Source of the DNA: Candidatus Babeliales bacterium
GTDB taxonomy: Bacteria > Babelota > Babeliae > Babelales > JANWKD01
Length of the DNA stretch: 64,000 nt
Reading direction: 5' to 3'
Assembly: GCA_963701665.1 (NCBI GenBank)
Contig: OY969622.1
Coordinates: 184,658-248,657 of the forward strand
The translations under genes were made by a program, and so were the position numbers. Of this stretch, positions 1-64,000 are shown piece by piece. The notes below the pieces were generated by a model. It was not told the origin of the DNA and ran no database searches. It saw only the letters and a list, made by a program, of their open reading frames with translations. How positions within the stretch are numbered: the first letter of the stretch is position 1; every line of letters starts with the position of its first letter.

Positions 1-1
1 A

Positions 2-868
2 CCAATTACTTTTGCCTTATCTGGCTACGTGCATGGCTCTATGCCACCAGGCAAAAAGGCAGATTTCAAAACGGCAGGCGTCGTTGCAAAAAATATGCTT
101 GATGCGCATATAAAAATTTATGACGAATTCAAAAAAATTGATCCTAGTTTACAGATTAGCTTTGCGCATGCGGTTATTCCTTTTTATCCTTATAATCCCT
201 GGAACCCAATCGAACGGTATGCTGCTAAATTTATAGATTATCTGACGAATGATGTTGCCTTAGAATATTTCAAGACGGGTGTTTTCCGATGGTTTACCAA
301 AGATATCTCTTGGTTAAAGATTTTTACGGGGAATGTTAGAGCTGGAATTTTCACTGAACAGTATAATGCTAACGCGTGCCACAAATTGGATTTTATTGGT
401 CTCAATTATTATTCCAATATTTTACTCAAGATGATTTCTTTTGAAAAATCTGGTGTGAAATGGTTTAAACAAAAAGCGCGGCCTTTTGAAAAACTTGCCG
501 ATGGTTATGACGTTCCTAAAGTACGAGCATTATATGCCGAGGGTTTATACCATTCAATTAAACGAGTGTCATCCCTTGGTGTTCCCATCATAATTACAGA
601 AAATGGTTTTGCTGCTAAAACCGATGCACTTCGTGATGAATATATTAAAAAACATCTCTATGCTGTGCATAAAGCAATTCAAGATGGCTATGATGTTCGT
701 GGGTATCTCTTTTGGACACTCATGGATTGTTTTGGATGGGACAGTAAGCACAGTCATCACGGTATCTATGCAGTAGATTTTACGACGCAGATGCGAACAT
801 TAAAGCCAAACGCTCAATTTCTTGTCGACGTCATGAACAACCATGTTCAACAGATTGCTTTCCAATAA
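2..868 (+). CDS. Glycoside hydrolase family 1 (beta-glucosidase-like), 3' portion; gene begins upstream of the window
   Basis: The frame is open from base 2, so the track start at 29 is an internal GTG. It has the GH1 nucleophile motif ITENG. Blocks VAKNMLDAHIxIYD, KLDFIGLNYY, DEYIKKHLY and RGYLFWTLMDCFGW are shared with the full-length paralogue at 6243-7700. Confidence 0.8.
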   Translation, partial: PITFALSGYVHGSMPPGKKADFKTAGVVAKNMLDAHIKIYDEFKKIDPSLQISFAHAVIPFYPYNPWNPIERYAAKFIDYLTNDVALEYFKTGVFRWFTKDISWLKIFTGNVRAGIFTEQYNANACHKLDFIGLNYYSNILLKMISFEKSGVKWFKQKARPFEKLADGYDVPKVRALYAEGLYHSIKRVSSLGVPIIITENGFAAKTDALRDEYIKKHLYAVHKAIQDGYDVRGYLFWTLMDCFGWDSKHSHHGIYAVDFTTQMRTLKPNAQFLVDVMNNHVQQIAFQ

Positions 869-936
869 TACTTGACCTCAGTTCCTAGAAATAGTGTACG
901 CTCGAGTCTGAACATCTCACTATTGAAAGTTAAACT

Positions 937-1482
937 ATGACTTTAGAGACGAGTGCACATATGCAAGCACAAGCTGCGTTTGCAGGAGGCTGTTTTTGGT
1001 GTATGCAACAGCCGTATGATACGTTGCCTGGCGTGCAGCAAGTTGTTGTCGGGTATATGGGCGGCAGTAATCAAAATCCAACGTATGAAAATTTCGCGCG
1101 TTATGGACATAGAGAAGTTGCGCATATTCTTTTTGATCCAGAAAAAACCTCGTATCGAGACTTACTTGCGGTTTTTTGGAAAAATATTGATCCCACTGAT
1201 GCGAGTGGCCAGTTTGCAGATCGAGGGAATCAATATAAAACAGCCATTTTTTATTACAACGATGAACAAAAACGGCAATCCGAGCGTTCAAAAAAAGATC
1301 TCGAGGCATCGGGAAAATTTTCGCAACCAATCATGACGGAAATTCTTAAAGCCTCAGAATTTTATCCTGCCGAAGAATATCACCAAGCATATTACCAAAA
1401 AAATCCTGAACAGTATGCTTCATATAAATATCGCTCGGGCCGTGAGCCTTTTTTGAAAAAAACATGGAAAGATAATGAATAA
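937..1482 (+). CDS. msrA: Peptide-methionine (S)-S-oxide reductase MsrA
   Basis: Active-site motif GGCFWC near the N-terminus and the conserved YHQxYYxKNP tail. Overlaps msrB by 8 nt, suggesting an operon. Confidence 0.9.
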
Positions 1483-1921
1483 TTTCAAAAAACCCTCAAC
1501 TGAAGAATTAAAGAAAAAATTAACACCACTGCAATATAAAGTCACACAAGAGAATGGCACGGAGCAGCCATTTGCCAATGAGTATGTGAACAACAAAAAA
1601 GATGGGATCTATGTTGATATTGTTTCTGGTGAGCCGTTATTTAGCTCGCGAGATAAGTATGATTCAGGCTGCGGCTGGCCAAGTTTCACACAACCACTTG
1701 CGTCAGAAAATGTGCAAGAAAAAAAAGATCTTAGCCTTGGTATGGTGCGTACGGAAATTCGGAGTATTCACGCTGATTCTCATTTAGGGCATCTATTTCC
1801 TGATGGGCCGAAACCAACAGGATTGCGCTATTGTATAAATTCTGCGGCACTTCGTTTTATTCCGGTTGAAGATTTAGAAAAAGAAGGCTATGGGGCATAT
1901 CTCAAATATTTTTCTCAATGA
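1475..1921 (+). CDS. msrB: Peptide-methionine (R)-S-oxide reductase MsrB
   Basis: SelR/MsrB motifs [17 protein letters not shown] and RYCINS. Confidence 0.9.
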
Positions 1922-2084
1922 TTGTGTATATCTTAATCCAAGATAGGATATTTCTTCTCTCCAGGTTCATCTTGTGCAAATTAGCATTTTGATTGCAAAA
2001 TTACACGACTCTTCCCTGTTTTTTACATTTTAAGAATTATTGAATTTCCTCAGTACCACAACACTTTTTAAAAATGATTTGAAA

Positions 2085-2109
2085 AAAGCTTTGTAAATTA
2101 CAAAGCTTT
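2085..2109. terminator. Perfect inverted repeat (aaagctttgta / tacaaagcttt) between convergent msrB and the yafQ-like toxin; possible bidirectional terminator
   Basis: An 11-bp perfect palindromic arm pair read directly from the sequence. The flanking A/T runs are only partial. Confidence 0.4.
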
Positions 2110-2157
2110 ACTATTAAGCGAGAGCTAAAACATGATGATAATTCAATAATATGTTGC

Positions 2158-2424
2158 TTAAAATAAATCACTATGTGTCCCCATTCTAAGCAAAACTATT
2201 GCAGTTGTAGTTTTTTCATATATTAACAGCCAATCAGGCTCTATGTGACATTCCCAGCAATCTTTAAATTCACCCAATAATTTATGATTACGATTTTTGG
2301 CAGGCAAAGGTTTTTCTGTGACTAATAAATCAACAATGTCAGAAAGCTTTTTCATATTTTTGCCACGTTTTTTTAATTTTTCCAAATCTTTGTCAAAACG
2401 CCCATGATAGAAAAGCTGTAACAT
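2158..2424 (-). CDS. Type II toxin, YafQ/RelE-family mRNA interferase
   Basis: 88 aa. The C-terminal signature DWLLIY...LLRMGTHSDLF is typical of YafQ/RelE toxins. The gene abuts its upstream partner: the partner's stop is at 2425 and this gene's start at 2424. Confidence 0.75.
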   Translation of the reverse strand: MLQLFYHGRFDKDLEKLKKRGKNMKKLSDIVDLLVTEKPLPAKNRNHKLLGEFKDCWECHIEPDWLLIYEKTTTAIVLLRMGTHSDLF

Positions 2425-2688
2425 TTAGAGTCCTAATTTTTTTTTGAAAGCTTTTAAATCTTGTACTTCAAAAATATTTTTACCTTTTTTAGCACTTTCA
2501 ATTGTTTTCAATGTTGTCTTATTAGGATAATGATCACTATTCAAACATTCTTCCGTTGCTTCTAATGATTCCAAAATAATATCTTTCATGCTCTTTCCAA
2601 GCATTGCTGCTCGCATTTTAAGCCTTTTATGTTGCTCTTTTGGCATTTCAATAATTATTCTAGAAATTTCATTTCTTGGAGAAGCCAT
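2425..2688 (-). CDS. Type II antitoxin (ribbon-helix-helix, DinJ/RelB/ParD-like)
   Basis: Start moved to the ATG at 2688 (MASPRNEISRIIIEMPKEQHKRLKMRAAMLG...), which is preceded by AGGAG. The RHH-like N-terminus and the position directly upstream of the toxin support the call. Confidence 0.6.
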   Translation of the reverse strand: MASPRNEISRIIIEMPKEQHKRLKMRAAMLGKSMKDIILESLEATEECLNSDHYPNKTTLKTIESAKKGKNIFEVQDLKAFKKKLGL

Positions 2689-2784
2689 ATAAAAACTCCT
2701 AAAAAAACCTCTGTTTTTAATAAATATATAAATATATATTAACATAAATATAATAAAATGTATGCTTTTTTACATTTTTAAAAG

Positions 2785-3144
2785 TTATTGGATGGTACAT
2801 CTTTTCTTAGATTTTGGCTTACGCTCATCAATTTTTTTAAAAGTTTCTATAATATTTAAAAATTCCTTAATTTCATAGTCACTTGCTTGGTATCCTGGAC
2901 CGGTCAAGATTACTTTCTTACGTAAAGGTGCAATTATTGCCTGAATGGAAGAACTTTCATCAGATAAAATTATGATGGCATCTTCATTTTTCTTCTGTGA
3001 TCTCAGAATAGATTTTATAAGCTTGTTTTCGTTTCCTTTGCAATATTCGAGTAACGCTACTTTATAGCTTTCTTCACGTCCCATCGATTGTATAGCAATG
3101 AACCATATGCTGAGGCCCAGCATACATAGTTTTTGTATTTTCAT
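2785..3144 (-). CDS. Hypothetical secreted protein
   Basis: 119-aa ORF with an N-terminal hydrophobic signal-like segment ending ...IQSM-GREE. Confidence 0.4.
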   Translation of the reverse strand: MKIQKLCMLGLSIWFIAIQSMGREESYKVALLEYCKGNENKLIKSILRSQKKNEDAIIILSDESSSIQAIIAPLRKKVILTGPGYQASDYEIKEFLNIIETFKKIDERKPKSKKRCTIQ

Positions 3145-3236
3145 AGTCTTAAAGATTTTTATAAAATTTTATTGATTGGTTATTTTTTTTACTTTTGATA
3201 CTTTAAAAAAAGTACATTACAAAGGAGTTTTTATCC

Positions 3237-4952
3237 ATGCGCTTTTTTCTCCTTATGTTAACAGCATGCCTGCTAACTGGCCTAAATGCAATACTGCCGC
3301 CATTTTTACAGCATAAAAATATATGGGCGGAGCAAATGTTAAAATCAATGACGCTTCAAGAAAAAATAGGGCAACTCTTTGTTGTTGCTGCGGTGTCAGA
3401 TTTCGAGCAACCTAATGAAATTCTTGCAAGTTCTTTGATGGCATCGCCGTATATAATGGATGAAGAACATGTCGCTACGCTCATTGAAAAATATCATGTT
3501 GGCGGTGTTATTTTTTTATATAAAAGTACGCCGCAAAAACAATTAGCACTTACTGCAACATTTCAAAAGCTCTCAAAAATTCCTTTGTTGATTGTTCAAG
3601 ATGCAGAATGGGGATTGAGCATGCGCTTGGATAAAGATCCCTCTACCGTTGTACGCTATCCTAGAAATATGACCCTGGGTGCACTCGCTGATGAAAAACT
3701 TATGTATAGCTATGGGTACGAAGTTGGACAACAATGTGCTGCTCTGGGAGTACATTTAAATTGTGCTCCCGTCGTTGATGTTAATTGTAACCGCAACAAT
3801 CCTGTTATTCATGATCGTTCTTTTGGCGATGATCCTCACCATGTTGCACAATATGGAGAGCTTTTTGCACGGGGGTTACATGATGCAAGAGTGCTTGCAT
3901 GCGCAAAACATTGTCCTGGTCATGGAGATACCTTTATTGATTCGCATTTGGCTTTGCCTACCATTGATCATGATCGTGAACGACTTGACGCCGTTGAGCT
4001 TGTATCATTTAAAAAATTAATCCACGAAGGTGTTGCGAGCATTATGATGGGACATCTTTCAGTCCCTGCGCTTGATGAAACATGTCAGCCCGCAAGTGTG
4101 TCTCATACAATCGTTACTGATTTTTTGAAACATGAACTTGGCTTTGAAGGTTTGGTGATTACCGATGGACTTGGCATGAAAGCCCTCACCAACTACTATC
4201 AACCCGGGGATTTGGAATTAGCGGCTTTTTTAGCTGGCAATGATATTTTGTTGTGTCCGCTTGATGTCCCTGGTGCCATCGCGCGTATTGAAGAGGCCAT
4301 TAGAACGCGCGTTGTTTCTGAGCAAGATCTTGATGAACGCGTGCTTAAAATTTTACAAGCCAAAGCGTGGGTATTTGAAAAGCAAAAACAATTTCATGAA
4401 ACGCGCGTGGAAAGTGTTGAAGATTTTTTAGTGCGTCCGGATGCGCGTGCATTACAAGAAACATTATACCGCAATGCGCTTACCTTTGTTAAAAAAGACG
4501 AAACTATGCAATTTGGCCCCGAGTTATTGAATAATGCTTGTCTCATTTCCTTTGGGAGTTCATCGCCAGCAACATTGTTAGAAAAACTTAAAGAACACGG
4601 TGCAACTTTTTTGAACTATCCATTAGCATGTGATGCTGATATCATCAATGAAATTATGGAAAAAACGCAGAGTGTGCCGGATGTTATTATTACACTCGCC
4701 AGCCTAACTAGGAATGTTGATCAAAATTTTGGTATTCCTTCTGAGCTGAGAAATCTTATTGCAGCTTTAAAAAGTGCTGGTAAGCGAGTGCATAGTATTG
4801 TTTTTGGTACGCCCTATAGTGTACCGCTCCTCGATAATGGCGATACATTGCTCGTTGCCTACGAGGAAACTGAGGCAGCACAAGATGCAGTTGGTGATGT
4901 GTTACTCGGTGCTTACCAACCAACGGGCAAACTACCTGTCAATCCATATTAG
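3237..4952 (+). CDS. Glycoside hydrolase family 3 beta-N-acetylhexosaminidase (NagZ-like) with C-terminal extension
   Basis: GH3 motifs KHCPGHGDT, GLVITDGLGM and FGDDP. N-terminal signal-like segment. Confidence 0.8.
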   Translation: MRFFLLMLTACLLTGLNAILPPFLQHKNIWAEQMLKSMTLQEKIGQLFVVAAVSDFEQPNEILASSLMASPYIMDEEHVATLIEKYHVGGVIFLYKSTPQKQLALTATFQKLSKIPLLIVQDAEWGLSMRLDKDPSTVVRYPRNMTLGALADEKLMYSYGYEVGQQCAALGVHLNCAPVVDVNCNRNNPVIHDRSFGDDPHHVAQYGELFARGLHDARVLACAKHCPGHGDTFIDSHLALPTIDHDRERLDAVELVSFKKLIHEGVASIMMGHLSVPALDETCQPASVSHTIVTDFLKHELGFEGLVITDGLGMKALTNYYQPGDLELAAFLAGNDILLCPLDVPGAIARIEEAIRTRVVSEQDLDERVLKILQAKAWVFEKQKQFHETRVESVEDFLVRPDARALQETLYRNALTFVKKDETMQFGPELLNNACLISFGSSSPATLLEKLKEHGATFLNYPLACDADIINEIMEKTQSVPDVIITLASLTRNVDQNFGIPSELRNLIAALKSAGKRVHSIVFGTPYSVPLLDNGDTLLVAYEETEAAQDAVGDVLLGAYQPTGKLPVNPY

Positions 4953-6088
4953 TTCATCATTGTCTGCACTATCTGTTTTATTTTAGTGCCAAAGTGCAGT
5001 TTTTCATAGTTAGCTAAGTTTTTTCGGATGGTATTTGCATATGCCGTTTGTGTGAGAATGCGCTCAACTGACTCTCGTAATTCTTTATAATTTCTTACTA
5101 CTTCACCAAAGCCATGATGTTCTACAAATGAATGATTAAACTTTTCCCAAAGTGGTGGTGTTGAAATGGCATCTATAATCATGGGGACTTGTTTATAGAG
5201 CGTTTCGCACAAGCTGACAGTGCCCGATTTTGTTATACACAGTGAAGCAATACTCATTAAATCTGCAATACGATCGGTTTGACTGATAATGGAACAAGAG
5301 ATATGTGATGGCAGGGGAAAAGGTTCAAGATATTTTCTGAGTGATTCATTGCTGCCTAAACAAGTGAGAATATGAACTGCAATAGGAATTTTTACTAATT
5401 CCTGCACTATGCTTATCATGCTTTGTGAACCAACAGCGCCCATTAATAAAAGAATGACAGGCTTATTTTCCGGCACACCAAAATCTTGCTTTATACATGA
5501 TATTTCCTGCGGAGCAAAAAACGATGGCTTTATCGGAAATCCAGTTAAGTAGATTTTTCTTTTGGAAATATTTGCACCTGAAAATGATTCTAAGATCAAT
5601 GAGTCATTAAAGGTAAGCGCGATTTTTACTTTTTCATCATGAGTATGTTTCATTGCATGGATAAAGGTTCTAACATCAAGGTCAGTAGGAATAACTAAAA
5701 AAGAGATTCCTGTTTTTTGGCAACTGGATTCAATGAGGCCATTAACGAGTGGCACCACGGAAATCACCATATCAGGATTTTTCTGTGCGATGAAATTATT
5801 CACTAATGTTTCAAAAAATGGACAACGAAAAAGGTGATGCGCGGCATAAGTAAGGATATTTATGAGCCATGTCCAACGTTTGCGCAGACATGAATTATAA
5901 AATGCTTCACCAGTATAACGTCCTTTACTCAGTATTTTAAAAGGATCAAGTACCCCAAGCACATCATCAAAAATATACGCAGTTTCTAAATCATAGTCTT
6001 GGCAAAGATATGCACTGATGGCTGCAGTTGCTGACAGATGACCGCCACCACCTTTGCTTGAAAAAATGAGAATCTTTTTGCGTTTCAA
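4949..6088 (-). CDS. GT28-family glycosyltransferase (monogalactosyldiacylglycerol synthase / UgtP-like)
   Basis: N-terminal KKILIFSSKGGGGHLSATAAI glycine loop and a C-terminal GT-B half (ITKSGTVSLCE), typical of the MGDG-synthase family. Confidence 0.7.
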   Translation of the reverse strand: MKRKKILIFSSKGGGGHLSATAAISAYLCQDYDLETAYIFDDVLGVLDPFKILSKGRYTGEAFYNSCLRKRWTWLINILTYAAHHLFRCPFFETLVNNFIAQKNPDMVISVVPLVNGLIESSCQKTGISFLVIPTDLDVRTFIHAMKHTHDEKVKIALTFNDSLILESFSGANISKRKIYLTGFPIKPSFFAPQEISCIKQDFGVPENKPVILLLMGAVGSQSMISIVQELVKIPIAVHILTCLGSNESLRKYLEPFPLPSHISCSIISQTDRIADLMSIASLCITKSGTVSLCETLYKQVPMIIDAISTPPLWEKFNHSFVEHHGFGEVVRNYKELRESVERILTQTAYANTIRKNLANYEKLHFGTKIKQIVQTMMN

Positions 6089-6242
6089 GAGTTAATCTCC
6101 TGTTTTCTATCAGTAGTACTAAGTTCTGCAAAAAATAAAAAGATTTCCGATGAAAAGGTTGAGAAATGGTAATTGACAATGAGTTCTTTGCGTGCCTATA
6201 GTAATATCGTTTTTAAAAAATAATTAAAAAACGGTTATAGTA

Positions 6243-7700
6243 ATGAACGCATCATGTGCTCGCGTAGCACAACGTATTCTTTTCTTTATAGTAATGTTCC
6301 CTTTGTATGCTATTGAAGAGCGCTGGAATTGGAACGCCATTAATTGGAAAAGAACTATCACATTTCCTGCTAATTTTTTGTGGGGCACGGCCGATTCTGC
6401 ATTCCAAGTCGAGGGCATTATTTCAGCTGATGGGAGCATGATTCAAAATTCTTGGACCGTTTGGGAAAAGCAATTGGTACATCGCGACGGGCGCTATGAA
6501 CCGCGCTTTCATCCTGATAAACGAGCGGGTATCGCATGCGATCGCTGGAATTTATATAAGCAAGACGTACAGCTTATGAAAGAAATTGGCATTCAAGCAC
6601 ATCGATTCTCAATCGAGTGGACCAAAATCGAACCGCAACGAGGTGTTTTTGATGAAGCTGCAATGCAACATTATATCGATTACATTCAAGAACTTATTGA
6701 TAATGATATTGAACCCGTTCCAACATTTTTCCATCATTTATGGCCATTGTGGTTTGAATATCCAGAAGAAGTTAAACGGGGAACGAGGGGCATGGCGTTT
6801 GAAGACGCGCGCAATATAGCAGATTTTGTTGCATTTGCCGCGTACGTTTTCGCAACCATTTATAAACGCGTGCGAAATTCGCATAAAATTCGCTACTGGC
6901 TTACCTTTAACGAGCCGCTGGGCGAGGCACTCGCAGCCTATGTCTATCCGCTGTATCCACCGGGAAAAAGATACAGAATTCGGCAATGCGGGATCGTTGC
7001 AAAAAATATGCTCGATGCACATATCGCCATTTATGACGCGTGCAAAAAAATTAATCCTAACGCGCAAATTGGTTTTGCGCACTTGATGCACCCGCTGCAT
7101 CCTTATCATCCTTGGAATCCACTCGATTGGATACCCGCAAAAATATTTAATTATTTAATGAATCTTGCAGCAATTCGCTATTTTAAAACTGGTTATTTTC
7201 ATTGGATGTGGCTCTACCGAGGGTATAATCCCGATGCGCCGAAGAAGCTCGATTTCATTGGGGTGAATTATTATACGCATGGCATTATAAAAATGTTTAA
7301 AGAGGTAGTTCGGCCAGACGAAATATTAGCCGATGGCCCGGACGGTAAACATGGAAAACCTTTTTATCCTGAAGGGTTGTATTATTCACTCAAACAAGTT
7401 GCTCAATTAGGGATTCCTATCTTAGTTACAGAAAACGGGTGCGCCACCGATGATCCTGCTCTGCGGGAAGAGTATATAAAAAAACATTTGTATGTTATCG
7501 ATCGATGTCGACGCGAGGGCATGGATATTCGAGGGTATTTTTTCTGGACGCTTATGGATTGTTTTGGCTTTAATAGTGGCCAACATCGCAAACATGGCAT
7601 TTACGAAGTAAATTTTGAAACACAAGAAAGAACACTACGGCCTAGTTCTCAATATTTGCTTGATGTTATACAACGGCACAACGTGCTTTATAAAAAATAA
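6243..7700 (+). CDS. Glycoside hydrolase family 1 (beta-glucosidase-like)
   Basis: Acid/base motif TFNEP, nucleophile motif TENG, and the N-terminal FLWGTADSAFQVEG block. Confidence 0.85.
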   Translation: MNASCARVAQRILFFIVMFPLYAIEERWNWNAINWKRTITFPANFLWGTADSAFQVEGIISADGSMIQNSWTVWEKQLVHRDGRYEPRFHPDKRAGIACDRWNLYKQDVQLMKEIGIQAHRFSIEWTKIEPQRGVFDEAAMQHYIDYIQELIDNDIEPVPTFFHHLWPLWFEYPEEVKRGTRGMAFEDARNIADFVAFAAYVFATIYKRVRNSHKIRYWLTFNEPLGEALAAYVYPLYPPGKRYRIRQCGIVAKNMLDAHIAIYDACKKINPNAQIGFAHLMHPLHPYHPWNPLDWIPAKIFNYLMNLAAIRYFKTGYFHWMWLYRGYNPDAPKKLDFIGVNYYTHGIIKMFKEVVRPDEILADGPDGKHGKPFYPEGLYYSLKQVAQLGIPILVTENGCATDDPALREEYIKKHLYVIDRCRREGMDIRGYFFWTLMDCFGFNSGQHRKHGIYEVNFETQERTLRPSSQYLLDVIQRHNVLYKK

Positions 7701-7704
7701 AAAA

Positions 7705-7730
7705 AGCCCCAGGAATTTTTTCCTGGGGCT
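7705..7730. terminator. Rho-independent, probably bidirectional terminator
   Basis: Stem agccccagg / cctggggct flanked by an A-run and a T-run, between convergent genes. Confidence 0.6.
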
Positions 7731-7752
7731 TTTAACAATTAAAGTTCAAAAA

Positions 7753-8586
7753 TTATAATGCTTTGAGGTATGCAATTCGTTGATCCATGGTTGGATGAGT
7801 ACCGTACAATTCGCCTAATTTTGTGAAAGGCATCCAGAGCAGTTTACTTATCTTTGCTATGAATCGTTTAACAAAAAAACGAGAATCTGGATCTTCGGTG
7901 TGATCTTTAAAATTGACAAACAAATCGATTATGCCCTGCTTATCTTTCATCGTTTTCGCAGCTTGAACATCCGCCTCTTTTTCGCAGAACTGTGAAAATT
8001 GAGCATTAGCAAGTACAAAGCCACCAATGGCAGCGATATAACTTGCAAATGCAGCTACTTTTCTATTATCCGCAGGATTATCCATGACGTTCGAAGACCA
8101 ATTACAAATTGGTAATGTCAGTGCAACGGTGAGGAGGAAAAAGAGAACTTTTTTGGGAACATGATTACATTTGATATGCATAAGTTCGTGGCGAACGAGA
8201 CCTTGTTTTTCTCCATCTGATAAAGATCCAAGCCATTCTTCGCTTATAAAGAGCCAAGCGTGTGATTTGCCACCAAAAATAGATGGCACAACAAAGGCAT
8301 TCATACGTCCCATAGCGTGTTGTGCCATGTTACTCATGCCGCGCATTTCAATACAATAATCATCCATGCCTAATTCATGTATGATGGCATTAATGTACGT
8401 TTGCGTACTTTCTTTCAGGGCGTGAAATCCATACGATTCCCATCCCAAAAAATCGTAAACTTCTCTCATGGAGTCTTCATAATCCGTCAATGGTTTGCTT
8501 GGAACGGCTTCAGGGCGATTGGGATTTTTAGCAGCATGGGTTAGTGAAAAAAGGCAAAGGCCAATAATAAGAAAAATTTTTTTCAT
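7753..8586 (-). CDS. M48-family zinc metallopeptidase (HtpX/Ste24-like)
   Basis: HExxH motif (HELMHIKCNH), hydrophobic segments after the motif, and a C-terminal GTHPTMDQRIAYL block typical of M48. Confidence 0.7.
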   Translation of the reverse strand: MKKIFLIIGLCLFSLTHAAKNPNRPEAVPSKPLTDYEDSMREVYDFLGWESYGFHALKESTQTYINAIIHELGMDDYCIEMRGMSNMAQHAMGRMNAFVVPSIFGGKSHAWLFISEEWLGSLSDGEKQGLVRHELMHIKCNHVPKKVLFFLLTVALTLPICNWSSNVMDNPADNRKVAAFASYIAAIGGFVLANAQFSQFCEKEADVQAAKTMKDKQGIIDLFVNFKDHTEDPDSRFFVKRFIAKISKLLWMPFTKLGELYGTHPTMDQRIAYLKAL

Positions 8587-8688
8587 GAAAAACTCCTGTT
8601 AGAAATTTGATGGTAATTTCTTCTATGGTACCAGAAATTATAAAAGAGTAAACAGGAGAAAATGGTATTTTTTTATTTGACCAGGAAT

Positions 8689-8889
8689 TTATAGCCTTGA
8701 CGCCCACCAGAGTAAAAGGGCAGTTATTACGGCATTAATAATAATAGCCCAAAAGTTTAGTTGTTGGGTCCACGTTATGGAGAACAATTTTATAGGCAGT
8801 ATATGCAAGTAGCCAATTAAAATGTGACTTATGGTATGAAATGCTTCAGCACCAGCGAAAAAAATAACAAGCTCTTTTGTGGTAAACAT
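8689..8889 (-). CDS. Small hypothetical membrane protein
   Basis: 66-aa ORF with two hydrophobic helices; no recognisable family. Confidence 0.3.
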   Translation of the reverse strand: MFTTKELVIFFAGAEAFHTISHILIGYLHILPIKLFSITWTQQLNFWAIIINAVITALLLWWASRL

Positions 8890-8904
8890 TACGCTACTCC
8901 TTTA

Positions 8905-8941
8905 ATAAAAAAGGCGGGTTCTTTTTTTGAAGTCCGCCTTC
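8905..8941 (-). terminator. Rho-independent terminator downstream of 8958-9164
   Basis: On the minus strand, stem aaggcgg / ccgcctt is followed by a T-run. Confidence 0.5.
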
Positions 8942-8957
8942 TAGTTTTGAAAAAAAG

Positions 8958-9164
8958 TTATTTTTTCTTTTTTCTGAGCATTGGCAAACCAGTACGTTGG
9001 TTTTCCATTACTTCATATCCGGCAGGCAATGCATCAAGTGAACCTTTGCCAGCTTCGCCAGCAAAATAATATATTTTTTGTAAGCGACCGCCGGCCAATT
9101 TAACTTCTTTGGTATGCAAATGATACATCTTGCCACTTTTTTTAGATTTAACGCTATAAGCCAT
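8958..9164 (-). CDS. Small basic hypothetical protein
   Basis: 68-aa ORF with its own terminator; family not recognised. Confidence 0.4.
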   Translation of the reverse strand: MAYSVKSKKSGKMYHLHTKEVKLAGGRLQKIYYFAGEAGKGSLDALPAGYEVMENQRTGLPMLRKKKK

Positions 9165-9381
9165 GTTCGTTTATAACTCCTCTGCTATGAACTGGTATAT
9201 GGTTTTTGATGAGTATATCATAAAAAAGAAATTAATAGATTGCTTCAGAAAAAGCTAGATATTGAATAAAAAAAATTGCTTTATAAGTTTTCTTTCTTAC
9301 AAAAATTGGTTTTAAAACTTGAGTTAATGCTTTATCAGACCGTATACTAGTGACCACATTATTTTTAGCAAGGAGTATGCA

Positions 9382-9591
9382 GTGAATAGTGATATGTTAG
9401 GTCTTTTATGTATTATCATTGGGGTTGCATTATTGGTTGTTGGATCTCCGTTTTTATGGCACATACTCATTGTGCTTTTGGCGCTATGGCTTATCCATTA
9501 TGGTATGGTATTGCGTGGAGGTCCGGGGCTTGTAGTGTGGGTTGCGCGTGCTACTGATGAAATTAAATCTTTATTCAAGTCTAGAAAATGA
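9382..9591 (+). CDS. Small hypothetical membrane protein
   Basis: 69-aa ORF with two hydrophobic helices. AGGAG lies upstream of the GTG start. Confidence 0.35.
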   Translation: MNSDMLGLLCIIIGVALLVVGSPFLWHILIVLLALWLIHYGMVLRGGPGLVVWVARATDEIKSLFKSRK

Positions 9592-9644
9592 GGTATAGTA
9601 AACGGGTAATGATATCTTTTCTATAATTGAAAGTTGCTACACAT

Positions 9645-10382
9645 ATGGCTAATAATAAATTTTCAGTGACGGCTGCAGTAAAATATGGCCTCTATACGGC
9701 AGTTGAAAAAATTCTATTTTTTCTTGGTGTTGATCTTTTACTTTTTGCTTTGTTTGTAGCTAGTGCGCTGCTGTTTTTTTTCATTTTCATAGGTTTTTTG
9801 GCCGAAACATCTTCTTTGACAATACTTACACAGCTTAGTATTTCTCCTTCTGCTCAACAAGAAATTATTAATAGGTTAAGAGATATTTTTAATCAGGTTG
9901 CCTTGGGGCCTGTTCTTTTAATGGCATGTTTGGTGCTCAGTGGTGCGCTTACTTCCTTTATATCTGATTACCTGCTCCTCGGTTTTGTGCGTGTTACCCT
10001 CGATATTCATGACCATAAGGTAGGTAGTTTCAAGCGCTTATTTTGTTCAATAGGTATGGGTTTTAAGGCGTTTGTTACGTCAATCTTATATCATTTTCTT
10101 ATTGGGCTTGGTACTCTTTGCTTAATTGTACCAGGTATTATTATTGGTGTTCGTTGTAGTTTGTATAGACAACTTATCGTTGATGAAGATGCCGGCATTA
10201 TCGAATCGTTAAAAGAAAGCGCACGCATCACAAAAGGCTCATTTTTTAAACTTTTTGGTATTGGCGTTATTTTTTGGTTGCTTAATTGTTTAATGGTTTT
10301 TACGTTTGGGCTTATAGCACTTATTACGTATCCAGCATTTTATCTCACCCAAGCGTACGTGTATCGTAAGCTTCTTGATTAA
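9645..10382 (+). CDS. Hypothetical polytopic membrane protein
   Basis: Long ORF with several hydrophobic helices. The ATG at 9645 is preferred over the TTG at 9627. Confidence 0.5.
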   Translation: MANNKFSVTAAVKYGLYTAVEKILFFLGVDLLLFALFVASALLFFFIFIGFLAETSSLTILTQLSISPSAQQEIINRLRDIFNQVALGPVLLMACLVLSGALTSFISDYLLLGFVRVTLDIHDHKVGSFKRLFCSIGMGFKAFVTSILYHFLIGLGTLCLIVPGIIIGVRCSLYRQLIVDEDAGIIESLKESARITKGSFFKLFGIGVIFWLLNCLMVFTFGLIALITYPAFYLTQAYVYRKLLD

Positions 10383-10387
10383 GTAGT

Positions 10388-18057: not shown

Positions 18058-19074
18058 TTAAGCATTTTCATCTGCAGCTAATGGCTGTATGATTTTTAAA
18101 TTCCCTGTAAGTCTTGCTTGTGCTTTAAGAGCAGCTTGCTCCGATAATGTATCTTCTAAAATAGTGGGTAAAGGCCGCGGTGAACCATTTTCTTCATCGG
18201 TGGTAGGGTCATCAAGATTTACATATCCTCCTACGCGGGGTGTGCCAGTTTGAGGCCGGGAAAGAGCGTTTCTGAATGATCCCTTTTTTCTTTTTTTCTT
18301 GTGCTTTTTCTCTTTTGTTATTTTTTCTTTGCCTTTGTTTCTTGACTCTTTTTCTTGCTCTTTTTCTTTAAAAAAATCTCTAGGTGAAGCAAGCTCTAGT
18401 GAATGTCTTTTGCGTGGGGAAATTTCTACTTGATTAAATGCATCCATAAGAGAATCAAGTTTTTTATTAATATTATGTGAGTGATCATCCCTAGTATCGA
18501 TACTCTTTACCACCGTTAATAGTAGTAGTCTGGTTTGCTTTACGAATTCATCATTTTTTCTAAATTTTTCATTGATCCTTTTGATTGCTTTTTTTAACGA
18601 TTCGCCCTCGAGTTCTTCATCCATAAAAGTTTCAACGACGAGTAATTCTGCATGCAAATCATTGATCTTGCGGTTATCAGGATTCAATGCTTGTAGTTCG
18701 CCTATAGAAAGCGCATTTGCTACAATTCTTTCATCCTGTTCCTGTAATCTTGCGTTAACTTTATGGCTCAATTGATTTAGATTAATTACATCATCGCGGA
18801 TAGGTACAATTTCGGCTTTTGTCGCCGTCTTTTTGCCAAATAACCATGATCGAATGCCGATATATGTTTCAATAAAACAACAGGTGCCAACTAAAAATGC
18901 TGGTATTTTTATTGCCAAGTGTGCTTCATCAAATTTTTTAATACAATCCTGCCAGACTTGCGTAATCTGTTCACTTGAAAACGAATCCTTTAGGGTATCA
19001 AAAAACTGCATTCCTTGCAGTGATGATGCATATGAGAAAATGATAAAAAACGATGCGATTAGAAATTTTTTCAT
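18058..19074 (-). CDS. Hypothetical secreted coiled-coil protein with lysine-rich low-complexity region
   Basis: Signal peptide ending SSLQGM-QFF, a second hydrophobic helix, and a KEKEQEKESRNKGKEK... tract. Confidence 0.5.
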   Translation of the reverse strand: MKKFLIASFFIIFSYASSLQGMQFFDTLKDSFSSEQITQVWQDCIKKFDEAHLAIKIPAFLVGTCCFIETYIGIRSWLFGKKTATKAEIVPIRDDVINLNQLSHKVNARLQEQDERIVANALSIGELQALNPDNRKINDLHAELLVVETFMDEELEGESLKKAIKRINEKFRKNDEFVKQTRLLLLTVVKSIDTRDDHSHNINKKLDSLMDAFNQVEISPRKRHSLELASPRDFFKEKEQEKESRNKGKEKITKEKKHKKKRKKGSFRNALSRPQTGTPRVGGYVNLDDPTTDEENGSPRPLPTILEDTLSEQAALKAQARLTGNLKIIQPLAADENA

Positions 19075-19168
19075 TGACGTGCCTCATTAAGTGTCTCTTT
19101 CTTTCATCCTTTTTTAACAGGATGCTTAATAAAAAGCAAATTTTTTATGATAAGCACCGTTAGAAAAT

Positions 19169-19275
19169 TGTCATTGCGAGCGAATGCGTGGCAATCCAGA
19201 TAATAAAATTAATTCCTTAAAGGAATCTATTAAAGTTCTGGATCTCCCACGGCGCTCTGCGCCTCGGGATGACAT
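19169..19275 (+). repeat. MITE/REP-like palindromic element, subfamily 1, copy A
   Basis: Runs tgtcattgcgagcgaatgcgtggcaatccaga ... tctggatctcccacggcgctctgcgcctcgggatgaca, with imperfect TIRs and an internal palindrome. Lies immediately downstream of ftsY. Confidence 0.85.
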
Positions 19276-19295
19276 GGTGAATATGATAAGAACCG

Positions 19296-20225
19296 TTAAA
19301 AAAGGTTTTTTATAAAAGAGGCTGCATCAAATTGTTCAAAATCTCCAAGCGTTTCGCCATGAGAAATATATCTGACCGGCACCTGGAGTTCATGCATGAT
19401 AGAAAAAATAATACCGCCTTTAGCAGTTCCATCCATTTTAGTCAGTATAATGCCATCAAGGGTTGTGCTCTCATTAAAGAGGCGTGCTTGTTCAAAAGAA
19501 TTTTGCCCTAGGAGTGCATCAACGGTGAGCAATGTGGTAATCGGGTGATTAGGTAGCTGGGCAGTAATAATGCGGCGCATCTTCTCAAGTTCTTTCATGA
19601 GATTCACTTTTGTTTGCAGACGGCCGGCAGTATCAATAATAAGAATATCAGCAGCGTTATTTTTGAATTGTTGGCACGCGGTAAAAACGACTGATGCCGG
19701 ATCTTGCCCTTCTTTGCCCGTAACAATGTCTGCATGCGTACGTGTTGCCCATGTTTGTAGTTGTGCTGTTGCGGCAGCACGGAAAGTATCAGCAGCTGCA
19801 AGAAGTACCTTTTTGCCTTGTGCGGCATAGAGATGTGCTAATTTGCCTGCGCACGTTGTTTTTCCACTCCCATTAATGCCCACGAGCAAAAATACCTGCG
19901 AGGGTTGCCAAGGTGAGGTTTTGAGAGAACGCGCGAGTTCTTGTTCAACAATTTTTTTTACCTCAGCGCCCGATAACGAGGTTCCACTTTTGTGAACCGC
20001 ACGTACCGCATCAATGATCGAGCGTGTTGTTGGAACACCAACATCTGCACGTATCAGGAGATGTTCAAGCTCTTTTATGGCTTCTTCATCGATGGTTGCC
20101 TGAGAAAAAATGCCAGTTATTTTTGCGCTAAACGAAGAATAAAAGGTGGAAAGGGTATCTTTTATAAAATTAAACACGGGGAAACAACTTGATTTTAAAG
20201 TATGACTTGTACTCTTAGTATACAC
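19296..20225 (-). CDS. ftsY: Signal recognition particle receptor FtsY
   Basis: SRP GTPase motifs GINGSGKTT, DTAGR and TKMDG. Confidence 0.9.
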   Translation of the reverse strand: MYTKSTSHTLKSSCFPVFNFIKDTLSTFYSSFSAKITGIFSQATIDEEAIKELEHLLIRADVGVPTTRSIIDAVRAVHKSGTSLSGAEVKKIVEQELARSLKTSPWQPSQVFLLVGINGSGKTTCAGKLAHLYAAQGKKVLLAAADTFRAAATAQLQTWATRTHADIVTGKEGQDPASVVFTACQQFKNNAADILIIDTAGRLQTKVNLMKELEKMRRIITAQLPNHPITTLLTVDALLGQNSFEQARLFNESTTLDGIILTKMDGTAKGGIIFSIMHELQVPVRYISHGETLGDFEQFDAASFIKNLF

Positions 20226-20277
20226 TTTTTTATACTAAAGGTAAAAATTACCTAAAAAAGGGCAATAGGGGGGCATT

Positions 20278-21516
20278 ATGAAATTCATAGTATCTTTGGT
20301 GTGTACGTTATTAATAACAGCATCGCTTTTCTCCGAACCTTTAGAAGATTCCTTGGGAAACTTGATTAGTTCTTTAAAAATGCTAGAAAACGGTATGCAA
20401 ATTCAAAGACCGGAGGCATACGCAGTTGGGGGATTTAATCAACCTGCTATGGTTCAGCAATTTACTGGCCCTTCGCGTGAAACATGTGGCACTCGTTATT
20501 TTGCTGGCGGCACGATTATTATAAATAGAACTAAAAAGGATAAAATTCTTTGTGTATTGCGAGGGTATAGAGATTTTTATTTTGGCAAATGGGATAAAGA
20601 AGATGAAAATCTTCTGCATGAATTGGCCGGCGAACAATCTTTGGATGATGTTAATATGTATGAAGTTTTTACGGATGTTTCCTGGTCACATTTTAAAGGA
20701 GGAAACGTGAATGTTAATATCTATTCTTCCCGAAAACCAAGCTATCTTCTTGTGTGGTCAAAAGACAACTCTAGCGTTCAACGAAAGATAAAAGAGCTTC
20801 TTTTTGTAGTGCTGGGGAACAAACCGCTCAACAAATATTTAGTTCAGCATCTGCTTGGGTATAATGATGAAGATATAAAGAAAGCGTATGAAATAAAATA
20901 TCCACTCGATCAACAAAAATTTACTACCGATAGAAGTCTTGCTCAAAGAGCACACGAAGACTTCATGGCAAACGACTATTCTCTGGAGAAAGTTATCAAG
21001 CAGGGTATTTTATTAAAACCAGTTTTCAACGAACCCTACACGCCATTTAGTGGATTTCCCTTCACTTCAGGAATGCAGCAGTCTTCTACGGGTTTTTCGG
21101 TACAGTACATGCTCCCACAAACACAATCACAATTAGAGTGTGCTGTGAGTACAGAAGAACGAGGAGGATACATGCAAGATGTGTTTTTAGGCAAAATGAA
21201 ACTTTATTTTGGATATTATCCCGAGGATAAAACGATTTTTCAGGAGCTTAAAAAGCAATATCCAGCAACATCATTAAATATTATTATTCAAAACGATCAG
21301 CTTATTTTTTATAACGTGGGTGATGTAGCAGCACACAATGCCGCGCAGATGCTCTTAAAGGCTCTTAAAAATAACGTAATCAATGATTACTTGTATAGAA
21401 AATTGCAGGGACTTAGTGAATCGTCTATTAAGAGTTTGTATCAAAGATGTAATTTTAGTGCTAGAAAGTTCCAGGACGATAAAAAAGCAGCTCATGAATT
21501 CATGCAAAGAAAATAG
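20278..21516 (+). CDS. Hypothetical secreted protein with two related halves
   Basis: Signal peptide. The pattern YFG(K/Y)...LLxxLxN...YL...L is repeated in the N- and C-terminal halves. Confidence 0.5.
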   Translation: MKFIVSLVCTLLITASLFSEPLEDSLGNLISSLKMLENGMQIQRPEAYAVGGFNQPAMVQQFTGPSRETCGTRYFAGGTIIINRTKKDKILCVLRGYRDFYFGKWDKEDENLLHELAGEQSLDDVNMYEVFTDVSWSHFKGGNVNVNIYSSRKPSYLLVWSKDNSSVQRKIKELLFVVLGNKPLNKYLVQHLLGYNDEDIKKAYEIKYPLDQQKFTTDRSLAQRAHEDFMANDYSLEKVIKQGILLKPVFNEPYTPFSGFPFTSGMQQSSTGFSVQYMLPQTQSQLECAVSTEERGGYMQDVFLGKMKLYFGYYPEDKTIFQELKKQYPATSLNIIIQNDQLIFYNVGDVAAHNAAQMLLKALKNNVINDYLYRKLQGLSESSIKSLYQRCNFSARKFQDDKKAAHEFMQRK

Positions 21517-21520
21517 TAGT

Positions 21521-22210
21521 TTATTGGCGAGATTGCCACAAGGAATGGGCGAACCAACCGGATGCGACGCCCGCAACGCCCACAGAGCATGCGACTAAAG
21601 GGGTTTGATACCTCTTAAACCAGTTTTCCTTAGGCTTAATAGGTTCTGCTTGCAGTTGTTTACAACGCGAACATGATGTGGGCTCAGGTTCTTTGACTTC
21701 GAAACTTCGTAGGGGAGGATAATTGTTGTCATCTTCTTCTTCAGACGTTTCATCTTTGCGTGGTGGTAAAAGTCCCTTATACGTTACATACTGTGTTTTC
21801 ATTTTTTTTTCTCTCTTTTTGCGAATCTTTTCTTGCTTCATTGCATGCTGAACTGCTCTTTTTTCCAACCGACGAATATCCCATTCTATGGTGGGTTCTT
21901 CAAGAGAATTGTTGAAATTTAGCCTGGGAAGAAATTGATCTAAGGTGCTATGTTCTTCAATAGGCGTTTGAGAAACAACTTTGATGGTTATAGTGCATTT
22001 ATCGAGATGTTTAAACACTAAATCTACCGTTGTATCTTGGTGAGCAGCAATTTCTTGTACTTTGCCATATAAAAAATCTGAACAAAATGGAAAAAAATAA
22101 GCAGCTGTTTTAGGATTTAAGCGTGCGATATATTTTTTATTTGTTTGCATTGGCAATAGTGTACATGAGAAGAGAAGCGCGATTAATAATAAAAGCATTT
22201 TCTTTTTCAT
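21521..22210 (-). CDS. Hypothetical signal-peptide plus C-terminal-anchor protein (array member 1)
   Basis: Signal peptide ...TLLPM-QTNKK and a C-terminal TM (VACSVGVAGVASGWFAHSLW). Confidence 0.5.
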   Translation of the reverse strand: MKKKMLLLLIALLFSCTLLPMQTNKKYIARLNPKTAAYFFPFCSDFLYGKVQEIAAHQDTTVDLVFKHLDKCTITIKVVSQTPIEEHSTLDQFLPRLNFNNSLEEPTIEWDIRRLEKRAVQHAMKQEKIRKKREKKMKTQYVTYKGLLPPRKDETSEEEDDNNYPPLRSFEVKEPEPTSCSRCKQLQAEPIKPKENWFKRYQTPLVACSVGVAGVASGWFAHSLWQSRQ

Positions 22211-22221
22211 GTTAGCCTTTC

Positions 22222-22665
22222 TTATTGTTTGTTGTTTTCAAACCAATAAACGAGTGCAGCAGCCGTAAAAGCTCCTGTCGCAAAAGCTACCGCAGCGGTC
22301 GTACGGGGATATTTATCGATGTATGGCACTTCAAGAATGTATCTCTCATTGTCATTATCTATCTTGAGTTCTTGATGGCGCCAGCCAATTTGCATCATAT
22401 ATTTCCACACGCGGGTTAATTCTTTATCACGCAAACTGACATACCACGTAGATCCTTGTGTAGTTGAAATGCGCTTAAAATTTTCTTGTTCAACCGGGAG
22501 CCAAATAGTTTCGTTGCCAAGACACGTTGAGCATAGAGCAATCTGAGTAGGATAAACTTCTGTTGGGGCAGCAGACTTTTTTTTGAACCAACTCATGGCT
22601 GAAGTATGGATAGGCGCAAGCAAAAATAAACTAAATAGTATGCATAAAAATTGATTTTTCATCAC
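22222..22665 (-). CDS. Hypothetical signal-peptide plus C-terminal-anchor protein (array member 2)
   Basis: Signal peptide ...HTSAM-SWF and a C-terminal TM (AAVAFATGAFTAAALVYWF). Confidence 0.5.
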   Translation of the reverse strand: MMKNQFLCILFSLFLLAPIHTSAMSWFKKKSAAPTEVYPTQIALCSTCLGNETIWLPVEQENFKRISTTQGSTWYVSLRDKELTRVWKYMMQIGWRHQELKIDNDNERYILEVPYIDKYPRTTAAVAFATGAFTAAALVYWFENNKQ

Positions 22666-22710
22666 GATGCCTTTTTATAGTTACTAGTGTACTTAAACTT
22701 TATGCTAGAA

Positions 22711-22745
22711 AAAAGAGCTTGCTCAAAATGAACAAGCTCTTTTAG
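22711..22745 (-). terminator. Rho-independent terminator downstream of 22769-23686
   Basis: Stem agagcttg / caagctct with flanking A- and T-runs. Confidence 0.6.
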
Positions 22746-22768
22746 TAAAAAATTGTGATGTTTTTTAA

Positions 22769-23686
22769 TTACTGTTTACTGCCAAAATAACCAGCAGCAG
22801 TGCAAACAACTGCGGTAGTAAGCACCGCGCTTGCAAGAATTGTTTTTGGATGTCGAACAATGAGAGATTGTGTTTCGCGCATCTCCTGGTGGCCAATTAT
22901 TATGCCTGCGCCAAAATACAGCAAATTGTTTTCATCTAAATCCCTTTTAATTTCCAGTGGCGGAATAATTCGCGTTTTTTCTTGCCCCATATGAAGCTCA
23001 TCGGCAATTTGTTGTTGCTTGAATATACGAGCTAAGGCTGGTGCTAGTTCATCGATATTGAGAGCAACGTGCGTGTTATCTTTATTTTTAATATTTTTTC
23101 TATAATGTTTTACTCCTAAATCAACAGAATGCAATTCTACTTCGTTGCCATCGTGTCCCGGGGAATAGACTGAGATGGCGGTTGGTATTTCTTGCTGCCC
23201 TTTTAAAAATCCTGCGTGATGATACATCTTATTATTCAAGGATATAATCGTCTCAATTTCTTCTGGAATATTACATTGATTGTTGTTTTGTTGTGGATTT
23301 AATGCTTTGTCTTGCAATGTTGTAAAAAGGCGTTCAAAAAGGGGTCCTAATGTATTGATATCAAGTAAAATTTCAATTTCGCCACCGCCTTGGAGAAAAG
23401 CTTCACGGTTTAACTGAATACGATCCCAATTTTTTAATTCATGCTCTTGCGAATATATTTGGATACTTATTGAAGATACTTTTGGTTTTTTTTCATAACC
23501 AGGTTCATCATTGTTGACTGCTTTAATATCGTCTGGGGTGAAAACCCAACTTGAGAATCCTCCCGTTGACATACGTAAATCACTTTCAGGAGCGACTTCT
23601 CCAACTGCTTCATCCATTGCGTCTAGGGTTGTAAAAGCGTTTGCAAACAAACCCCCCGCTATCACGATGAAAAAAAGTTTTTTCAT
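22769..23686 (-). CDS. Hypothetical signal-peptide plus C-terminal-anchor protein (array member 3)
   Basis: Shares IKA(V/I)NNDEPGY(E/D)..PK with member 4. C-terminal TM (ASAVLTTAVVCTAAGYF). Confidence 0.55.
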   Translation of the reverse strand: MKKLFFIVIAGGLFANAFTTLDAMDEAVGEVAPESDLRMSTGGFSSWVFTPDDIKAVNNDEPGYEKKPKVSSISIQIYSQEHELKNWDRIQLNREAFLQGGGEIEILLDINTLGPLFERLFTTLQDKALNPQQNNNQCNIPEEIETIISLNNKMYHHAGFLKGQQEIPTAISVYSPGHDGNEVELHSVDLGVKHYRKNIKNKDNTHVALNIDELAPALARIFKQQQIADELHMGQEKTRIIPPLEIKRDLDENNLLYFGAGIIIGHQEMRETQSLIVRHPKTILASAVLTTAVVCTAAGYFGSKQ

Positions 23687-23698
23687 TACTTGGTTCTC

Positions 23699-24103
23699 CT
23701 ATTTTTTTCCAGCGAGACCACGAATATAAAAATCGCGACTGAAGTCCTCAAATGTTTCTCGCAGTGCAACAGGAATTTTATTTGATTTTGCACTATTTGG
23801 CGTGTAGGATTCTTCTCGATATGCGTCGCAAAGCTTAGCAAAAATTGGCAGTACCAGCTCAAGAGGAAGCTTGATGTGTTCTTGTCCCTGTTCTACGGAA
23901 AAATGTTTCTCATCTAAGGGGATACTAAGCGATGGATATTCAACAATAGTAATAATCTTTTTAGGATTACTATCATAACCTGGTTCATCATTGTTAATGG
24001 CTTTAATGTTTGGACGGGCATTTTTTGTTTCCATCGCATCTATTTTTGCAAAAACAGTTATCAATAAACTACCTAATGTGAAAATAAAGAAAAATTTTTT
24101 CAC
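23699..24103 (-). CDS. Hypothetical secreted protein (array member 4, short, no C-terminal anchor)
   Basis: Signal peptide ...KIDAM-ETK and the IKAINNDEPGYDSNPKK block shared with member 3. Confidence 0.5.
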   Translation of the reverse strand: MKKFFFIFTLGSLLITVFAKIDAMETKNARPNIKAINNDEPGYDSNPKKIITIVEYPSLSIPLDEKHFSVEQGQEHIKLPLELVLPIFAKLCDAYREESYTPNSAKSNKIPVALRETFEDFSRDFYIRGLAGKK

Positions 24104-24139
24104 GTATACCTCATGTGTTAAAAATGATTATGTCACAGA

Positions 24140-24167
24140 AAGTATAGGAAACTTTATTGATAAATCA
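24140..24167 (-). promoter_or_regulatory. Sigma70-like promoter TTGATT-N16-TATACT upstream of 23699-24103
   Basis: Read on the minus strand. The same roughly 40-bp block recurs at 25871-25898. Confidence 0.5.
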
Positions 24168-24184
24168 AATAAGAAATAGCTTGC

Positions 24185-24634
24185 TCAATGATGAACCAAA
24201 ATTGCGAATTTTTTGAGGTTAATGTTTATGTCAAAATAGCGCATTGCTATCGCGCCGCCAGTGAATCCGAGTACGAGAGCAGTTGCAATAAATTTTTTTG
24301 AATGTTTCTCAAAAATTGAGCGTTGTTTTTTCATGCCTGATTCGGTCCATCCAGCGTCTTTAAAAGCTGTTATAACGGAATCTACTTTTAACACAATTTC
24401 TTCTTTTCCTCGTAAGCTTTTATTGGGATCTTGATTACTTATTATCGAAAAATCCTCTGTGTCTAATGGCATAAGCATACAACCATAATCAAAGCATTTT
24501 GATTGGAATTTAATTCTGCAAGGAAGGCCTACTTTATTATGGTCTTTTGTGTGATCATTATCAGATGCACATATATGTAAAGGAGCATTGATTAAAAGTC
24601 CGCTTAATGTCAAAAGAAAAAAAAGTTTCTTCAT
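24185..24634 (-). CDS. Hypothetical signal-peptide plus C-terminal-anchor protein (array member 5)
   Basis: Start taken at MKKLFFLL (ATG at 24634). The C-terminus ...GFTGGAIAMRYFD is paralogous to member 6, followed by a frameshifted 3' extension. Confidence 0.5.
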   Translation of the reverse strand: MKKLFFLLTLSGLLINAPLHICASDNDHTKDHNKVGLPCRIKFQSKCFDYGCMLMPLDTEDFSIISNQDPNKSLRGKEEIVLKVDSVITAFKDAGWTESGMKKQRSIFEKHSKKFIATALVLGFTGGAIAMRYFDININLKKFAILVHH

Positions 24635-24652
24635 GCAAATTTCTTCTCGTTT

Positions 24653-24690
24653 AAAAAGAGCTTGCTCAATGATGAACAAGCTTCTTTTTG
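24653..24690 (-). terminator. Rho-independent terminator downstream of 24713-25822
   Basis: Stem agcttg / caagct with T-runs. A degenerate copy of it lies inside the 3' end of member 5 (24177-24200). Confidence 0.5.
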
Positions 24691-24712
24691 CAAAATTGCG
24701 AATCGTTTAAGG

Positions 24713-25822
24713 TTAATGTTTGTTGTCAAAGTAGCGCATAGCTACAGCACAACCAAGTATTCCCGTTCCGAGAGTAAATGCCATCCATTTTTTTGGATGC
24801 TTTGCAAAAGTCGATTGTTCTTGTGCGGCAAGCTTGCGCCCTTCCGTGATACCGGCTTTCTTACCGTTGTCAAAGTGTGTTCTAAATGCACGTTCCGCAT
24901 TGTTTTCGATGGACCATCCTCTTTTTCTTAACTCAACAAACAATGGGGTTAACTCATCAACTTCTAGTTGCACTTCTTCTTGCCCATGTGCATCTTTATC
25001 TTGTTCATCCTCATCAATCACACCAAAATCTTCTTGTTTTAATGTGATGCTCATAAGACGAACACCCGGTTCAAATATGCTGAGTCTGTAAGGGCGACGT
25101 ACCACATCCGGATGTCTCGCTAACTCGTCCGATTTGGGTTTTATAACTAAGTTTCCTTCTTCTCTCAGAGCCTCCAAAAAAGCCTCGATTTCTTCATCAT
25201 CGAACCGGATTTCTTTGCGGCCGCGTGCGTTTTTATTTATATCTTCATCACTAATGTTCTGATAATGACGTGATTTTAATGTGACAAAATGCCAACAATC
25301 GCCTTCGCCACTCTTTCTGAAATAGTGCGAGCCAAATCTAATTCTGTAAGGCATTTTTGTTTCACTTTGACGTTCTGCGCCCTCATCGAATCCTTTTGTA
25401 TGGCCCGCATGAAAAATTATATTATTATGGTCTGTTAATAGTTCGTTGATAGATTTAGGAATTATGGGTGATGCTTGGTCGAAAACTTCATCTTTGTTTT
25501 GAGTAAGAAGTGCCTCGAGCGTTGGTTTTAGTTCCACTGCACTAATTCTTATTTCTATTGTTTTATGCTCATCATGAGTTACTTCATGAAAATGTTTCTT
25601 GTTTAAAGCGATTGTGGCGCCGTTCAGCAATCCTTCAGTTTCGCCTGCATGATGAACAAAAAAAGAAATAGCAGTGGGAAGAAGATTGGGCACATCTTGT
25701 TCAGGTTGTCTATCTCTGAGCTCAGAGAGTGATGAGTCTGATGGCGATTTGTGCATTGCATTAATGCCATGAGGAATGTGAAATATGCCACCGAGTAACA
25801 CGAGATTCAATACTTTTTTCAT
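24713..25822 (-). CDS. Hypothetical signal-peptide plus C-terminal-anchor protein (array member 6, three internal modules)
   Basis: Start taken at MKKVLNLV (ATG at 25822); the track start is a GTG. Repeated module ...E(I/V)x(L/F)xxDExxxxLxxL..., and C-terminus GILGCAVAMRYFDNKH. Confidence 0.55.
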   Translation of the reverse strand: MKKVLNLVLLGGIFHIPHGINAMHKSPSDSSLSELRDRQPEQDVPNLLPTAISFFVHHAGETEGLLNGATIALNKKHFHEVTHDEHKTIEIRISAVELKPTLEALLTQNKDEVFDQASPIIPKSINELLTDHNNIIFHAGHTKGFDEGAERQSETKMPYRIRFGSHYFRKSGEGDCWHFVTLKSRHYQNISDEDINKNARGRKEIRFDDEEIEAFLEALREEGNLVIKPKSDELARHPDVVRRPYRLSIFEPGVRLMSITLKQEDFGVIDEDEQDKDAHGQEEVQLEVDELTPLFVELRKRGWSIENNAERAFRTHFDNGKKAGITEGRKLAAQEQSTFAKHPKKWMAFTLGTGILGCAVAMRYFDNKH

Positions 25823-25870
25823 GGGATGTCTCACTAAATAGTATGATAAAGTAGATGGATTTCAGCAGAA

Positions 25871-25898
25871 AGTATAAGAAACTTTATTGATAAATCAA
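25871..25898 (-). promoter_or_regulatory. Sigma70-like promoter TTGATT-N16-TATACT upstream of 24713-25822
   Basis: Near-identical copy of the block at 24140-24167. Confidence 0.5.
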
Positions 25899-25917
25899 AT
25901 AAAAAAGAACGTGCGCA

Positions 25918-26523
25918 TTATATATTCTCAAAAAACACATGCGCTCGTTGCAAAAATAATTTCATGCGCCGGTAATCATTGCCAGTCAACAATGAAAAGG
26001 TCTCTAAAAATTTCTCTGTTGAGCGTTCTGTGATGCAGTTCATCGCGCGCATTGTTTTCAATAGCGCCAACAAGAGCTCATCAAGATTATTAATAGTGCT
26101 TGATATGTTAAAGAGTACGTGCAAATACTGTTCATGCGCAAAAAAATGTTTGTATTGCATCGCAGATGCGTGAGCAACAAATGAATGAATGCGAGGGGGT
26201 TCAGGGGGCAATTGATAAAAGATTTTTCCCTTTTCTTGGTAGCCGACTAACACACATGAGAAGGTAGTTTTTAAAAATTCAAAAATCTGAGGCTGTTCTC
26301 GTAACAGCTCTTCTTCTGTTTTTTGATAGGCAAAGGGATAACGAACAGGATCCATCGAACCAGTTTGAATATGATGCACAATGCCAAACAAAGTATATGA
26401 TGCATGTTCAACAACGACCAAAGAGCCGAATGCCGGCGTTGTTCTCCAATCCCAACTTTGGGAAATCCATGTCGCAAGTGAACTTTCAATAATTTCGGCA
26501 CACGGTTTTTGTGTAGGTTCCAT
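25918..26523 (-). CDS. Hypothetical protein
   Basis: 201-aa ORF just upstream of rnhB on the same strand (12-nt intergenic gap). No family recognised. Confidence 0.45.
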   Translation of the reverse strand: MEPTQKPCAEIIESSLATWISQSWDWRTTPAFGSLVVVEHASYTLFGIVHHIQTGSMDPVRYPFAYQKTEEELLREQPQIFEFLKTTFSCVLVGYQEKGKIFYQLPPEPPRIHSFVAHASAMQYKHFFAHEQYLHVLFNISSTINNLDELLLALLKTMRAMNCITERSTEKFLETFSLLTGNDYRRMKLFLQRAHVFFENI

Positions 26524-26535
26524 GAACGCTCGCTT

Positions 26536-27225
26536 TTAAAACATTGTTTGTTGTTCAGAAAATTCATCAGAATCTTGGTTGAACCACGCGCCTTGCAAGA
26601 AATTCATGCGATGAATAATCGAGTGACCAAGTTCTTGAACGCGCGTGCGATGTTGTGGCGTTGCATATCCTTTGTGTGCGCCCAAAAAATAACCGGGAAG
26701 CGCGGTTTCAAAATGAGGCATTAAACGATCGCGCGTTACTTTTGCGATAATTGATGCTGCGGCAATAGAACTTGATTTTCGTTCGCCAAAAGGAAAATGG
26801 AGAACATCAATGTCGTGGTATGCCGTTGCGTGTAGTTGCAGAGGCATTGCATCAACAATAATTTTTGAGGGCGGTGGACAACCCTGCGCCATAAGCTGCA
26901 AAAAAGCGCGCTTCATAGCTTTCAATGTTGCATGATAAATATTGTGTTGATCAATAGCCCGATGATGCACCGAAGCAATGCCATACCAGCTATTGTTGAT
27001 GATCCAAGAAAATGCTTTTTCCCGTTCTTCAACAGTCATTATTTTTGAATCTTTAATAAGCCGATGATTTTTTTTGTGATGCAATATAACGGCTGCGACA
27101 ACAACAGGACCTGCCAAACACCCTCGCCCAACTTCATCAATGCCACATACGAGTGCATTCTCTGCCCATGCCGAGTGTTCAAAATAATTTTTGTTGAAGC
27201 GTTCTTGATAGCGAATGGTAGCCAT
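26536..27225 (-). CDS. rnhB: Ribonuclease HII (bacterial type)
   Basis: GIDEVGRGCLAGPVV catalytic N-terminus, SIIAKVTRD, and C-terminal KGYATPQH...HRMNF. Confidence 0.9.
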   Translation of the reverse strand: MATIRYQERFNKNYFEHSAWAENALVCGIDEVGRGCLAGPVVVAAVILHHKKNHRLIKDSKIMTVEEREKAFSWIINNSWYGIASVHHRAIDQHNIYHATLKAMKRAFLQLMAQGCPPPSKIIVDAMPLQLHATAYHDIDVLHFPFGERKSSSIAAASIIAKVTRDRLMPHFETALPGYFLGAHKGYATPQHRTRVQELGHSIIHRMNFLQGAWFNQDSDEFSEQQTMF

Positions 27226-27293
27226 GTGAAGATCGTAATTGAAGTGTGAAATTTTTGTTAGTATACGCTACTTTTGAAACAAAGAAAAGAATG

Positions 27294-27905
27294 TTATTTC
27301 TGTAGAATTTTGGTAAAGAAATACTGCCAACAAAAAAATACTATGCCGAGTGCTAGAGGTATTAAAAACAATGCAGTGATTCTTGTGTACCACGATGGCA
27401 CCGTAAGTCCTGCAACTATCCATTGCGCAAGCGTTATGGCAGCAAATATGTTCCCTGTTATGAAACTGACCGTTCTGATGAAGAATGGTATTGGATGATA
27501 TGCTGTTAATGCAAGAGCAAGAAAAAATAGGGCAAAGTATACTATGATGCAAAATGGAATTAACATATCGCCACACTTAAACGTATCGCTGCGGGCAACA
27601 AAAGACAAAAGATTATCCTTCCAATTGCGTTTGTAGAGCGATAAGGCATCTTTGGCTTCTTCGATCTGTGCAGATAGTATGCGTACGCGTTCATCATGAT
27701 CTACCGATTCTGGTGTGTGCGATAGTTCTTCTAATTCTTTTTCAAGTGCTTTTCTGCACTGTTCAATTTCGTACTGTTTGTTCAGTACTTTTGCAAAAGC
27801 AAAAGGCGACATAGGTAAAAAGAAACTTGCAATTCCAATAATTACGCAAGGAATTGCTATGGACCAAAATAATATTCTAGTAAATGATGTTTTGATGGTA
27901 AGCAT
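27294..27905 (-). CDS. Hypothetical polytopic membrane protein
   Basis: 203-aa ORF with an N-terminal TM, a charged helix, and 3-4 C-terminal TM helices. Confidence 0.45.
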   Translation of the reverse strand: MLTIKTSFTRILFWSIAIPCVIIGIASFFLPMSPFAFAKVLNKQYEIEQCRKALEKELEELSHTPESVDHDERVRILSAQIEEAKDALSLYKRNWKDNLLSFVARSDTFKCGDMLIPFCIIVYFALFFLALALTAYHPIPFFIRTVSFITGNIFAAITLAQWIVAGLTVPSWYTRITALFLIPLALGIVFFCWQYFFTKILQK

Positions 27906-27923
27906 AACGATTCTCAGTTGCTG

Positions 27924-35893: not shown

Positions 35894-37012
35894 ATGAGTG
35901 GGTTCATGATAGAAAAAATGCACAGATATTATTTTTTATTAATTCTTTTACTTGCGATGGCGGCATATGGCATTTCATCAAATAGGGTTGTTGCAACCAT
36001 TAATGTGGGAGTCACTCCTGCGGGCATTGCACTGACGCCCAATAATAAGTTTGCCTATGTAGCGAATAATAATAACTATGGAATTATGAATGGCGATAGC
36101 GTGAGTGTATTAAACTTGAAAAATAATACTCAGCAACAAATTATTAATGATGCAAGTTTTAATCAGCCTTATACCGTAACTATTAACGCAGCAGGTACAA
36201 AAGCGTATGTGACCAATAGTAACGGTGCAACAATAACTATTATTAATATACCATCGAATACGGTGATAGGTACCATTACAGGGTTTGATGGGCCTTCGGG
36301 CATGGTTATAACGCCTGATGGTAATACAGCCTATGTTAATAATTATGGTGGGCCTATTGCAGGTAGTGGTTTTGGGACAACAGTCAGTGTTGTTAATTTG
36401 AATACAAACACTATTGTTGGTACCATTACCGTGGGGCAAGCACCTGCTGCATTGGCAATAACGCCGGATGGTGCATTTGTGTATGTTGCTAATTACATTT
36501 TAGGTAACCCCGGTATGGGCACGGTAAGTGTTATACAAACAAGTAATAATACTGTTATTCAGACGATCCCAGGTTTTTCAGGTCCCTTTGCCATTGAAAT
36601 AACGCCCAATGGCGAATATGCGTACGTAACTAATTTTGGCAGTAATAATTTTAATCCAATAGGAACAACGGTCAGTGTTATTGATTTGAGCAGTAATACG
36701 ATTAGTGAGACGATTAATGTCGGCATCCAGCCATCGGGTATTGCTATTACGCCAGATGGGTTATATGCCTATGTAACGAATTATGACACGCTGTACACCG
36801 ATACTACGAAATTTACTGGCTTAACGGCGGGTCAAGGCGTCGTGAATATTATTGATATCACAACTAACACGGTCATCCCTCCTGTAATTGCCGTTGAACA
36901 GTCTCCTGCGAACATTGCGATATCATCAAATGGTAAATATGCCTATGTTACCAATTTTACATCTAACACGGTGAATGTTCTTAACATTCTTGAAAGAATG
37001 TGGTTAAAATAA
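35894..37012 (+). CDS. YVTN-family beta-propeller repeat protein
   Basis: At least seven repeats of ...P.GIAITPDG..AYV(T/A)N.....VSVI(D/N).... Confidence 0.75.
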   Translation: MSGFMIEKMHRYYFLLILLLAMAAYGISSNRVVATINVGVTPAGIALTPNNKFAYVANNNNYGIMNGDSVSVLNLKNNTQQQIINDASFNQPYTVTINAAGTKAYVTNSNGATITIINIPSNTVIGTITGFDGPSGMVITPDGNTAYVNNYGGPIAGSGFGTTVSVVNLNTNTIVGTITVGQAPAALAITPDGAFVYVANYILGNPGMGTVSVIQTSNNTVIQTIPGFSGPFAIEITPNGEYAYVTNFGSNNFNPIGTTVSVIDLSSNTISETINVGIQPSGIAITPDGLYAYVTNYDTLYTDTTKFTGLTAGQGVVNIIDITTNTVIPPVIAVEQSPANIAISSNGKYAYVTNFTSNTVNVLNILERMWLK

Positions 37013-37037
37013 ATTTTTGTACTTAAAAAAGGTATGT

Positions 37038-37616
37038 ATGAAAAAAAATTTTCTTTTTTTGTTCGTATTATTCTCAGTGGTATGCGCACAATCATGTTAT
37101 GGGCAAATACTAGGCTGTGATCGGTTTCAGACTGCTTTTACTTCAGGATATGTCTTTAAACATTCTGATAAGATTTTTAAAAAAGTATATGGTCGTGGTA
37201 TGGGAAATGTGCTAACAGCGGATCTTTGTTATTTTCCGTGGGAATGTTGGGGCATTGGTGGCAAGGCTAGCTACTGGCTTGCGGTTGGTAAAACAAGCTT
37301 TTTTAAAAGGCATACAACATTACAGGAGATTCCGTTGACGGTTTATGTGCGCAGAATGTTTGATTTTGCAAGTGGCTTAGAACTTTACGGTTCATTAGGT
37401 GGCGGTGGAGCATGGATTAGTGAGCATAGCTATCGTGGGCGCGTGCGCACATGGAGAGGCGTCGGGGAAATCGAGGCTGGTCTATTTTATCCTGCATGGT
37501 GCCGTCTTGATTTTACGAGCGCTGTGCGTTATGTATTCCCTCGCCAAAGACATAGTCATATGAAATTTGATGTCGGTGGCTTTGATTTACGAGCTGGTAT
37601 TGGATTTCCGTTTTAA
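37038..37616 (+). CDS. Small outer-membrane beta-barrel protein
   Basis: Signal peptide, alternating strands, and a C-terminal ...AGIGFPF. The ATG at 37038 is preferred over the TTG at 37017. Confidence 0.5.
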   Translation: MKKNFLFLFVLFSVVCAQSCYGQILGCDRFQTAFTSGYVFKHSDKIFKKVYGRGMGNVLTADLCYFPWECWGIGGKASYWLAVGKTSFFKRHTTLQEIPLTVYVRRMFDFASGLELYGSLGGGGAWISEHSYRGRVRTWRGVGEIEAGLFYPAWCRLDFTSAVRYVFPRQRHSHMKFDVGGFDLRAGIGFPF

Positions 37617-37641
37617 TCTTAACACCAGCTCATGAAGATAA

Positions 37642-37962
37642 TTATTTAAATTTTTCTTTTTGATGAGACGGCTGAATTTTTTCGATTGAGTTTGGAATAG
37701 TCACTGCTCCCCAGGCCAGAAAGGTACCCAAAACACAGAGAGGAGCAATAGCACAACTCCCAAAAATAGGATAACCCCCAGCTGCCATTCCTGCGCCAGC
37801 GCAACCACTTATGCAAAGCTCACTAGCAATCTCAGAATCTTGGTCTGTGACACCAGAGCAATCCGGTAAGAGTCGTTGAAGCGTGTGAGGGGTATCCTTT
37901 TCCATGCAAAACGTTGTATTGATAGTTAACAAGAGGGCTAAAGCAAATGCTGCTTTCTTCAT
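37642..37962 (-). CDS. Small Cys/Gly-rich signal-peptide plus anchor protein (paralogue of 38115-38447)
   Basis: MKKAAFALALLLTINTTFCM-EKD... aligns with MKKLALVFIFLLTLNTTFCM-HNG... Confidence 0.5.
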   Translation of the reverse strand: MKKAAFALALLLTINTTFCMEKDTPHTLQRLLPDCSGVTDQDSEIASELCISGCAGAGMAAGGYPIFGSCAIAPLCVLGTFLAWGAVTIPNSIEKIQPSHQKEKFK

Positions 37963-38114
37963 AGCTGTTCCTTAGAGGTAATGGATACGTGAAAGAGAAA
38001 CATTTGTAGTGTACCGAAAAAAATTAATAAGAGAAGCTTTTAATCAGCAAATTGCGCGTGCTGAATGATCAAATTTTATCGGCTTTTCGTTTTAATGAAA
38101 CGCGCGCGTGATCA

Positions 38115-38447
38115 TTAGTCAGTTTTTTCTTTTTGATCAAACGAATCGTTTGCTTTGAAAGGTTCTCCTGTGCGTATGCCAAAAACTGTAAACGTACCAA
38201 TAGTAAACGCAAGTAGAGTTGCCAAAGGATTACCGAAAATGTGATGAGCGACACATGCTGCCGATGCGCCTCCGCCGCAACTTGTCGCATAGTCAACTGC
38301 TAACTCACAACAAGGATCATTATCATCTTCAATGACATCCGTGAAAATTGGGAGTAGAACTTTTTGATCGCGTGGGATTCCATTATGCATGCAAAAAGTT
38401 GTATTGAGCGTTAACAAAAATATAAAAACGAGCGCCAATTTTTTCAT
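38115..38447 (-). CDS. Small Cys/Gly-rich signal-peptide plus anchor protein (paralogue of 37642-37962)
   Basis: Start at MKKLALVF. Shared signal peptide, acidic patch and Cys/Gly-rich hydrophobic core. Confidence 0.5.
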   Translation of the reverse strand: MKKLALVFIFLLTLNTTFCMHNGIPRDQKVLLPIFTDVIEDDNDPCCELAVDYATSCGGGASAACVAHHIFGNPLATLLAFTIGTFTVFGIRTGEPFKANDSFDQKEKTD

Positions 38448-38703
38448 TATTAGTTCCATTGTATTGTATGAATGAACGTAATCACTTAGTAGTACAAAAA
38501 AAATAAAAATGAGAAAGCCTGAATTCTAATTCTAGCATTGCTTGGAAAGGAACTACAAGATGGTTTCAAACAACAAATCTTCACCTAGCGACATATTTTA
38601 TTATCCCAACCACTTACTTCTACGGGCTTAATTCTCCAAATGAGCCCATTGTGGAAACTGTTCTGTAACAAGCTGGATGACTAGAGATAGAGGAATTTCT
38701 AAT

Positions 38704-38961
38704 CTACAAAATGATTGAGTTATTTGTAATGTTTCCCAAAACATTGCAAGTAAGATTGATTTGAGTAAGATGCCTTAATTTTTGCTGAGTGAGCAAGTCA
38801 CGAATTTTGTCAAATTCTATCGGTAACAGGGAATCGCTTATAACTTCAATATTGCAAGTGTTCCCTTTAAAGATGCCATTGTCTTGGTTTTTTATTACAC
38901 CAGTAATAATATCGCTTGCATATTGTGGTGTGCATAACAGAGGTAATATAATTGGTCTCAT
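38704..38961 (-). CDS. Hypothetical protein
   Basis: ORF taken from the internal ATG at 38961, because the longer version overlaps the upstream ORF by 113 nt. No family recognised. Confidence 0.25.
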   Translation of the reverse strand: MRPIILPLLCTPQYASDIITGVIKNQDNGIFKGNTCNIEVISDSLLPIEFDKIRDLLTQQKLRHLTQINLTCNVLGNITNNSIIL

Positions 38962-39025
38962 TATGAATCCTTTCAAAAAAAATATTTTTCTCAATCTATA
39001 ACAAGTTTGAATTAAATTGAAGCTT

Positions 39026-39331
39026 CTAATTTGGCACCTTTTCCATAATGATATTAACTGCACAGTTAGCATGAACAATGCCTTCCGGAAAGTTTTTGCT
39101 GCGCAGTGCTTGTATGGCTTTATATAAAGATATAGCAATAGGTTTTCTATGAAAATTAAGAATGCAGGGGATTGGACTATCTAAATTGTTAATATCAATT
39201 GTTGTTAAGGGATTTTGAATGTTTGATGATGAATAAAATGTGATCTTATTTTCTCGAATATGTATCGCAAGCATAAATTCACCAGCGGGATCAGGCCAAT
39301 GAACAATAACCTTGTAATATATTAAATTCAT
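39026..39331 (-). CDS. Hypothetical protein
   Basis: 101-aa ORF; no family recognised. Confidence 0.3.
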   Translation of the reverse strand: MNLIYYKVIVHWPDPAGEFMLAIHIRENKITFYSSSNIQNPLTTIDINNLDSPIPCILNFHRKPIAISLYKAIQALRSKNFPEGIVHANCAVNIIMEKVPN

Positions 39332-39374
39332 ATATTTAAGAGGTAGTGATTTTTATAATCAAATAAGAGTAATA

Positions 39375-39617
39375 TTACCAAAATCTTTTTTTTGTGAAAG
39401 CTTTTCCAGCAAAAGTTTTTAGATAATGTTCAAATTCTTTCGCTTTGGATTTATCAACGAAACAAATATAAAGCACTAGCTCCCAAGGTCTATAGCTTGC
39501 TGTGTAAATGGAACCACCAGAATTATGGGTTTCAAGTCTTTGTTCTAAGTTTGTGGTATAACCTGCATACATTCGATCTGGGAACGCTGTTGATTTGATA
39601 AGATATACATAATACAT
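39375..39617 (-). CDS. GIY-YIG nuclease-superfamily protein (stand-alone catalytic domain)
   Basis: YYVYLIKS...MYAGYTTNLEQRLETHN fits the GIY...YxGxT..L..R...H pattern of small GIY-YIG proteins. Confidence 0.75.
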   Translation of the reverse strand: MYYVYLIKSTAFPDRMYAGYTTNLEQRLETHNSGGSIYTASYRPWELVLYICFVDKSKAKEFEHYLKTFAGKAFTKKRFW

Positions 39618-39639
39618 GGTTGAAATTAATGTTTTGCGA

Positions 39640-39785
39640 AGCCGTCCATTCTTCGCTTTAGGGTAAAACTTCGAAGTGTTATAAAGCTACGAAGGACAAT
39701 CTTCGCCTTCATTTTGCTGGCGACAGCCAATCGTAGCCGTAGGTCAACTTCGTAGTATTAACCCACGTAGGCGAAGATTGGCGTT
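39640..39785. repeat. Cluster of short inverted/direct cttcg-core motifs (structured repeat element)
   Basis: Arm pairs are gcgaag/cttcgc, ctacgaag/cttcgtag and caatcttcgcc/ggcgaagattg. Motif blocks resemble the extra internal segment of MITE copy C (16255-16330). Confidence 0.4.
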
Positions 39786-40024
39786 ACCTAGTGGATGCAA
39801 TCTTAAATCATGAGCTTGAATTTAGCACGGGAGTGCAAGTCATAAAAACCGTTTGTACTAGCTTAAAAATTGAGGTTAATAGGTAATAAAAGTCTAAACT
39901 ATTATTTACTAATCCTAATTACAGGTTAGTTTGCTAAAATAAATGATACTATTGAAAACTTCTCTATAAAGTAGTATACTATAGAGTAGTGATACTATTC
40001 TTCACCTGATGAGGCAAAACACTT

Positions 40025-40345
40025 ATGAGTAAATGGCAGATCGAATATTGGGATAGTTCAAAAGATAAAAGTTCCATTGAAAAATGGCTTGATGAATTGA
40101 CCAAAGACCAGCTTAAGTCGGTAGCCAAAGAATTAAGGATGCTAGAAGAAGCAGGTAACAAGTTAAAATTGCCACATAGTAGGCCTTTAGGTGATGGGCT
40201 TTTTGAATTACGAGAACGTAGGTATGGTTATAGAATTTATTACGGATTTTCTGGCAAACATTTAATTATTTTGCTTGCGGCCGGAAATAAAACAAGCCAA
40301 GAAAGAGATATGAAGATCGCTAGGGAGCGATTATCAAAACTATAA
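40025..40345 (+). CDS. Type II toxin, Gp49-like / HigB (RelE-ParE superfamily)
   Basis: 106 aa with ...LGDGLFELRERRYGYRIYYGF..., typical of the phage Gp49-like killer family. Followed 11 nt later by an HTH protein. Confidence 0.7.
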   Translation: MSKWQIEYWDSSKDKSSIEKWLDELTKDQLKSVAKELRMLEEAGNKLKLPHSRPLGDGLFELRERRYGYRIYYGFSGKHLIILLAAGNKTSQERDMKIARERLSKL

Positions 40346-40355
40346 GGAAAAGAAA

Positions 40356-40685
40356 ATGAGTGAAAAAAAAATTATGAAAACAAAAAGTTTTCAAAAATAT
40401 CTTGAAAAGCGTCTCGATAAAGATGAGATTGCTGAAATTGAAGAACAAGCTCTGTTAGAAATTAAAATTCTTCAATCTATGCAGAAGTCAATATCAGATG
40501 CTATGACTGATTATATGAACAAAAATAACATTGGCTTTAATGAGCTCGTTAGGCGCTTAGATACAAGTCCAGCACATGTAGCAAAAATACAAAAGGGCGA
40601 AGCTAATCTAACTGTATCTAGCTTGGCGCATATTTTGGCATTGCTCGGAAAAGAGCCGCAAGATGTTTTTAAAAACAAAAAATAA
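40356..40685 (+). CDS. XRE-family HTH antitoxin (HigA-like)
   Basis: C-terminal HTH (FNELVRRLDTSPAHVAKIQKGEANLTVSSLAHILALLG). Confidence 0.7.
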   Translation: MSEKKIMKTKSFQKYLEKRLDKDEIAEIEEQALLEIKILQSMQKSISDAMTDYMNKNNIGFNELVRRLDTSPAHVAKIQKGEANLTVSSLAHILALLGKEPQDVFKNKK

Positions 40686-40691
40686 CTTTTA

Positions 40692-40907
40692 ATGGCTAAA
40701 GAATTAAAAGAATTCAAACATTATTTTGCAGAAAAACTCAGAGATCCTGAGTATGCAATCGCATATCTTAATGAAGCATTAGCAGATGAGGATAAACGAG
40801 TTTTTTTAGTAGCGCTTAAAAATGTTATAGAAGCTTACGAAGAAAATAAAAGCCCTCTAGAAAAAAAGCTTATACTGAGGAAGTTTAAAGAAGATTATTT
40901 TCAATAA
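40692..40907 (+). CDS. Fragment-like ORF resembling the N-terminal region of HigA-family addiction-module antidote proteins
   Basis: The LRDPEYAIAYLNEALADEDKRVFLVALKNVIEA block is present, but no HTH domain follows. Confidence 0.4.
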   Translation: MAKELKEFKHYFAEKLRDPEYAIAYLNEALADEDKRVFLVALKNVIEAYEENKSPLEKKLILRKFKEDYFQ

Positions 40908-41122
40908 AATATAAAGCTCTACCTAATAAGCCTTTACAAAAAAATGATTTTTGTAATTCTTCTATTTTTACAGCTTGATATTTTTTTTTTGAAATTGACC
41001 ACCAATGATCACTAAGCTCAATGCTAATGCTATTACAGCTATTCTGAGGTTCGTGAGGATTACTTTCCATTCTACAAATAATACCTAAGCTTTTTTCAAT
41101 AAGCATTTGTAATTTATAATTC

Positions 41123-42051
41123 TTAGAGCCTATCTGAAAACTCTAAGTACTTGAAAAAATAAATAAAAAAAATAAAATCCCTCTTGAAGTTATCACACAA
41201 ACAAAAAGGGATTTTTTCATATGAAGCATTTAAATTACAAAGAAATGATACCATCAAAATATGTCATATCTGACGAACTTTTACAAGAATTTCATAACGT
41301 TATATCAACAAATATTCCACCAAGTAAAATAGGCCGGCCACGTTCTGATGATGGCCCATTAATTGCTGGGATATATTATTTGCTTAGAACAGGATGCCAA
41401 TGGGATGCGCTTCCCAAGTGCTTTGGCCCCGCAAAGACTGTTTATCATAGATTTAGAGAATTGGTCAAAGCTAATGCTTTTCAAAAAATTTGGAAATCGG
41501 TTTTAACGCACTATGATCGAACCAAAGGACTTTGTCTTGAAAATCAATCTATGGATTCATGTCATAAAAAGGTTCCGCTTGGAGGAGATAAAACAGGGAT
41601 CAGCCCGGTTGATAGAAGAAAATTAGGTTCAAAATTAAATCTTGTTGTAGAAGAATATGGACTACCTCTTGGTGCTACACTTGCAAGTGAAAATCGACAT
41701 GACACGCAATTATTTGTTTCCCTTGTCGATAATTTACAGCATCAAATTCCACAATCAAGAAATCATTATCTTCGAACCGATAAGGGCTTTGTTTCTAAAA
41801 AAAATAAGGCAGAAGCTATTAAAAGAAACTTCACGCCTATCATGCCATTAAAAAAACCAAAAAATAAACCTCGAGTTACGCAAAAAAAAGATCCAATACG
41901 ATGGGTCGTTGAAAGAACATTTTCTTGGATGAATCGATTCAGGCGTGTTTTTATTCGTTATGACAAGCTATCTAAAAATTTTCTTGGATTAGTTCAATTC
42001 GCTTGTCTAGTCATTGTTTTCAGAAAAATTTAGTTTTCAGACAGGCTCTAA
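41123..42051 (+). mobile_element. IS5-family insertion sequence, about 929 bp
   Basis: 20-bp terminal inverted repeats ttagagcctAtctgaaaact (41123-41142) and agttttcagaCaggctctaa (42032-42051), with one mismatch. Single DDE transposase ORF. Confidence 0.75.
41221..42033 (+). CDS. IS5-family DDE transposase
   Basis: DUF4096-like N-terminus (GRPRSDD...YYLLRTGCQWDALP...TVYHRF) and a DDE_Tnp_1 C-terminus (RTDKGF, VERTFSWMNRFRRVFIRYDK). Confidence 0.85.
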   Translation: MKHLNYKEMIPSKYVISDELLQEFHNVISTNIPPSKIGRPRSDDGPLIAGIYYLLRTGCQWDALPKCFGPAKTVYHRFRELVKANAFQKIWKSVLTHYDRTKGLCLENQSMDSCHKKVPLGGDKTGISPVDRRKLGSKLNLVVEEYGLPLGATLASENRHDTQLFVSLVDNLQHQIPQSRNHYLRTDKGFVSKKNKAEAIKRNFTPIMPLKKPKNKPRVTQKKDPIRWVVERTFSWMNRFRRVFIRYDKLSKNFLGLVQFACLVIVFRKI

Positions 42052-42426
42052 TTATGTTCTTGGATTAATGGTAGGAGCATTAATGTGCCATTGCACTGTT
42101 CCGTTAACACCAGGAGCTGGTTTTGTAGTAAGCTCAATAGTGGCATCATCACATATTATTACAGGTACTTTTCCTTCATTATTAAAATCTCCACCATCGG
42201 TATTATACTTAGTAATATCAGTTCCTGGTTCCCCTTCAAAAAGCCTTATAAATTTAGCACATCGATTTCCACCTGCATTTAATTGTGCAGTTTTCCCCGG
42301 CTGGATAGCATCCTTGGTAACTAATGTTTCCACAAACTTATTACGATTATCTCTTCTGTATACATCGATGGCAACTTTTACAGAGCGACTACCGCTATTT
42401 TTAATAGTAAAATTTGCCCCATGCAT
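42052..42426 (-). CDS. Hypothetical small secreted protein; N-terminal signal peptide appears frameshifted
   Basis: The ORF starts within ...SGMHG. An ATG at 42473 encodes MKTIVIVLYY* in another frame, and one base of shift would give MKTIVIVL-LLLATFSGMHG... The stop codon abuts the IS5 right IR. Confidence 0.4.
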   Translation of the reverse strand: MHGANFTIKNSGSRSVKVAIDVYRRDNRNKFVETLVTKDAIQPGKTAQLNAGGNRCAKFIRLFEGEPGTDITKYNTDGGDFNNEGKVPVIICDDATIELTTKPAPGVNGTVQWHINAPTINPRT

Positions 42427-42676
42427 TCCAGAGAAAGTTGCTAATAATAAAGTACGATAACAATTGTTTTCATTGCAATCATGCTTTTTCCCTTAAATTT
42501 TAATAATTAGTTCTTTTTATTATTTATAGAATATCAATATTTATAGGTTGCCATAAAAATAGTACAAAGAGCAATGATTTATATTGCATTTTCCAACTGT
42601 TATTATTGCATTGTTTCATGATAAACTATGAAACATTTTAATAGATCGTCTGGAATCCCTAATAGAGATACTCATC

Positions 42677-44131
42677 ATGAAAGCAATTTTAATCGCCCGT
42701 GTAAGCACAGAAGAACAGAAAGAAGCTGGCAATTCTCTTCCAGCGCAAGTCGCTCGTCTTGAGAAATATTGCCAAGTCAGAAATTTTCCCATCATTAAAA
42801 GTTTTAGCTTTGATGAGAGTGGCTATAAAAACCAACGAGAAGCATTCGATGCAATTTTAGATTTTGTACTCGAGCAACGTGAGAAAGTAGCCGTGTGTTG
42901 CGACAAAGTCGATCGCCTTTCTCGTAATATATTCGATAAACGAGTGTCTACGCTCTATGAAAAAGCATTGCAAGATCAGCTAGAGCTGCATTTTGTTTCT
43001 GATGGACAAGTTATTAATAGTCGTATTTCAGCCGTTGAAAAGTTCCAATTTGGGATTAGTTTAGGATTGGCAAAATATTATTCTGATGCCATCAGCGATA
43101 ACGTTAAAAGAGCCATAGAGCAAAAATTGCGCAAAGGCGAGTGGATTGCCAAAGCGCCCTATGGGTATAAAAATATTCTCCTAGGGGATAAAAAAGATAT
43201 CTGTGTTGATGAGTATGCAAAGCACATAATACACAAAGTATTTGAACTCTACGCAACGGGAGCCTTTTCTTTTGAGCTTTTATGCAAAAAATTAAAAGAT
43301 GATCATAACATTGTGTGGAGTGTAAGTTATATTGATAAAGTTTTTAACAACCATTTTTATTATGGTGTCATGGTTGTTAACGGCCAACAATATCCTCATA
43401 AATATCCTCCCCTAATTTCTCAAGCACTTTTTGAAAAGGTTCAGCTTATGAAAAAAAGTCTCAGCAAAAAACAAAGCAGATATGCAGGAAAGCCTTTTCA
43501 CTATCGCGGACTTTTGCGTTGTGATGATTGTGGATTTGCCATTACGCCAGAAAAGCACAAGGGTCATGTCTATTATCATTGCACTGAATTCAAGGGCAAG
43601 CATGGGGCAAAATGGCTGCGAGAAGAGGCAATCACCGAACAACTAGGAGCTATCTTTAAAAGTTTGCAAATGCCTGAAGAAGTCTTAAAACAAATCACTG
43701 AGACATTAACTGAAGTTCATGAAAATAAGATTGCCTTCCAAACAAAACAATTCGATACGCTCACTAGGGAACAAAAAGAAGTCACAAAAATGATGGATAA
43801 TTTATACCTTGATAAACTCAAAGGGAGAATTACTGAGAGCGCGTATGACAGATTTTACCAAAAATTCAGAGATCAGATCACGGATATTTCTATTAGATTA
43901 GAGCAATTACAAGAAGCAGAAGATCACTACTATATTACGGTAAAATACCTACTAGAGCTGACAACGCGTGCCTATGACCTTTTTATGAGTTCGGAAGTGG
44001 AGGAAAAAAGGCAATTAATCAAACTTGTACTATCGAACTTAAGGCTAAAAGGTGAAACACTCGTCTACGACGCTCATCAGCCGTTTGATTTGATACTAAA
44101 AAGTACCGATCAACAACTTTGGCGTCCCTAA
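42677..44131 (+). CDS. Large serine recombinase (integrase/resolvase family)
   Basis: The N-terminal catalytic domain has AILIARVSTEEQ, the Ser nucleophile motif. A recombinase domain, a Cys-rich zinc-ribbon (CDDCGFAIT...YYHCTEF) and a coiled-coil tail follow. Confidence 0.85.
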   Translation: MKAILIARVSTEEQKEAGNSLPAQVARLEKYCQVRNFPIIKSFSFDESGYKNQREAFDAILDFVLEQREKVAVCCDKVDRLSRNIFDKRVSTLYEKALQDQLELHFVSDGQVINSRISAVEKFQFGISLGLAKYYSDAISDNVKRAIEQKLRKGEWIAKAPYGYKNILLGDKKDICVDEYAKHIIHKVFELYATGAFSFELLCKKLKDDHNIVWSVSYIDKVFNNHFYYGVMVVNGQQYPHKYPPLISQALFEKVQLMKKSLSKKQSRYAGKPFHYRGLLRCDDCGFAITPEKHKGHVYYHCTEFKGKHGAKWLREEAITEQLGAIFKSLQMPEEVLKQITETLTEVHENKIAFQTKQFDTLTREQKEVTKMMDNLYLDKLKGRITESAYDRFYQKFRDQITDISIRLEQLQEAEDHYYITVKYLLELTTRAYDLFMSSEVEEKRQLIKLVLSNLRLKGETLVYDAHQPFDLILKSTDQQLWRP

Positions 44132-44196
44132 GGGGATTCGAACCCCTGTTTTCGCCGTGAAAGGGCGATGTCCTAGACCAGCTAGACGATAGGGAC
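44120..44196 (-). tRNA. tRNA-Glu (anticodon UUC), CCA encoded
   Basis: The minus strand reads GTCCCTATCGTCTAGCTGGTCTAGGACATCGCCCTTTCACGGCGAAAACAGGGGTTCGAATCCCCTTAGGGACGCCA. It folds as a full cloverleaf with anticodon loop CTTTCAC. Confidence 0.95.
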
Positions 44197-44312
44197 GTTG
44201 ATATCAAAGGAGGATTTTTTCTTAATTTTGCAGGTATTTTAAAGGCCTTAGCAGGGAGGCTGGCGGAGCCAGGCGTAGTTTGCCGAGCCGGAAGGCCCGG
44301 ATAAACGAAGAC

Positions 44313-44388
44313 TGGTGAGCCGCGATGGATTCGAACCATCGACCCACAGCTTAAAAGGCTGTTGCTCTACCAACTGAGCTAGCGGCTC
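44313..44388 (-). tRNA. tRNA-Lys (anticodon UUU), CCA encoded
   Basis: The minus strand reads GAGCCGCTAGCTCAGTTGGTAGAGCAACAGCCTTTTAAGCTGTGGGTCGATGGTTCGAATCCATCGCGGCTCACCA, with anticodon loop CTTTTAA. Confidence 0.95.
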
Positions 44389-44543
44389 GAATTCTTAAAT
44401 AGTTAAGAATTTTTAGCAAAATCAATGACTCCATACTAGTTATTTCAGGTATGTTTGTCAAGAAATTACCAGAAAAATAGTGCCCTTTATAATATTTTTT
44501 TTCCTGCTAAACTGAATAATATACTATTTTTAGGGGGTTATAA

Positions 44544-45122
44544 ATGCTTAAACAAATTTTTGTAGCATTCTTATCTTTAACTAACTTGTCATATGTTCCT
44601 GATACCAAAAGAATTTTGGATCATCATGAAGTCCATGATCAGCAAAAACATTTCAATCATGACAGTTTTCTTACGTCTTGGAACGATGCTAGCTTTAATA
44701 TGGAAAGCGCGATGAGCATTGCTTTTGAGAGGTATAAAAATAATCTGATAGAGCAACAAGAAGCGAAAACAGATAACTATGATACAACAAGAGAAGAACA
44801 AGCCTTAGAAAAATTAGCATCTGAAAATTTAGTTCCGGGTACTATTCGTGTGCGATACCATAATGGACGAGGATATATAAGCTCGTATCTTCAATTAGAA
44901 AATAGTTATTGTTGGCATTATGGTGACTGCTTTCCTACATTGTATCTGCACAATGAAAAAAAATTATCCAATCAAGCAGATACATTAAAAACATTAATTT
45001 CTGCTGAAAAAAAACCAAAAGTGACGGTATATTTAAGCCGTAAACGTCCTTTACAATTTTCCCAATCTAAAAAAATCTTATATTCAATAGATTTAGATTT
45101 TACAAAATCCATCGAGTGTTAA
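44544..45122 (+). CDS. Hypothetical protein
   Basis: 192-aa ORF with a weak N-terminal hydrophobic segment. Confidence 0.4.
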   Translation: MLKQIFVAFLSLTNLSYVPDTKRILDHHEVHDQQKHFNHDSFLTSWNDASFNMESAMSIAFERYKNNLIEQQEAKTDNYDTTREEQALEKLASENLVPGTIRVRYHNGRGYISSYLQLENSYCWHYGDCFPTLYLHNEKKLSNQADTLKTLISAEKKPKVTVYLSRKRPLQFSQSKKILYSIDLDFTKSIEC

Positions 45123-46474
45123 ATTAAACTTTGGAATTCTTGCCCATCAAATTCTTGAACGCCGTGGTCCACCTGTAGAGTAAGCGTTGATGGCGAATGA
45201 TTAGCGCGTGCAAAGCTTTCAAATGCGCCCAATGGGTTTGTATGCCATCCAACTTTTATAGCAGTGTATCCTGTTGTATTTTCAGGTTTCTCAAATTTAT
45301 GTCTTTTTTGTTGTAGTATGCCTAAAAGCGTGTGGATGTATGCTACTTGATTTTGTTGATGATTGATTGAACAGAGCAGAGAAATAAAATTATCAATCTG
45401 TCTCATCATTTTTTTTGATTTTTGCGTAGGCAATGCTGTGTCATCAATCTTTGCGTCTCTTTGTGCAATGAAAATAGCATTCATATCGCTAAAATCTATC
45501 TTGGTTGCATGTTGCTGATTAAGCCCCTTGTTCAAGAAAACAATATAGGCTTCTTTTGCTTGATGGAGCAAGTTTGGTGCAGTGATTTGTTCTTTATTGC
45601 CAGGATCAATGGCAATAACTAAATGATTTTTTATGGGATTAATTTGTTTAAATTCGAAAAATCCTGAGGTATCTGAAAAAACGTTGATGTTGGTTGTGAT
45701 GCCATTATTTTGAAGATGTGTTCGAAATTCATGAAACAATGAACGGCATTCATTATTTTCGCTATATGCTTTATCAAAGCAATATAATCTTTGATGTTGA
45801 TACCCTCTTTTGCCAAGGATATAGGAAAGCAAATATTCGCTTAAAAGCAGGCCACTTCCAAAATACTCGCCCGAAAGAGGTTGATGAGCGGTGCACTGAT
45901 CAGAAGGAAATAATGTTGGTAGTTTTGAAATGACTTTGAGTGTACAACCAATTTTATCGTATAAGGTTGCTTTTGTGCACGTACATGTCGCTAGTTGGCG
46001 TTCTTCGGCTGGTAGATGAAATTTTTGAAACAATAATTCAACGCAATAATCTTTAATAGTTTCTTGTATTTCTCGAGAGTCTAGGGTGATGTCTGGATAA
46101 CGATCGTACAAGGGTACGATTTTTCTGAATTGTTTCTGTGCGAATGTTTTATAAAAAATATGTGCTAAAAATAGTTTTGTTGTTTCAGGATCATCTTGAA
46201 ACAACGGTAATAATCCATTCGCTTTAATTTCTTTTTTTTTGAATGATAGGATGTTCTTATCATCAACATCTTCTAGTGCATACTTTTTAAAAGGGGCTTG
46301 CGCAACCATAGAGGCGCGCAATTTTTTATAGAGCATATCGACTGATCGTATGCCCTTGTTATATTCGCAGCAAGTCTTACATTCGGGTTCAGACTCCATG
46401 CTTTTAAGTGATGCTGTAAACAATACAATAAGAATTAATACGTGGGATGCGAAAAGTAGAGGTGTTTTTTTCAT
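45119..46474 (-). CDS. Hypothetical secreted protein
   Basis: 451-aa ORF with signal peptide ...ASLKSM-ESE. No family recognised. Confidence 0.5.
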   Translation of the reverse strand: MKKTPLLFASHVLILIVLFTASLKSMESEPECKTCCEYNKGIRSVDMLYKKLRASMVAQAPFKKYALEDVDDKNILSFKKKEIKANGLLPLFQDDPETTKLFLAHIFYKTFAQKQFRKIVPLYDRYPDITLDSREIQETIKDYCVELLFQKFHLPAEERQLATCTCTKATLYDKIGCTLKVISKLPTLFPSDQCTAHQPLSGEYFGSGLLLSEYLLSYILGKRGYQHQRLYCFDKAYSENNECRSLFHEFRTHLQNNGITTNINVFSDTSGFFEFKQINPIKNHLVIAIDPGNKEQITAPNLLHQAKEAYIVFLNKGLNQQHATKIDFSDMNAIFIAQRDAKIDDTALPTQKSKKMMRQIDNFISLLCSINHQQNQVAYIHTLLGILQQKRHKFEKPENTTGYTAIKVGWHTNPLGAFESFARANHSPSTLTLQVDHGVQEFDGQEFQSLI

Positions 46475-46576
46475 AGAGACTTCGTGTGCTTTAAAAATTG
46501 TTATTATTTTTTCTGTGACGTTATTTTAATGCATTCTGAGAAATATTCAAAAAATATATTGGTTGAAGAGAGATTT

Positions 46577-47932
46577 TTATTTTATAAAGATGCTACTAAT
46601 GTAACAATAAATGAAAAGACCAAGAATGTCCATGATTGTTGCTAAAAAGGGACCGGCTGCGAATGCCGGATCAAAATGTAATTTTTTAAGAATGATAGGT
46701 ATACCACTACCAAGAACAACTGAAACGAGTACAATGAGTGATAAAGAAACACTCACCACAATACTTCCTAAAAGTTGCCCATACGTAAAGTAAACGCGCG
46801 CAAATGAAAAGAGTCCTAATAAAATTGCCATCATAACAGCCATGCCTAATTCGCGTCGTAAAAACCGAGGAATATTTGCTTGATGAATTTCCCCTGAAGC
46901 CATACCTTGAATAACTAACGCAGATGTTTGGCTACTTGAATTACCGCCAGTACTCGTGAGCATGGTAATGAAAAGTATTAAGAAACCTTCTAAGGTTGCT
47001 TCATAATTGCGAATAATCATCGTTGAAAGTGATTGTGCCAGCAAAAGAATGATGAGTATGTAACTACGTTCATAAAGAATTCTAAAGAAAGGCGTTTCAA
47101 AATAGGTTTTGGTAATCGGTACCATCGCAGAAATACGATAAACGTCTTCGCTTGCTTCTTGCTCGATAATATTGACCAATGTGTCACTCGGAATGACACC
47201 CAGAAAAAAATTATTTTTACCTACGACGGGCACTGTCATTAATTGATAGTGAATCATCTCTTTTGCAATTTTTTCTTGATCTTCATCAACATTTGCAATG
47301 AGTTCATTTTTGAGCATGAAAGAGCTTAAACGCGCGTTTGGGCTTTTCAGAACGAGGTCTTCGAGACCTATGTGGCCAACTAATTTGTTTTCATGATTGG
47401 TGACATAAATTTGTTGATGGAGATCAAGACGAGGTTTTAGACGTTGTAAAATATTAATACTTTTTTCAACAGTGAAATCTTCGCGCAGGGTGACGACATC
47501 GGTATCCATGATACCGCCGGCAGATTGCGGATCAAATTTAAGGAGCGAAATAACTTGTTGTCGATCGTGCGCATTTAATAAATCTAAATAATCTTTGAGC
47601 TCTTCATTTGATAATGAATCAAAAAGATCGGTCAGTTCATCAACGCCAGTGGCATTCAGAATCATGATTTTGTCATGACGATCAAGAATAGAAAGCATGA
47701 AAATTTTCATGGCATCTGAAAGATAGGTAAAAACACCAACTTTAAGACGCTTAGGCAAATGCACAATCAGTTCTTGCGCCTGTTCTCGCTCTATATCAGT
47801 TAAAAACTGCGCAATATCCGCCGGATGTATTGATAAAAATTGGTGCCAGATCGTTTTTGTCTCGGGTGTTTCTTGGCGAATCACCGCTTGCATATTATCC
47901 TCAACATGTTTCAAAATCATTTTTGAGTTCAT
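46577..47932 (-). CDS. mgtE: Magnesium transporter MgtE
   Basis: MgtE N-domain, tandem CBS region, and a C-terminal TM domain with the GGNSSSQTSALVIQGMA motif. Confidence 0.9.
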   Translation of the reverse strand: MNSKMILKHVEDNMQAVIRQETPETKTIWHQFLSIHPADIAQFLTDIEREQAQELIVHLPKRLKVGVFTYLSDAMKIFMLSILDRHDKIMILNATGVDELTDLFDSLSNEELKDYLDLLNAHDRQQVISLLKFDPQSAGGIMDTDVVTLREDFTVEKSINILQRLKPRLDLHQQIYVTNHENKLVGHIGLEDLVLKSPNARLSSFMLKNELIANVDEDQEKIAKEMIHYQLMTVPVVGKNNFFLGVIPSDTLVNIIEQEASEDVYRISAMVPITKTYFETPFFRILYERSYILIILLLAQSLSTMIIRNYEATLEGFLILFITMLTSTGGNSSSQTSALVIQGMASGEIHQANIPRFLRRELGMAVMMAILLGLFSFARVYFTYGQLLGSIVVSVSLSLIVLVSVVLGSGIPIILKKLHFDPAFAAGPFLATIMDILGLFIYCYISSIFIK

Positions 47933-48245
47933 TATGCATCTCTTTCAGGTTTGCTGGTTACCTTGTTTCATGATCCTAAAGCATAGTAAAGTGGAGACCT
48001 TTTAACATACCAGAATATCTAGTATTGTCCATTTGGGTTAAAAGTGAGATCGGTCTTTACCCCTACGTTATTTTTCCCCTTTTTGAATTAACATTAATAG
48101 GATAATTAAGTGTTACACACTTTGGGGGCTATTTTGCAAGAAAATCGTGAAGCAGATAACGAATGTCGCCTTCTCTTACGATTGTTGACAATAGAAAAAA
48201 GACGAGCAAAACTATGCGTACGTTTACATAATCTAAGGGGTCTAC

Positions 48246-48788
48246 ATGAAATATCCAGTATATTTTTCGCTTGTTGTTTTTTGTTTAGTTCATTCTTATA
48301 GCCTTGGCATGGATGCAGCACTCGCACTTCTTTATCATCCGTCATCAACACAATCAGCATCAAGCCGTTATACATATCAGCCCAATCCTGGCATGGATAT
48401 TTCATCAGAAAAAATAAAAGAGAATGCGCAACAATTTTTGGATCATGTGGATGCTTTTAAAGCCCGCGCAGAAAAAATATTGGATATGGAAAATACTCAT
48501 CTTTCGAGAGATCAAAGAACATATTTACTAAATTATATGGCTAGATGCACGAGTATGCGCGTTAGCGTATCTGAAGAGCCGAAATGCGTTTACGAAAAAA
48601 TATGCCAATTCTCTGCAAGTAGTAACGATGACAATTTTTGGAAAGAATTAGCGAAAAAGAGAAATATTGATCAGCCGATTTTTTCTAGTCATGAAAAACA
48701 AAGATCGGCTTTATATCAATTATTCGAGCAGTTCAAAAAAGAGCGATTGATCATTGAAGTCCTTAAATCAAATAAATCGGCTCTTTAA
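48246..48788 (+). CDS. Hypothetical secreted protein (tandem paralogue 1)
   Basis: Signal peptide ...YSLGM-DAA. The F(L/I)..(V/L)D(A/G)FK..AEK(I/T)LDM... block is shared with 48807-49337. Confidence 0.5.
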   Translation: MKYPVYFSLVVFCLVHSYSLGMDAALALLYHPSSTQSASSRYTYQPNPGMDISSEKIKENAQQFLDHVDAFKARAEKILDMENTHLSRDQRTYLLNYMARCTSMRVSVSEEPKCVYEKICQFSASSNDDNFWKELAKKRNIDQPIFSSHEKQRSALYQLFEQFKKERLIIEVLKSNKSAL

Positions 48789-48806
48789 CGCTACAAAGGA
48801 GTTTAC

Positions 48807-49337
48807 ATGAAATATTTTTTCTATCTTTTTGCTATTCCGTTTTTTTTGATACATGGTTTGGTAAGTGCGAGTGAGGTTGTTGCCTTCCGGCCTAATGACC
48901 TGATAAAGATAGTTGATAATGATGAGCGCCGTGATGCAGCAGTGTTTATTGCCTGTTTAGATGGATTTAAAAATGTAGCAGAAAAAACATTGGATATGTA
49001 TAAAGAAGGTCATGAAAAGCTGTCTGATCGAGAAATATTATTTTTAAAATTTTGTATCGAAGCAAATGATATTGTTCGCTATAAAGTTAATGAACATAGT
49101 AATGCTGTCTACAAAAAAGCATGCTCATTTGATTTAAGCTCTCCCTCTACGATGCTAGGACTAGAGTTTTGGCCTAAATTATTGTGCAAGAAAAAAGTTG
49201 ATCCACAATTATTTGATGAACAGCTTGCATATGTAGAAAAAATGAAAGCTTTTATTGAAGAGTTAATTGCTAAAGGATTAATTTGCCACTACCCACGTAC
49301 GGTAGGTGGGAAAATCGTATACAAAGCCGCGCTCTAA
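48807..49337 (+). CDS. Hypothetical secreted protein (tandem paralogue 2)
   Basis: Same length class, MKY start, and shared central blocks with 48246-48788. Confidence 0.5.
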   Translation: MKYFFYLFAIPFFLIHGLVSASEVVAFRPNDLIKIVDNDERRDAAVFIACLDGFKNVAEKTLDMYKEGHEKLSDREILFLKFCIEANDIVRYKVNEHSNAVYKKACSFDLSSPSTMLGLEFWPKLLCKKKVDPQLFDEQLAYVEKMKAFIEELIAKGLICHYPRTVGGKIVYKAAL

Positions 49338-49381
49338 TTTTTCTATTTGACTATAAATTCAGAAATCTTTAATCTGAATAT

Positions 49382-50323
49382 ATGATTAAGGATTTTATTA
49401 TGATGATTCAAAATACCCCTACTTTACCTATGAACACTGTTTTTTCAGGTGATGTGCCTCAGCGCATAGACCTGTTTTTGGCCGGCCACCATGGGCAATC
49501 CAGAACCTATTTCCAAGAGCTGATTGCGCTCAAGCATGTTTTTGTTAACGACAGCCCGGTTAAAAAGCCCAGCTTGCTCTTAAAGCAGGGAGACACCGTT
49601 GCGGTGCATTTTCCTACGCTAGAAGAGATCAAAGCTCTGAAAACGCTCGATCCGGGGCTTAAGATAGAAGTCGTTTTTGAGCATGAAGACTTTTTAGTGA
49701 TCAATAAACCCGCGCATCTTTCGGTGCACGCGCCTTCACAACATACAAACGAGGGTTCATTAGTTGATTGGCTTTTATCGAGGTTTCAAGAGCTTGAGAA
49801 CGTGGGCAGCCAGGAGCGGCCGGGCATTGTACATCGCCTTGATAAAGATACTTCAGGACTTTTATTGGTTGCGCGTAACCGCATTGCTCATGAGCTGTTG
49901 AGCGATATGTTCAAGCAGCGTCAGGTTAAAAAGACCTATCACGCCGTTGTCAAAGGGCATCCTGAAGAAACGGGTGCGATCGATTTCCCTATTGCGCGTG
50001 ATACCGTGCATCGCATCAAAATGACCCACAAATCCGTTGTTGGCCGTGACGCGCGTACCGAATATAAAGTTCTACGATATTTTAAAGAGGCGTCGCTGCT
50101 GGAATTACGTCCACTGACAGGGCGTACGCATCAGCTGCGCGTGCATTGTGCTGCACTCGGGTATCCTATTATTGGCGATCGTTTATATGGTTCCTCTTCT
50201 AAGCTTGTCGAGCGTCAGGCATTGCATGCTGTTGCATTAGAATTTGTATACAAAGGACAACCATACTTTTTTTCTCGGGAAGCACCAGATGATTTTGCGC
50301 AGCTCATTGCCCATCTTGAATAA
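49382..50323 (+). CDS. rluD: 23S rRNA pseudouridine synthase, RluA family (RluD-like)
   Basis: S4 domain followed by the catalytic HRLDKDTSGLLLVA motif and the GRTHQLRVH block. Confidence 0.85.
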   Translation: MIKDFIMMIQNTPTLPMNTVFSGDVPQRIDLFLAGHHGQSRTYFQELIALKHVFVNDSPVKKPSLLLKQGDTVAVHFPTLEEIKALKTLDPGLKIEVVFEHEDFLVINKPAHLSVHAPSQHTNEGSLVDWLLSRFQELENVGSQERPGIVHRLDKDTSGLLLVARNRIAHELLSDMFKQRQVKKTYHAVVKGHPEETGAIDFPIARDTVHRIKMTHKSVVGRDARTEYKVLRYFKEASLLELRPLTGRTHQLRVHCAALGYPIIGDRLYGSSSKLVERQALHAVALEFVYKGQPYFFSREAPDDFAQLIAHLE

Positions 50324-50445
50324 GTAAAAGATTTCTTGATTTTTTTCAAAACTTGAATAGCATAAGTTCGAAGCTAAGAAGGAATTGTAGTAATGAAGCG
50401 GCCGTATTTTTTCTAAAAATAACATTCCTTCTTGAACTTTTTGGA

Positions 50446-51210
50446 CTATATACAATTCCCTAAAATTTGAATTACCGATTTTAACTCTCTCATGAAGCTT
50501 TGATATACGCGCTGCGTTAATCGTTCTTCTTGAATTTTTGGCATTGCACTAATCTTAACTTTGAGCGTATCAAACTTTTTCTTGTATTGATCAGTGATTT
50601 TTTTGTTTTCAACAATCCAAACATTTTCTTCATTACGTGTTGTGCCACCGATGGTAGCATTAGCTGATCCAGTAAATACTATTGTTCTTCCTGAAAGTGT
50701 GTTATCAAAAACAAAAAATTTGTTATGCATGATCGAATAATATTTGCCGCCATACACATGAATTGGGATTCTTAATTTGCGCAATGCTGTTATTTTTTCA
50801 TAACGGCTGTACGTGCAACTTTTATCGACAATAATTTCTATAGCAACATTTCGATGGTGAGCTTGTATGAGCGCTTCAACGATATCTTTATCCGTTAATT
50901 GATACACGGCGATGCGAATTTTTGTTCGTGGTTTGCTCATATGGATAAGTCCTATGAGTAACACTTTCACATCTTCATCGGGTACAAAGAAAACCTGTTT
51001 TACCCTTTTGCCCGGCACGATCAACTTTTTTTGCGTGTAAGCAATGCATTGATCTTGTTGATACCGGTTAGTTTTCTCCTTGCTTAACAGTGGTGGTGAA
51101 AAAATGAAAAAAGTAAGTACACTGATGATCGTTGTACGTGTTTTTTTTCTGATAAGACGCTTTTTTGGCGAGGCAGTGTGTTGAAAAACATAGTAGAATA
51201 GGCGCTTCAT
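50446..51210 (-). CDS. Phospholipase D-superfamily protein (single HKD domain, Nuc-like)
   Basis: HKD motif IMHNKFFVFDN...GSANAT. Start taken at MKRLFYY (ATG at 51210) with AGGAG upstream. Confidence 0.7.
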   Translation of the reverse strand: MKRLFYYVFQHTASPKKRLIRKKTRTTIISVLTFFIFSPPLLSKEKTNRYQQDQCIAYTQKKLIVPGKRVKQVFFVPDEDVKVLLIGLIHMSKPRTKIRIAVYQLTDKDIVEALIQAHHRNVAIEIIVDKSCTYSRYEKITALRKLRIPIHVYGGKYYSIMHNKFFVFDNTLSGRTIVFTGSANATIGGTTRNEENVWIVENKKITDQYKKKFDTLKVKISAMPKIQEERLTQRVYQSFMRELKSVIQILGNCI

Positions 51211-51297
51211 TTGACACTCCTTTTTTTGAATGGTACAATGAGGATGATTATTGAAAAAAATAATTTCAATTCGTGACAATTTGCAGAGGAGTTTTCT

Positions 51298-52056
51298 ATG
51301 CTTACTACGTCACCACGTTCTTTATGTATGGCGCTCGCCATATTAATTGCTTCCCATGCGTCTCATCTTAATGCACAAACTACATTCTCTGTTGCTGTAA
51401 CTAATGGCGATCCTGAGCCTACAAGAAATTTTGGAAAAAGAGAATCAGATTCATCACGTTTTGTTAGCGCTTGCGCGGTTATTGCTGGTGTGACACTCGC
51501 TGGACTTGGCCTTTATGGCTTGGCTCAATATTTTGAAGAAACTGATGATCATTTTCTACGCACTGCTGAACAACGTTTTGAAACTATGAAGCGGCGCTAT
51601 GCAGGATTTCATAGATTATCCAATCGCGAGCTTGAAGAACAGATTAATGATGTTAATTGGCAGGTAAAATATTATCGCATATTGACGTTCAAGAATACTG
51701 TGGAACGCGAAAATGGTGATCTTGCTAATTTCATACAGAAAATTGATGATCGCATACGATCGCTCAGAAGAAAACTGAACGATGCGCGCGGCCTTTCATC
51801 GTTTGAATATGCTGATCTTTGTTCTATAAAAAAATCTTTAGAACGAGTGTATGATGAATGCGCGCGTCTCAATAGCGCACTCGCGACATTATTAAAACGC
51901 GTGATTAATCTTCCCGGATACAAGGAAGAAGAGCGTGAAAAACTACGTGAAGAGCGAGAACGTCGCCATCAAAAAGAAATGCTCGACGCATTAAAAAAAC
52001 CTACCTATGTGTACGTTGAAGATCAACGAAGTCCAAGCACATCCTATTATAGATAA
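51298..52056 (+). CDS. Hypothetical secreted/membrane coiled-coil protein
   Basis: Signal-like N-terminus, an internal TM (ACAVIAGVTLAGLGLYGLA), and a charged helical C-terminus. Confidence 0.45.
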   Translation: MLTTSPRSLCMALAILIASHASHLNAQTTFSVAVTNGDPEPTRNFGKRESDSSRFVSACAVIAGVTLAGLGLYGLAQYFEETDDHFLRTAEQRFETMKRRYAGFHRLSNRELEEQINDVNWQVKYYRILTFKNTVERENGDLANFIQKIDDRIRSLRRKLNDARGLSSFEYADLCSIKKSLERVYDECARLNSALATLLKRVINLPGYKEEEREKLREERERRHQKEMLDALKKPTYVYVEDQRSPSTSYYR

Positions 52057-52063
52057 TAGTTTA

Positions 52064-53458
52064 TTAATCTTTTTTGGCTTTAGATAAGATTATAACGTTT
52101 TCTGACTTATCCTCTTCACAGTGATGAATGAGCACGTATTTATCGTCAACATTAACGATTGATTTTATCGGATGATTCGAAATACTTACGTTGCCTGGAT
52201 CATTAAATCCATCCCGCGCATTATATAGTTTTAGTTGGCCTTTGCTTGTTCCTGCTAGAAGGAGTTCATCATTAAAAGATGTAAGGGATGTCCATTGTTC
52301 ATCTTTTTCTGATGGGAGTGTAAACAGTGTGAGTGTTCTTGCTGGTGTTTTATCGAGCTCAAAGCGAACTAGTTTTTTGCCAAGGAGCCCAATTAAATGA
52401 TCCTGGAAGCATGCAAGGCCTTGAATAGCATCTTCAAGTTCTTCAATTCGTCTGAGACAGTTGCCTGTTGCTGTGTCCCATTTTTTTAAACTACGATCCC
52501 GTGCAGCAGAATAAGCACATTTTTTAAGGGCAAGCAGCGCTGTAATGGCACCATTGTGTTGTTCAGAAAACTCTTTTTTACTTGACGTTTCTCCAGATTT
52601 ATCATGAGGCAAATCATGTTTTATTATGACTCCCTTAGGTGTTCCTTCTAAAATATAGGAAGGAATCTCTTCTTCATTATACGAAGTGAAAAAGGCACAT
52701 AGAGGCGGTTTTGAATGGGATGAAATTATGCTTATTTTTAGATTCTTTAGCGGTGTAATCATGAGCGATTCAGTTTTTAATGTACTGGTAAAGGGGCAAA
52801 AAAGAACTGGGCGATCAGGAAAGCCTAAAGTCTTTTGCCATGTTCCCAGCGCATTTCTTTTTGTTGTATAGCAATCTATTTCACCATTCTGTTTTGCGGC
52901 AAATAGATCATGACCTTTCATAGTAACGAGAGTTGATAGTGCTTGTAATGGAACTTCACTATAAGCTTTTAAATGGTAATCCTCATAAAGATCTTTTTTT
53001 TGAGCTTTTTCAGCTTTTTTTAGTCGCGGACTTTGAACTATGTTAAAATGAAATTCTTTGTTGGTAAATAAAGAACCATCTATTTTTTTAAACTTTTTTT
53101 CTTCATGTGAAGGTAGTGCAATCGAGGTTAGTTGGGGATTTTGTTTCGTTAAGTATAAGCATCGTTCACGATATACGCTTGCCATGGCACCTTCTTTGAA
53201 ATATTGTTTATAATGATTGACTAATTTTTCATAGAGCATATTGGCAAGCTCAACCCTATCCAAAGTAATTGCCGTATGGATACAATCTTCGATGCAATCA
53301 AATTGTGTGGGCAGAGAACGTTCGTGAATGGCAGAATCTAATAGTTCTAGTATTGTAGATTCATCTGCTTGATTTTGCATGATAGAGATAACAAATTCGC
53401 TAAAACTTGGATCATGAAACATAGTTGAATCATGCAGCAGCTTTTTTCTTCTTCCCAT
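52064..53458 (-). CDS. WD40/beta-propeller-like protein, main body (paralogue of 53695-55512); probably 5'-truncated by a frameshift
   Basis: The C-terminal half has propeller-like repeats (e.g. AYSAARDRSLKKWD). Architecture parallels the neighbouring WD40 gene, but the signal peptide sits in the overlapping ORF 53347-53622. Confidence 0.55.
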   Translation of the reverse strand: MGRRKKLLHDSTMFHDPSFSEFVISIMQNQADESTILELLDSAIHERSLPTQFDCIEDCIHTAITLDRVELANMLYEKLVNHYKQYFKEGAMASVYRERCLYLTKQNPQLTSIALPSHEEKKFKKIDGSLFTNKEFHFNIVQSPRLKKAEKAQKKDLYEDYHLKAYSEVPLQALSTLVTMKGHDLFAAKQNGEIDCYTTKRNALGTWQKTLGFPDRPVLFCPFTSTLKTESLMITPLKNLKISIISSHSKPPLCAFFTSYNEEEIPSYILEGTPKGVIIKHDLPHDKSGETSSKKEFSEQHNGAITALLALKKCAYSAARDRSLKKWDTATGNCLRRIEELEDAIQGLACFQDHLIGLLGKKLVRFELDKTPARTLTLFTLPSEKDEQWTSLTSFNDELLLAGTSKGQLKLYNARDGFNDPGNVSISNHPIKSIVNVDDKYVLIHHCEEDKSENVIILSKAKKD

Positions 53459-53622
53459 GAAAATTCTTCTTTTTCTTTAGCCCCTTTTTTTCTTTGGCCA
53501 GGCGCTTCTTCTTTTTCATCCCATGCATAATAAACATTACCATCCTCTCCTTCCTCCATGCCAAAAAGATTTATGGTGCCCAGTAGTATTACTGCAAGAG
53601 TAAGAAGAATATTTTTTTTCAT
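53347..53622 (-). pseudogene. Signal-peptide-encoding 5' fragment, out of frame with 52064-53458 (split at an A6 tract)
   Basis: Encodes MKKNILLTLAVILLGTINLFGM-EEGED...FSWEEEK, then runs out of frame. One extra A in the run at 53443-53448 would read ...WEEEKKLLHDSTMFHD, continuous with the downstream ORF. Confidence 0.5.
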
Positions 53623-53694
53623 ATAACTTCCTTTTTTGAACAAATCTATTCATGAAATTCAAATTACTGAATTTTTCCGAGACGATGCAAGACA

Positions 53695-55512
53695 TCACTC
53701 GTTTTTTTGCTTTGGCAAAAGCATAAAAAGTGTGAGTTGTTTATCTTTATAGGGCAGTTCTTGAAGGGCCATTATTGCGGTGTGATTTTTAGTGAGTTTT
53801 GTGATGGGTACATTTCCCCCTAGTGGAATCTCCCGAATATAATTGCCACTTTCTGGATTCCAAACAAGTAGAGTTCCATCTTTATGCCCGGTCAATGCAT
53901 ATTGTTTATAACCAACAATGCTTAAGATGGGCATTAGTATTTCTCTGGTTCTTGTTTTTTTAAATTCCTGAACTATGTTTTTGTCTTTTTTCTCTTTACC
54001 TTTATTGTTAGATTTTTTTCCTTCTAGCGTGGATTCTTGCCATATTTCTAAATAACGCTGACGAGATAAAGAGACTAAAAAATTTGGTTGTACCTTCGCA
54101 AGTCCATCAAGAGAGCCTACATCGCTTTTGAGTGTTTGAAGACATTGTTCCTTAAGAAAATCCCAAATTTTAATCGATCCATCGCGAGAAGCTGAGGCAA
54201 GAAGATGCTGTTTGCCCATACCCGAAGGATTTTTCTTTGTTTCCCAGCATGGATTGTGTATGGTTCTGTGTAAAGTAACTAACGCTGTGACAGCATCAGT
54301 ATGCCCAATCAACTTGCGTACTACTTGACCCTTATGATTGTCAACAACAATTTTGCCGGATTTTTTGTCCCCTCTTTTTCCTCGGAAATAAAGTGTCATT
54401 GGTTGCTCTTCCCCTGCATCCGTCATAACTAAAAACCAACCAACTAAGGCAGCCGTTGGAACATATCTAGGTTTTGTTGTAAGAACATGAATTGAAGGGT
54501 CCTTTTTCTTTTGAGCTGCCATATGATACCTAACTTTTGCATCAGTTGGTTTTTTAAGTATTTCAAATTCTTGCTTATTAACATCATGAAAAAAAATTCC
54601 TCGTCGAGTGGCAGCAATAAGCTGTGAACTATGTTTCGGTACCGTATAGCATACGATATCCTGTGGCAGCGTAAGGTGTAGCGGGTCATTTTCCCAAAAT
54701 TCCTTGGTACGTTCATAATGAGCCTTAAGATCTCTAAGAGATTTACAAGAACTCTCAAGGAATCTTACCGAACGAGGGGTTTTAGTAGATCTGAGAGTAG
54801 CGCTGCTAAATTGTGAAAGGGTTCTATCAAGGGGAAGATAATCAGATTGCTTGTATTTACTCATAAGATCGCCCAGTTGTTGTTGAGTTTCAGGAGCAAC
54901 ATAAGGAACAATATAAGTATCGAAAATTGTGTTAAGCTCTTTAATAAGTTTTTTTCCAATATCCTGCGCTTGAAAGTGTGTTTGATAAATTCTAATTATA
55001 TTATTCCATAAATAACAAACAATTTTGGAAGAAGCATCAAGATTGTTATAAAGAATAGTTATATATTGGTTGATTTGGTCTTGAGGACTTAAGCGAGATA
55101 ATTGATCAATGAGTCTATTAAATTCATCGTAATATTCTCTAATTTTTTTTTCTTGTGCGAGCTTCTCTAAACTTCTTATGAATTCATTAAAATCGGTAAT
55201 TTCTTTTGTTGGATCCAATAATTCGGTATGCACATCTTCTTCGGTTAATAACAATGTGCTAACTTTTTTTTTATTTTTTTTACGACTTCTACTTTTTTTA
55301 CGATTTTTGCGCTCGTCTTCTTCTTCACTTGTAGTAATAGGTTTTGCTGCTAATTTAAGTGCGTAGGTGATTTTTCTTTGCTCACCAGTGTCTTTATCGG
55401 TTTTTATGATTTCTATACTTTTAGTATTCATGCCAAAAAGAATAGTGTTAAAAAGAAATGTTAGGATGCATAATCCGGTGAATATTTTTTTTTGTAAAAA
55501 AATGGGATTCAT
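53695..55512 (-). CDS. Secreted WD40-repeat protein
   Basis: Signal peptide ...ILFGM-NTK and a charged low-complexity tract. The C-terminal WD40 repeats include a canonical LLASASRDGSIKIWD and GHKDGTLLVWN. Confidence 0.65.
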   Translation of the reverse strand: MNPIFLQKKIFTGLCILTFLFNTILFGMNTKSIEIIKTDKDTGEQRKITYALKLAAKPITTSEEEDERKNRKKSRSRKKNKKKVSTLLLTEEDVHTELLDPTKEITDFNEFIRSLEKLAQEKKIREYYDEFNRLIDQLSRLSPQDQINQYITILYNNLDASSKIVCYLWNNIIRIYQTHFQAQDIGKKLIKELNTIFDTYIVPYVAPETQQQLGDLMSKYKQSDYLPLDRTLSQFSSATLRSTKTPRSVRFLESSCKSLRDLKAHYERTKEFWENDPLHLTLPQDIVCYTVPKHSSQLIAATRRGIFFHDVNKQEFEILKKPTDAKVRYHMAAQKKKDPSIHVLTTKPRYVPTAALVGWFLVMTDAGEEQPMTLYFRGKRGDKKSGKIVVDNHKGQVVRKLIGHTDAVTALVTLHRTIHNPCWETKKNPSGMGKQHLLASASRDGSIKIWDFLKEQCLQTLKSDVGSLDGLAKVQPNFLVSLSRQRYLEIWQESTLEGKKSNNKGKEKKDKNIVQEFKKTRTREILMPILSIVGYKQYALTGHKDGTLLVWNPESGNYIREIPLGGNVPITKLTKNHTAIMALQELPYKDKQLTLFMLLPKQKNE

Positions 55513-55663
55513 GTCGTTGTCCCTATTTTTATGTTTATTTGAATACCTTTTAACATTTTCTTAGATGGTAACTCAAGACTTGTGACAGGGACCTTTTGTA
55601 AATCTATTTTCAAATTGAGCCCAAGTGCGATACGCTAAAAATAAATAAAAAGGATAAAATGAT

Positions 55664-55939
55664 ATGAAAAACAGCACCTTTTATACGTTAGTTGCATCGA
55701 TAAATCTATTTTTTATCTTTTTTTTAGTGTATAAAAATAGTGTTATGATACAGCTTTCATTTCAAAAACAGACAGCTGAAAAAGAAAAAAAGATGCTTTT
55801 AAGTGAAAAAGAACACGTAAGGGCATATCTCTGTGCGTTACAAAGTAGAACTACCATCCAAGAATATGCGCATAATAACCTTCATATGCAAAAAATCGAA
55901 CGTAAACAAATGAAAATGTTACCAGTGCAATCAGTATGA
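55664..55939 (+). CDS. ftsL: Cell-division protein FtsL/FtsB-like
   Basis: 91 aa, single N-terminal TM then a coiled-coil. Overlaps ftsI by 4 nt (ATGA), the conserved dcw-cluster position. Confidence 0.5.
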   Translation: MKNSTFYTLVASINLFFIFFLVYKNSVMIQLSFQKQTAEKEKKMLLSEKEHVRAYLCALQSRTTIQEYAHNNLHMQKIERKQMKMLPVQSV

Positions 55940-57612
55940 TAAAATATTATAAAGTCCGCAGCGCAGCTGTTTTTTTAATCTTTTGTGCCGGGTATTGTGT
56001 GATCGTTGCCAACTTATATATTTTGCAAATATGCAAAAACGATTTTTTTACACAACTTGGTAATCAACAATATCACATTACGACAAAAACAATGCCACAA
56101 CGTGCTTCTATTTATGATCGTAATGGTCAATACTTGGCGATCAATCAAGAAAGTTATGCGGCATTTTTGACGCCACATGATCTTAATTCTGTCGAAAAGG
56201 TTGAGCAGTTTCTCAAAAAACATTTTCCAAAGGCATTGCATCGTTTGCATGAACATGCTCAAAGCCATTTTTTATATGTCAAACGGCGTCTGACTCCCGA
56301 ACAAAAAGAACTCATAGAAAAAGAAGCGCCAGCCGATATTAAATTATTGAAAGAACCAAGCAGGTTTTATCCTTTTAGCGCAGCAGCACAACTTGTTGGC
56401 CTAACCGATAGCGATACAAAAGGATTATTTGGCGTTGAACTCATCTGCAACAAAGAGTTAGCAGGCGAGCCGACAACCGTGTCATTACAAAAAGACGCGC
56501 GTTCAGGACATTTTTATTTTGCAAAAGAAACAAAAGTTGAAGGAAACGAGGGCGCTGATATTCATGTAACGCTCGACGCAGATATTCAACATTTAGTTAT
56601 GGAAGAACTGAAAACGAGTGTCGAATCATTGCACGCGCAGGAAGGTGCTGCACTCGTTATGGATCCGACAAACGGGCAGATTATTGCCATGGCAAGTTAT
56701 CCAGACTTTGATCCGAATAGTCGTCATCACCTGGATTTAGAAACGACAAAAAATAAACTTTTAACCGAAAGTTATGAATTAGGCTCGGTGATGAAAATTG
56801 TGGTGACGTTAGCATTGCTCGAAGAACAATTAGTAAATCCCGATGAAGAAGTTGATTGTGAAAATACGAGCCGCGGTACGGTGAACGGTGTTACCTTTTC
56901 AACATGGCGAGCGCATGGTATTTTACCGTTTTCCGAAATCATTCAACGCTCGAATAATATTGGTATTGCAAAAGTTGCTGCGCGCCTTGGGCCTTTATTA
57001 TATGATCATTATATAAAAATGGGCTTTGGCTCAAAAACAGCGCTCAATTGGCCGGGTGAACAAGCAGGATTTGTTAATCCACCCGAGCGTTGGACACGAC
57101 CTTCACTCGTTTCATTATCATTTGGGTATGAAAGCCGCGCAACGTTGATGCAACTTGCACAACTTTTTACCATGATCGCAAATCACGGTGTTTTTGTAAC
57201 GCCAACACTCTTTTTGCAAGAAGAAGCTCAAAAAGAACAACGGTATAGCAGCAGAGCCGTTGATCAAGTGCGTACAATTCTTGAAAAAACAGTGACGCAT
57301 GGTACTGCGCATAAAGCAAAACTTGAAGGATATTCTGTAATGGGCAAAACAGGCACCGCAATCAAAGTTATTGATGGCCGGTACGATCCCGCGCATAATA
57401 TTTATACTTTTGCAGGTATTATTGAAAAAGATAATTATAAACGAGTGATCGTAACCTTTATCAATGATGCGCATGTTGCGCGCAATGTCTATGCATCAAC
57501 GATCGCTGTGCCATTATTCGAGCGCATTGCGCACGATGTTCTTTTGCATGATACTATAATTACCAAGGAAATCAGTGAAAATCCAAAAAACGACGACATT
57601 CATTCCAGCTGA
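55936..57612 (+). CDS. ftsI: Penicillin-binding protein (class B transpeptidase, FtsI/PBP3-like)
   Basis: N-terminal TM and dimerisation domain. Transpeptidase motifs SVMK (SxxK), SNN (SxN) and KTGT. Confidence 0.85.
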   Translation: MIKYYKVRSAAVFLIFCAGYCVIVANLYILQICKNDFFTQLGNQQYHITTKTMPQRASIYDRNGQYLAINQESYAAFLTPHDLNSVEKVEQFLKKHFPKALHRLHEHAQSHFLYVKRRLTPEQKELIEKEAPADIKLLKEPSRFYPFSAAAQLVGLTDSDTKGLFGVELICNKELAGEPTTVSLQKDARSGHFYFAKETKVEGNEGADIHVTLDADIQHLVMEELKTSVESLHAQEGAALVMDPTNGQIIAMASYPDFDPNSRHHLDLETTKNKLLTESYELGSVMKIVVTLALLEEQLVNPDEEVDCENTSRGTVNGVTFSTWRAHGILPFSEIIQRSNNIGIAKVAARLGPLLYDHYIKMGFGSKTALNWPGEQAGFVNPPERWTRPSLVSLSFGYESRATLMQLAQLFTMIANHGVFVTPTLFLQEEAQKEQRYSSRAVDQVRTILEKTVTHGTAHKAKLEGYSVMGKTGTAIKVIDGRYDPAHNIYTFAGIIEKDNYKRVIVTFINDAHVARNVYASTIAVPLFERIAHDVLLHDTIITKEISENPKNDDIHSS

Positions 57613-58492
57613 CGTGCCGAGCGCCCAGCATGAGGAATTTATAAAAAATTATACGGCAATTACGCGATCAACCGGCAACCTCATGTTATTTGCCTGCGAT
57701 CAAAAAATTGAGCATTTAAATCGAGATTTTTATGGTCCGAACATTGATCCTGCTGATAATAATCCTGAACATCTTTTTCAAATTGCTTCACAAGGTGATA
57801 TTGGCGCATTTGCTACCCATTTAGGCTTAATAGCGCAGTATGGTGCTTCGTATAAAAACGTGCACTATATTGTTAAAATGAATGGCAAAACTGATTTAGT
57901 AAAAACAATGCAACGCGATCCTCTTAGCCACCAACTATGGACACTCAAACAAATCCTTTCATTTAAGCAAAATACCGGGTTATCAATTTGCGGTGTTGGG
58001 TATACCATATACCCGGGCAGTGAGTATGAACCAGCTATGTTGCGCGAAGCAGCAGAATTAATCTATGAAGCGCATCAACATGGTCTTATTACTATTTTGT
58101 GGGCATATCCACGTGGCAAAGCAGTGATACGCGAACACGCGCCTGATATCATTGCGGGTGCTGCTGGCCTTGCTGCATCGCTTGGTGCTGATTTTGTAAA
58201 ATTAAATCAGCCCGAAGCAGCAGGAAAATTATCCGCAAATCAAGCACTCAAAATTGCCGTGCAAGCGGCGGGAAAAACCAAAGTAATTATTTCCGGCGGA
58301 GCTGCCCAAGACCCGCGCCAATTTTTGCAAGAATTATATGAACAACTGCGCGAGGGCGGAACTGCTGGTAATGCAACCGGACGTAACATTCATCAGCGCT
58401 CGTTATCGCAAGCGCTCGCCATGACACGCGCTATTTCTTCCCTCGTTTTTTCAAATTCGAGTGTTGATGATGCATTGAAGAATTTTCAGTAA
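57575..58492 (+). CDS. Class I fructose-bisphosphate aldolase family protein (DhnA/FbaB, DeoC/LacD-type TIM barrel)
   Basis: LMLFACDQKIEHLN N-terminal block and a Schiff-base lysine context (GADFVKLN). GTG start overlaps the ftsI 3' end. Confidence 0.7.
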   Translation: MKIQKTTTFIPADVPSAQHEEFIKNYTAITRSTGNLMLFACDQKIEHLNRDFYGPNIDPADNNPEHLFQIASQGDIGAFATHLGLIAQYGASYKNVHYIVKMNGKTDLVKTMQRDPLSHQLWTLKQILSFKQNTGLSICGVGYTIYPGSEYEPAMLREAAELIYEAHQHGLITILWAYPRGKAVIREHAPDIIAGAAGLAASLGADFVKLNQPEAAGKLSANQALKIAVQAAGKTKVIISGGAAQDPRQFLQELYEQLREGGTAGNATGRNIHQRSLSQALAMTRAISSLVFSNSSVDDALKNFQ

Positions 58493-58566
58493 AAAAGGGA
58501 CCTTGTTTTTCTTGACAACCTATCCTAAGCTAATCAACAGCATGTGCTTAAAAAAGGAAAACAAGC

Positions 58567-60105
58567 ATGAGAAAAATTCTTTTAAGTATTCTGGTATGGG
58601 TAGTATGGATACAGAATTCTTATGCCTACAATACAAATTTAACGACAGGTTGTTCTGAAAATTTATCGTATTGCCCTCCTGGTTGTGGTGTAGCACGTAC
58701 CTTTATATTGACACGCCCAGTCTACCGTAATATTGCAGCACAATGGTCGTTATGGCACGATGTTGTTTTTAATGCTTGTCAACCGCAAACGTTTGGATTT
58801 CAAATATTGCCCATTTTTCAACGCACATTAGGATCAGGCAAAGTTACTCGTTACTTTTTATTTGATGATGTGCTGCCATGCACCTACAACGACAATTCAG
58901 ATTTTCTTGTTGTTAAAGGCGATGATGCGGATAACGGTAATCAATATAGCCGTGATATTCGTGCTGAATGGATCAATTTGCCCAGTACATTTGCTGGTAG
59001 TTTTACCGTTCGTCCAAAACAAGAGGAAGCTGCCGTTTGGCTTGAAGCATATTACAGTCTTCGTGATACTTTTGAATCTCCTGTTTTAAAAAGTTGCTGG
59101 CTCTCTGTTGCATTACCCATCCATTATATGAAAACAGACATTAATTTAACTGAATACCCCTCACAACCCACGGTGACTCCTCGGCCAATCGCTCCTACGT
59201 CAATTGCTGAGGCGCTTTCAAATCCAGCATGGAATTTTGCAAAATTTGGTCCCTCAAAAAAAGAATTTGATGTTGCAGAACTTAATCTGAAAATTGGCAG
59301 CAATTTTTTAGATCAAGATGGCTTTCAATTATGTATTTATTCTTCTGCGGTTGCGCCGTTGCATGGCTACAACAATCCAGGATTTGTGTTTAGTCCCGTG
59401 CTAGGAACTAATCGTCATTTTGGGTATGGCACGGGATTAATTTTGCAGTTACCGATGACCAATGATTGTAATTCTTGTTTTATGGCATTCTTTTTTGAAA
59501 TTGAAAACATTTATTTTTTCAGAGACTCACAAAAAAGAACCTTCGATCTAAAATTAAAACCATGGTCACGCTATTTGTTGCTCGTTAATGAAGATGGCAG
59601 AACCAATATTCCCGCGGTAAATATTCTGACGCGTGGTGCGCGTATACGCCCGTTTAATATGGTTGATATGACAACTGGCGTTCGTTATCAATCGGGTGGC
59701 CTTGAAATGGAATTAGGTCTTGATGTATGGGCGCGTGGGCGTGAAGATGTGAAATTAAAAGAATGTTTTCCCTGCGGCTATGGCATTCAAGGTGTAGGTT
59801 TTCTATCGGGCACTAATATTCCAGCAACAGCAAATATGAGCACGATTGGTGTTTTGGCTCCTAATGATGTTATTCCTTTTACAACAACTGAGATCTTTGT
59901 TCCTATTACCGAAAATGATATTGAATTAACCTCAGCTGCTGCACGTGGTGCTATTAATTTTAGGCTACATCTAGCGGGTGGCTATTCGGCATCCTGTAAT
60001 GATACACTCTTCTTTATTGGCTTTGGCGGATTTTTTGAAGTACCTAATTATAATACCGATTTCAAACGCTATGGAGCGTGGGGAAAAATTGGATTCGGTT
60101 TTTAA
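58567..60105 (+). CDS. Putative major outer-membrane beta-barrel protein/porin
   Basis: Signal peptide, a long alternating-strand region, and a C-terminal ...GAWGKIGFGF with terminal Phe. Confidence 0.5.
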   Translation: MRKILLSILVWVVWIQNSYAYNTNLTTGCSENLSYCPPGCGVARTFILTRPVYRNIAAQWSLWHDVVFNACQPQTFGFQILPIFQRTLGSGKVTRYFLFDDVLPCTYNDNSDFLVVKGDDADNGNQYSRDIRAEWINLPSTFAGSFTVRPKQEEAAVWLEAYYSLRDTFESPVLKSCWLSVALPIHYMKTDINLTEYPSQPTVTPRPIAPTSIAEALSNPAWNFAKFGPSKKEFDVAELNLKIGSNFLDQDGFQLCIYSSAVAPLHGYNNPGFVFSPVLGTNRHFGYGTGLILQLPMTNDCNSCFMAFFFEIENIYFFRDSQKRTFDLKLKPWSRYLLLVNEDGRTNIPAVNILTRGARIRPFNMVDMTTGVRYQSGGLEMELGLDVWARGREDVKLKECFPCGYGIQGVGFLSGTNIPATANMSTIGVLAPNDVIPFTTTEIFVPITENDIELTSAAARGAINFRLHLAGGYSASCNDTLFFIGFGGFFEVPNYNTDFKRYGAWGKIGFGF

Positions 60106-60270
60106 CTACCAATAATCTTCTTCGCTTTCATAAACACCATGCGTGTTTCCATCATCTTCATAAATATCATGATAACGTTCCGGTTTCTTGTCTTTGCGTG
60201 ATGGTTTTTTGGTAGCGGGCTTTTTTTCTTGTTTCTGTTTTTTTGTTGGTGGATTTTTCTTTGTTGGCAT
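60106..60270 (-). CDS. Small (54 aa) Lys/Glu-rich hypothetical protein not in the supplied ORF track
   Basis: Encodes MPTKKNPPTKKQKQEKKPATKKPSRKDKKPERYHDIYEDDGNTHGVYESEEDYW, with AGGAG 6 nt upstream of the ATG. It competes with the track ORF 60102-60302 in another frame. Confidence 0.3.
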   Translation of the reverse strand: MPTKKNPPTKKQKQEKKPATKKPSRKDKKPERYHDIYEDDGNTHGVYESEEDYW

Positions 60271-60417
60271 GAGAGCTCCTGTTTTTGTTCATACCGTATC
60301 AAAAAAAACGAGCGTCATGCAAGCATCTGGGATAACTATCAGGCTCATAAGTGAACCTGATAGTATTTATTGTCACGAGCAGTGCCTTAAGCAAGGGTAG
60401 AAAACTCGAATAGTGGG

Positions 60418-60759
60418 TTATTGTTGTGCCATCATGGTTACCATAACCATGTCATTGGAACAGTGCATTGAACAGCCCCATTGGCCATGCACCATGTGTG
60501 TTGACATTGCACCATTGTTGTTGATTGTGACTTCAAATTGAGGTGCTTCATCCGTAATTTCATCTGCAGGAACAGGTTGTACTTGAACTATGATATTTGC
60601 TTCTGGATTTGAAAGTTCTGCAACTGGGTTAGCTTCATCAAGAACGAATTCACCCTTCATGCACTGATCAGCAACACAAACATCCATCATAAGTTTTACA
60701 TCTGCTAGCAACGCATGAGCTGAGAGTAAAGATAAACAAAGTAATGTTATTTTTTTCAT
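60418..60759 (-). CDS. Hypothetical secreted protein with His/Met/Cys-rich C-terminus
   Basis: Start at MKKITLLCLSLL (ATG at 60759, AGGAG upstream). The tail is ...THMVHGQWGCSMHCSNDMVMVTMMAQQ. Confidence 0.45.
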   Translation of the reverse strand: MKKITLLCLSLLSAHALLADVKLMMDVCVADQCMKGEFVLDEANPVAELSNPEANIIVQVQPVPADEITDEAPQFEVTINNNGAMSTHMVHGQWGCSMHCSNDMVMVTMMAQQ

Positions 60760-61049
60760 AGTTTCTCCTAAACAAACTAAAAACAATGCTTTGCTTAAGG
60801 TGTGCTCGAGACGATTTTTTGCAATCTTAGACACAATATAATCTTCGAGATGTATTTGTCAATTACCTATTTTTCCCTGGGGGCCAATGAACGTGATTAT
60901 AGGCATTATATGGGCTTAAAAATGGCCTTATTGGGGGGGAAAGGGGGGCTATCTGAAAATATATGGCAACCCTTACTGTTTAAAATTGACAAATATAAAA
61001 TATAAGGTATTCTATAGGTATACCAAGCATTATAGAGAATGGAGTTTTT

Positions 61050-63608
61050 ATGAATAAAAATATAGTTTTTTTGATGTTTTTAACCTGTTTTACAGGTTTA
61101 TTCGCTATGGAAGATCGTTCTAAACCTCAGTCTAATACCATTGAGCAAAGGCCGACACCATATCAATTTTTAGGTATAGATAAAACAGCAGAGGCAGGGG
61201 ACATAAAGAAATCCTATGTTCAATTAGCAAAACAGTATCATCCTGATAAAGCTAAGGGTGATACAGCTGTGGCAGCAGAGTATTTCAAAGTAGTACAATA
61301 CGCTTATGAAGCACTTACCAAAAACAATGCAATAAACACAGAGCATGCTAAAAATGATTGGCAAGATTGGGTCAATGAACCCGCAAATATGATGATTAAA
61401 TCGGCGGCAGAAAAACTACAGGCTGAAATTAAACAAAATCTTGATAATAATCAGAATTTGGTAACTATAAAAAAATTAATATTTGATGCGTGTACTTATT
61501 ATGAGACGCATCTTTCGTGGGTTGATACGACAAGCCAAAAACTTTTAAAGCGTCTAATGATCGAAAATTATGTTGAACTAACAAGAAGAGTAATAAGAAC
61601 TAACGATGCAGGTGCGCAAGGAGAAGTATATGAGGCATTCATAAGAATACGCCCTCATATAAACGATATTGAGGCAGACTTAAAAGAAATAGATAAGTTA
61701 CTTGATGCATGTCGAGCAAAACGTGATGCGGGCAAAAAAAATCTTCAGCCAAAGTCGAATCAGACGAGTGTTGCTTTCATGGATTCTGGGGATCTTTATG
61801 CTATTTTGGAGATAAGCCCTCTTGCAAACCAAGAAGAAATAAACAATGCCTTTCTAAAATTGCAGACAAAATATAAGCCTTATTCATTTGCAGAAGGATC
61901 GCAAGAACGTAAGCGAGCAGAATACCAATTTAAGCCGATCTGGGATGCATTTGATACATTGGGTAATAAACAAAGAAGAGCTATCTACGATAAAAAAAGA
62001 TTAAAAGCATTTGATACTTCCGCACAAAATACAGAACAACCTTCGAGAAAAAGACCCTCAGAGAATGATGGAAAAAATGCTCGCCCTGAAAAATTCGCAA
62101 AGCAAGATAATACTCAAAAGTCTTCAAAAGATGACGAAAATATAAAGAAATTAATAAATGCGATAAACAGTGAAAATAATGCCGTGGATAACTATATAAC
62201 AAACATGGGACGCAGCGAAAATATTGAACTTAATCCCCATGAATTTTTTGAAAAAATTTGTCAGCAATATAATAAAACATTGAAGTTTCTTACTGCTACT
62301 ACAAAACATGCCGATTTTTTACAACAATATAAGGACCTTGCCGATGTAATTAATGAAACAAGCAAAAACTTTTATAGTGCTGCCAATTTTGTATATGAAA
62401 AAGGCAAAGATAAGGGATGGTTCTTATATTCGCTTCAGAAAGCATGTGAACTGAACGAGCTTGCATTACAGTGTGCAAAGTATTTGCAATCAATTGAAGG
62501 TGAAAAAATTATGGAGAGTTGCCGCAAGCAACACAATGTTTTTATAAAATACTTAATTGATTTATACGAAAGTTTTGATTATTTAGAGCTGTTTTTTACT
62601 GATTTATCTATTCCAGTGCATTATCGTAATAATACATTCACCATTTTAAAAGAAGATTGTAAAAAAGAGGAATTTTCAGTTTTGAAAGAAAAATTGCCTA
62701 AGCTTTCCTATAGCATCGCTGAACATTATTTTAACCAAGGATTATATGAAGATGCAAAAAAACTGGTTATTGCTCTTATTCGAGGCAACATGACAAGAGA
62801 CAGAACAAGGTTAAGAAAAAGCAAAGATTTATTAAATAAAATTAAAGCTGCGTCTGCAGCTAAAATGGAGCAAGAAAGTGTTTATTTCTTGAATCGGTTT
62901 GAAAATGATACTCACGCGCTGAGTAATGTAATTAGATCTTATAAAATTAATAAGTCTAATGATGAGCAAACGCTATTAGCAATTCGCAACAACTGCAAAC
63001 AATATGTTGATTTCATTTGGTCGAATCGCGAGCAGACTCTTTCGCCTCAAACGTATACAAATATTCTGGATAATTGTATGCAGATCATGCATGATTTACA
63101 GGAAGCAAAGCTATTCTATCCTGAATGCATAGAGCTAGTATCCCTTTGTCTCAATTTCCCTTGGAAAAACCCAGAGATTCTTAAAGAAAGTATAGAGCCC
63201 ATGAGTAATTATGCTCTTGGAGCGATACTTTCTGAAGTACAATTCACACCAGAGGATTTGAAAGATGATAAAAAATTATCGTCACTCGCTCAGAAAATGC
63301 TTTCTGAAAATCAATGTAATTTTTTTGTTAGAACGTTAGGATACATTCGTTCTCCGAATACCTATGAAAGTGCTACCAATGCTATTCTTAAATGTTACTT
63401 TGCTTTAGCCGAACAGTTGAGCGATCATGGTAATTATTCTGATGCACTTTTAATGCTTGATACTGCGATGCTGCGATATCGCATGGGTAGTTTACGAGAA
63501 AATTTTGAGAGTTTAAAAGCTCAGGTATGCGTATTACAAGACTTGCAAAATCCAACTAGCTTTGATGAAGACGAATTATTAAAAGAACTGTTTGAACAAC
63601 ATAATTGA
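61050..63608 (+). CDS. Secreted J-domain (DnaJ-like) protein with a second degenerate J-like domain and long helical C-terminal region
   Basis: The signal peptide ends ...GLFAM-EDR. J domain 1 has HPD (YQFLGIDKTAEAGDIKKSYVQLAKQYHPDK). J-like domain 2 lacks HPD (LYAILEISPLANQEEINNAFLKLQTKYKPYS). Confidence 0.7.
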   Translation: MNKNIVFLMFLTCFTGLFAMEDRSKPQSNTIEQRPTPYQFLGIDKTAEAGDIKKSYVQLAKQYHPDKAKGDTAVAAEYFKVVQYAYEALTKNNAINTEHAKNDWQDWVNEPANMMIKSAAEKLQAEIKQNLDNNQNLVTIKKLIFDACTYYETHLSWVDTTSQKLLKRLMIENYVELTRRVIRTNDAGAQGEVYEAFIRIRPHINDIEADLKEIDKLLDACRAKRDAGKKNLQPKSNQTSVAFMDSGDLYAILEISPLANQEEINNAFLKLQTKYKPYSFAEGSQERKRAEYQFKPIWDAFDTLGNKQRRAIYDKKRLKAFDTSAQNTEQPSRKRPSENDGKNARPEKFAKQDNTQKSSKDDENIKKLINAINSENNAVDNYITNMGRSENIELNPHEFFEKICQQYNKTLKFLTATTKHADFLQQYKDLADVINETSKNFYSAANFVYEKGKDKGWFLYSLQKACELNELALQCAKYLQSIEGEKIMESCRKQHNVFIKYLIDLYESFDYLELFFTDLSIPVHYRNNTFTILKEDCKKEEFSVLKEKLPKLSYSIAEHYFNQGLYEDAKKLVIALIRGNMTRDRTRLRKSKDLLNKIKAASAAKMEQESVYFLNRFENDTHALSNVIRSYKINKSNDEQTLLAIRNNCKQYVDFIWSNREQTLSPQTYTNILDNCMQIMHDLQEAKLFYPECIELVSLCLNFPWKNPEILKESIEPMSNYALGAILSEVQFTPEDLKDDKKLSSLAQKMLSENQCNFFVRTLGYIRSPNTYESATNAILKCYFALAEQLSDHGNYSDALLMLDTAMLRYRMGSLRENFESLKAQVCVLQDLQNPTSFDEDELLKELFEQHN

Positions 63609-63645
63609 TACTAAAGGGAGCCTGAATACTTAAAATGGAGTTTTT

Positions 63646-64000
63646 ATGAATAAAAATATAGCTTTTTTGATGTTTTTATCCTGTTTTACAGGGTTATTTG
63701 CTATGGAAGAGCGCCCTCGGGCCCAGTTCGTTGCATTGACCCCTTATGATTTTTTAGGCCTCGACAAAACAGCAAAACCTGAAGATATAACAAAAAGTTA
63801 CAGAAAATTAGCATCTGTAATTCATCCCGATAAATCTAAAAAGCCCATGGCTGAAGAGTGCTTCAAAGCAATTTGTAATGCTCATGAAGTGCTTGGCGAC
63901 GATAAAGTGAAAGCTTATTACGATGAGCAGGATTGGCAAGGTTGGACAAATCCTGCATCCAGTACTGTAGTGGATAGTGAAGTTATGAAGATACATGCCC
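63646..64000 (+). CDS. Secreted J-domain protein, tandem paralogue of 61050-63608; 3' end beyond the window
   Basis: Not in the track because it has no stop within the window. Hand translation gives MNKNIAFLMFLSCFTGLFAM-EERPRAQFVALTPYDFLGLDKTAKPEDITKSYRKLASVIHPDKSKK... The RBS/start context (aatggagtttttatgaataaaaatata) is identical to the upstream gene's. Confidence 0.65.
   Translation, partial: MNKNIAFLMFLSCFTGLFAMEERPRAQFVALTPYDFLGLDKTAKPEDITKSYRKLASVIHPDKSKKPMAEECFKAICNAHEVLGDDKVKAYYDEQDWQGWTNPASSTVVDSEVMKIHA

Follow-up and report, generated by a model that had tools for sequence, protein, structure and literature searches.

Signal peptidase I (SPase I) is generally held to accept most residues at P1', proline excepted. 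The closest described analogue of the junction reported here is the Bacteroidetes Q-rule, in which SPase I substrates carry a Gln at P1' that a glutaminyl cyclase converts to pyroglutamate (PMC5837995, PMC10653852) and is thought to protect or stabilise the N-terminus. Methionine occurs at neither P1' nor P1 in 307 verified Gram-negative SPase I substrates (0/307 at each position; PMC2638155 supplement 2), in agreement with the first-pass annotation of the DNA studied here, which had described a Met at the end of the signal peptide as foreign to standard SPase I sites. Met at P1' is an unusual choice for SPase I, but not a disqualifying one.

The Dependentiae, a widespread phylum of protist parasites, have hardly been cultured; the three cultured strains are Babela, Chromulinavorax and Vermiphilus. 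Signal peptides have been reported for the products of up to 44% of their genes, and most of these proteins lack an assigned function (PMC6561590). The window analysed here is a stretch of 64,000 nucleotides from a Babeliales (Dependentiae/TM6) genome, in which many exported proteins carry a Met directly after the predicted end of the leader. The literature searched, which covered few subscription-journal papers, held no earlier description of such a Met-first junction.

About 20 proteins in the window had initially been listed as examples of a hydrophobic leader ending in a small residue followed by Met and a polar residue. All 20 quoted strings were found at the genes to which they had been assigned, and 19 of them belong to genuine leaders (Table 1), in which an n-region of the MKK type is followed by a hydrophobic core that is 10-20 residues long and uncharged, with the Met at about precursor position 20-28. 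The remaining string, FSGM-HGA, has neither a start codon nor a hydrophobic core upstream of its Met and, being flanked by an IS4/5 transposase and a serine recombinase, is better regarded as a leaderless remnant. LLPM-QTN is a weak example, having an atypical Pro at P1 instead of a small residue. By manual count, the [small]-Met-[polar] junction is present in 19 of the roughly 33 leader-bearing ORFs of the window (~58%). The envelope and housekeeping exported proteins of the window (GH3, GH1, M48 peptidase, YncE-type propeller and PLD) lack the motif, as had been claimed. The first WD40 gene in Table 1 is broken in the assembly by a 1-base indel (53347-53622 and 52064-53458), and the orphan gene at 17476..17976 contains a second copy of the motif, TTHG-M-QDEE, nine codons downstream of the first.

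Table 1. Leader junctions in the window, with neighbouring and contrasting genes (a slash marks the predicted cleavage position; PSSM rank 1 denotes a best-scoring site exactly before Met)
Feature	Coordinates	Strand	Junction	Met codon	Remark
Orphan exported protein	2785..3144	-	...IAIQS/M-GREE	3082-3084	
Contrast: M48 peptidase	7753..8586	-	...SLTHA/AKN		ordinary leader, no Met
Orphan exported protein	17476..17976	-	...QSTHC/M-QVA	17908-17910	PSSM rank 1
Orphan exported protein	18058..19074	-	...SSLQG/M-QFF	19009-19011	PSSM rank 1
Array gene	21521..22210	-	...CTLLP/M-QTN	22148-22150	
Array gene	22222..22662	-	...IHTSA/M-SWF	22594-22596	
Array gene	22769..23686	-	...TTLDA/M-DEA	23615-23617	
Array gene	23699..24103	-	...AKIDA/M-ETK	24032-24034	GTG start
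Neighbour of 24713..25822	24185-24634		...LHICA/SDN		ordinary site
Array gene	24713..25822	-	...HGINA/M-HKS	25754-25756	
Small Cys/Gly-rich protein	28407..28718	-	...STLHG/M-HES	28656-28658	PSSM rank 1
Orphan exported protein	33325..33984	+	...FSVVA/M-DVE	33400-33402	PSSM rank 1, score 16.3
Small Cys/Gly-rich protein	35340..35705	-	...QKNFG/M-DLA	35640-35642	
Contrast: YncE/lactonase-type beta-propeller	35894..37012	+			ordinary leader, no junction Met
Small Cys/Gly-rich protein	37642..37962	-	...NTTFC/M-EKD	37903-37905	PSSM rank 1
Small Cys/Gly-rich paralogue	38115..38447	-	...NTTFC/M-HNG	38388-38390	PSSM rank 1
Remnant ORF starting at the Met	42052..42426	-	...TFSG-M-HGA	42424-42426	not a valid example
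451-aa orphan family protein	45119..46474	-	...ASLKS/M-ESE	46397-46399	
Orphan exported protein	48246..48788	+	...SYSLG/M-DAA	48309-48311	
Paralogue adjoining 48246..48788	48807-49337		...LVSA/SEV		ordinary site
WD40 protein	52064..53622	-	...INLFG/M-EEG	53557-53559	
WD40 protein	53695..55512	-	...TILFG/M-NTK	55429-55431	PSSM rank 1
J-domain protein	61050..63608	+	...TGLFA/M-EDR	61107-61109	PSSM rank 1
Second J-domain paralogue	63646..64000	+	...TGLFA/M-EER	63703-63705	runs off the window

Leaders were called with an in-house heuristic that yields false positives, namely the active site of MsrA and one spurious ORF, as well as false negatives. With this crude detector, a Met lies no more than 10 residues from the end of the hydrophobic core in 21 of 38 window proteins, against 17% expected, and the dipeptide [AGSC]M after the core is 22.8-fold over background. 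The corresponding E. coli value (4.0-fold) comes from five instances only and is a noisy small-sample statistic; this [AGSC]X measure was superseded by a prefilter-free test, which counts the regular expression [LIVTASFMC]x[AGSC]M[polar] at residues 15-41 and elsewhere in proteins. Without any signal-peptide prefilter, the motif was found at 20 of 1,917 positions within residues 15-41 and at 18 of 15,187 positions elsewhere in the window, an 8.8-fold enrichment (binomial p=5.9e-13) that puts the recurrent junction Met described initially far beyond chance. The same pipeline applied to E. coli K-12 (4 x 50 kb) gave 0.9-fold, not significant.

The comparison was extended to 80 other Babeliales loci, all flanking ftsI (FtsI identity 43-73%) and taken from GTDB representatives, a set to which the genome of the window does not belong. 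In these loci the motif is 2.9-fold enriched at residues 15-41 (p=4e-28) and, as in the window, [AGSC]M shows the highest enrichment of all dipeptides following the hydrophobic core (8.9-fold). The motif counts are not independent, since several families consist of tandem paralogues. The junction Met is thus lineage-wide. The enrichment relative to conserved envelope proteins that the first-pass annotation had named as a check was recovered, with a bias to lineage-specific proteins of eukaryote-like kinds: the motif is carried by 4.3% of conserved-family leaders versus 25.4% of locus-specific leaders (odds ratio 7.6, p=3e-13). Pfam families among the motif proteins include Ank (11), WD40 (9) and DnaJ (4), while non-motif leaders belong to families such as PBP, BamA, FtsL and thioredoxin. 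Eight ankyrin proteins occur among 136 sampled leaders without the motif, about as many sampled ankyrin proteins lacking it as having it. Because many effector-like proteins have ordinary sites, Met is no obligatory export or stability signal. The users of the Met-first site would be fast-evolving WD40, J-domain and some ankyrin proteins together with many orphans, and hardly the conserved envelope machinery. The site is most likely a selected, order-wide habit of the Babeliales/Dependentiae, mainly of their accessory, host-directed secretome.

A logo of 127 proteins anchored on the junction Met (median position 22) has L (31%), I (19%) and T (10%) at P3, A (38%), G (28%), S (19%) and C (16%) at P1, and E (37%), D (13%), Q (10%) and N (8%) at P2', with no information past P2'. 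The P1 preference is not imposed by the search: when all Mets close to the end of the core are taken, 61% are preceded by A, G, S or C, versus about 23% of Mets elsewhere. With the cut placed before Met, P3 is an allowed residue, L, I, V, T, A, S, G or C, in 83% of the proteins and charged or aromatic in 6%; a cut after Met fails the register test, P3 being allowed in 40% and disallowed in 57%. The acidic preference at P2' agrees with the 307 reference sites (D 17%, E 17%). A PSSM trained on these verified Gram-negative SPase I sites, with the P1' column omitted, placed its best site exactly before Met in 10/19 window proteins and 42/111 Babeliales proteins, against about 3% by chance; a better-scoring alternative site exists in 9/19 window proteins, and scores are low where P1 is G, S or C. 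Manual reading and the leader detector agree on a Sec architecture of basic n-region and uncharged core, the mean charge of the first 8 residues of motif leaders is +1.5, and leaders with Met do not differ from those without it in median length (21) or composition.

These would be ordinary Sec-type signal peptides in which signal peptidase I cuts the bond joining the small residue to Met, and the mature exported proteins would start Met-Glu, Met-Asp, Met-Gln or Met-Asn. Judging from the sequence pattern, cleavage most likely falls exactly before Met and is most likely carried out by a standard LepB; a search for LepB motifs in all ORFs analysed found none. No special protease is required, since the residues around Met fit the ordinary (-3,-1) rule. 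The proposal of a lineage-specific processing signal for effectors consequently survives in part, the junction being lineage-wide and class-biased, while a special protease is unneeded and the motif is not obligatory. On balance, and with somewhat better than even confidence, we favour a SPase I cut before Met combined with a selected, accessory-biased and order-wide Met-first habit.

A more elaborate scheme would have a second signal-peptidase paralogue, another protease or a receptor read x-[small]-Met-[acidic] and send the proteins past the periplasm, whether through type II secretion, in vesicles or by a form of host targeting comparable to PEXEL or RxLR. The class bias (25.4% of locus-specific against 4.3% of conserved leaders) and the strong conservation of Met, and of whole leaders within families such as the CF.GL..M of J-domain proteins, would suit such a scheme, as would the fact that type II is the only secretion system reported in Babela (PMC4378268). 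We nevertheless consider it improbable, because the ordinary SPase I rule leaves an extra enzyme unneeded, the logo is silent beyond P2' and many effector-like proteins do without the motif.

The favoured reading of a selected SPase I site draws further support from sequence conservation, which also bears on the origin of the Met. In 53 homologue pairs of less than 50% identity the junction Met is the best-conserved column (64%), compared with about 17-30% for the mature N-terminal columns, and it is retained at 21-48% identity in many families. The 451-aa family has it in 9/9 leader-bearing homologues at 24-63% identity; a PDB profile search with this family gave no match. Homologue searches returned only four matches for the J-domain proteins and two for the WD40 proteins, and an exact-match look-up with MgtE returned none. 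All J-domain paralogues and orthologues seen keep the Met, their leaders conserving CF.GL..M at 21-38% identity, and an orthologue of the second WD40 protein of Table 1 in another locus (L002, 33% identity) reads ...MLLS/M-QND. A DNA-level motif was rejected: third-codon positions around the ATG are free, and the constraint therefore acts on the protein. In the J-domain pair, a 77-nt block (61038-61114) comprising the RBS, the leader and ATG GAA GA is 95% identical to that of the next paralogue. Paralogues in locus L031 read LYS/M-AQP versus LYC/TPQ and LYA/ATP, a pattern which suggests that in this family Met may have arisen, by substitution or insertion, in already-exported proteins, or that the leader may be older than the Met.

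The Met might alternatively be a relic, the old initiator of once-leaderless genes, cytosolic or host-acquired, to which a leader was added, through 5' extension or recombination with a leader cassette, while the start codon was kept by inertia. The motif is indeed concentrated in young, lineage-specific genes, AT-rich 5' sequence easily yields leaders rich in K, I, L and F, and the near-identical J-domain block has its 3' edge right at the junction; moreover, a WD40 orthologue (P0126, 59% identical) has no leader and some database homologues are annotated as beginning at the Met. A neutral relic, however, is expected to decay, whereas no column is better conserved than the Met at 20-50% identity, and the Met persists in all nine leader-bearing homologues of the 451-aa family down to 24% identity. 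The residue that follows it (E 37%, D 13%) does not resemble the second residue at SD-supported cytosolic starts of these same genomes (K 24%, A 14%, E 4%, D 1%), and P1 and P3 around the Met are tuned to the SPase I rule. As a full account, kept by inertia, the relic is clearly unlikely; its neutral form is disfavoured, and a relic origin followed by selection is possible.

The annotation had also raised a second in-frame translation start at the junction Met, giving a leaderless cytosolic isoform. The junction codon is ATG in every case, and gene callers at times place the start on it or close by (P0133 and P0130; P0001 at M9). An SD-like motif, however, precedes only 4.7% of junction Mets, the figure being 62% for first starts and 8.5% for internal Mets taken at random. 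The DNA before the junction is coding sequence rich in T and C and shows neither an A-rich nor a G peak; with no ribosome-binding site at the junction Met, this reading is unsupported. The constraints at P1, P3 and P2' suit a protease site rather than an initiation site, WD40, DnaJ and ankyrin effectors have no obvious role inside the bacterium, and we regard an internal start as very improbable. That the leaders are untranslated AT-rich 5' DNA before a true start at the Met, through chance, base composition or mechanical ORF calling, is effectively refuted: although AT-rich DNA does encode hydrophobic, Lys-rich peptides, the within-protein controls (p=6e-13 in the window, p=4e-28 in the 80 loci), the 4% carriage among conserved envelope proteins of the same genomes and composition, the 0.9-fold E. 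coli control, an SD peak at -9 of the upstream start, protein-level conservation of leaders across species with synonymous and conservative changes mixed, and a tight leader-length distribution (median 21) all contradict it.

Why a selected Met-first site should be kept is a more speculative matter, for which we prefer avoidance of host N-degrons over a post-Sec sorting cue (type II or vesicles). In the eukaryotic cytosol, A, S, G, T and C N-termini are degrons of the GASTC pathway and D, E, N, Q, K, R and H N-termini are degrons of the Arg pathway (PMC11735805). Nearly every residue that SPase I normally exposes would be an N-degron in the host cytosol, and Met followed by a polar residue would be inert, resembling a native NatB-type start. 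The normal targets of NatB are nascent chains on the ribosome, not finished proteins (PMC11735805), and this co-translational action counts against a reading based on N-degrons and NatB mimicry. We put forward tentatively, and think rather unlikely, that the Met-[Glu/Asp/Gln/Asn] N-terminus is an adaptation to host N-degron pathways or a true host-targeting cue. If it were, one residue would be enough to tell which of the hundreds of orphan exported proteins in an entire phylum enter the host cytosol, and N-degron avoidance would tie the evolution of bacterial signal peptides to the rules of protein turnover in eukaryotes. The junction is also of use for better annotation of gene starts and cleavage sites, some genes being already mis-started at or near the Met, and as a sequence feature by which the orphan secretome can be divided into classes.

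Compared with known signals, the leaders resemble canonical SPase I substrates (von Heijne -3,-1; PMC2638155) in their charged n-region, hydrophobic core, length of about 21, small P1, uncharged aliphatic or small P3, acidic P2' and avoidance of Pro at P1'. They differ in that P1 is spread over A, G, S and C, as opposed to 93% Ala in the 307-site reference, and P3 is mostly L or I, as opposed to 62% Ala. Like the SPase II lipobox (L-[ASTVI]-[GAS]-C), they have Leu at -3 and Gly, Ala or Ser at -1 before one invariant residue, but this residue is Met, which cannot be diacylglycerylated, and -2 is Y, N, F, H or D instead of A, S, T, V or I. A lipoprotein signal was rejected, with Met in place of Cys and the Cys found at P1 (16%) preceded by F, H or L with no lipobox; so was a Tat signal, the twin-arginine motif being present in 0/127. 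In type IV prepilins (class III, G/F or M-x-x-x-E) a Met may likewise follow Gly at the cut, and type II or type IV-pilus-like machinery has been reported in Dependentiae. The prepilin hydrophobic segment, however, follows the cut, with Glu at +5, whereas here it comes before the cut and the mature protein has a polar start; with the core before Met, polar residues after it and no +5 Glu signal, a prepilin signal was also rejected.

The Plasmodium PEXEL (RxLxE/Q/D) and the oomycete RxLR-dEER are host-targeting motifs just past the leader, and PEXEL processing leaves an acetylated xE/Q/D N-terminus. The Met-first junction is similarly a short motif at the boundary of leader and mature protein, a place that in those organisms marks host-destined proteins. 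It differs in kingdom, protease and compartment, only Met and its acidic or amide neighbour are constrained, and host delivery is putative. The likeness to the Q-rule is closer, both being a phylum-level, near-fixed residue directly after an ordinary SPase I site that sets, or here would set, the mature N-terminus of many exported proteins. The residue here is Met where the Q-rule has Gln, and a modifying enzyme is neither known nor required. Gln follows about 12% of candidate sites in leaders without Met, and the predicted Met-first junction is an analogue of the Q-rule, not an instance of it. The Q-rule covers most SPase I substrates, whereas the Met-first junction covers only about 25% of lineage-specific leaders, about 58% of those in the window and about 4% of conserved envelope leaders. 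It would be the second case, the Q-rule of the Bacteroidetes being the first, in which a lineage has rewritten P1' of an SPase I site that is otherwise universal.

The window has ~37% G+C and comes from a small genome in Dependentiae (TM6), a phylum of protist parasites. Its housekeeping genes (MutL, FtsY, FtsI, MgtE and RNase HII) are scattered among IS elements, toxin-antitoxin pairs and a large number of orphan ORFs. Gene calls throughout are mechanical ORFs, with leaders called by a simple detector rather than a SignalP-class predictor. All 20 protein strings reported by the first-pass annotation to carry a Met directly after the signal-peptide hydrophobic segment (junction Met, [small]-Met-[polar]) were located in the window sequence, and 19 of them follow a convincing leader, with an MKK-type start, an uncharged hydrophobic core and the Met at precursor position ~20-28. 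The remaining one, FSGM-HGA (42426, minus strand), has neither upstream start nor hydrophobic core and is flanked by genes for an IS4/5 transposase and a serine recombinase; in LLPM-QTN the residue preceding Met is Pro, not a small residue. Manual counting placed the junction in 19 of ~33 leader-bearing window ORFs, and its reported absence from recognisable envelope proteins was borne out for GH3, GH1, the M48 peptidase, the YncE-type propeller and PLD. One protein displays the motif twice (17881-17910, minus strand), as ...QSTHC-M-QVAQ-TTHG-M-QDEE, giving two candidate cleavage sites 9 residues apart.

FSGM-HGA belongs to a leaderless remnant of a motif protein within a mobile-element junction (41221-44388), where an element has probably integrated at a tRNA gene. 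Selfish elements are numerous in the window for a 1.3-Mb genome (2158-2745; 40025-40685; 13660-14601; 31484-31879; 39375-39617), comprising YafQ/ParD-type and Gp49(HigB-like)/HTH toxin-antitoxin pairs, an IS110 transposase, an IS200-type Y1 transposase and a free-standing GIY-YIG nuclease.

Coordinates of the mobile-element junction and of the comparison anchor gene in the window
Feature	Position	Remark
IS4/5 DDE transposase	41221-42033	within mobile-element junction
Leaderless remnant of motif protein	42052-42426	after IS4/5 transposase
Large serine recombinase	42677-44131	3' end overlaps tRNA-Glu
tRNA-Glu	44120-44196	overlapped by serine recombinase 3' end
tRNA-Lys	44313-44388	adjoins tRNA-Glu
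FtsI	55936-57612	anchor gene for comparison loci

Enrichment over chance was assessed with a prefilter-free test comparing the density of the pattern [LIVTASFMC]-x-[AGSC]-M-[polar] at residues 15-41 with the rest of the same proteins. This density was 8.8-fold in the window (20/1,917 vs 18/15,187 elsewhere, p=5.9e-13). With the leader detector, a Met lay at most 10 residues from the core end in 21 of 38 window proteins, vs 17% expected, and after a small residue Met was by far the most enriched residue (22.8-fold). We aligned 27 Babeliales FtsI sequences and retrieved one ftsI-flanking locus from each of 80 species-level genomes (1.3 Mb in total, FtsI identity 43-73%); tandem paralogues inflate some of the counts. 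In these 80 loci the same statistic reached 2.9-fold (150 matches, p=4e-28), and a 200-kb E. coli K-12 control run with the same scripts showed no enrichment (0.9-fold). [AGSC]M was the top dipeptide past the core in the Babeliales loci (111/662 leaders, 8.9-fold), and every quartile of FtsI identity contains the motif, at 13-19% of leaders; the window lineage, at ~58% of leaders, uses it unusually heavily. With Met enriched both in the window and in the Babeliales loci, the observation is confirmed and reaches across the whole order.

In a Pfam analysis of 124 motif proteins the commonest families were ankyrin repeats (11), WD40/beta-propellers (9) and DnaJ (4). A random set of 136 non-motif leaders yielded PBPs (19, in fact membrane anchors), BamA/POTRA (14), FtsL, thioredoxin and periplasmic binding proteins, together with ankyrin (8) and WD40 (1) proteins. 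Among leaders whose family is conserved in 10 or more loci, 4.3% carried the motif, vs 25.4% of locus-specific leaders (odds ratio 7.6, p=3e-13), and only 2 of ~58 BamA orthologues had it. The motif strongly favours the accessory part of the secretome, which is fast-evolving and eukaryote-like, without being universal there or strictly absent elsewhere.

A logo of 127 proteins anchored on Met showed A (38%), G (28%), S (19%) and C (16%) at P1, the residue before an assumed signal peptidase I (SPase I) cut preceding Met, and L (31%), I (19%) and T (10%), then A/V/S, at P3 (1.2 bits), a preference that the choice of proteins for the logo had not imposed. The P1 preference also emerged without being imposed, A/G/S/C preceding 61% of all Mets near the core end vs ~23% of Mets elsewhere. 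A cut before Met leaves an allowed P3 residue in 83% of proteins; a cut after Met does so in only 40%, with a charged, aromatic or amide residue in 57%. Met is followed by E (37%), D (13%), Q (10%) or N (8%), an acidic bias paralleling the classical P2' preference (D 17%, E 17%; PMC2638155 supplement 2), and information is nearly zero further downstream. Using a PSSM from 307 experimentally verified Gram-negative sites with the P1' column omitted, the best site fell exactly before Met in 10/19 window and 42/111 Babeliales proteins (chance ~3%; the next commonest offset scored 9). Leaders with and without Met have the same composition and length (median 21), and no twin-arginine motif was found among motif leaders. 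As the first-pass annotation had argued, Met is foreign to standard SPase I sites, at 0.00% of both P1' and P1 in the 307 substrates (PMC2638155 supplement 2). The Babeliales leaders of the logo are also strongly enriched in Cys, both internally and at their end (5.6- to 12.5-fold at logo positions -8, -7, -2 and -1), with 16% at P1 vs 0% in the reference set.

A conserved, class-biased Met thus marks the leader boundary in an SPase I context. The most economical interpretation is an ordinary Sec leader that SPase I cuts so that Met takes P1', and the site is most likely a lineage-specific 'Met rule', a new version of the SPase I cleavage site. We infer that cleavage before Met would yield Met-Glu/Asp/Gln/Asn N-termini. 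In the published picture, host-directed proteins of these bacteria leave the cell through Sec, with a type II system also serving in Babela (PMC4378268, PMC6561590). In the eukaryotic cytosol, N-degrons include unacetylated G/A/S/T/C, D/E/N/Q/C/K/R/H and bulky hydrophobic N-termini, for which signal peptidases are noted sources, and Met-Asp/Glu/Asn/Gln are NatB-class native starts (PMC11735805); Met-polar would thus be among the few 'safe' N-termini. The residue after Met (D/E/N/Q 68%, hydrophobic 7%, MetAP-permissive 13%) fits N-degron avoidance without proving it. NatB as a rule works during translation, and the motif is missing from many ankyrin proteins. Alternatively, Met may direct sorting after the Sec step, or these sites may be handled by a peptidase paralogue of their own.

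Were Met a former start codon that persists neutrally, it should decay and its neighbour should resemble a normal second residue; neither holds. Where an SD motif supports a cytosolic start in these genomes, residue 2 is K (24%), A (14%), N (9%), E (4%) or D (1%), unlike the residue after junction Met. In 53 homologue pairs with less than 50% identity, no column is better conserved than Met (64%), and mature N-terminal columns reach ~17-30%. It is kept at 21-48% identity in J-domain and WD40 proteins and in families from comparison loci L018/L069, L034, L043/L055, L059/L072, L008 (x4), L014 (x5) and L061 (x3), and all five tandem J-domain paralogues of sister-contig locus L086 end in ...LF[A/G]-M-EER. 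Where paralogues differ, Met aligns to P1' of an ordinary site (LYS|M-AQP vs LYC|TPQ and LYA|ATP in L031). With a 451-aa orphan (45119-46474) as query, HMMER was run exhaustively against 1.84 billion representatives and retrieved 9 full-length leader-bearing homologues (24-63% identity), all 9 with a [S/A/G/P]-M-[E/D/Q/K] junction. This family has no Pfam hit and no PDB sequence match (E=0.45 for the best PDB match), but its motifs C-x-C, FG[SP]G-x-LL-x-[DE]Y and an IDPG-like one, all invariant in alignment A5, suggest an enzyme.

The proposed second in-frame start is not supported, since an SD-like motif precedes 62% of first starts of motif genes, with a clear G peak at -9, vs 4.7% of junction Mets, below random internal Mets (8.5%). 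The DNA upstream of junction Met resembles hydrophobic coding sequence, and third-codon positions around the ATG are free of constraint; the signal therefore acts at the protein level. The earlier interpretation is in sum partly supported.

Two tandem J-domain paralogues share a 95% identical 77-nt block (61038-61114 vs 63634-63710; RBS GGAG, whole leader, ATG GAA GA), flanked on both sides by DNA diverged past blastn recognition, and the leader 'CF.GL..M' is retained in orthologues at 21-38% protein identity; this leader is either unusually constrained or homogenised through gene conversion. A Logan assembly made independently from this organism (L001) is 99.985% identical to the window over 12.9 kb, with two single-base indels, each breaking a different WD40 gene (window 52064-53643 and 53695-55512; L001 991-4439) in one assembly, representing either homopolymer sequencing errors or on/off frameshifts. 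P0126, a database WD40 orthologue 59% identical to 53695-55512, lacks the leader and has a highly basic, NLS-like N-terminus (MNPEIPPPQKQSSIKELIKKRKPKKRR...), either from a frameshifted assembly or through a genuine swap of N-terminal targeting module. Public gene calls often begin within the leader or at its end (database homologues P0001, P0133, P0130 and P0132), P0001 (vs 61050-63608) from Met9 and P0133 exactly from the junction Met, so that in Dependentiae these signal peptides are under-reported by automated annotation.

No prior description of the Met feature was found in the searchable literature, many subscription papers lying outside that search, and the sites belong to none of the lipobox, Tat or prepilin signals. 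Among known systems the Bacteroidetes Q-rule comes nearest: SPase I substrates of that phylum characteristically carry Gln at P1', which becomes pyroglutamate (PMC5837995, PMC10653852). Both involve a lineage-specific P1' residue in an SPase I context, but the Met case is not a member of the Q-rule: it has a different residue, implies no modifying enzyme and is confined to a subclass.

Follow-up and report, generated by a model that had tools for sequence, protein, structure and literature searches.

The analysed window, a stretch of 64,000 nucleotides, contains an integrative element of 4341 bp (4.3 kb) at positions 39779-44125, delimited by an exact 6-bp flanking repeat, TGGCGT, which corresponds to tRNA nt 71-76. 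The element very probably sits in the last six bases of tRNA-Glu, inserted there by a large serine recombinase (LSR) whose own gene crosses the insertion site. The proposal as a whole, a 4.3-kb LSR element at the tRNA-Glu 3' end with attP within the LSR ORF, is held with high confidence. A preliminary description had suggested an LSR-driven integrative element that uses the tRNA-Glu 3' end for attachment, and this is supported by empty sites, the 6-bp repeat, and circular forms; the extent proposed there for the island (38460-44196) is replaced by 39779-44125, and its left boundary shifts. The features considered are the following.

39375-39617, minus strand: GIY-YIG ORF, 80 aa, outside the element (PF01541, E 3e-14)
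39618-39778: B arm of attL (host side), a GC-rich hairpin block ending ...gtaggcgaagat
39779-39784, plus strand: attL core TGGCGT, left copy of the 6-bp direct repeat
39779-39886, plus strand: P' arm and orphaned tail ORF, WRYLVDAILNHELEFSTGVQVIKTVCTSLKIEVNR*
40025-40345, plus strand: Gp49/HigB-like (RelE/ParE family) toxin (PF05973, E 3e-14; TIGR02683, E 8e-15, under its cut-off)
40356-40685, plus strand: HTH (Cro/C1-type) putative antitoxin (PF13443, E 3e-5)
40692-40907, plus strand: addiction-module antidote gene fragment (PF21716, E 7e-4, under its cut-off)
41123-42051, plus strand: IS5-family insertion sequence inside the element, transposase at 41221-42033
42052-42426, minus strand: orf124, inside the element
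42677-44131, plus strand: LSR, integrated tail-less form, 484 aa
44090-44119, plus strand: P arm of attR, final conserved LSR codons ...PFDLILKSTDQQL (consensus from 55 loci)
44120-44125, plus strand: attR core TGGCGT, tRNA-Glu nt 76-71 antisense
within 44120-44196, minus strand: B' arm, the tRNA-Glu acceptor 3' strand and T arm
44120-44196, minus strand: tRNA-Glu(UUC), intact (ARAGORN and Rfam)
44313-44388: tRNA-Lys(UUU) (ARAGORN and Rfam)

The LSR ORF ends with TGG CGT CCC TAA, so that 44120-44131 are common to the LSR gene and to the CCA end, discriminator, and acceptor 3' strand of the tRNA. The earlier observation that the tRNA-Glu 3' end is read antisense in these final 12 nt (codons for W, R, P, and stop) was confirmed by ARAGORN/Rfam and the ORF coordinates. 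The protein contains the Resolvase (PF00239, E 6e-22) and Recombinase (PF07508, E 5e-11) domains, and Zn_ribbon_recom (PF13408) scored 24.3 bits, slightly below its cut-off of 25.3. The AF2 model of a homologue, P0081, consists of a catalytic domain, a recombinase domain, zinc-ribbon hairpins, and a long coiled coil. Homologues of the LSR (2194 at E <= 1e-10) form a family of more than 2000 protein clusters in Dependentiae and Patescibacteria, and nearly all of them end in W followed by the translation of a tRNA 3' end. An antisense tRNA lies at the end of the LSR gene in 58 of the 80 genome loci (Asp 13, Asn 13, Glu 13, Gln 8, Arg 11), and TGG=CCA is in frame in 54/80. A distantly related LSR (31% identical) from Legionella adelaidensis NCTC12735 also overlaps a tRNA with W=CCA in frame, there tRNA-Asn. 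Judged from the 80 loci, the overlap of LSR and tRNA is far above chance. It is hardly credible that a host recombinase or invertase adjoins the tRNA and reaches into it through a late stop codon by coincidence: adjacency is all that speaks for this, and the in-frame W=CCA across five tRNAs, together with the empty sites, 6-bp repeats, and circles, argues against it.

The left boundary was established by comparison with an unoccupied site. Window positions 39375-39784 align with positions 3850-4272 of locus L106 (81% identity over 423 nt), a moderately distant relative in which the GIY-YIG/GC-rich sequence directly abuts an unoccupied tRNA-Glu, and the homology stops exactly at the core TGGCGT. 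With slashes marking the core, attB of L106 reads ..cgtaggcgaagat/TGGCGT/cccc(tRNA), attL of the window ..cgtaggcgaagat/TGGCGT/tacctag, and attR of the window ..caacaactt/TGGCGT/ccctaag; the identity between attL and attR covers exactly 6 nt, plus 1 nt leftward. The second, partial copy of the tRNA-Glu 3' end that had been expected at the distal boundary was thus found as TGGCGT at 39779-39784, whereas a 27-nt search with 3 mismatches found no second copy of the tRNA 3' end because the repeat is only 6 bp long. The GIY-YIG gene and the GC-rich repeat belong natively to the DNA downstream of tRNA-Glu (as the B arm of attB) and are not cargo; both had been described correctly as a GIY-YIG protein with a structured repeat, but the L106 empty site places them outside the element. 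Dependentiae tRNA-Glu ends were also sampled via the host gene mgtE (53 loci): 13 are abutted by an LSR gene, 25 by a GC-rich block of the same kind, which adjoins the CCA, and 15 by other sequence. Relatives with an unoccupied tRNA-Glu, as L106 and this sampling indicate, do exist. A serine recombinase next to a tRNA gene had been called uncommon, which holds for the literature but not for these lineages, since about one quarter of the sampled Dependentiae sites are occupied. It counts against the proposal that the empty site of L106 belongs to a relative at some distance and that in the closest relative by MgtE, L081 (92% aa), the locus is rearranged, with no tRNAs nearby.

An alternative is that 38460-44196 is a single larger unit in which the GIY-YIG gene, the orphan ORFs, and the gene for a secreted protein are cargo. 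An APH-like (N-terminus) pseudogene fragment at 38600-38710 is 80% identical to a stretch inside the LSR element of L041, so older insertions may extend leftward. However, the GIY-YIG gene and GC-rich block flank empty tRNA-Glu genes in many relatives, the L106 homology ends at the core, and left of 39375 no att-like junction or LSR fragment was found; the larger unit is therefore improbable. The two orphan ORFs and the secreted gene (38115-38459), formerly listed as island genes, lie outside 39779-44125 and are at most debris of older insertions.

The second line of evidence for the 4.3-kb element comes from its far end. Following the left repeat, 108 nt continue the reading frame of the W codon and code for a conserved peptide of 33 aa (consensus LVDxFRNGEIxFxxSLxxIQTVF), which is also the C-terminus of the full-length 516-aa LSR P0081. 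Since the left-end peptide is the tail of a full-length LSR, attP is located within the integrase ORF, and on integration tRNA-antisense codons take the place of the tail. The P0081 gene resides on a free circle of 12,648 bp, recovered from three assemblies with different break points and terminal overlaps of 141 nt and 30 nt; an excised circle, which had been suggested as a check, is thus known from assemblies for family members. Other elements carry the tail peptide at their left end too (~15 loci), and the window's tail region (39779-39886) is 89% identical to positions 3473-3580 of L001, a locus with a related element at the same site. Identity in the tail differs by codon position (0.51/0.65/0.40), also beyond the first 27 nt, and at the level of sequence the tail is evidently under coding selection. 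A role for the tail may be supposed.

In the proposed integration cycle, the LSR ORF of the free circle would cross attP, with the conserved body of the protein ending in ...Q-x-W. The TGG (W) and the next codon would form a 6-bp core that exactly matches the final six bases of the target tRNA (CCA, discriminator, and nt 72-71), and about 33 more codons after the core would complete the ~516-aa protein. LSR dimers would bind attP, in which the P arm is the last ~30 nt of the conserved ORF and the P' arm the first stretch of DNA that codes for the tail, as well as attB, in which the B arm is the DNA right downstream of the tRNA (here the GC-rich hairpin block) and the B' arm is the acceptor 3' strand and the T arm with TTCGAA. 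Strand exchange would take place at a predicted 2-bp crossover at core positions 5-6 (tRNA nt 72-71; 44124-44125 in the window). After integration, the LSR gene would terminate in tRNA-antisense codons (here W-R-P-stop) and the tail-coding DNA would be left at the far end of the element (39779-39886), while the tRNA would remain unchanged, since both sites share the same core. The P arm consensus of 55 loci is ..GAT.GTCAACTA/TGG and the att consensus is GTCAACTA-N10-TAGTTGAC, centred at core nt 5-6. The same position is the top-ranked dyad centre of 13 attP sites (8.7/24 matches vs 6.0 +/- 1.1); the dyad of the window's own attP, which counts against the proposal, is weak (5/8 in the core inverted repeat), and the predicted centre was not picked out when this site was scanned by itself. 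In the consensus lines, P' motifs are set 4-5 bp further out from the centre than the B' motifs they resemble. The exact crossover dinucleotide and the recognition of half-sites should be regarded as putative.

The same geometry was observed across the family. In 12/12 elements with both ends mapped (4.3-10.9 kb), an exact, tRNA-specific 6-bp repeat is present (TGGCGT, TGGCGG, TGGCTG, or TGGTGC), and in 10/12 the identity ends after 6 nt. Copies within one genome part right after the core: L019 and L020 share 99.7% identity over 5.8 kb as far as TGGCATG, and L022 and L023 are alike as far as TGGCGT. At some loci, P-P' junctions were found inside chromosomes (L027, L029, and L066); to fit the proposal, these would need tandem arrays or non-canonical events. 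The LSR might instead act as a transposase of loose specificity that accepts the CCA end of any tRNA, reading generic features such as CCA and the T-loop TTCGAA. Family members use five tRNA species, several copies occupy different tRNAs within one genome, only TGG and the T-loop are common to all B' arms, and users of Glu, Arg, Gln, and Asp are intermixed in the neighbour-joining tree. That tree is, however, poorly resolved, and in 12/12 elements the three bases that complete the core after TGG are those of the tRNA in question, so that every element is fitted to its own target; loose specificity is unlikely. The family is, in all probability, a large and undescribed group of small episomes that enter tRNA genes at the extreme 3' end via the LSR; no description of it was found in the literature searched.

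The cargo of the window's element had been largely recognized beforehand. The HigB/HigA-like toxin–antitoxin module with its antidote fragment was confirmed within the element (the antidote match being weak), as was the IS5-family element, with a transposase matching NF033580 (199.6 bits), DDE_Tnp_1, and DUF4096 and terminal inverted repeats of 35 nt (41123-41157 and 42017-42051). Similar toxin/HTH pairs recur in related elements, and the antidote fragment has 92% nt identity to L081. The product of orf124 has no match in Pfam, NCBIfam, or PHROG, and no recombination directionality factor was identified. An 8-bp inverted repeat noted in the LSR leader (42612-42635) exists, right after a promoter-like site (42578-42606), and is partly kept in L001, but it is not statistically notable, as the window holds 41 such repeats vs ~20 in Markov simulations.

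It is very improbable that the element is a prophage remnant that has a serine recombinase as integrase by chance. The LSR has a match to phrog_95, an integrase family in PHROG (E 8e-64), and Gp49 is a "phage-derived" family; however, neither the window's element nor the clustered ORFs of related loci include structural or lysis genes, no relatives were found among 2.9 million IMG/VR contigs, the best annotated phage match is 32% identical, and the circular member carries primase-helicase and ankyrin genes and no virion genes.

The element lacks a 373-aa partner gene (fam1), common to most relatives, as well as a replication gene. The missing partner suggests that the window copy is probably a reduced element, yet its LSR, tail ORF, and both junctions are intact. 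The window copy could be an immobile relic, integrated as proposed and now fixed and vertically inherited, with an LSR ORF that has merely not decayed. The missing partner and primase and the internal IS5 fit such a relic. So does L001, in which flank and LSR are similarly diverged from the window (87% nt), and so do L034 and L035, which share site and neighbours at host-like divergence. Against it stand the 484-codon LSR ORF, the 35-codon tail ORF, and the intact junctions, as well as the tail itself, which is useless while integrated and yet conserved with L001 and coding in its substitution pattern family-wide. The cargo of L001 is wholly different, which argues for turnover, while its position at the same site fits either long vertical residence or repeated integration. 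A relic is possible but doubtful, and the window copy may still be mobile.

In the window's family, as in the LSRs of phages and ICEs (phiC31, Bxb1, TP901-1, A118/LI), a long coiled coil accompanies the Resolvase, Recombinase, and zinc-ribbon domains, the integrase gene adjoins attP, and the att sites are short, with few bp of identity, an imperfect dyad about a central dinucleotide, and P half-sites longer than B. In contrast to them, the window's family targets tRNA gene 3' ends and has attP inside the integrase ORF, so that integration alters the C-terminus; sequence similarity is low, the sole PDB match being the TP901-1 catalytic domain (E 4.5e-4) and the best annotated phage or plasmid matches being at most 32% identical. 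The SSV1-type (fusellovirus) integrases of Sulfolobus also have attP within the integrase gene and a tRNA gene as target, and integration splits the ORF. SSV1 is archaeal and uses a tyrosine recombinase and a ~44 bp identity segment, and its gene is cut into two substantial parts, whereas the window's element has a serine recombinase and a 6-bp core and detaches only the last ~33 codons. SCCmec inserts at the very 3' end of a conserved gene and leaves that gene functional, and its Ccr recombinases are LSRs as well (NCBIfam CcrB and CcrA match the window's LSR at E 4e-24 and 8e-21, far under their cut-offs); its target, rlmH/orfX, is however protein-coding, the ccr genes lie within the cassette away from att, and ORF and att do not overlap. 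In mycobacteriophages such as BPs and Brujita (integration-dependent immunity), attP lies inside a phage ORF, and the protein encoded after integration has an altered C-terminus and other properties. The gene split in those phages is that of the repressor, and a tyrosine recombinase serves as integrase; in the window's element the split gene is the serine integrase itself. Tycheposons of Prochlorococcus resemble the family as small integrative elements beside tRNA genes, often with replication genes of their own, and in 27/937 an LSR replaces the tyrosine recombinase; their hosts differ, and in the portion of that source consulted an ORF-spanning attP is unreported (bioRxiv 10.1101/2020.12.28.424599). 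Tyrosine-integrase islands in tRNA/tmRNA genes (Islander/TIGER; sublocation classes of Williams, 2002) likewise have the integrase gene adjoining the tRNA, restore the tRNA 3' end, and accumulate elements and relics in tandem by the tRNA, but their displaced tRNA fragment is ~15-50+ bp long, compared to the 6-bp repeat here, and the enzyme family is another one. Serine integrases were not known to target tRNA genes according to the Islander paper (PMC4383910). The targeting of tRNA genes, formerly credited to the tyrosine integrase family alone, is here very probably the work of a large serine integrase.

The large serine recombinase (LSR) gene of the window runs into the adjoining tRNA gene. 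Both tRNAs were located by ARAGORN, with Rfam concordant, and the LSR ORF was found to end with the codons tgg cgt ccc taa, its last 12 nt being the antisense of the tRNA-Glu CCA, the discriminator, and part of the acceptor 3′ strand. This overlap, already reported in the preliminary description, was verified by ORF calls and both tRNA searches. The integrase gene thus lies at the tRNA-proximal end of the proposed element, and tRNA-Glu is intact.

Features of the locus (window coordinates unless another locus is named)
39375-39778: GC-rich hairpins and GIY-YIG gene; comparable regions at 7687-8080 of locus L116 and 3856-4272 of locus L106
39779-39784: TGGCGT, left copy of the direct repeat
39779-39886: tail ORF (108-nt block), conserved peptide in frame with TGG
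39952-39980: promoter-like site ahead of the HigB/HigA-like pair
42677-44131 (+): LSR, 484 aa
44120-44125: TGGCGT, right copy of the direct repeat
44120-44196 (-): tRNA-Glu(UUC)
44260-44312: second GC-rich hairpin region
44313-44388 (-): tRNA-Lys(UUU)

The domain search placed the integrase in the serine and not the tyrosine class: it contains a resolvase catalytic domain (PF00239, E 6e-22, residues 3-156) and a Recombinase domain (PF07508, E 5e-11), and no tyrosine recombinase ORF was found within 39779-44125. The zinc ribbon PF13408 is marginal in the window protein (24.3 bits vs a cut-off of 25.3) but appears in the precomputed Pfam annotation of nearly every homologue; among 24 homologues R8, S10, and R80/R83, as well as the zinc-ribbon cysteines C282, C285, and C302, are invariant. 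In the AF2 model of P0081, a 516-aa homologue, beta-hairpins (289-303) precede two helices (335-382 and 388-414, pLDDT about 77-87), and a coiled-coil insertion in the zinc-ribbon domain is predicted. The window LSR matches the PHROG integrase family phrog_95, and its sole PDB sequence match is the TP901-1 catalytic domain. No relative above 32% identity was found in annotated phage and plasmid records, and IMG/VR gave no relatives at all. Judged by its domains and predicted fold, the LSR is a large serine integrase, though a distant one. LSRs catalyse recombination between attP and attB, and excision requires a directionality factor; no such factor was identified here.

The locus was sampled through the host gene mgtE; the order mgtE, tRNA-Lys, tRNA-Glu is conserved in Dependentiae. 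The LSR is absent from L106 and from many other loci of this order, so the presence/absence comparison proposed in the preliminary description did reveal unoccupied tRNA-Glu sites in relatives. About a quarter of the sampled sites are occupied: 13 of 53 assessable tRNA-Glu 3′ ends adjoin an LSR, 25 a GC-rich hairpin block, beyond which a GIY-YIG ORF of 80 aa often lies, and 15 other sequence. The block, which in these 25 Dependentiae loci lies directly at the CCA, is built of CGAAG/CTTCG units with a terminal gcgaag(a/g)(c/t); in the window it also adjoins tRNA-Lys. The GIY-YIG gene and hairpins of the window (39375-39784) are 81% identical over 423 nt to the empty-site flank of L106, the match ending within the last bases of the tRNA.

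Junctions compared (flank, core, flank)
attB, L106: ..cgtaggcgaagat then TGGCGT then ccccactgag
attL, window 39779: ..cgtaggcgaagat then TGGCGT then tacctagtgg
attR, window 44120: ..tcaacaactt then TGGCGT then ccctaagggg

Set side by side, these sequences delimit the element as 39779-44125, with 4341 bp between the repeats, and the GIY-YIG/hairpin block is native flank downstream of tRNA-Glu, not cargo. The integrative reading of an island at the tRNA-Glu 3′ end is supported, with limits corrected from those first suggested (38460-44196). The expected second copy of the tRNA 3′ end survived in a shorter form: a search with 27 nt and up to 3 mismatches found none since the real repeat, TGGCGT (tRNA-Glu nt 71-76), has just 6 bp. 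This repeat is validated by its flanks, not by its length; a generic repeat search round the locus returned nothing but the ends of IS5 and repeats unrelated to the element. Locus L081, the nearest relative when judged by MgtE, is rearranged and was of no use as an empty site. Locus L001, with an LSR 95% identical to that of the window, shares with it only the LSR-tRNA block and a 108-nt block at 39770-39877.

Within 39779-44125 the order is tail ORF, HigB/HigA-like pair, antidote fragment, IS5, orf124 (function unassigned), and LSR. A Gp49/HigB-like toxin (PF05973, E 3e-14) is followed after a 10-nt gap by an HTH antitoxin (PF13443, E 3e-5), forming a putative HigB/HigA-type toxin-antitoxin pair, and the IS5 transposase (NF033580, 199.6 bits vs a cut-off of 110) is accompanied by 35-nt inverted repeats, 77% complementary. 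Profile and repeat searches confirmed these accessory features, the antidote fragment, and the GIY-YIG gene with its GC-rich hairpins as first described; the 8-bp inverted repeat noted in the LSR leader also exists, but it is not unusual, as the window holds 41 such repeats vs about 20 expected. In related elements toxin-antitoxin pairs and a SpoVG-like gene recur, and a 373-aa protein, fam1, is encoded upstream of the LSR in 58 of 81 loci, often immediately adjacent. Its roughly 990 homologues are all annotated as hypothetical. Sequence searches of fam1 against Pfam, PHROG, NCBIfam, and the PDB gave nothing, nor did a PDB fold search, and its only fold matches are four unnamed viral proteins in BFVD (TM about 0.48); a guess that it is a rolling-circle Rep found no support. 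The window element, without fam1, is a reduced one. That it is an immobile relic is considered unlikely; with LSR, tail ORF, and junctions intact, this reduced copy may still be excisable.

The same anatomy recurs elsewhere. Each of the 12 elements with both ends mapped (4.3-10.9 kb) carries an exact, tRNA-specific 6-bp repeat (TGGCGT for Glu, TGGCGG for Asp, TGGCTG for Gln, TGGTGC for Arg); identity stops right after 6 nt in 10 of them, and the leftward extension is 0-3 nt. The family consensus of the P arm (55 loci) ends in GAT.GTCAACTA directly before TGG, that of the P′ arm reads TGGCGg.accTAGTTGAC.., and together they form an 8-bp inverted repeat with a 10-nt spacer, centred on core positions 5-6. 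Among about 65 possible dyad centres, core nt 5-6 ranked first in 13 reconstructed attP sites (8.7 of 24 matches vs 6.0 ± 1.1, z about 2.5), which is suggestive, not decisive, support for crossover there. When the attP and attB reconstructed for the window were scanned for dyads, the core did not stand out; the window site is weak, and only the family consensus marked the core as dyad centre. In the consensus lines the P′ arm is similar to the B′ arm, on the tRNA side, with motifs 4-5 bp farther out: TTGAC lies at +13 in P′ vs CTGAC at +8 in B′, and TTCAGGAAC at +21 in P′ vs the T-loop (C/T)TCGAAC at +17 in B′. From LSR-DNA structures, such an offset is expected between attP and attB half-sites. 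The zinc ribbon would presumably contact TTCGAA of the T-loop on the B′ side and, on the P′ side, a motif like TTCAGGAA; the att anatomy appears to fit a serine integrase. Crossover is predicted at tRNA nt 72-71 (core nt 5-6), in which case the element would donate the discriminator and CCA that the tRNA carries after integration, both identical to the originals. The predicted circle junction is ...caacaactt TGGCGT tacctagtgg..., and the restored host site would read ...gtaggcgaagat TGGCGT ccctaagggg.... Because the crossover would fall in the last acceptor-stem bases beside the universal CCA, one or two core base changes may be enough to retarget the element to another tRNA; such retargeting, proposed as tentatively as the integrase switch described below, would explain why five tRNA species are used and why the family occurs in at least three phyla.

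The DNA past the left repeat, in frame with TGG, encodes the conserved peptide W-x-x-L-V-D-x-F-R-N-G-E-I-x-F-x-x-S-L-x-x-I-Q-T-V-F..., and the frames are mostly open for ~32-35 codons. Left ends were sought with an early regular expression, TLRTFxW, which found few, and the motif LVDxFRNG was then derived from junctions of GC-rich ends with TGG. Mean pairwise identity of 14 tails by codon position is 0.51, 0.65, and 0.40, and past the first 27 nt the same pattern is kept (0.49, 0.63, and 0.38), indicating that the tail is under protein-coding selection and does not serve solely as a DNA site; Rfam recognised no RNA family in the block. The 516-aa P0081 ends in the same tail, for which AF2 gave no confident structure (pLDDT < 50 from residue 480). 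This protein is encoded on a 12,648-bp circle recovered as circular permutations in three independent assemblies (L161, L162, and L163) with differing break points and k-mer terminal overlaps of 141 and 30 nt. The circle carries an 813-aa Toprim_3/DUF3987 primase-helicase, a 372-aa protein, and two ankyrin-repeat proteins. In the circle LSR and tail form one uninterrupted ORF; in integrated copies the two lie apart. This comparison places attP inside the integrase ORF, and since the tail is shared by the circle and the left ends, the episome would make a full-length LSR across attP. Integration would then detach the last ~33 codons, and a few tRNA-antisense codons would take their place. It is tentatively proposed, with a confidence somewhat short of even, that the integrase has its own switch, thrown by integration, between the 516-aa tailed and the tail-less form. 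Activity or directionality may differ between the two; the tail could, for example, be required for the attP x attB reaction or block attL x attR. If the switch is true, a separate directionality factor would not be the sole control of direction.

A protein search gave 2194 LSR homologues at E <= 1e-10, and the best 120 of them are 65-99% identical, many being named Babeliales or Dependentiae. Almost all homologues end in ...W followed by RP, RG, RS, CAR, LGRKDSNLR, RPQGDSNPC, or similar, strings that correspond to the translated reverse complement of tRNA 3′ ends (TGG is CCA, DSN(P/L) the T-loop). In 80 loci taken from GTDB species genomes (Dependentiae, many Patescibacteria, and some MAGs labelled Gammaproteobacteria), several LSR copies per genome occur; an antisense tRNA (Asp, Asn, Glu, Gln, or Arg) lies at the LSR end in 58, and in 54 of these the W codon coincides in frame with the CCA. 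The overlap characterises the family and is no accident of this one locus. Same-genome copies part after the first 6-7 nt of the tRNA; identity between L022 and L023 runs to TGGCGT, and L019 and L020 are 99.7% identical over 5.8 kb, ending at TGGCATG. Rfam gave no RNA-family match at the non-tRNA junctions L029, L038, and L062. A second clade of LSRs, distant from the first, adjoins the tRNA-Glu CCA in L112, L150, L157, and L084, with remnants in L146/L147; its coding end is ...aaaactggaaa(a/c) before TGG, and the proteins of L112, L150, and L157 are 23-32% identical to the window LSR. In five Patescibacteria loci (L040, L043, L045, L053, and L075), the tRNA-Asn downstream of the LSR is uncalled by ARAGORN; its 3′ half is retained, and past the anticodon-stem region the genes diverge into a common '...cttggactatctca' sequence, which may be an intron or other insertion.

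The tRNA-proximal position seems to be occupied repeatedly. In L116, 99.9% identical to L114 as far as the tRNA, a GIY-YIG/hairpin unit (~395 nt) occupies precisely the space that separates the CCA from the C-terminal remnant of an LSR, and in L001 it lies between an old LSR fragment (52 codons) and the attL of the current element. The unit looks like a second mobile unit at the same spot that seems to re-occupy the tRNA-proximal position and regenerate the B-type flank, i.e., that downstream of the tRNA, which would permit successive insertions. Other observations fit such accretion. In L027, 94 nt of the LSR 3′ end are perfectly repeated (5706-5799 and 11359-11452), and attP-like (P-P′) junctions occur within the chromosomes of L027, L066 (818-946), and L029 (5296 and 11447), a few kb upstream of the tRNA junction or replacing it, which suggests tandem arrays or non-canonical recombination of incoming attP with resident attL/attR. 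An APH/phosphotransferase-like N-terminal pseudogene fragment at 38600-38710 (-) of the window (..TEQFPQWAHLEN*..), 80% identical to 3365-3466 of L041 inside an LSR element, lies left of the GIY-YIG gene and is probably what remains of an earlier insertion. Farther out, a 79-nt direct repeat (35744-35822 and 37998-38076, 85% identity) and two small ORFs near it (37642-37962 and 38115-38459; 106 and 114 aa) with similar N-termini MKK..L..L(T/L)(I/L)NTTFCM look like a local duplication in the host flank. On the other side, ORFs of 192 aa (+) and 451 aa (-) with no Pfam match lie between tRNA-Lys and mgtE (44544-46474), and mgtE is nearer the tRNAs in nine other Dependentiae loci (334-1309 nt past the LSR end vs 2449 nt in the window).

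The mechanism is an ordinary serine-integrase reaction at an unusual site, the last six tRNA bases, with attP in the integrase gene, and the family is apparently abundant and undescribed. Island finders that rely on a displaced tRNA fragment are blind to a 6-bp repeat, so the family has probably been missed in genomes of Dependentiae, Patescibacteria, and Legionella-like bacteria. How serine integrases control directionality is an unsettled question of practical importance, on which a state-dependent C-terminus could bear; attP within the integrase ORF together with a selected, episome-only tail is a simple natural way of tying integrase activity to the state of the element. Compact serine integrases with well-defined natural ~50-bp sites in highly conserved RNA genes and many natural core variants are also appealing as an orthogonal toolkit for genome engineering and for genetic work on symbionts that are hard to grow.

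The model is open to direct testing since a distant member occurs in the cultured Legionella adelaidensis NCTC12735. Its 'plasmid 24' (252461-253960, L164) encodes a 31%-identical LSR, a RefSeq 'recombinase family protein', with the ...KPFD...W geometry, in which W is the tRNA-Asn CCA in frame within a 30-nt overlap; upstream lie a tyrosine recombinase, an HTH protein, and a SpoVG-family gene. The LSR of Neochlamydia plasmid pS13 (L165) lies about 20 nt from tRNA-Tyr. In the literature searched, the LSR family, targeting of tRNA ends by LSRs, and an attP spanning an LSR ORF are undescribed, which is not proof of absence. SSV1-type split integrases, and those of some mycobacteriophages with integration-dependent truncation, are tyrosine recombinases. 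The logic of the element resembles both: as in SSV1-type elements attP lies within the integrase ORF, but the enzyme is a serine recombinase. The tycheposon preprint (bioRxiv 10.1101/2020.12.28.424599) mentions 27 LSR-bearing elements, in passages that do not give their att sites. According to the Islander paper (PMC4383910), serine integrases were not known to target tRNA genes, and the tRNA islands catalogued there all have tyrosine-family integrases. The window element shares with such islands an integrase beside an intact tRNA, a distal repeat of the tRNA 3′ end (here 6 bp), and empty sites in relatives, and differs from them in its serine recombinase, which removes the asymmetry by which tRNA genes had been thought targets of tyrosine integrases only (PMC4383910).
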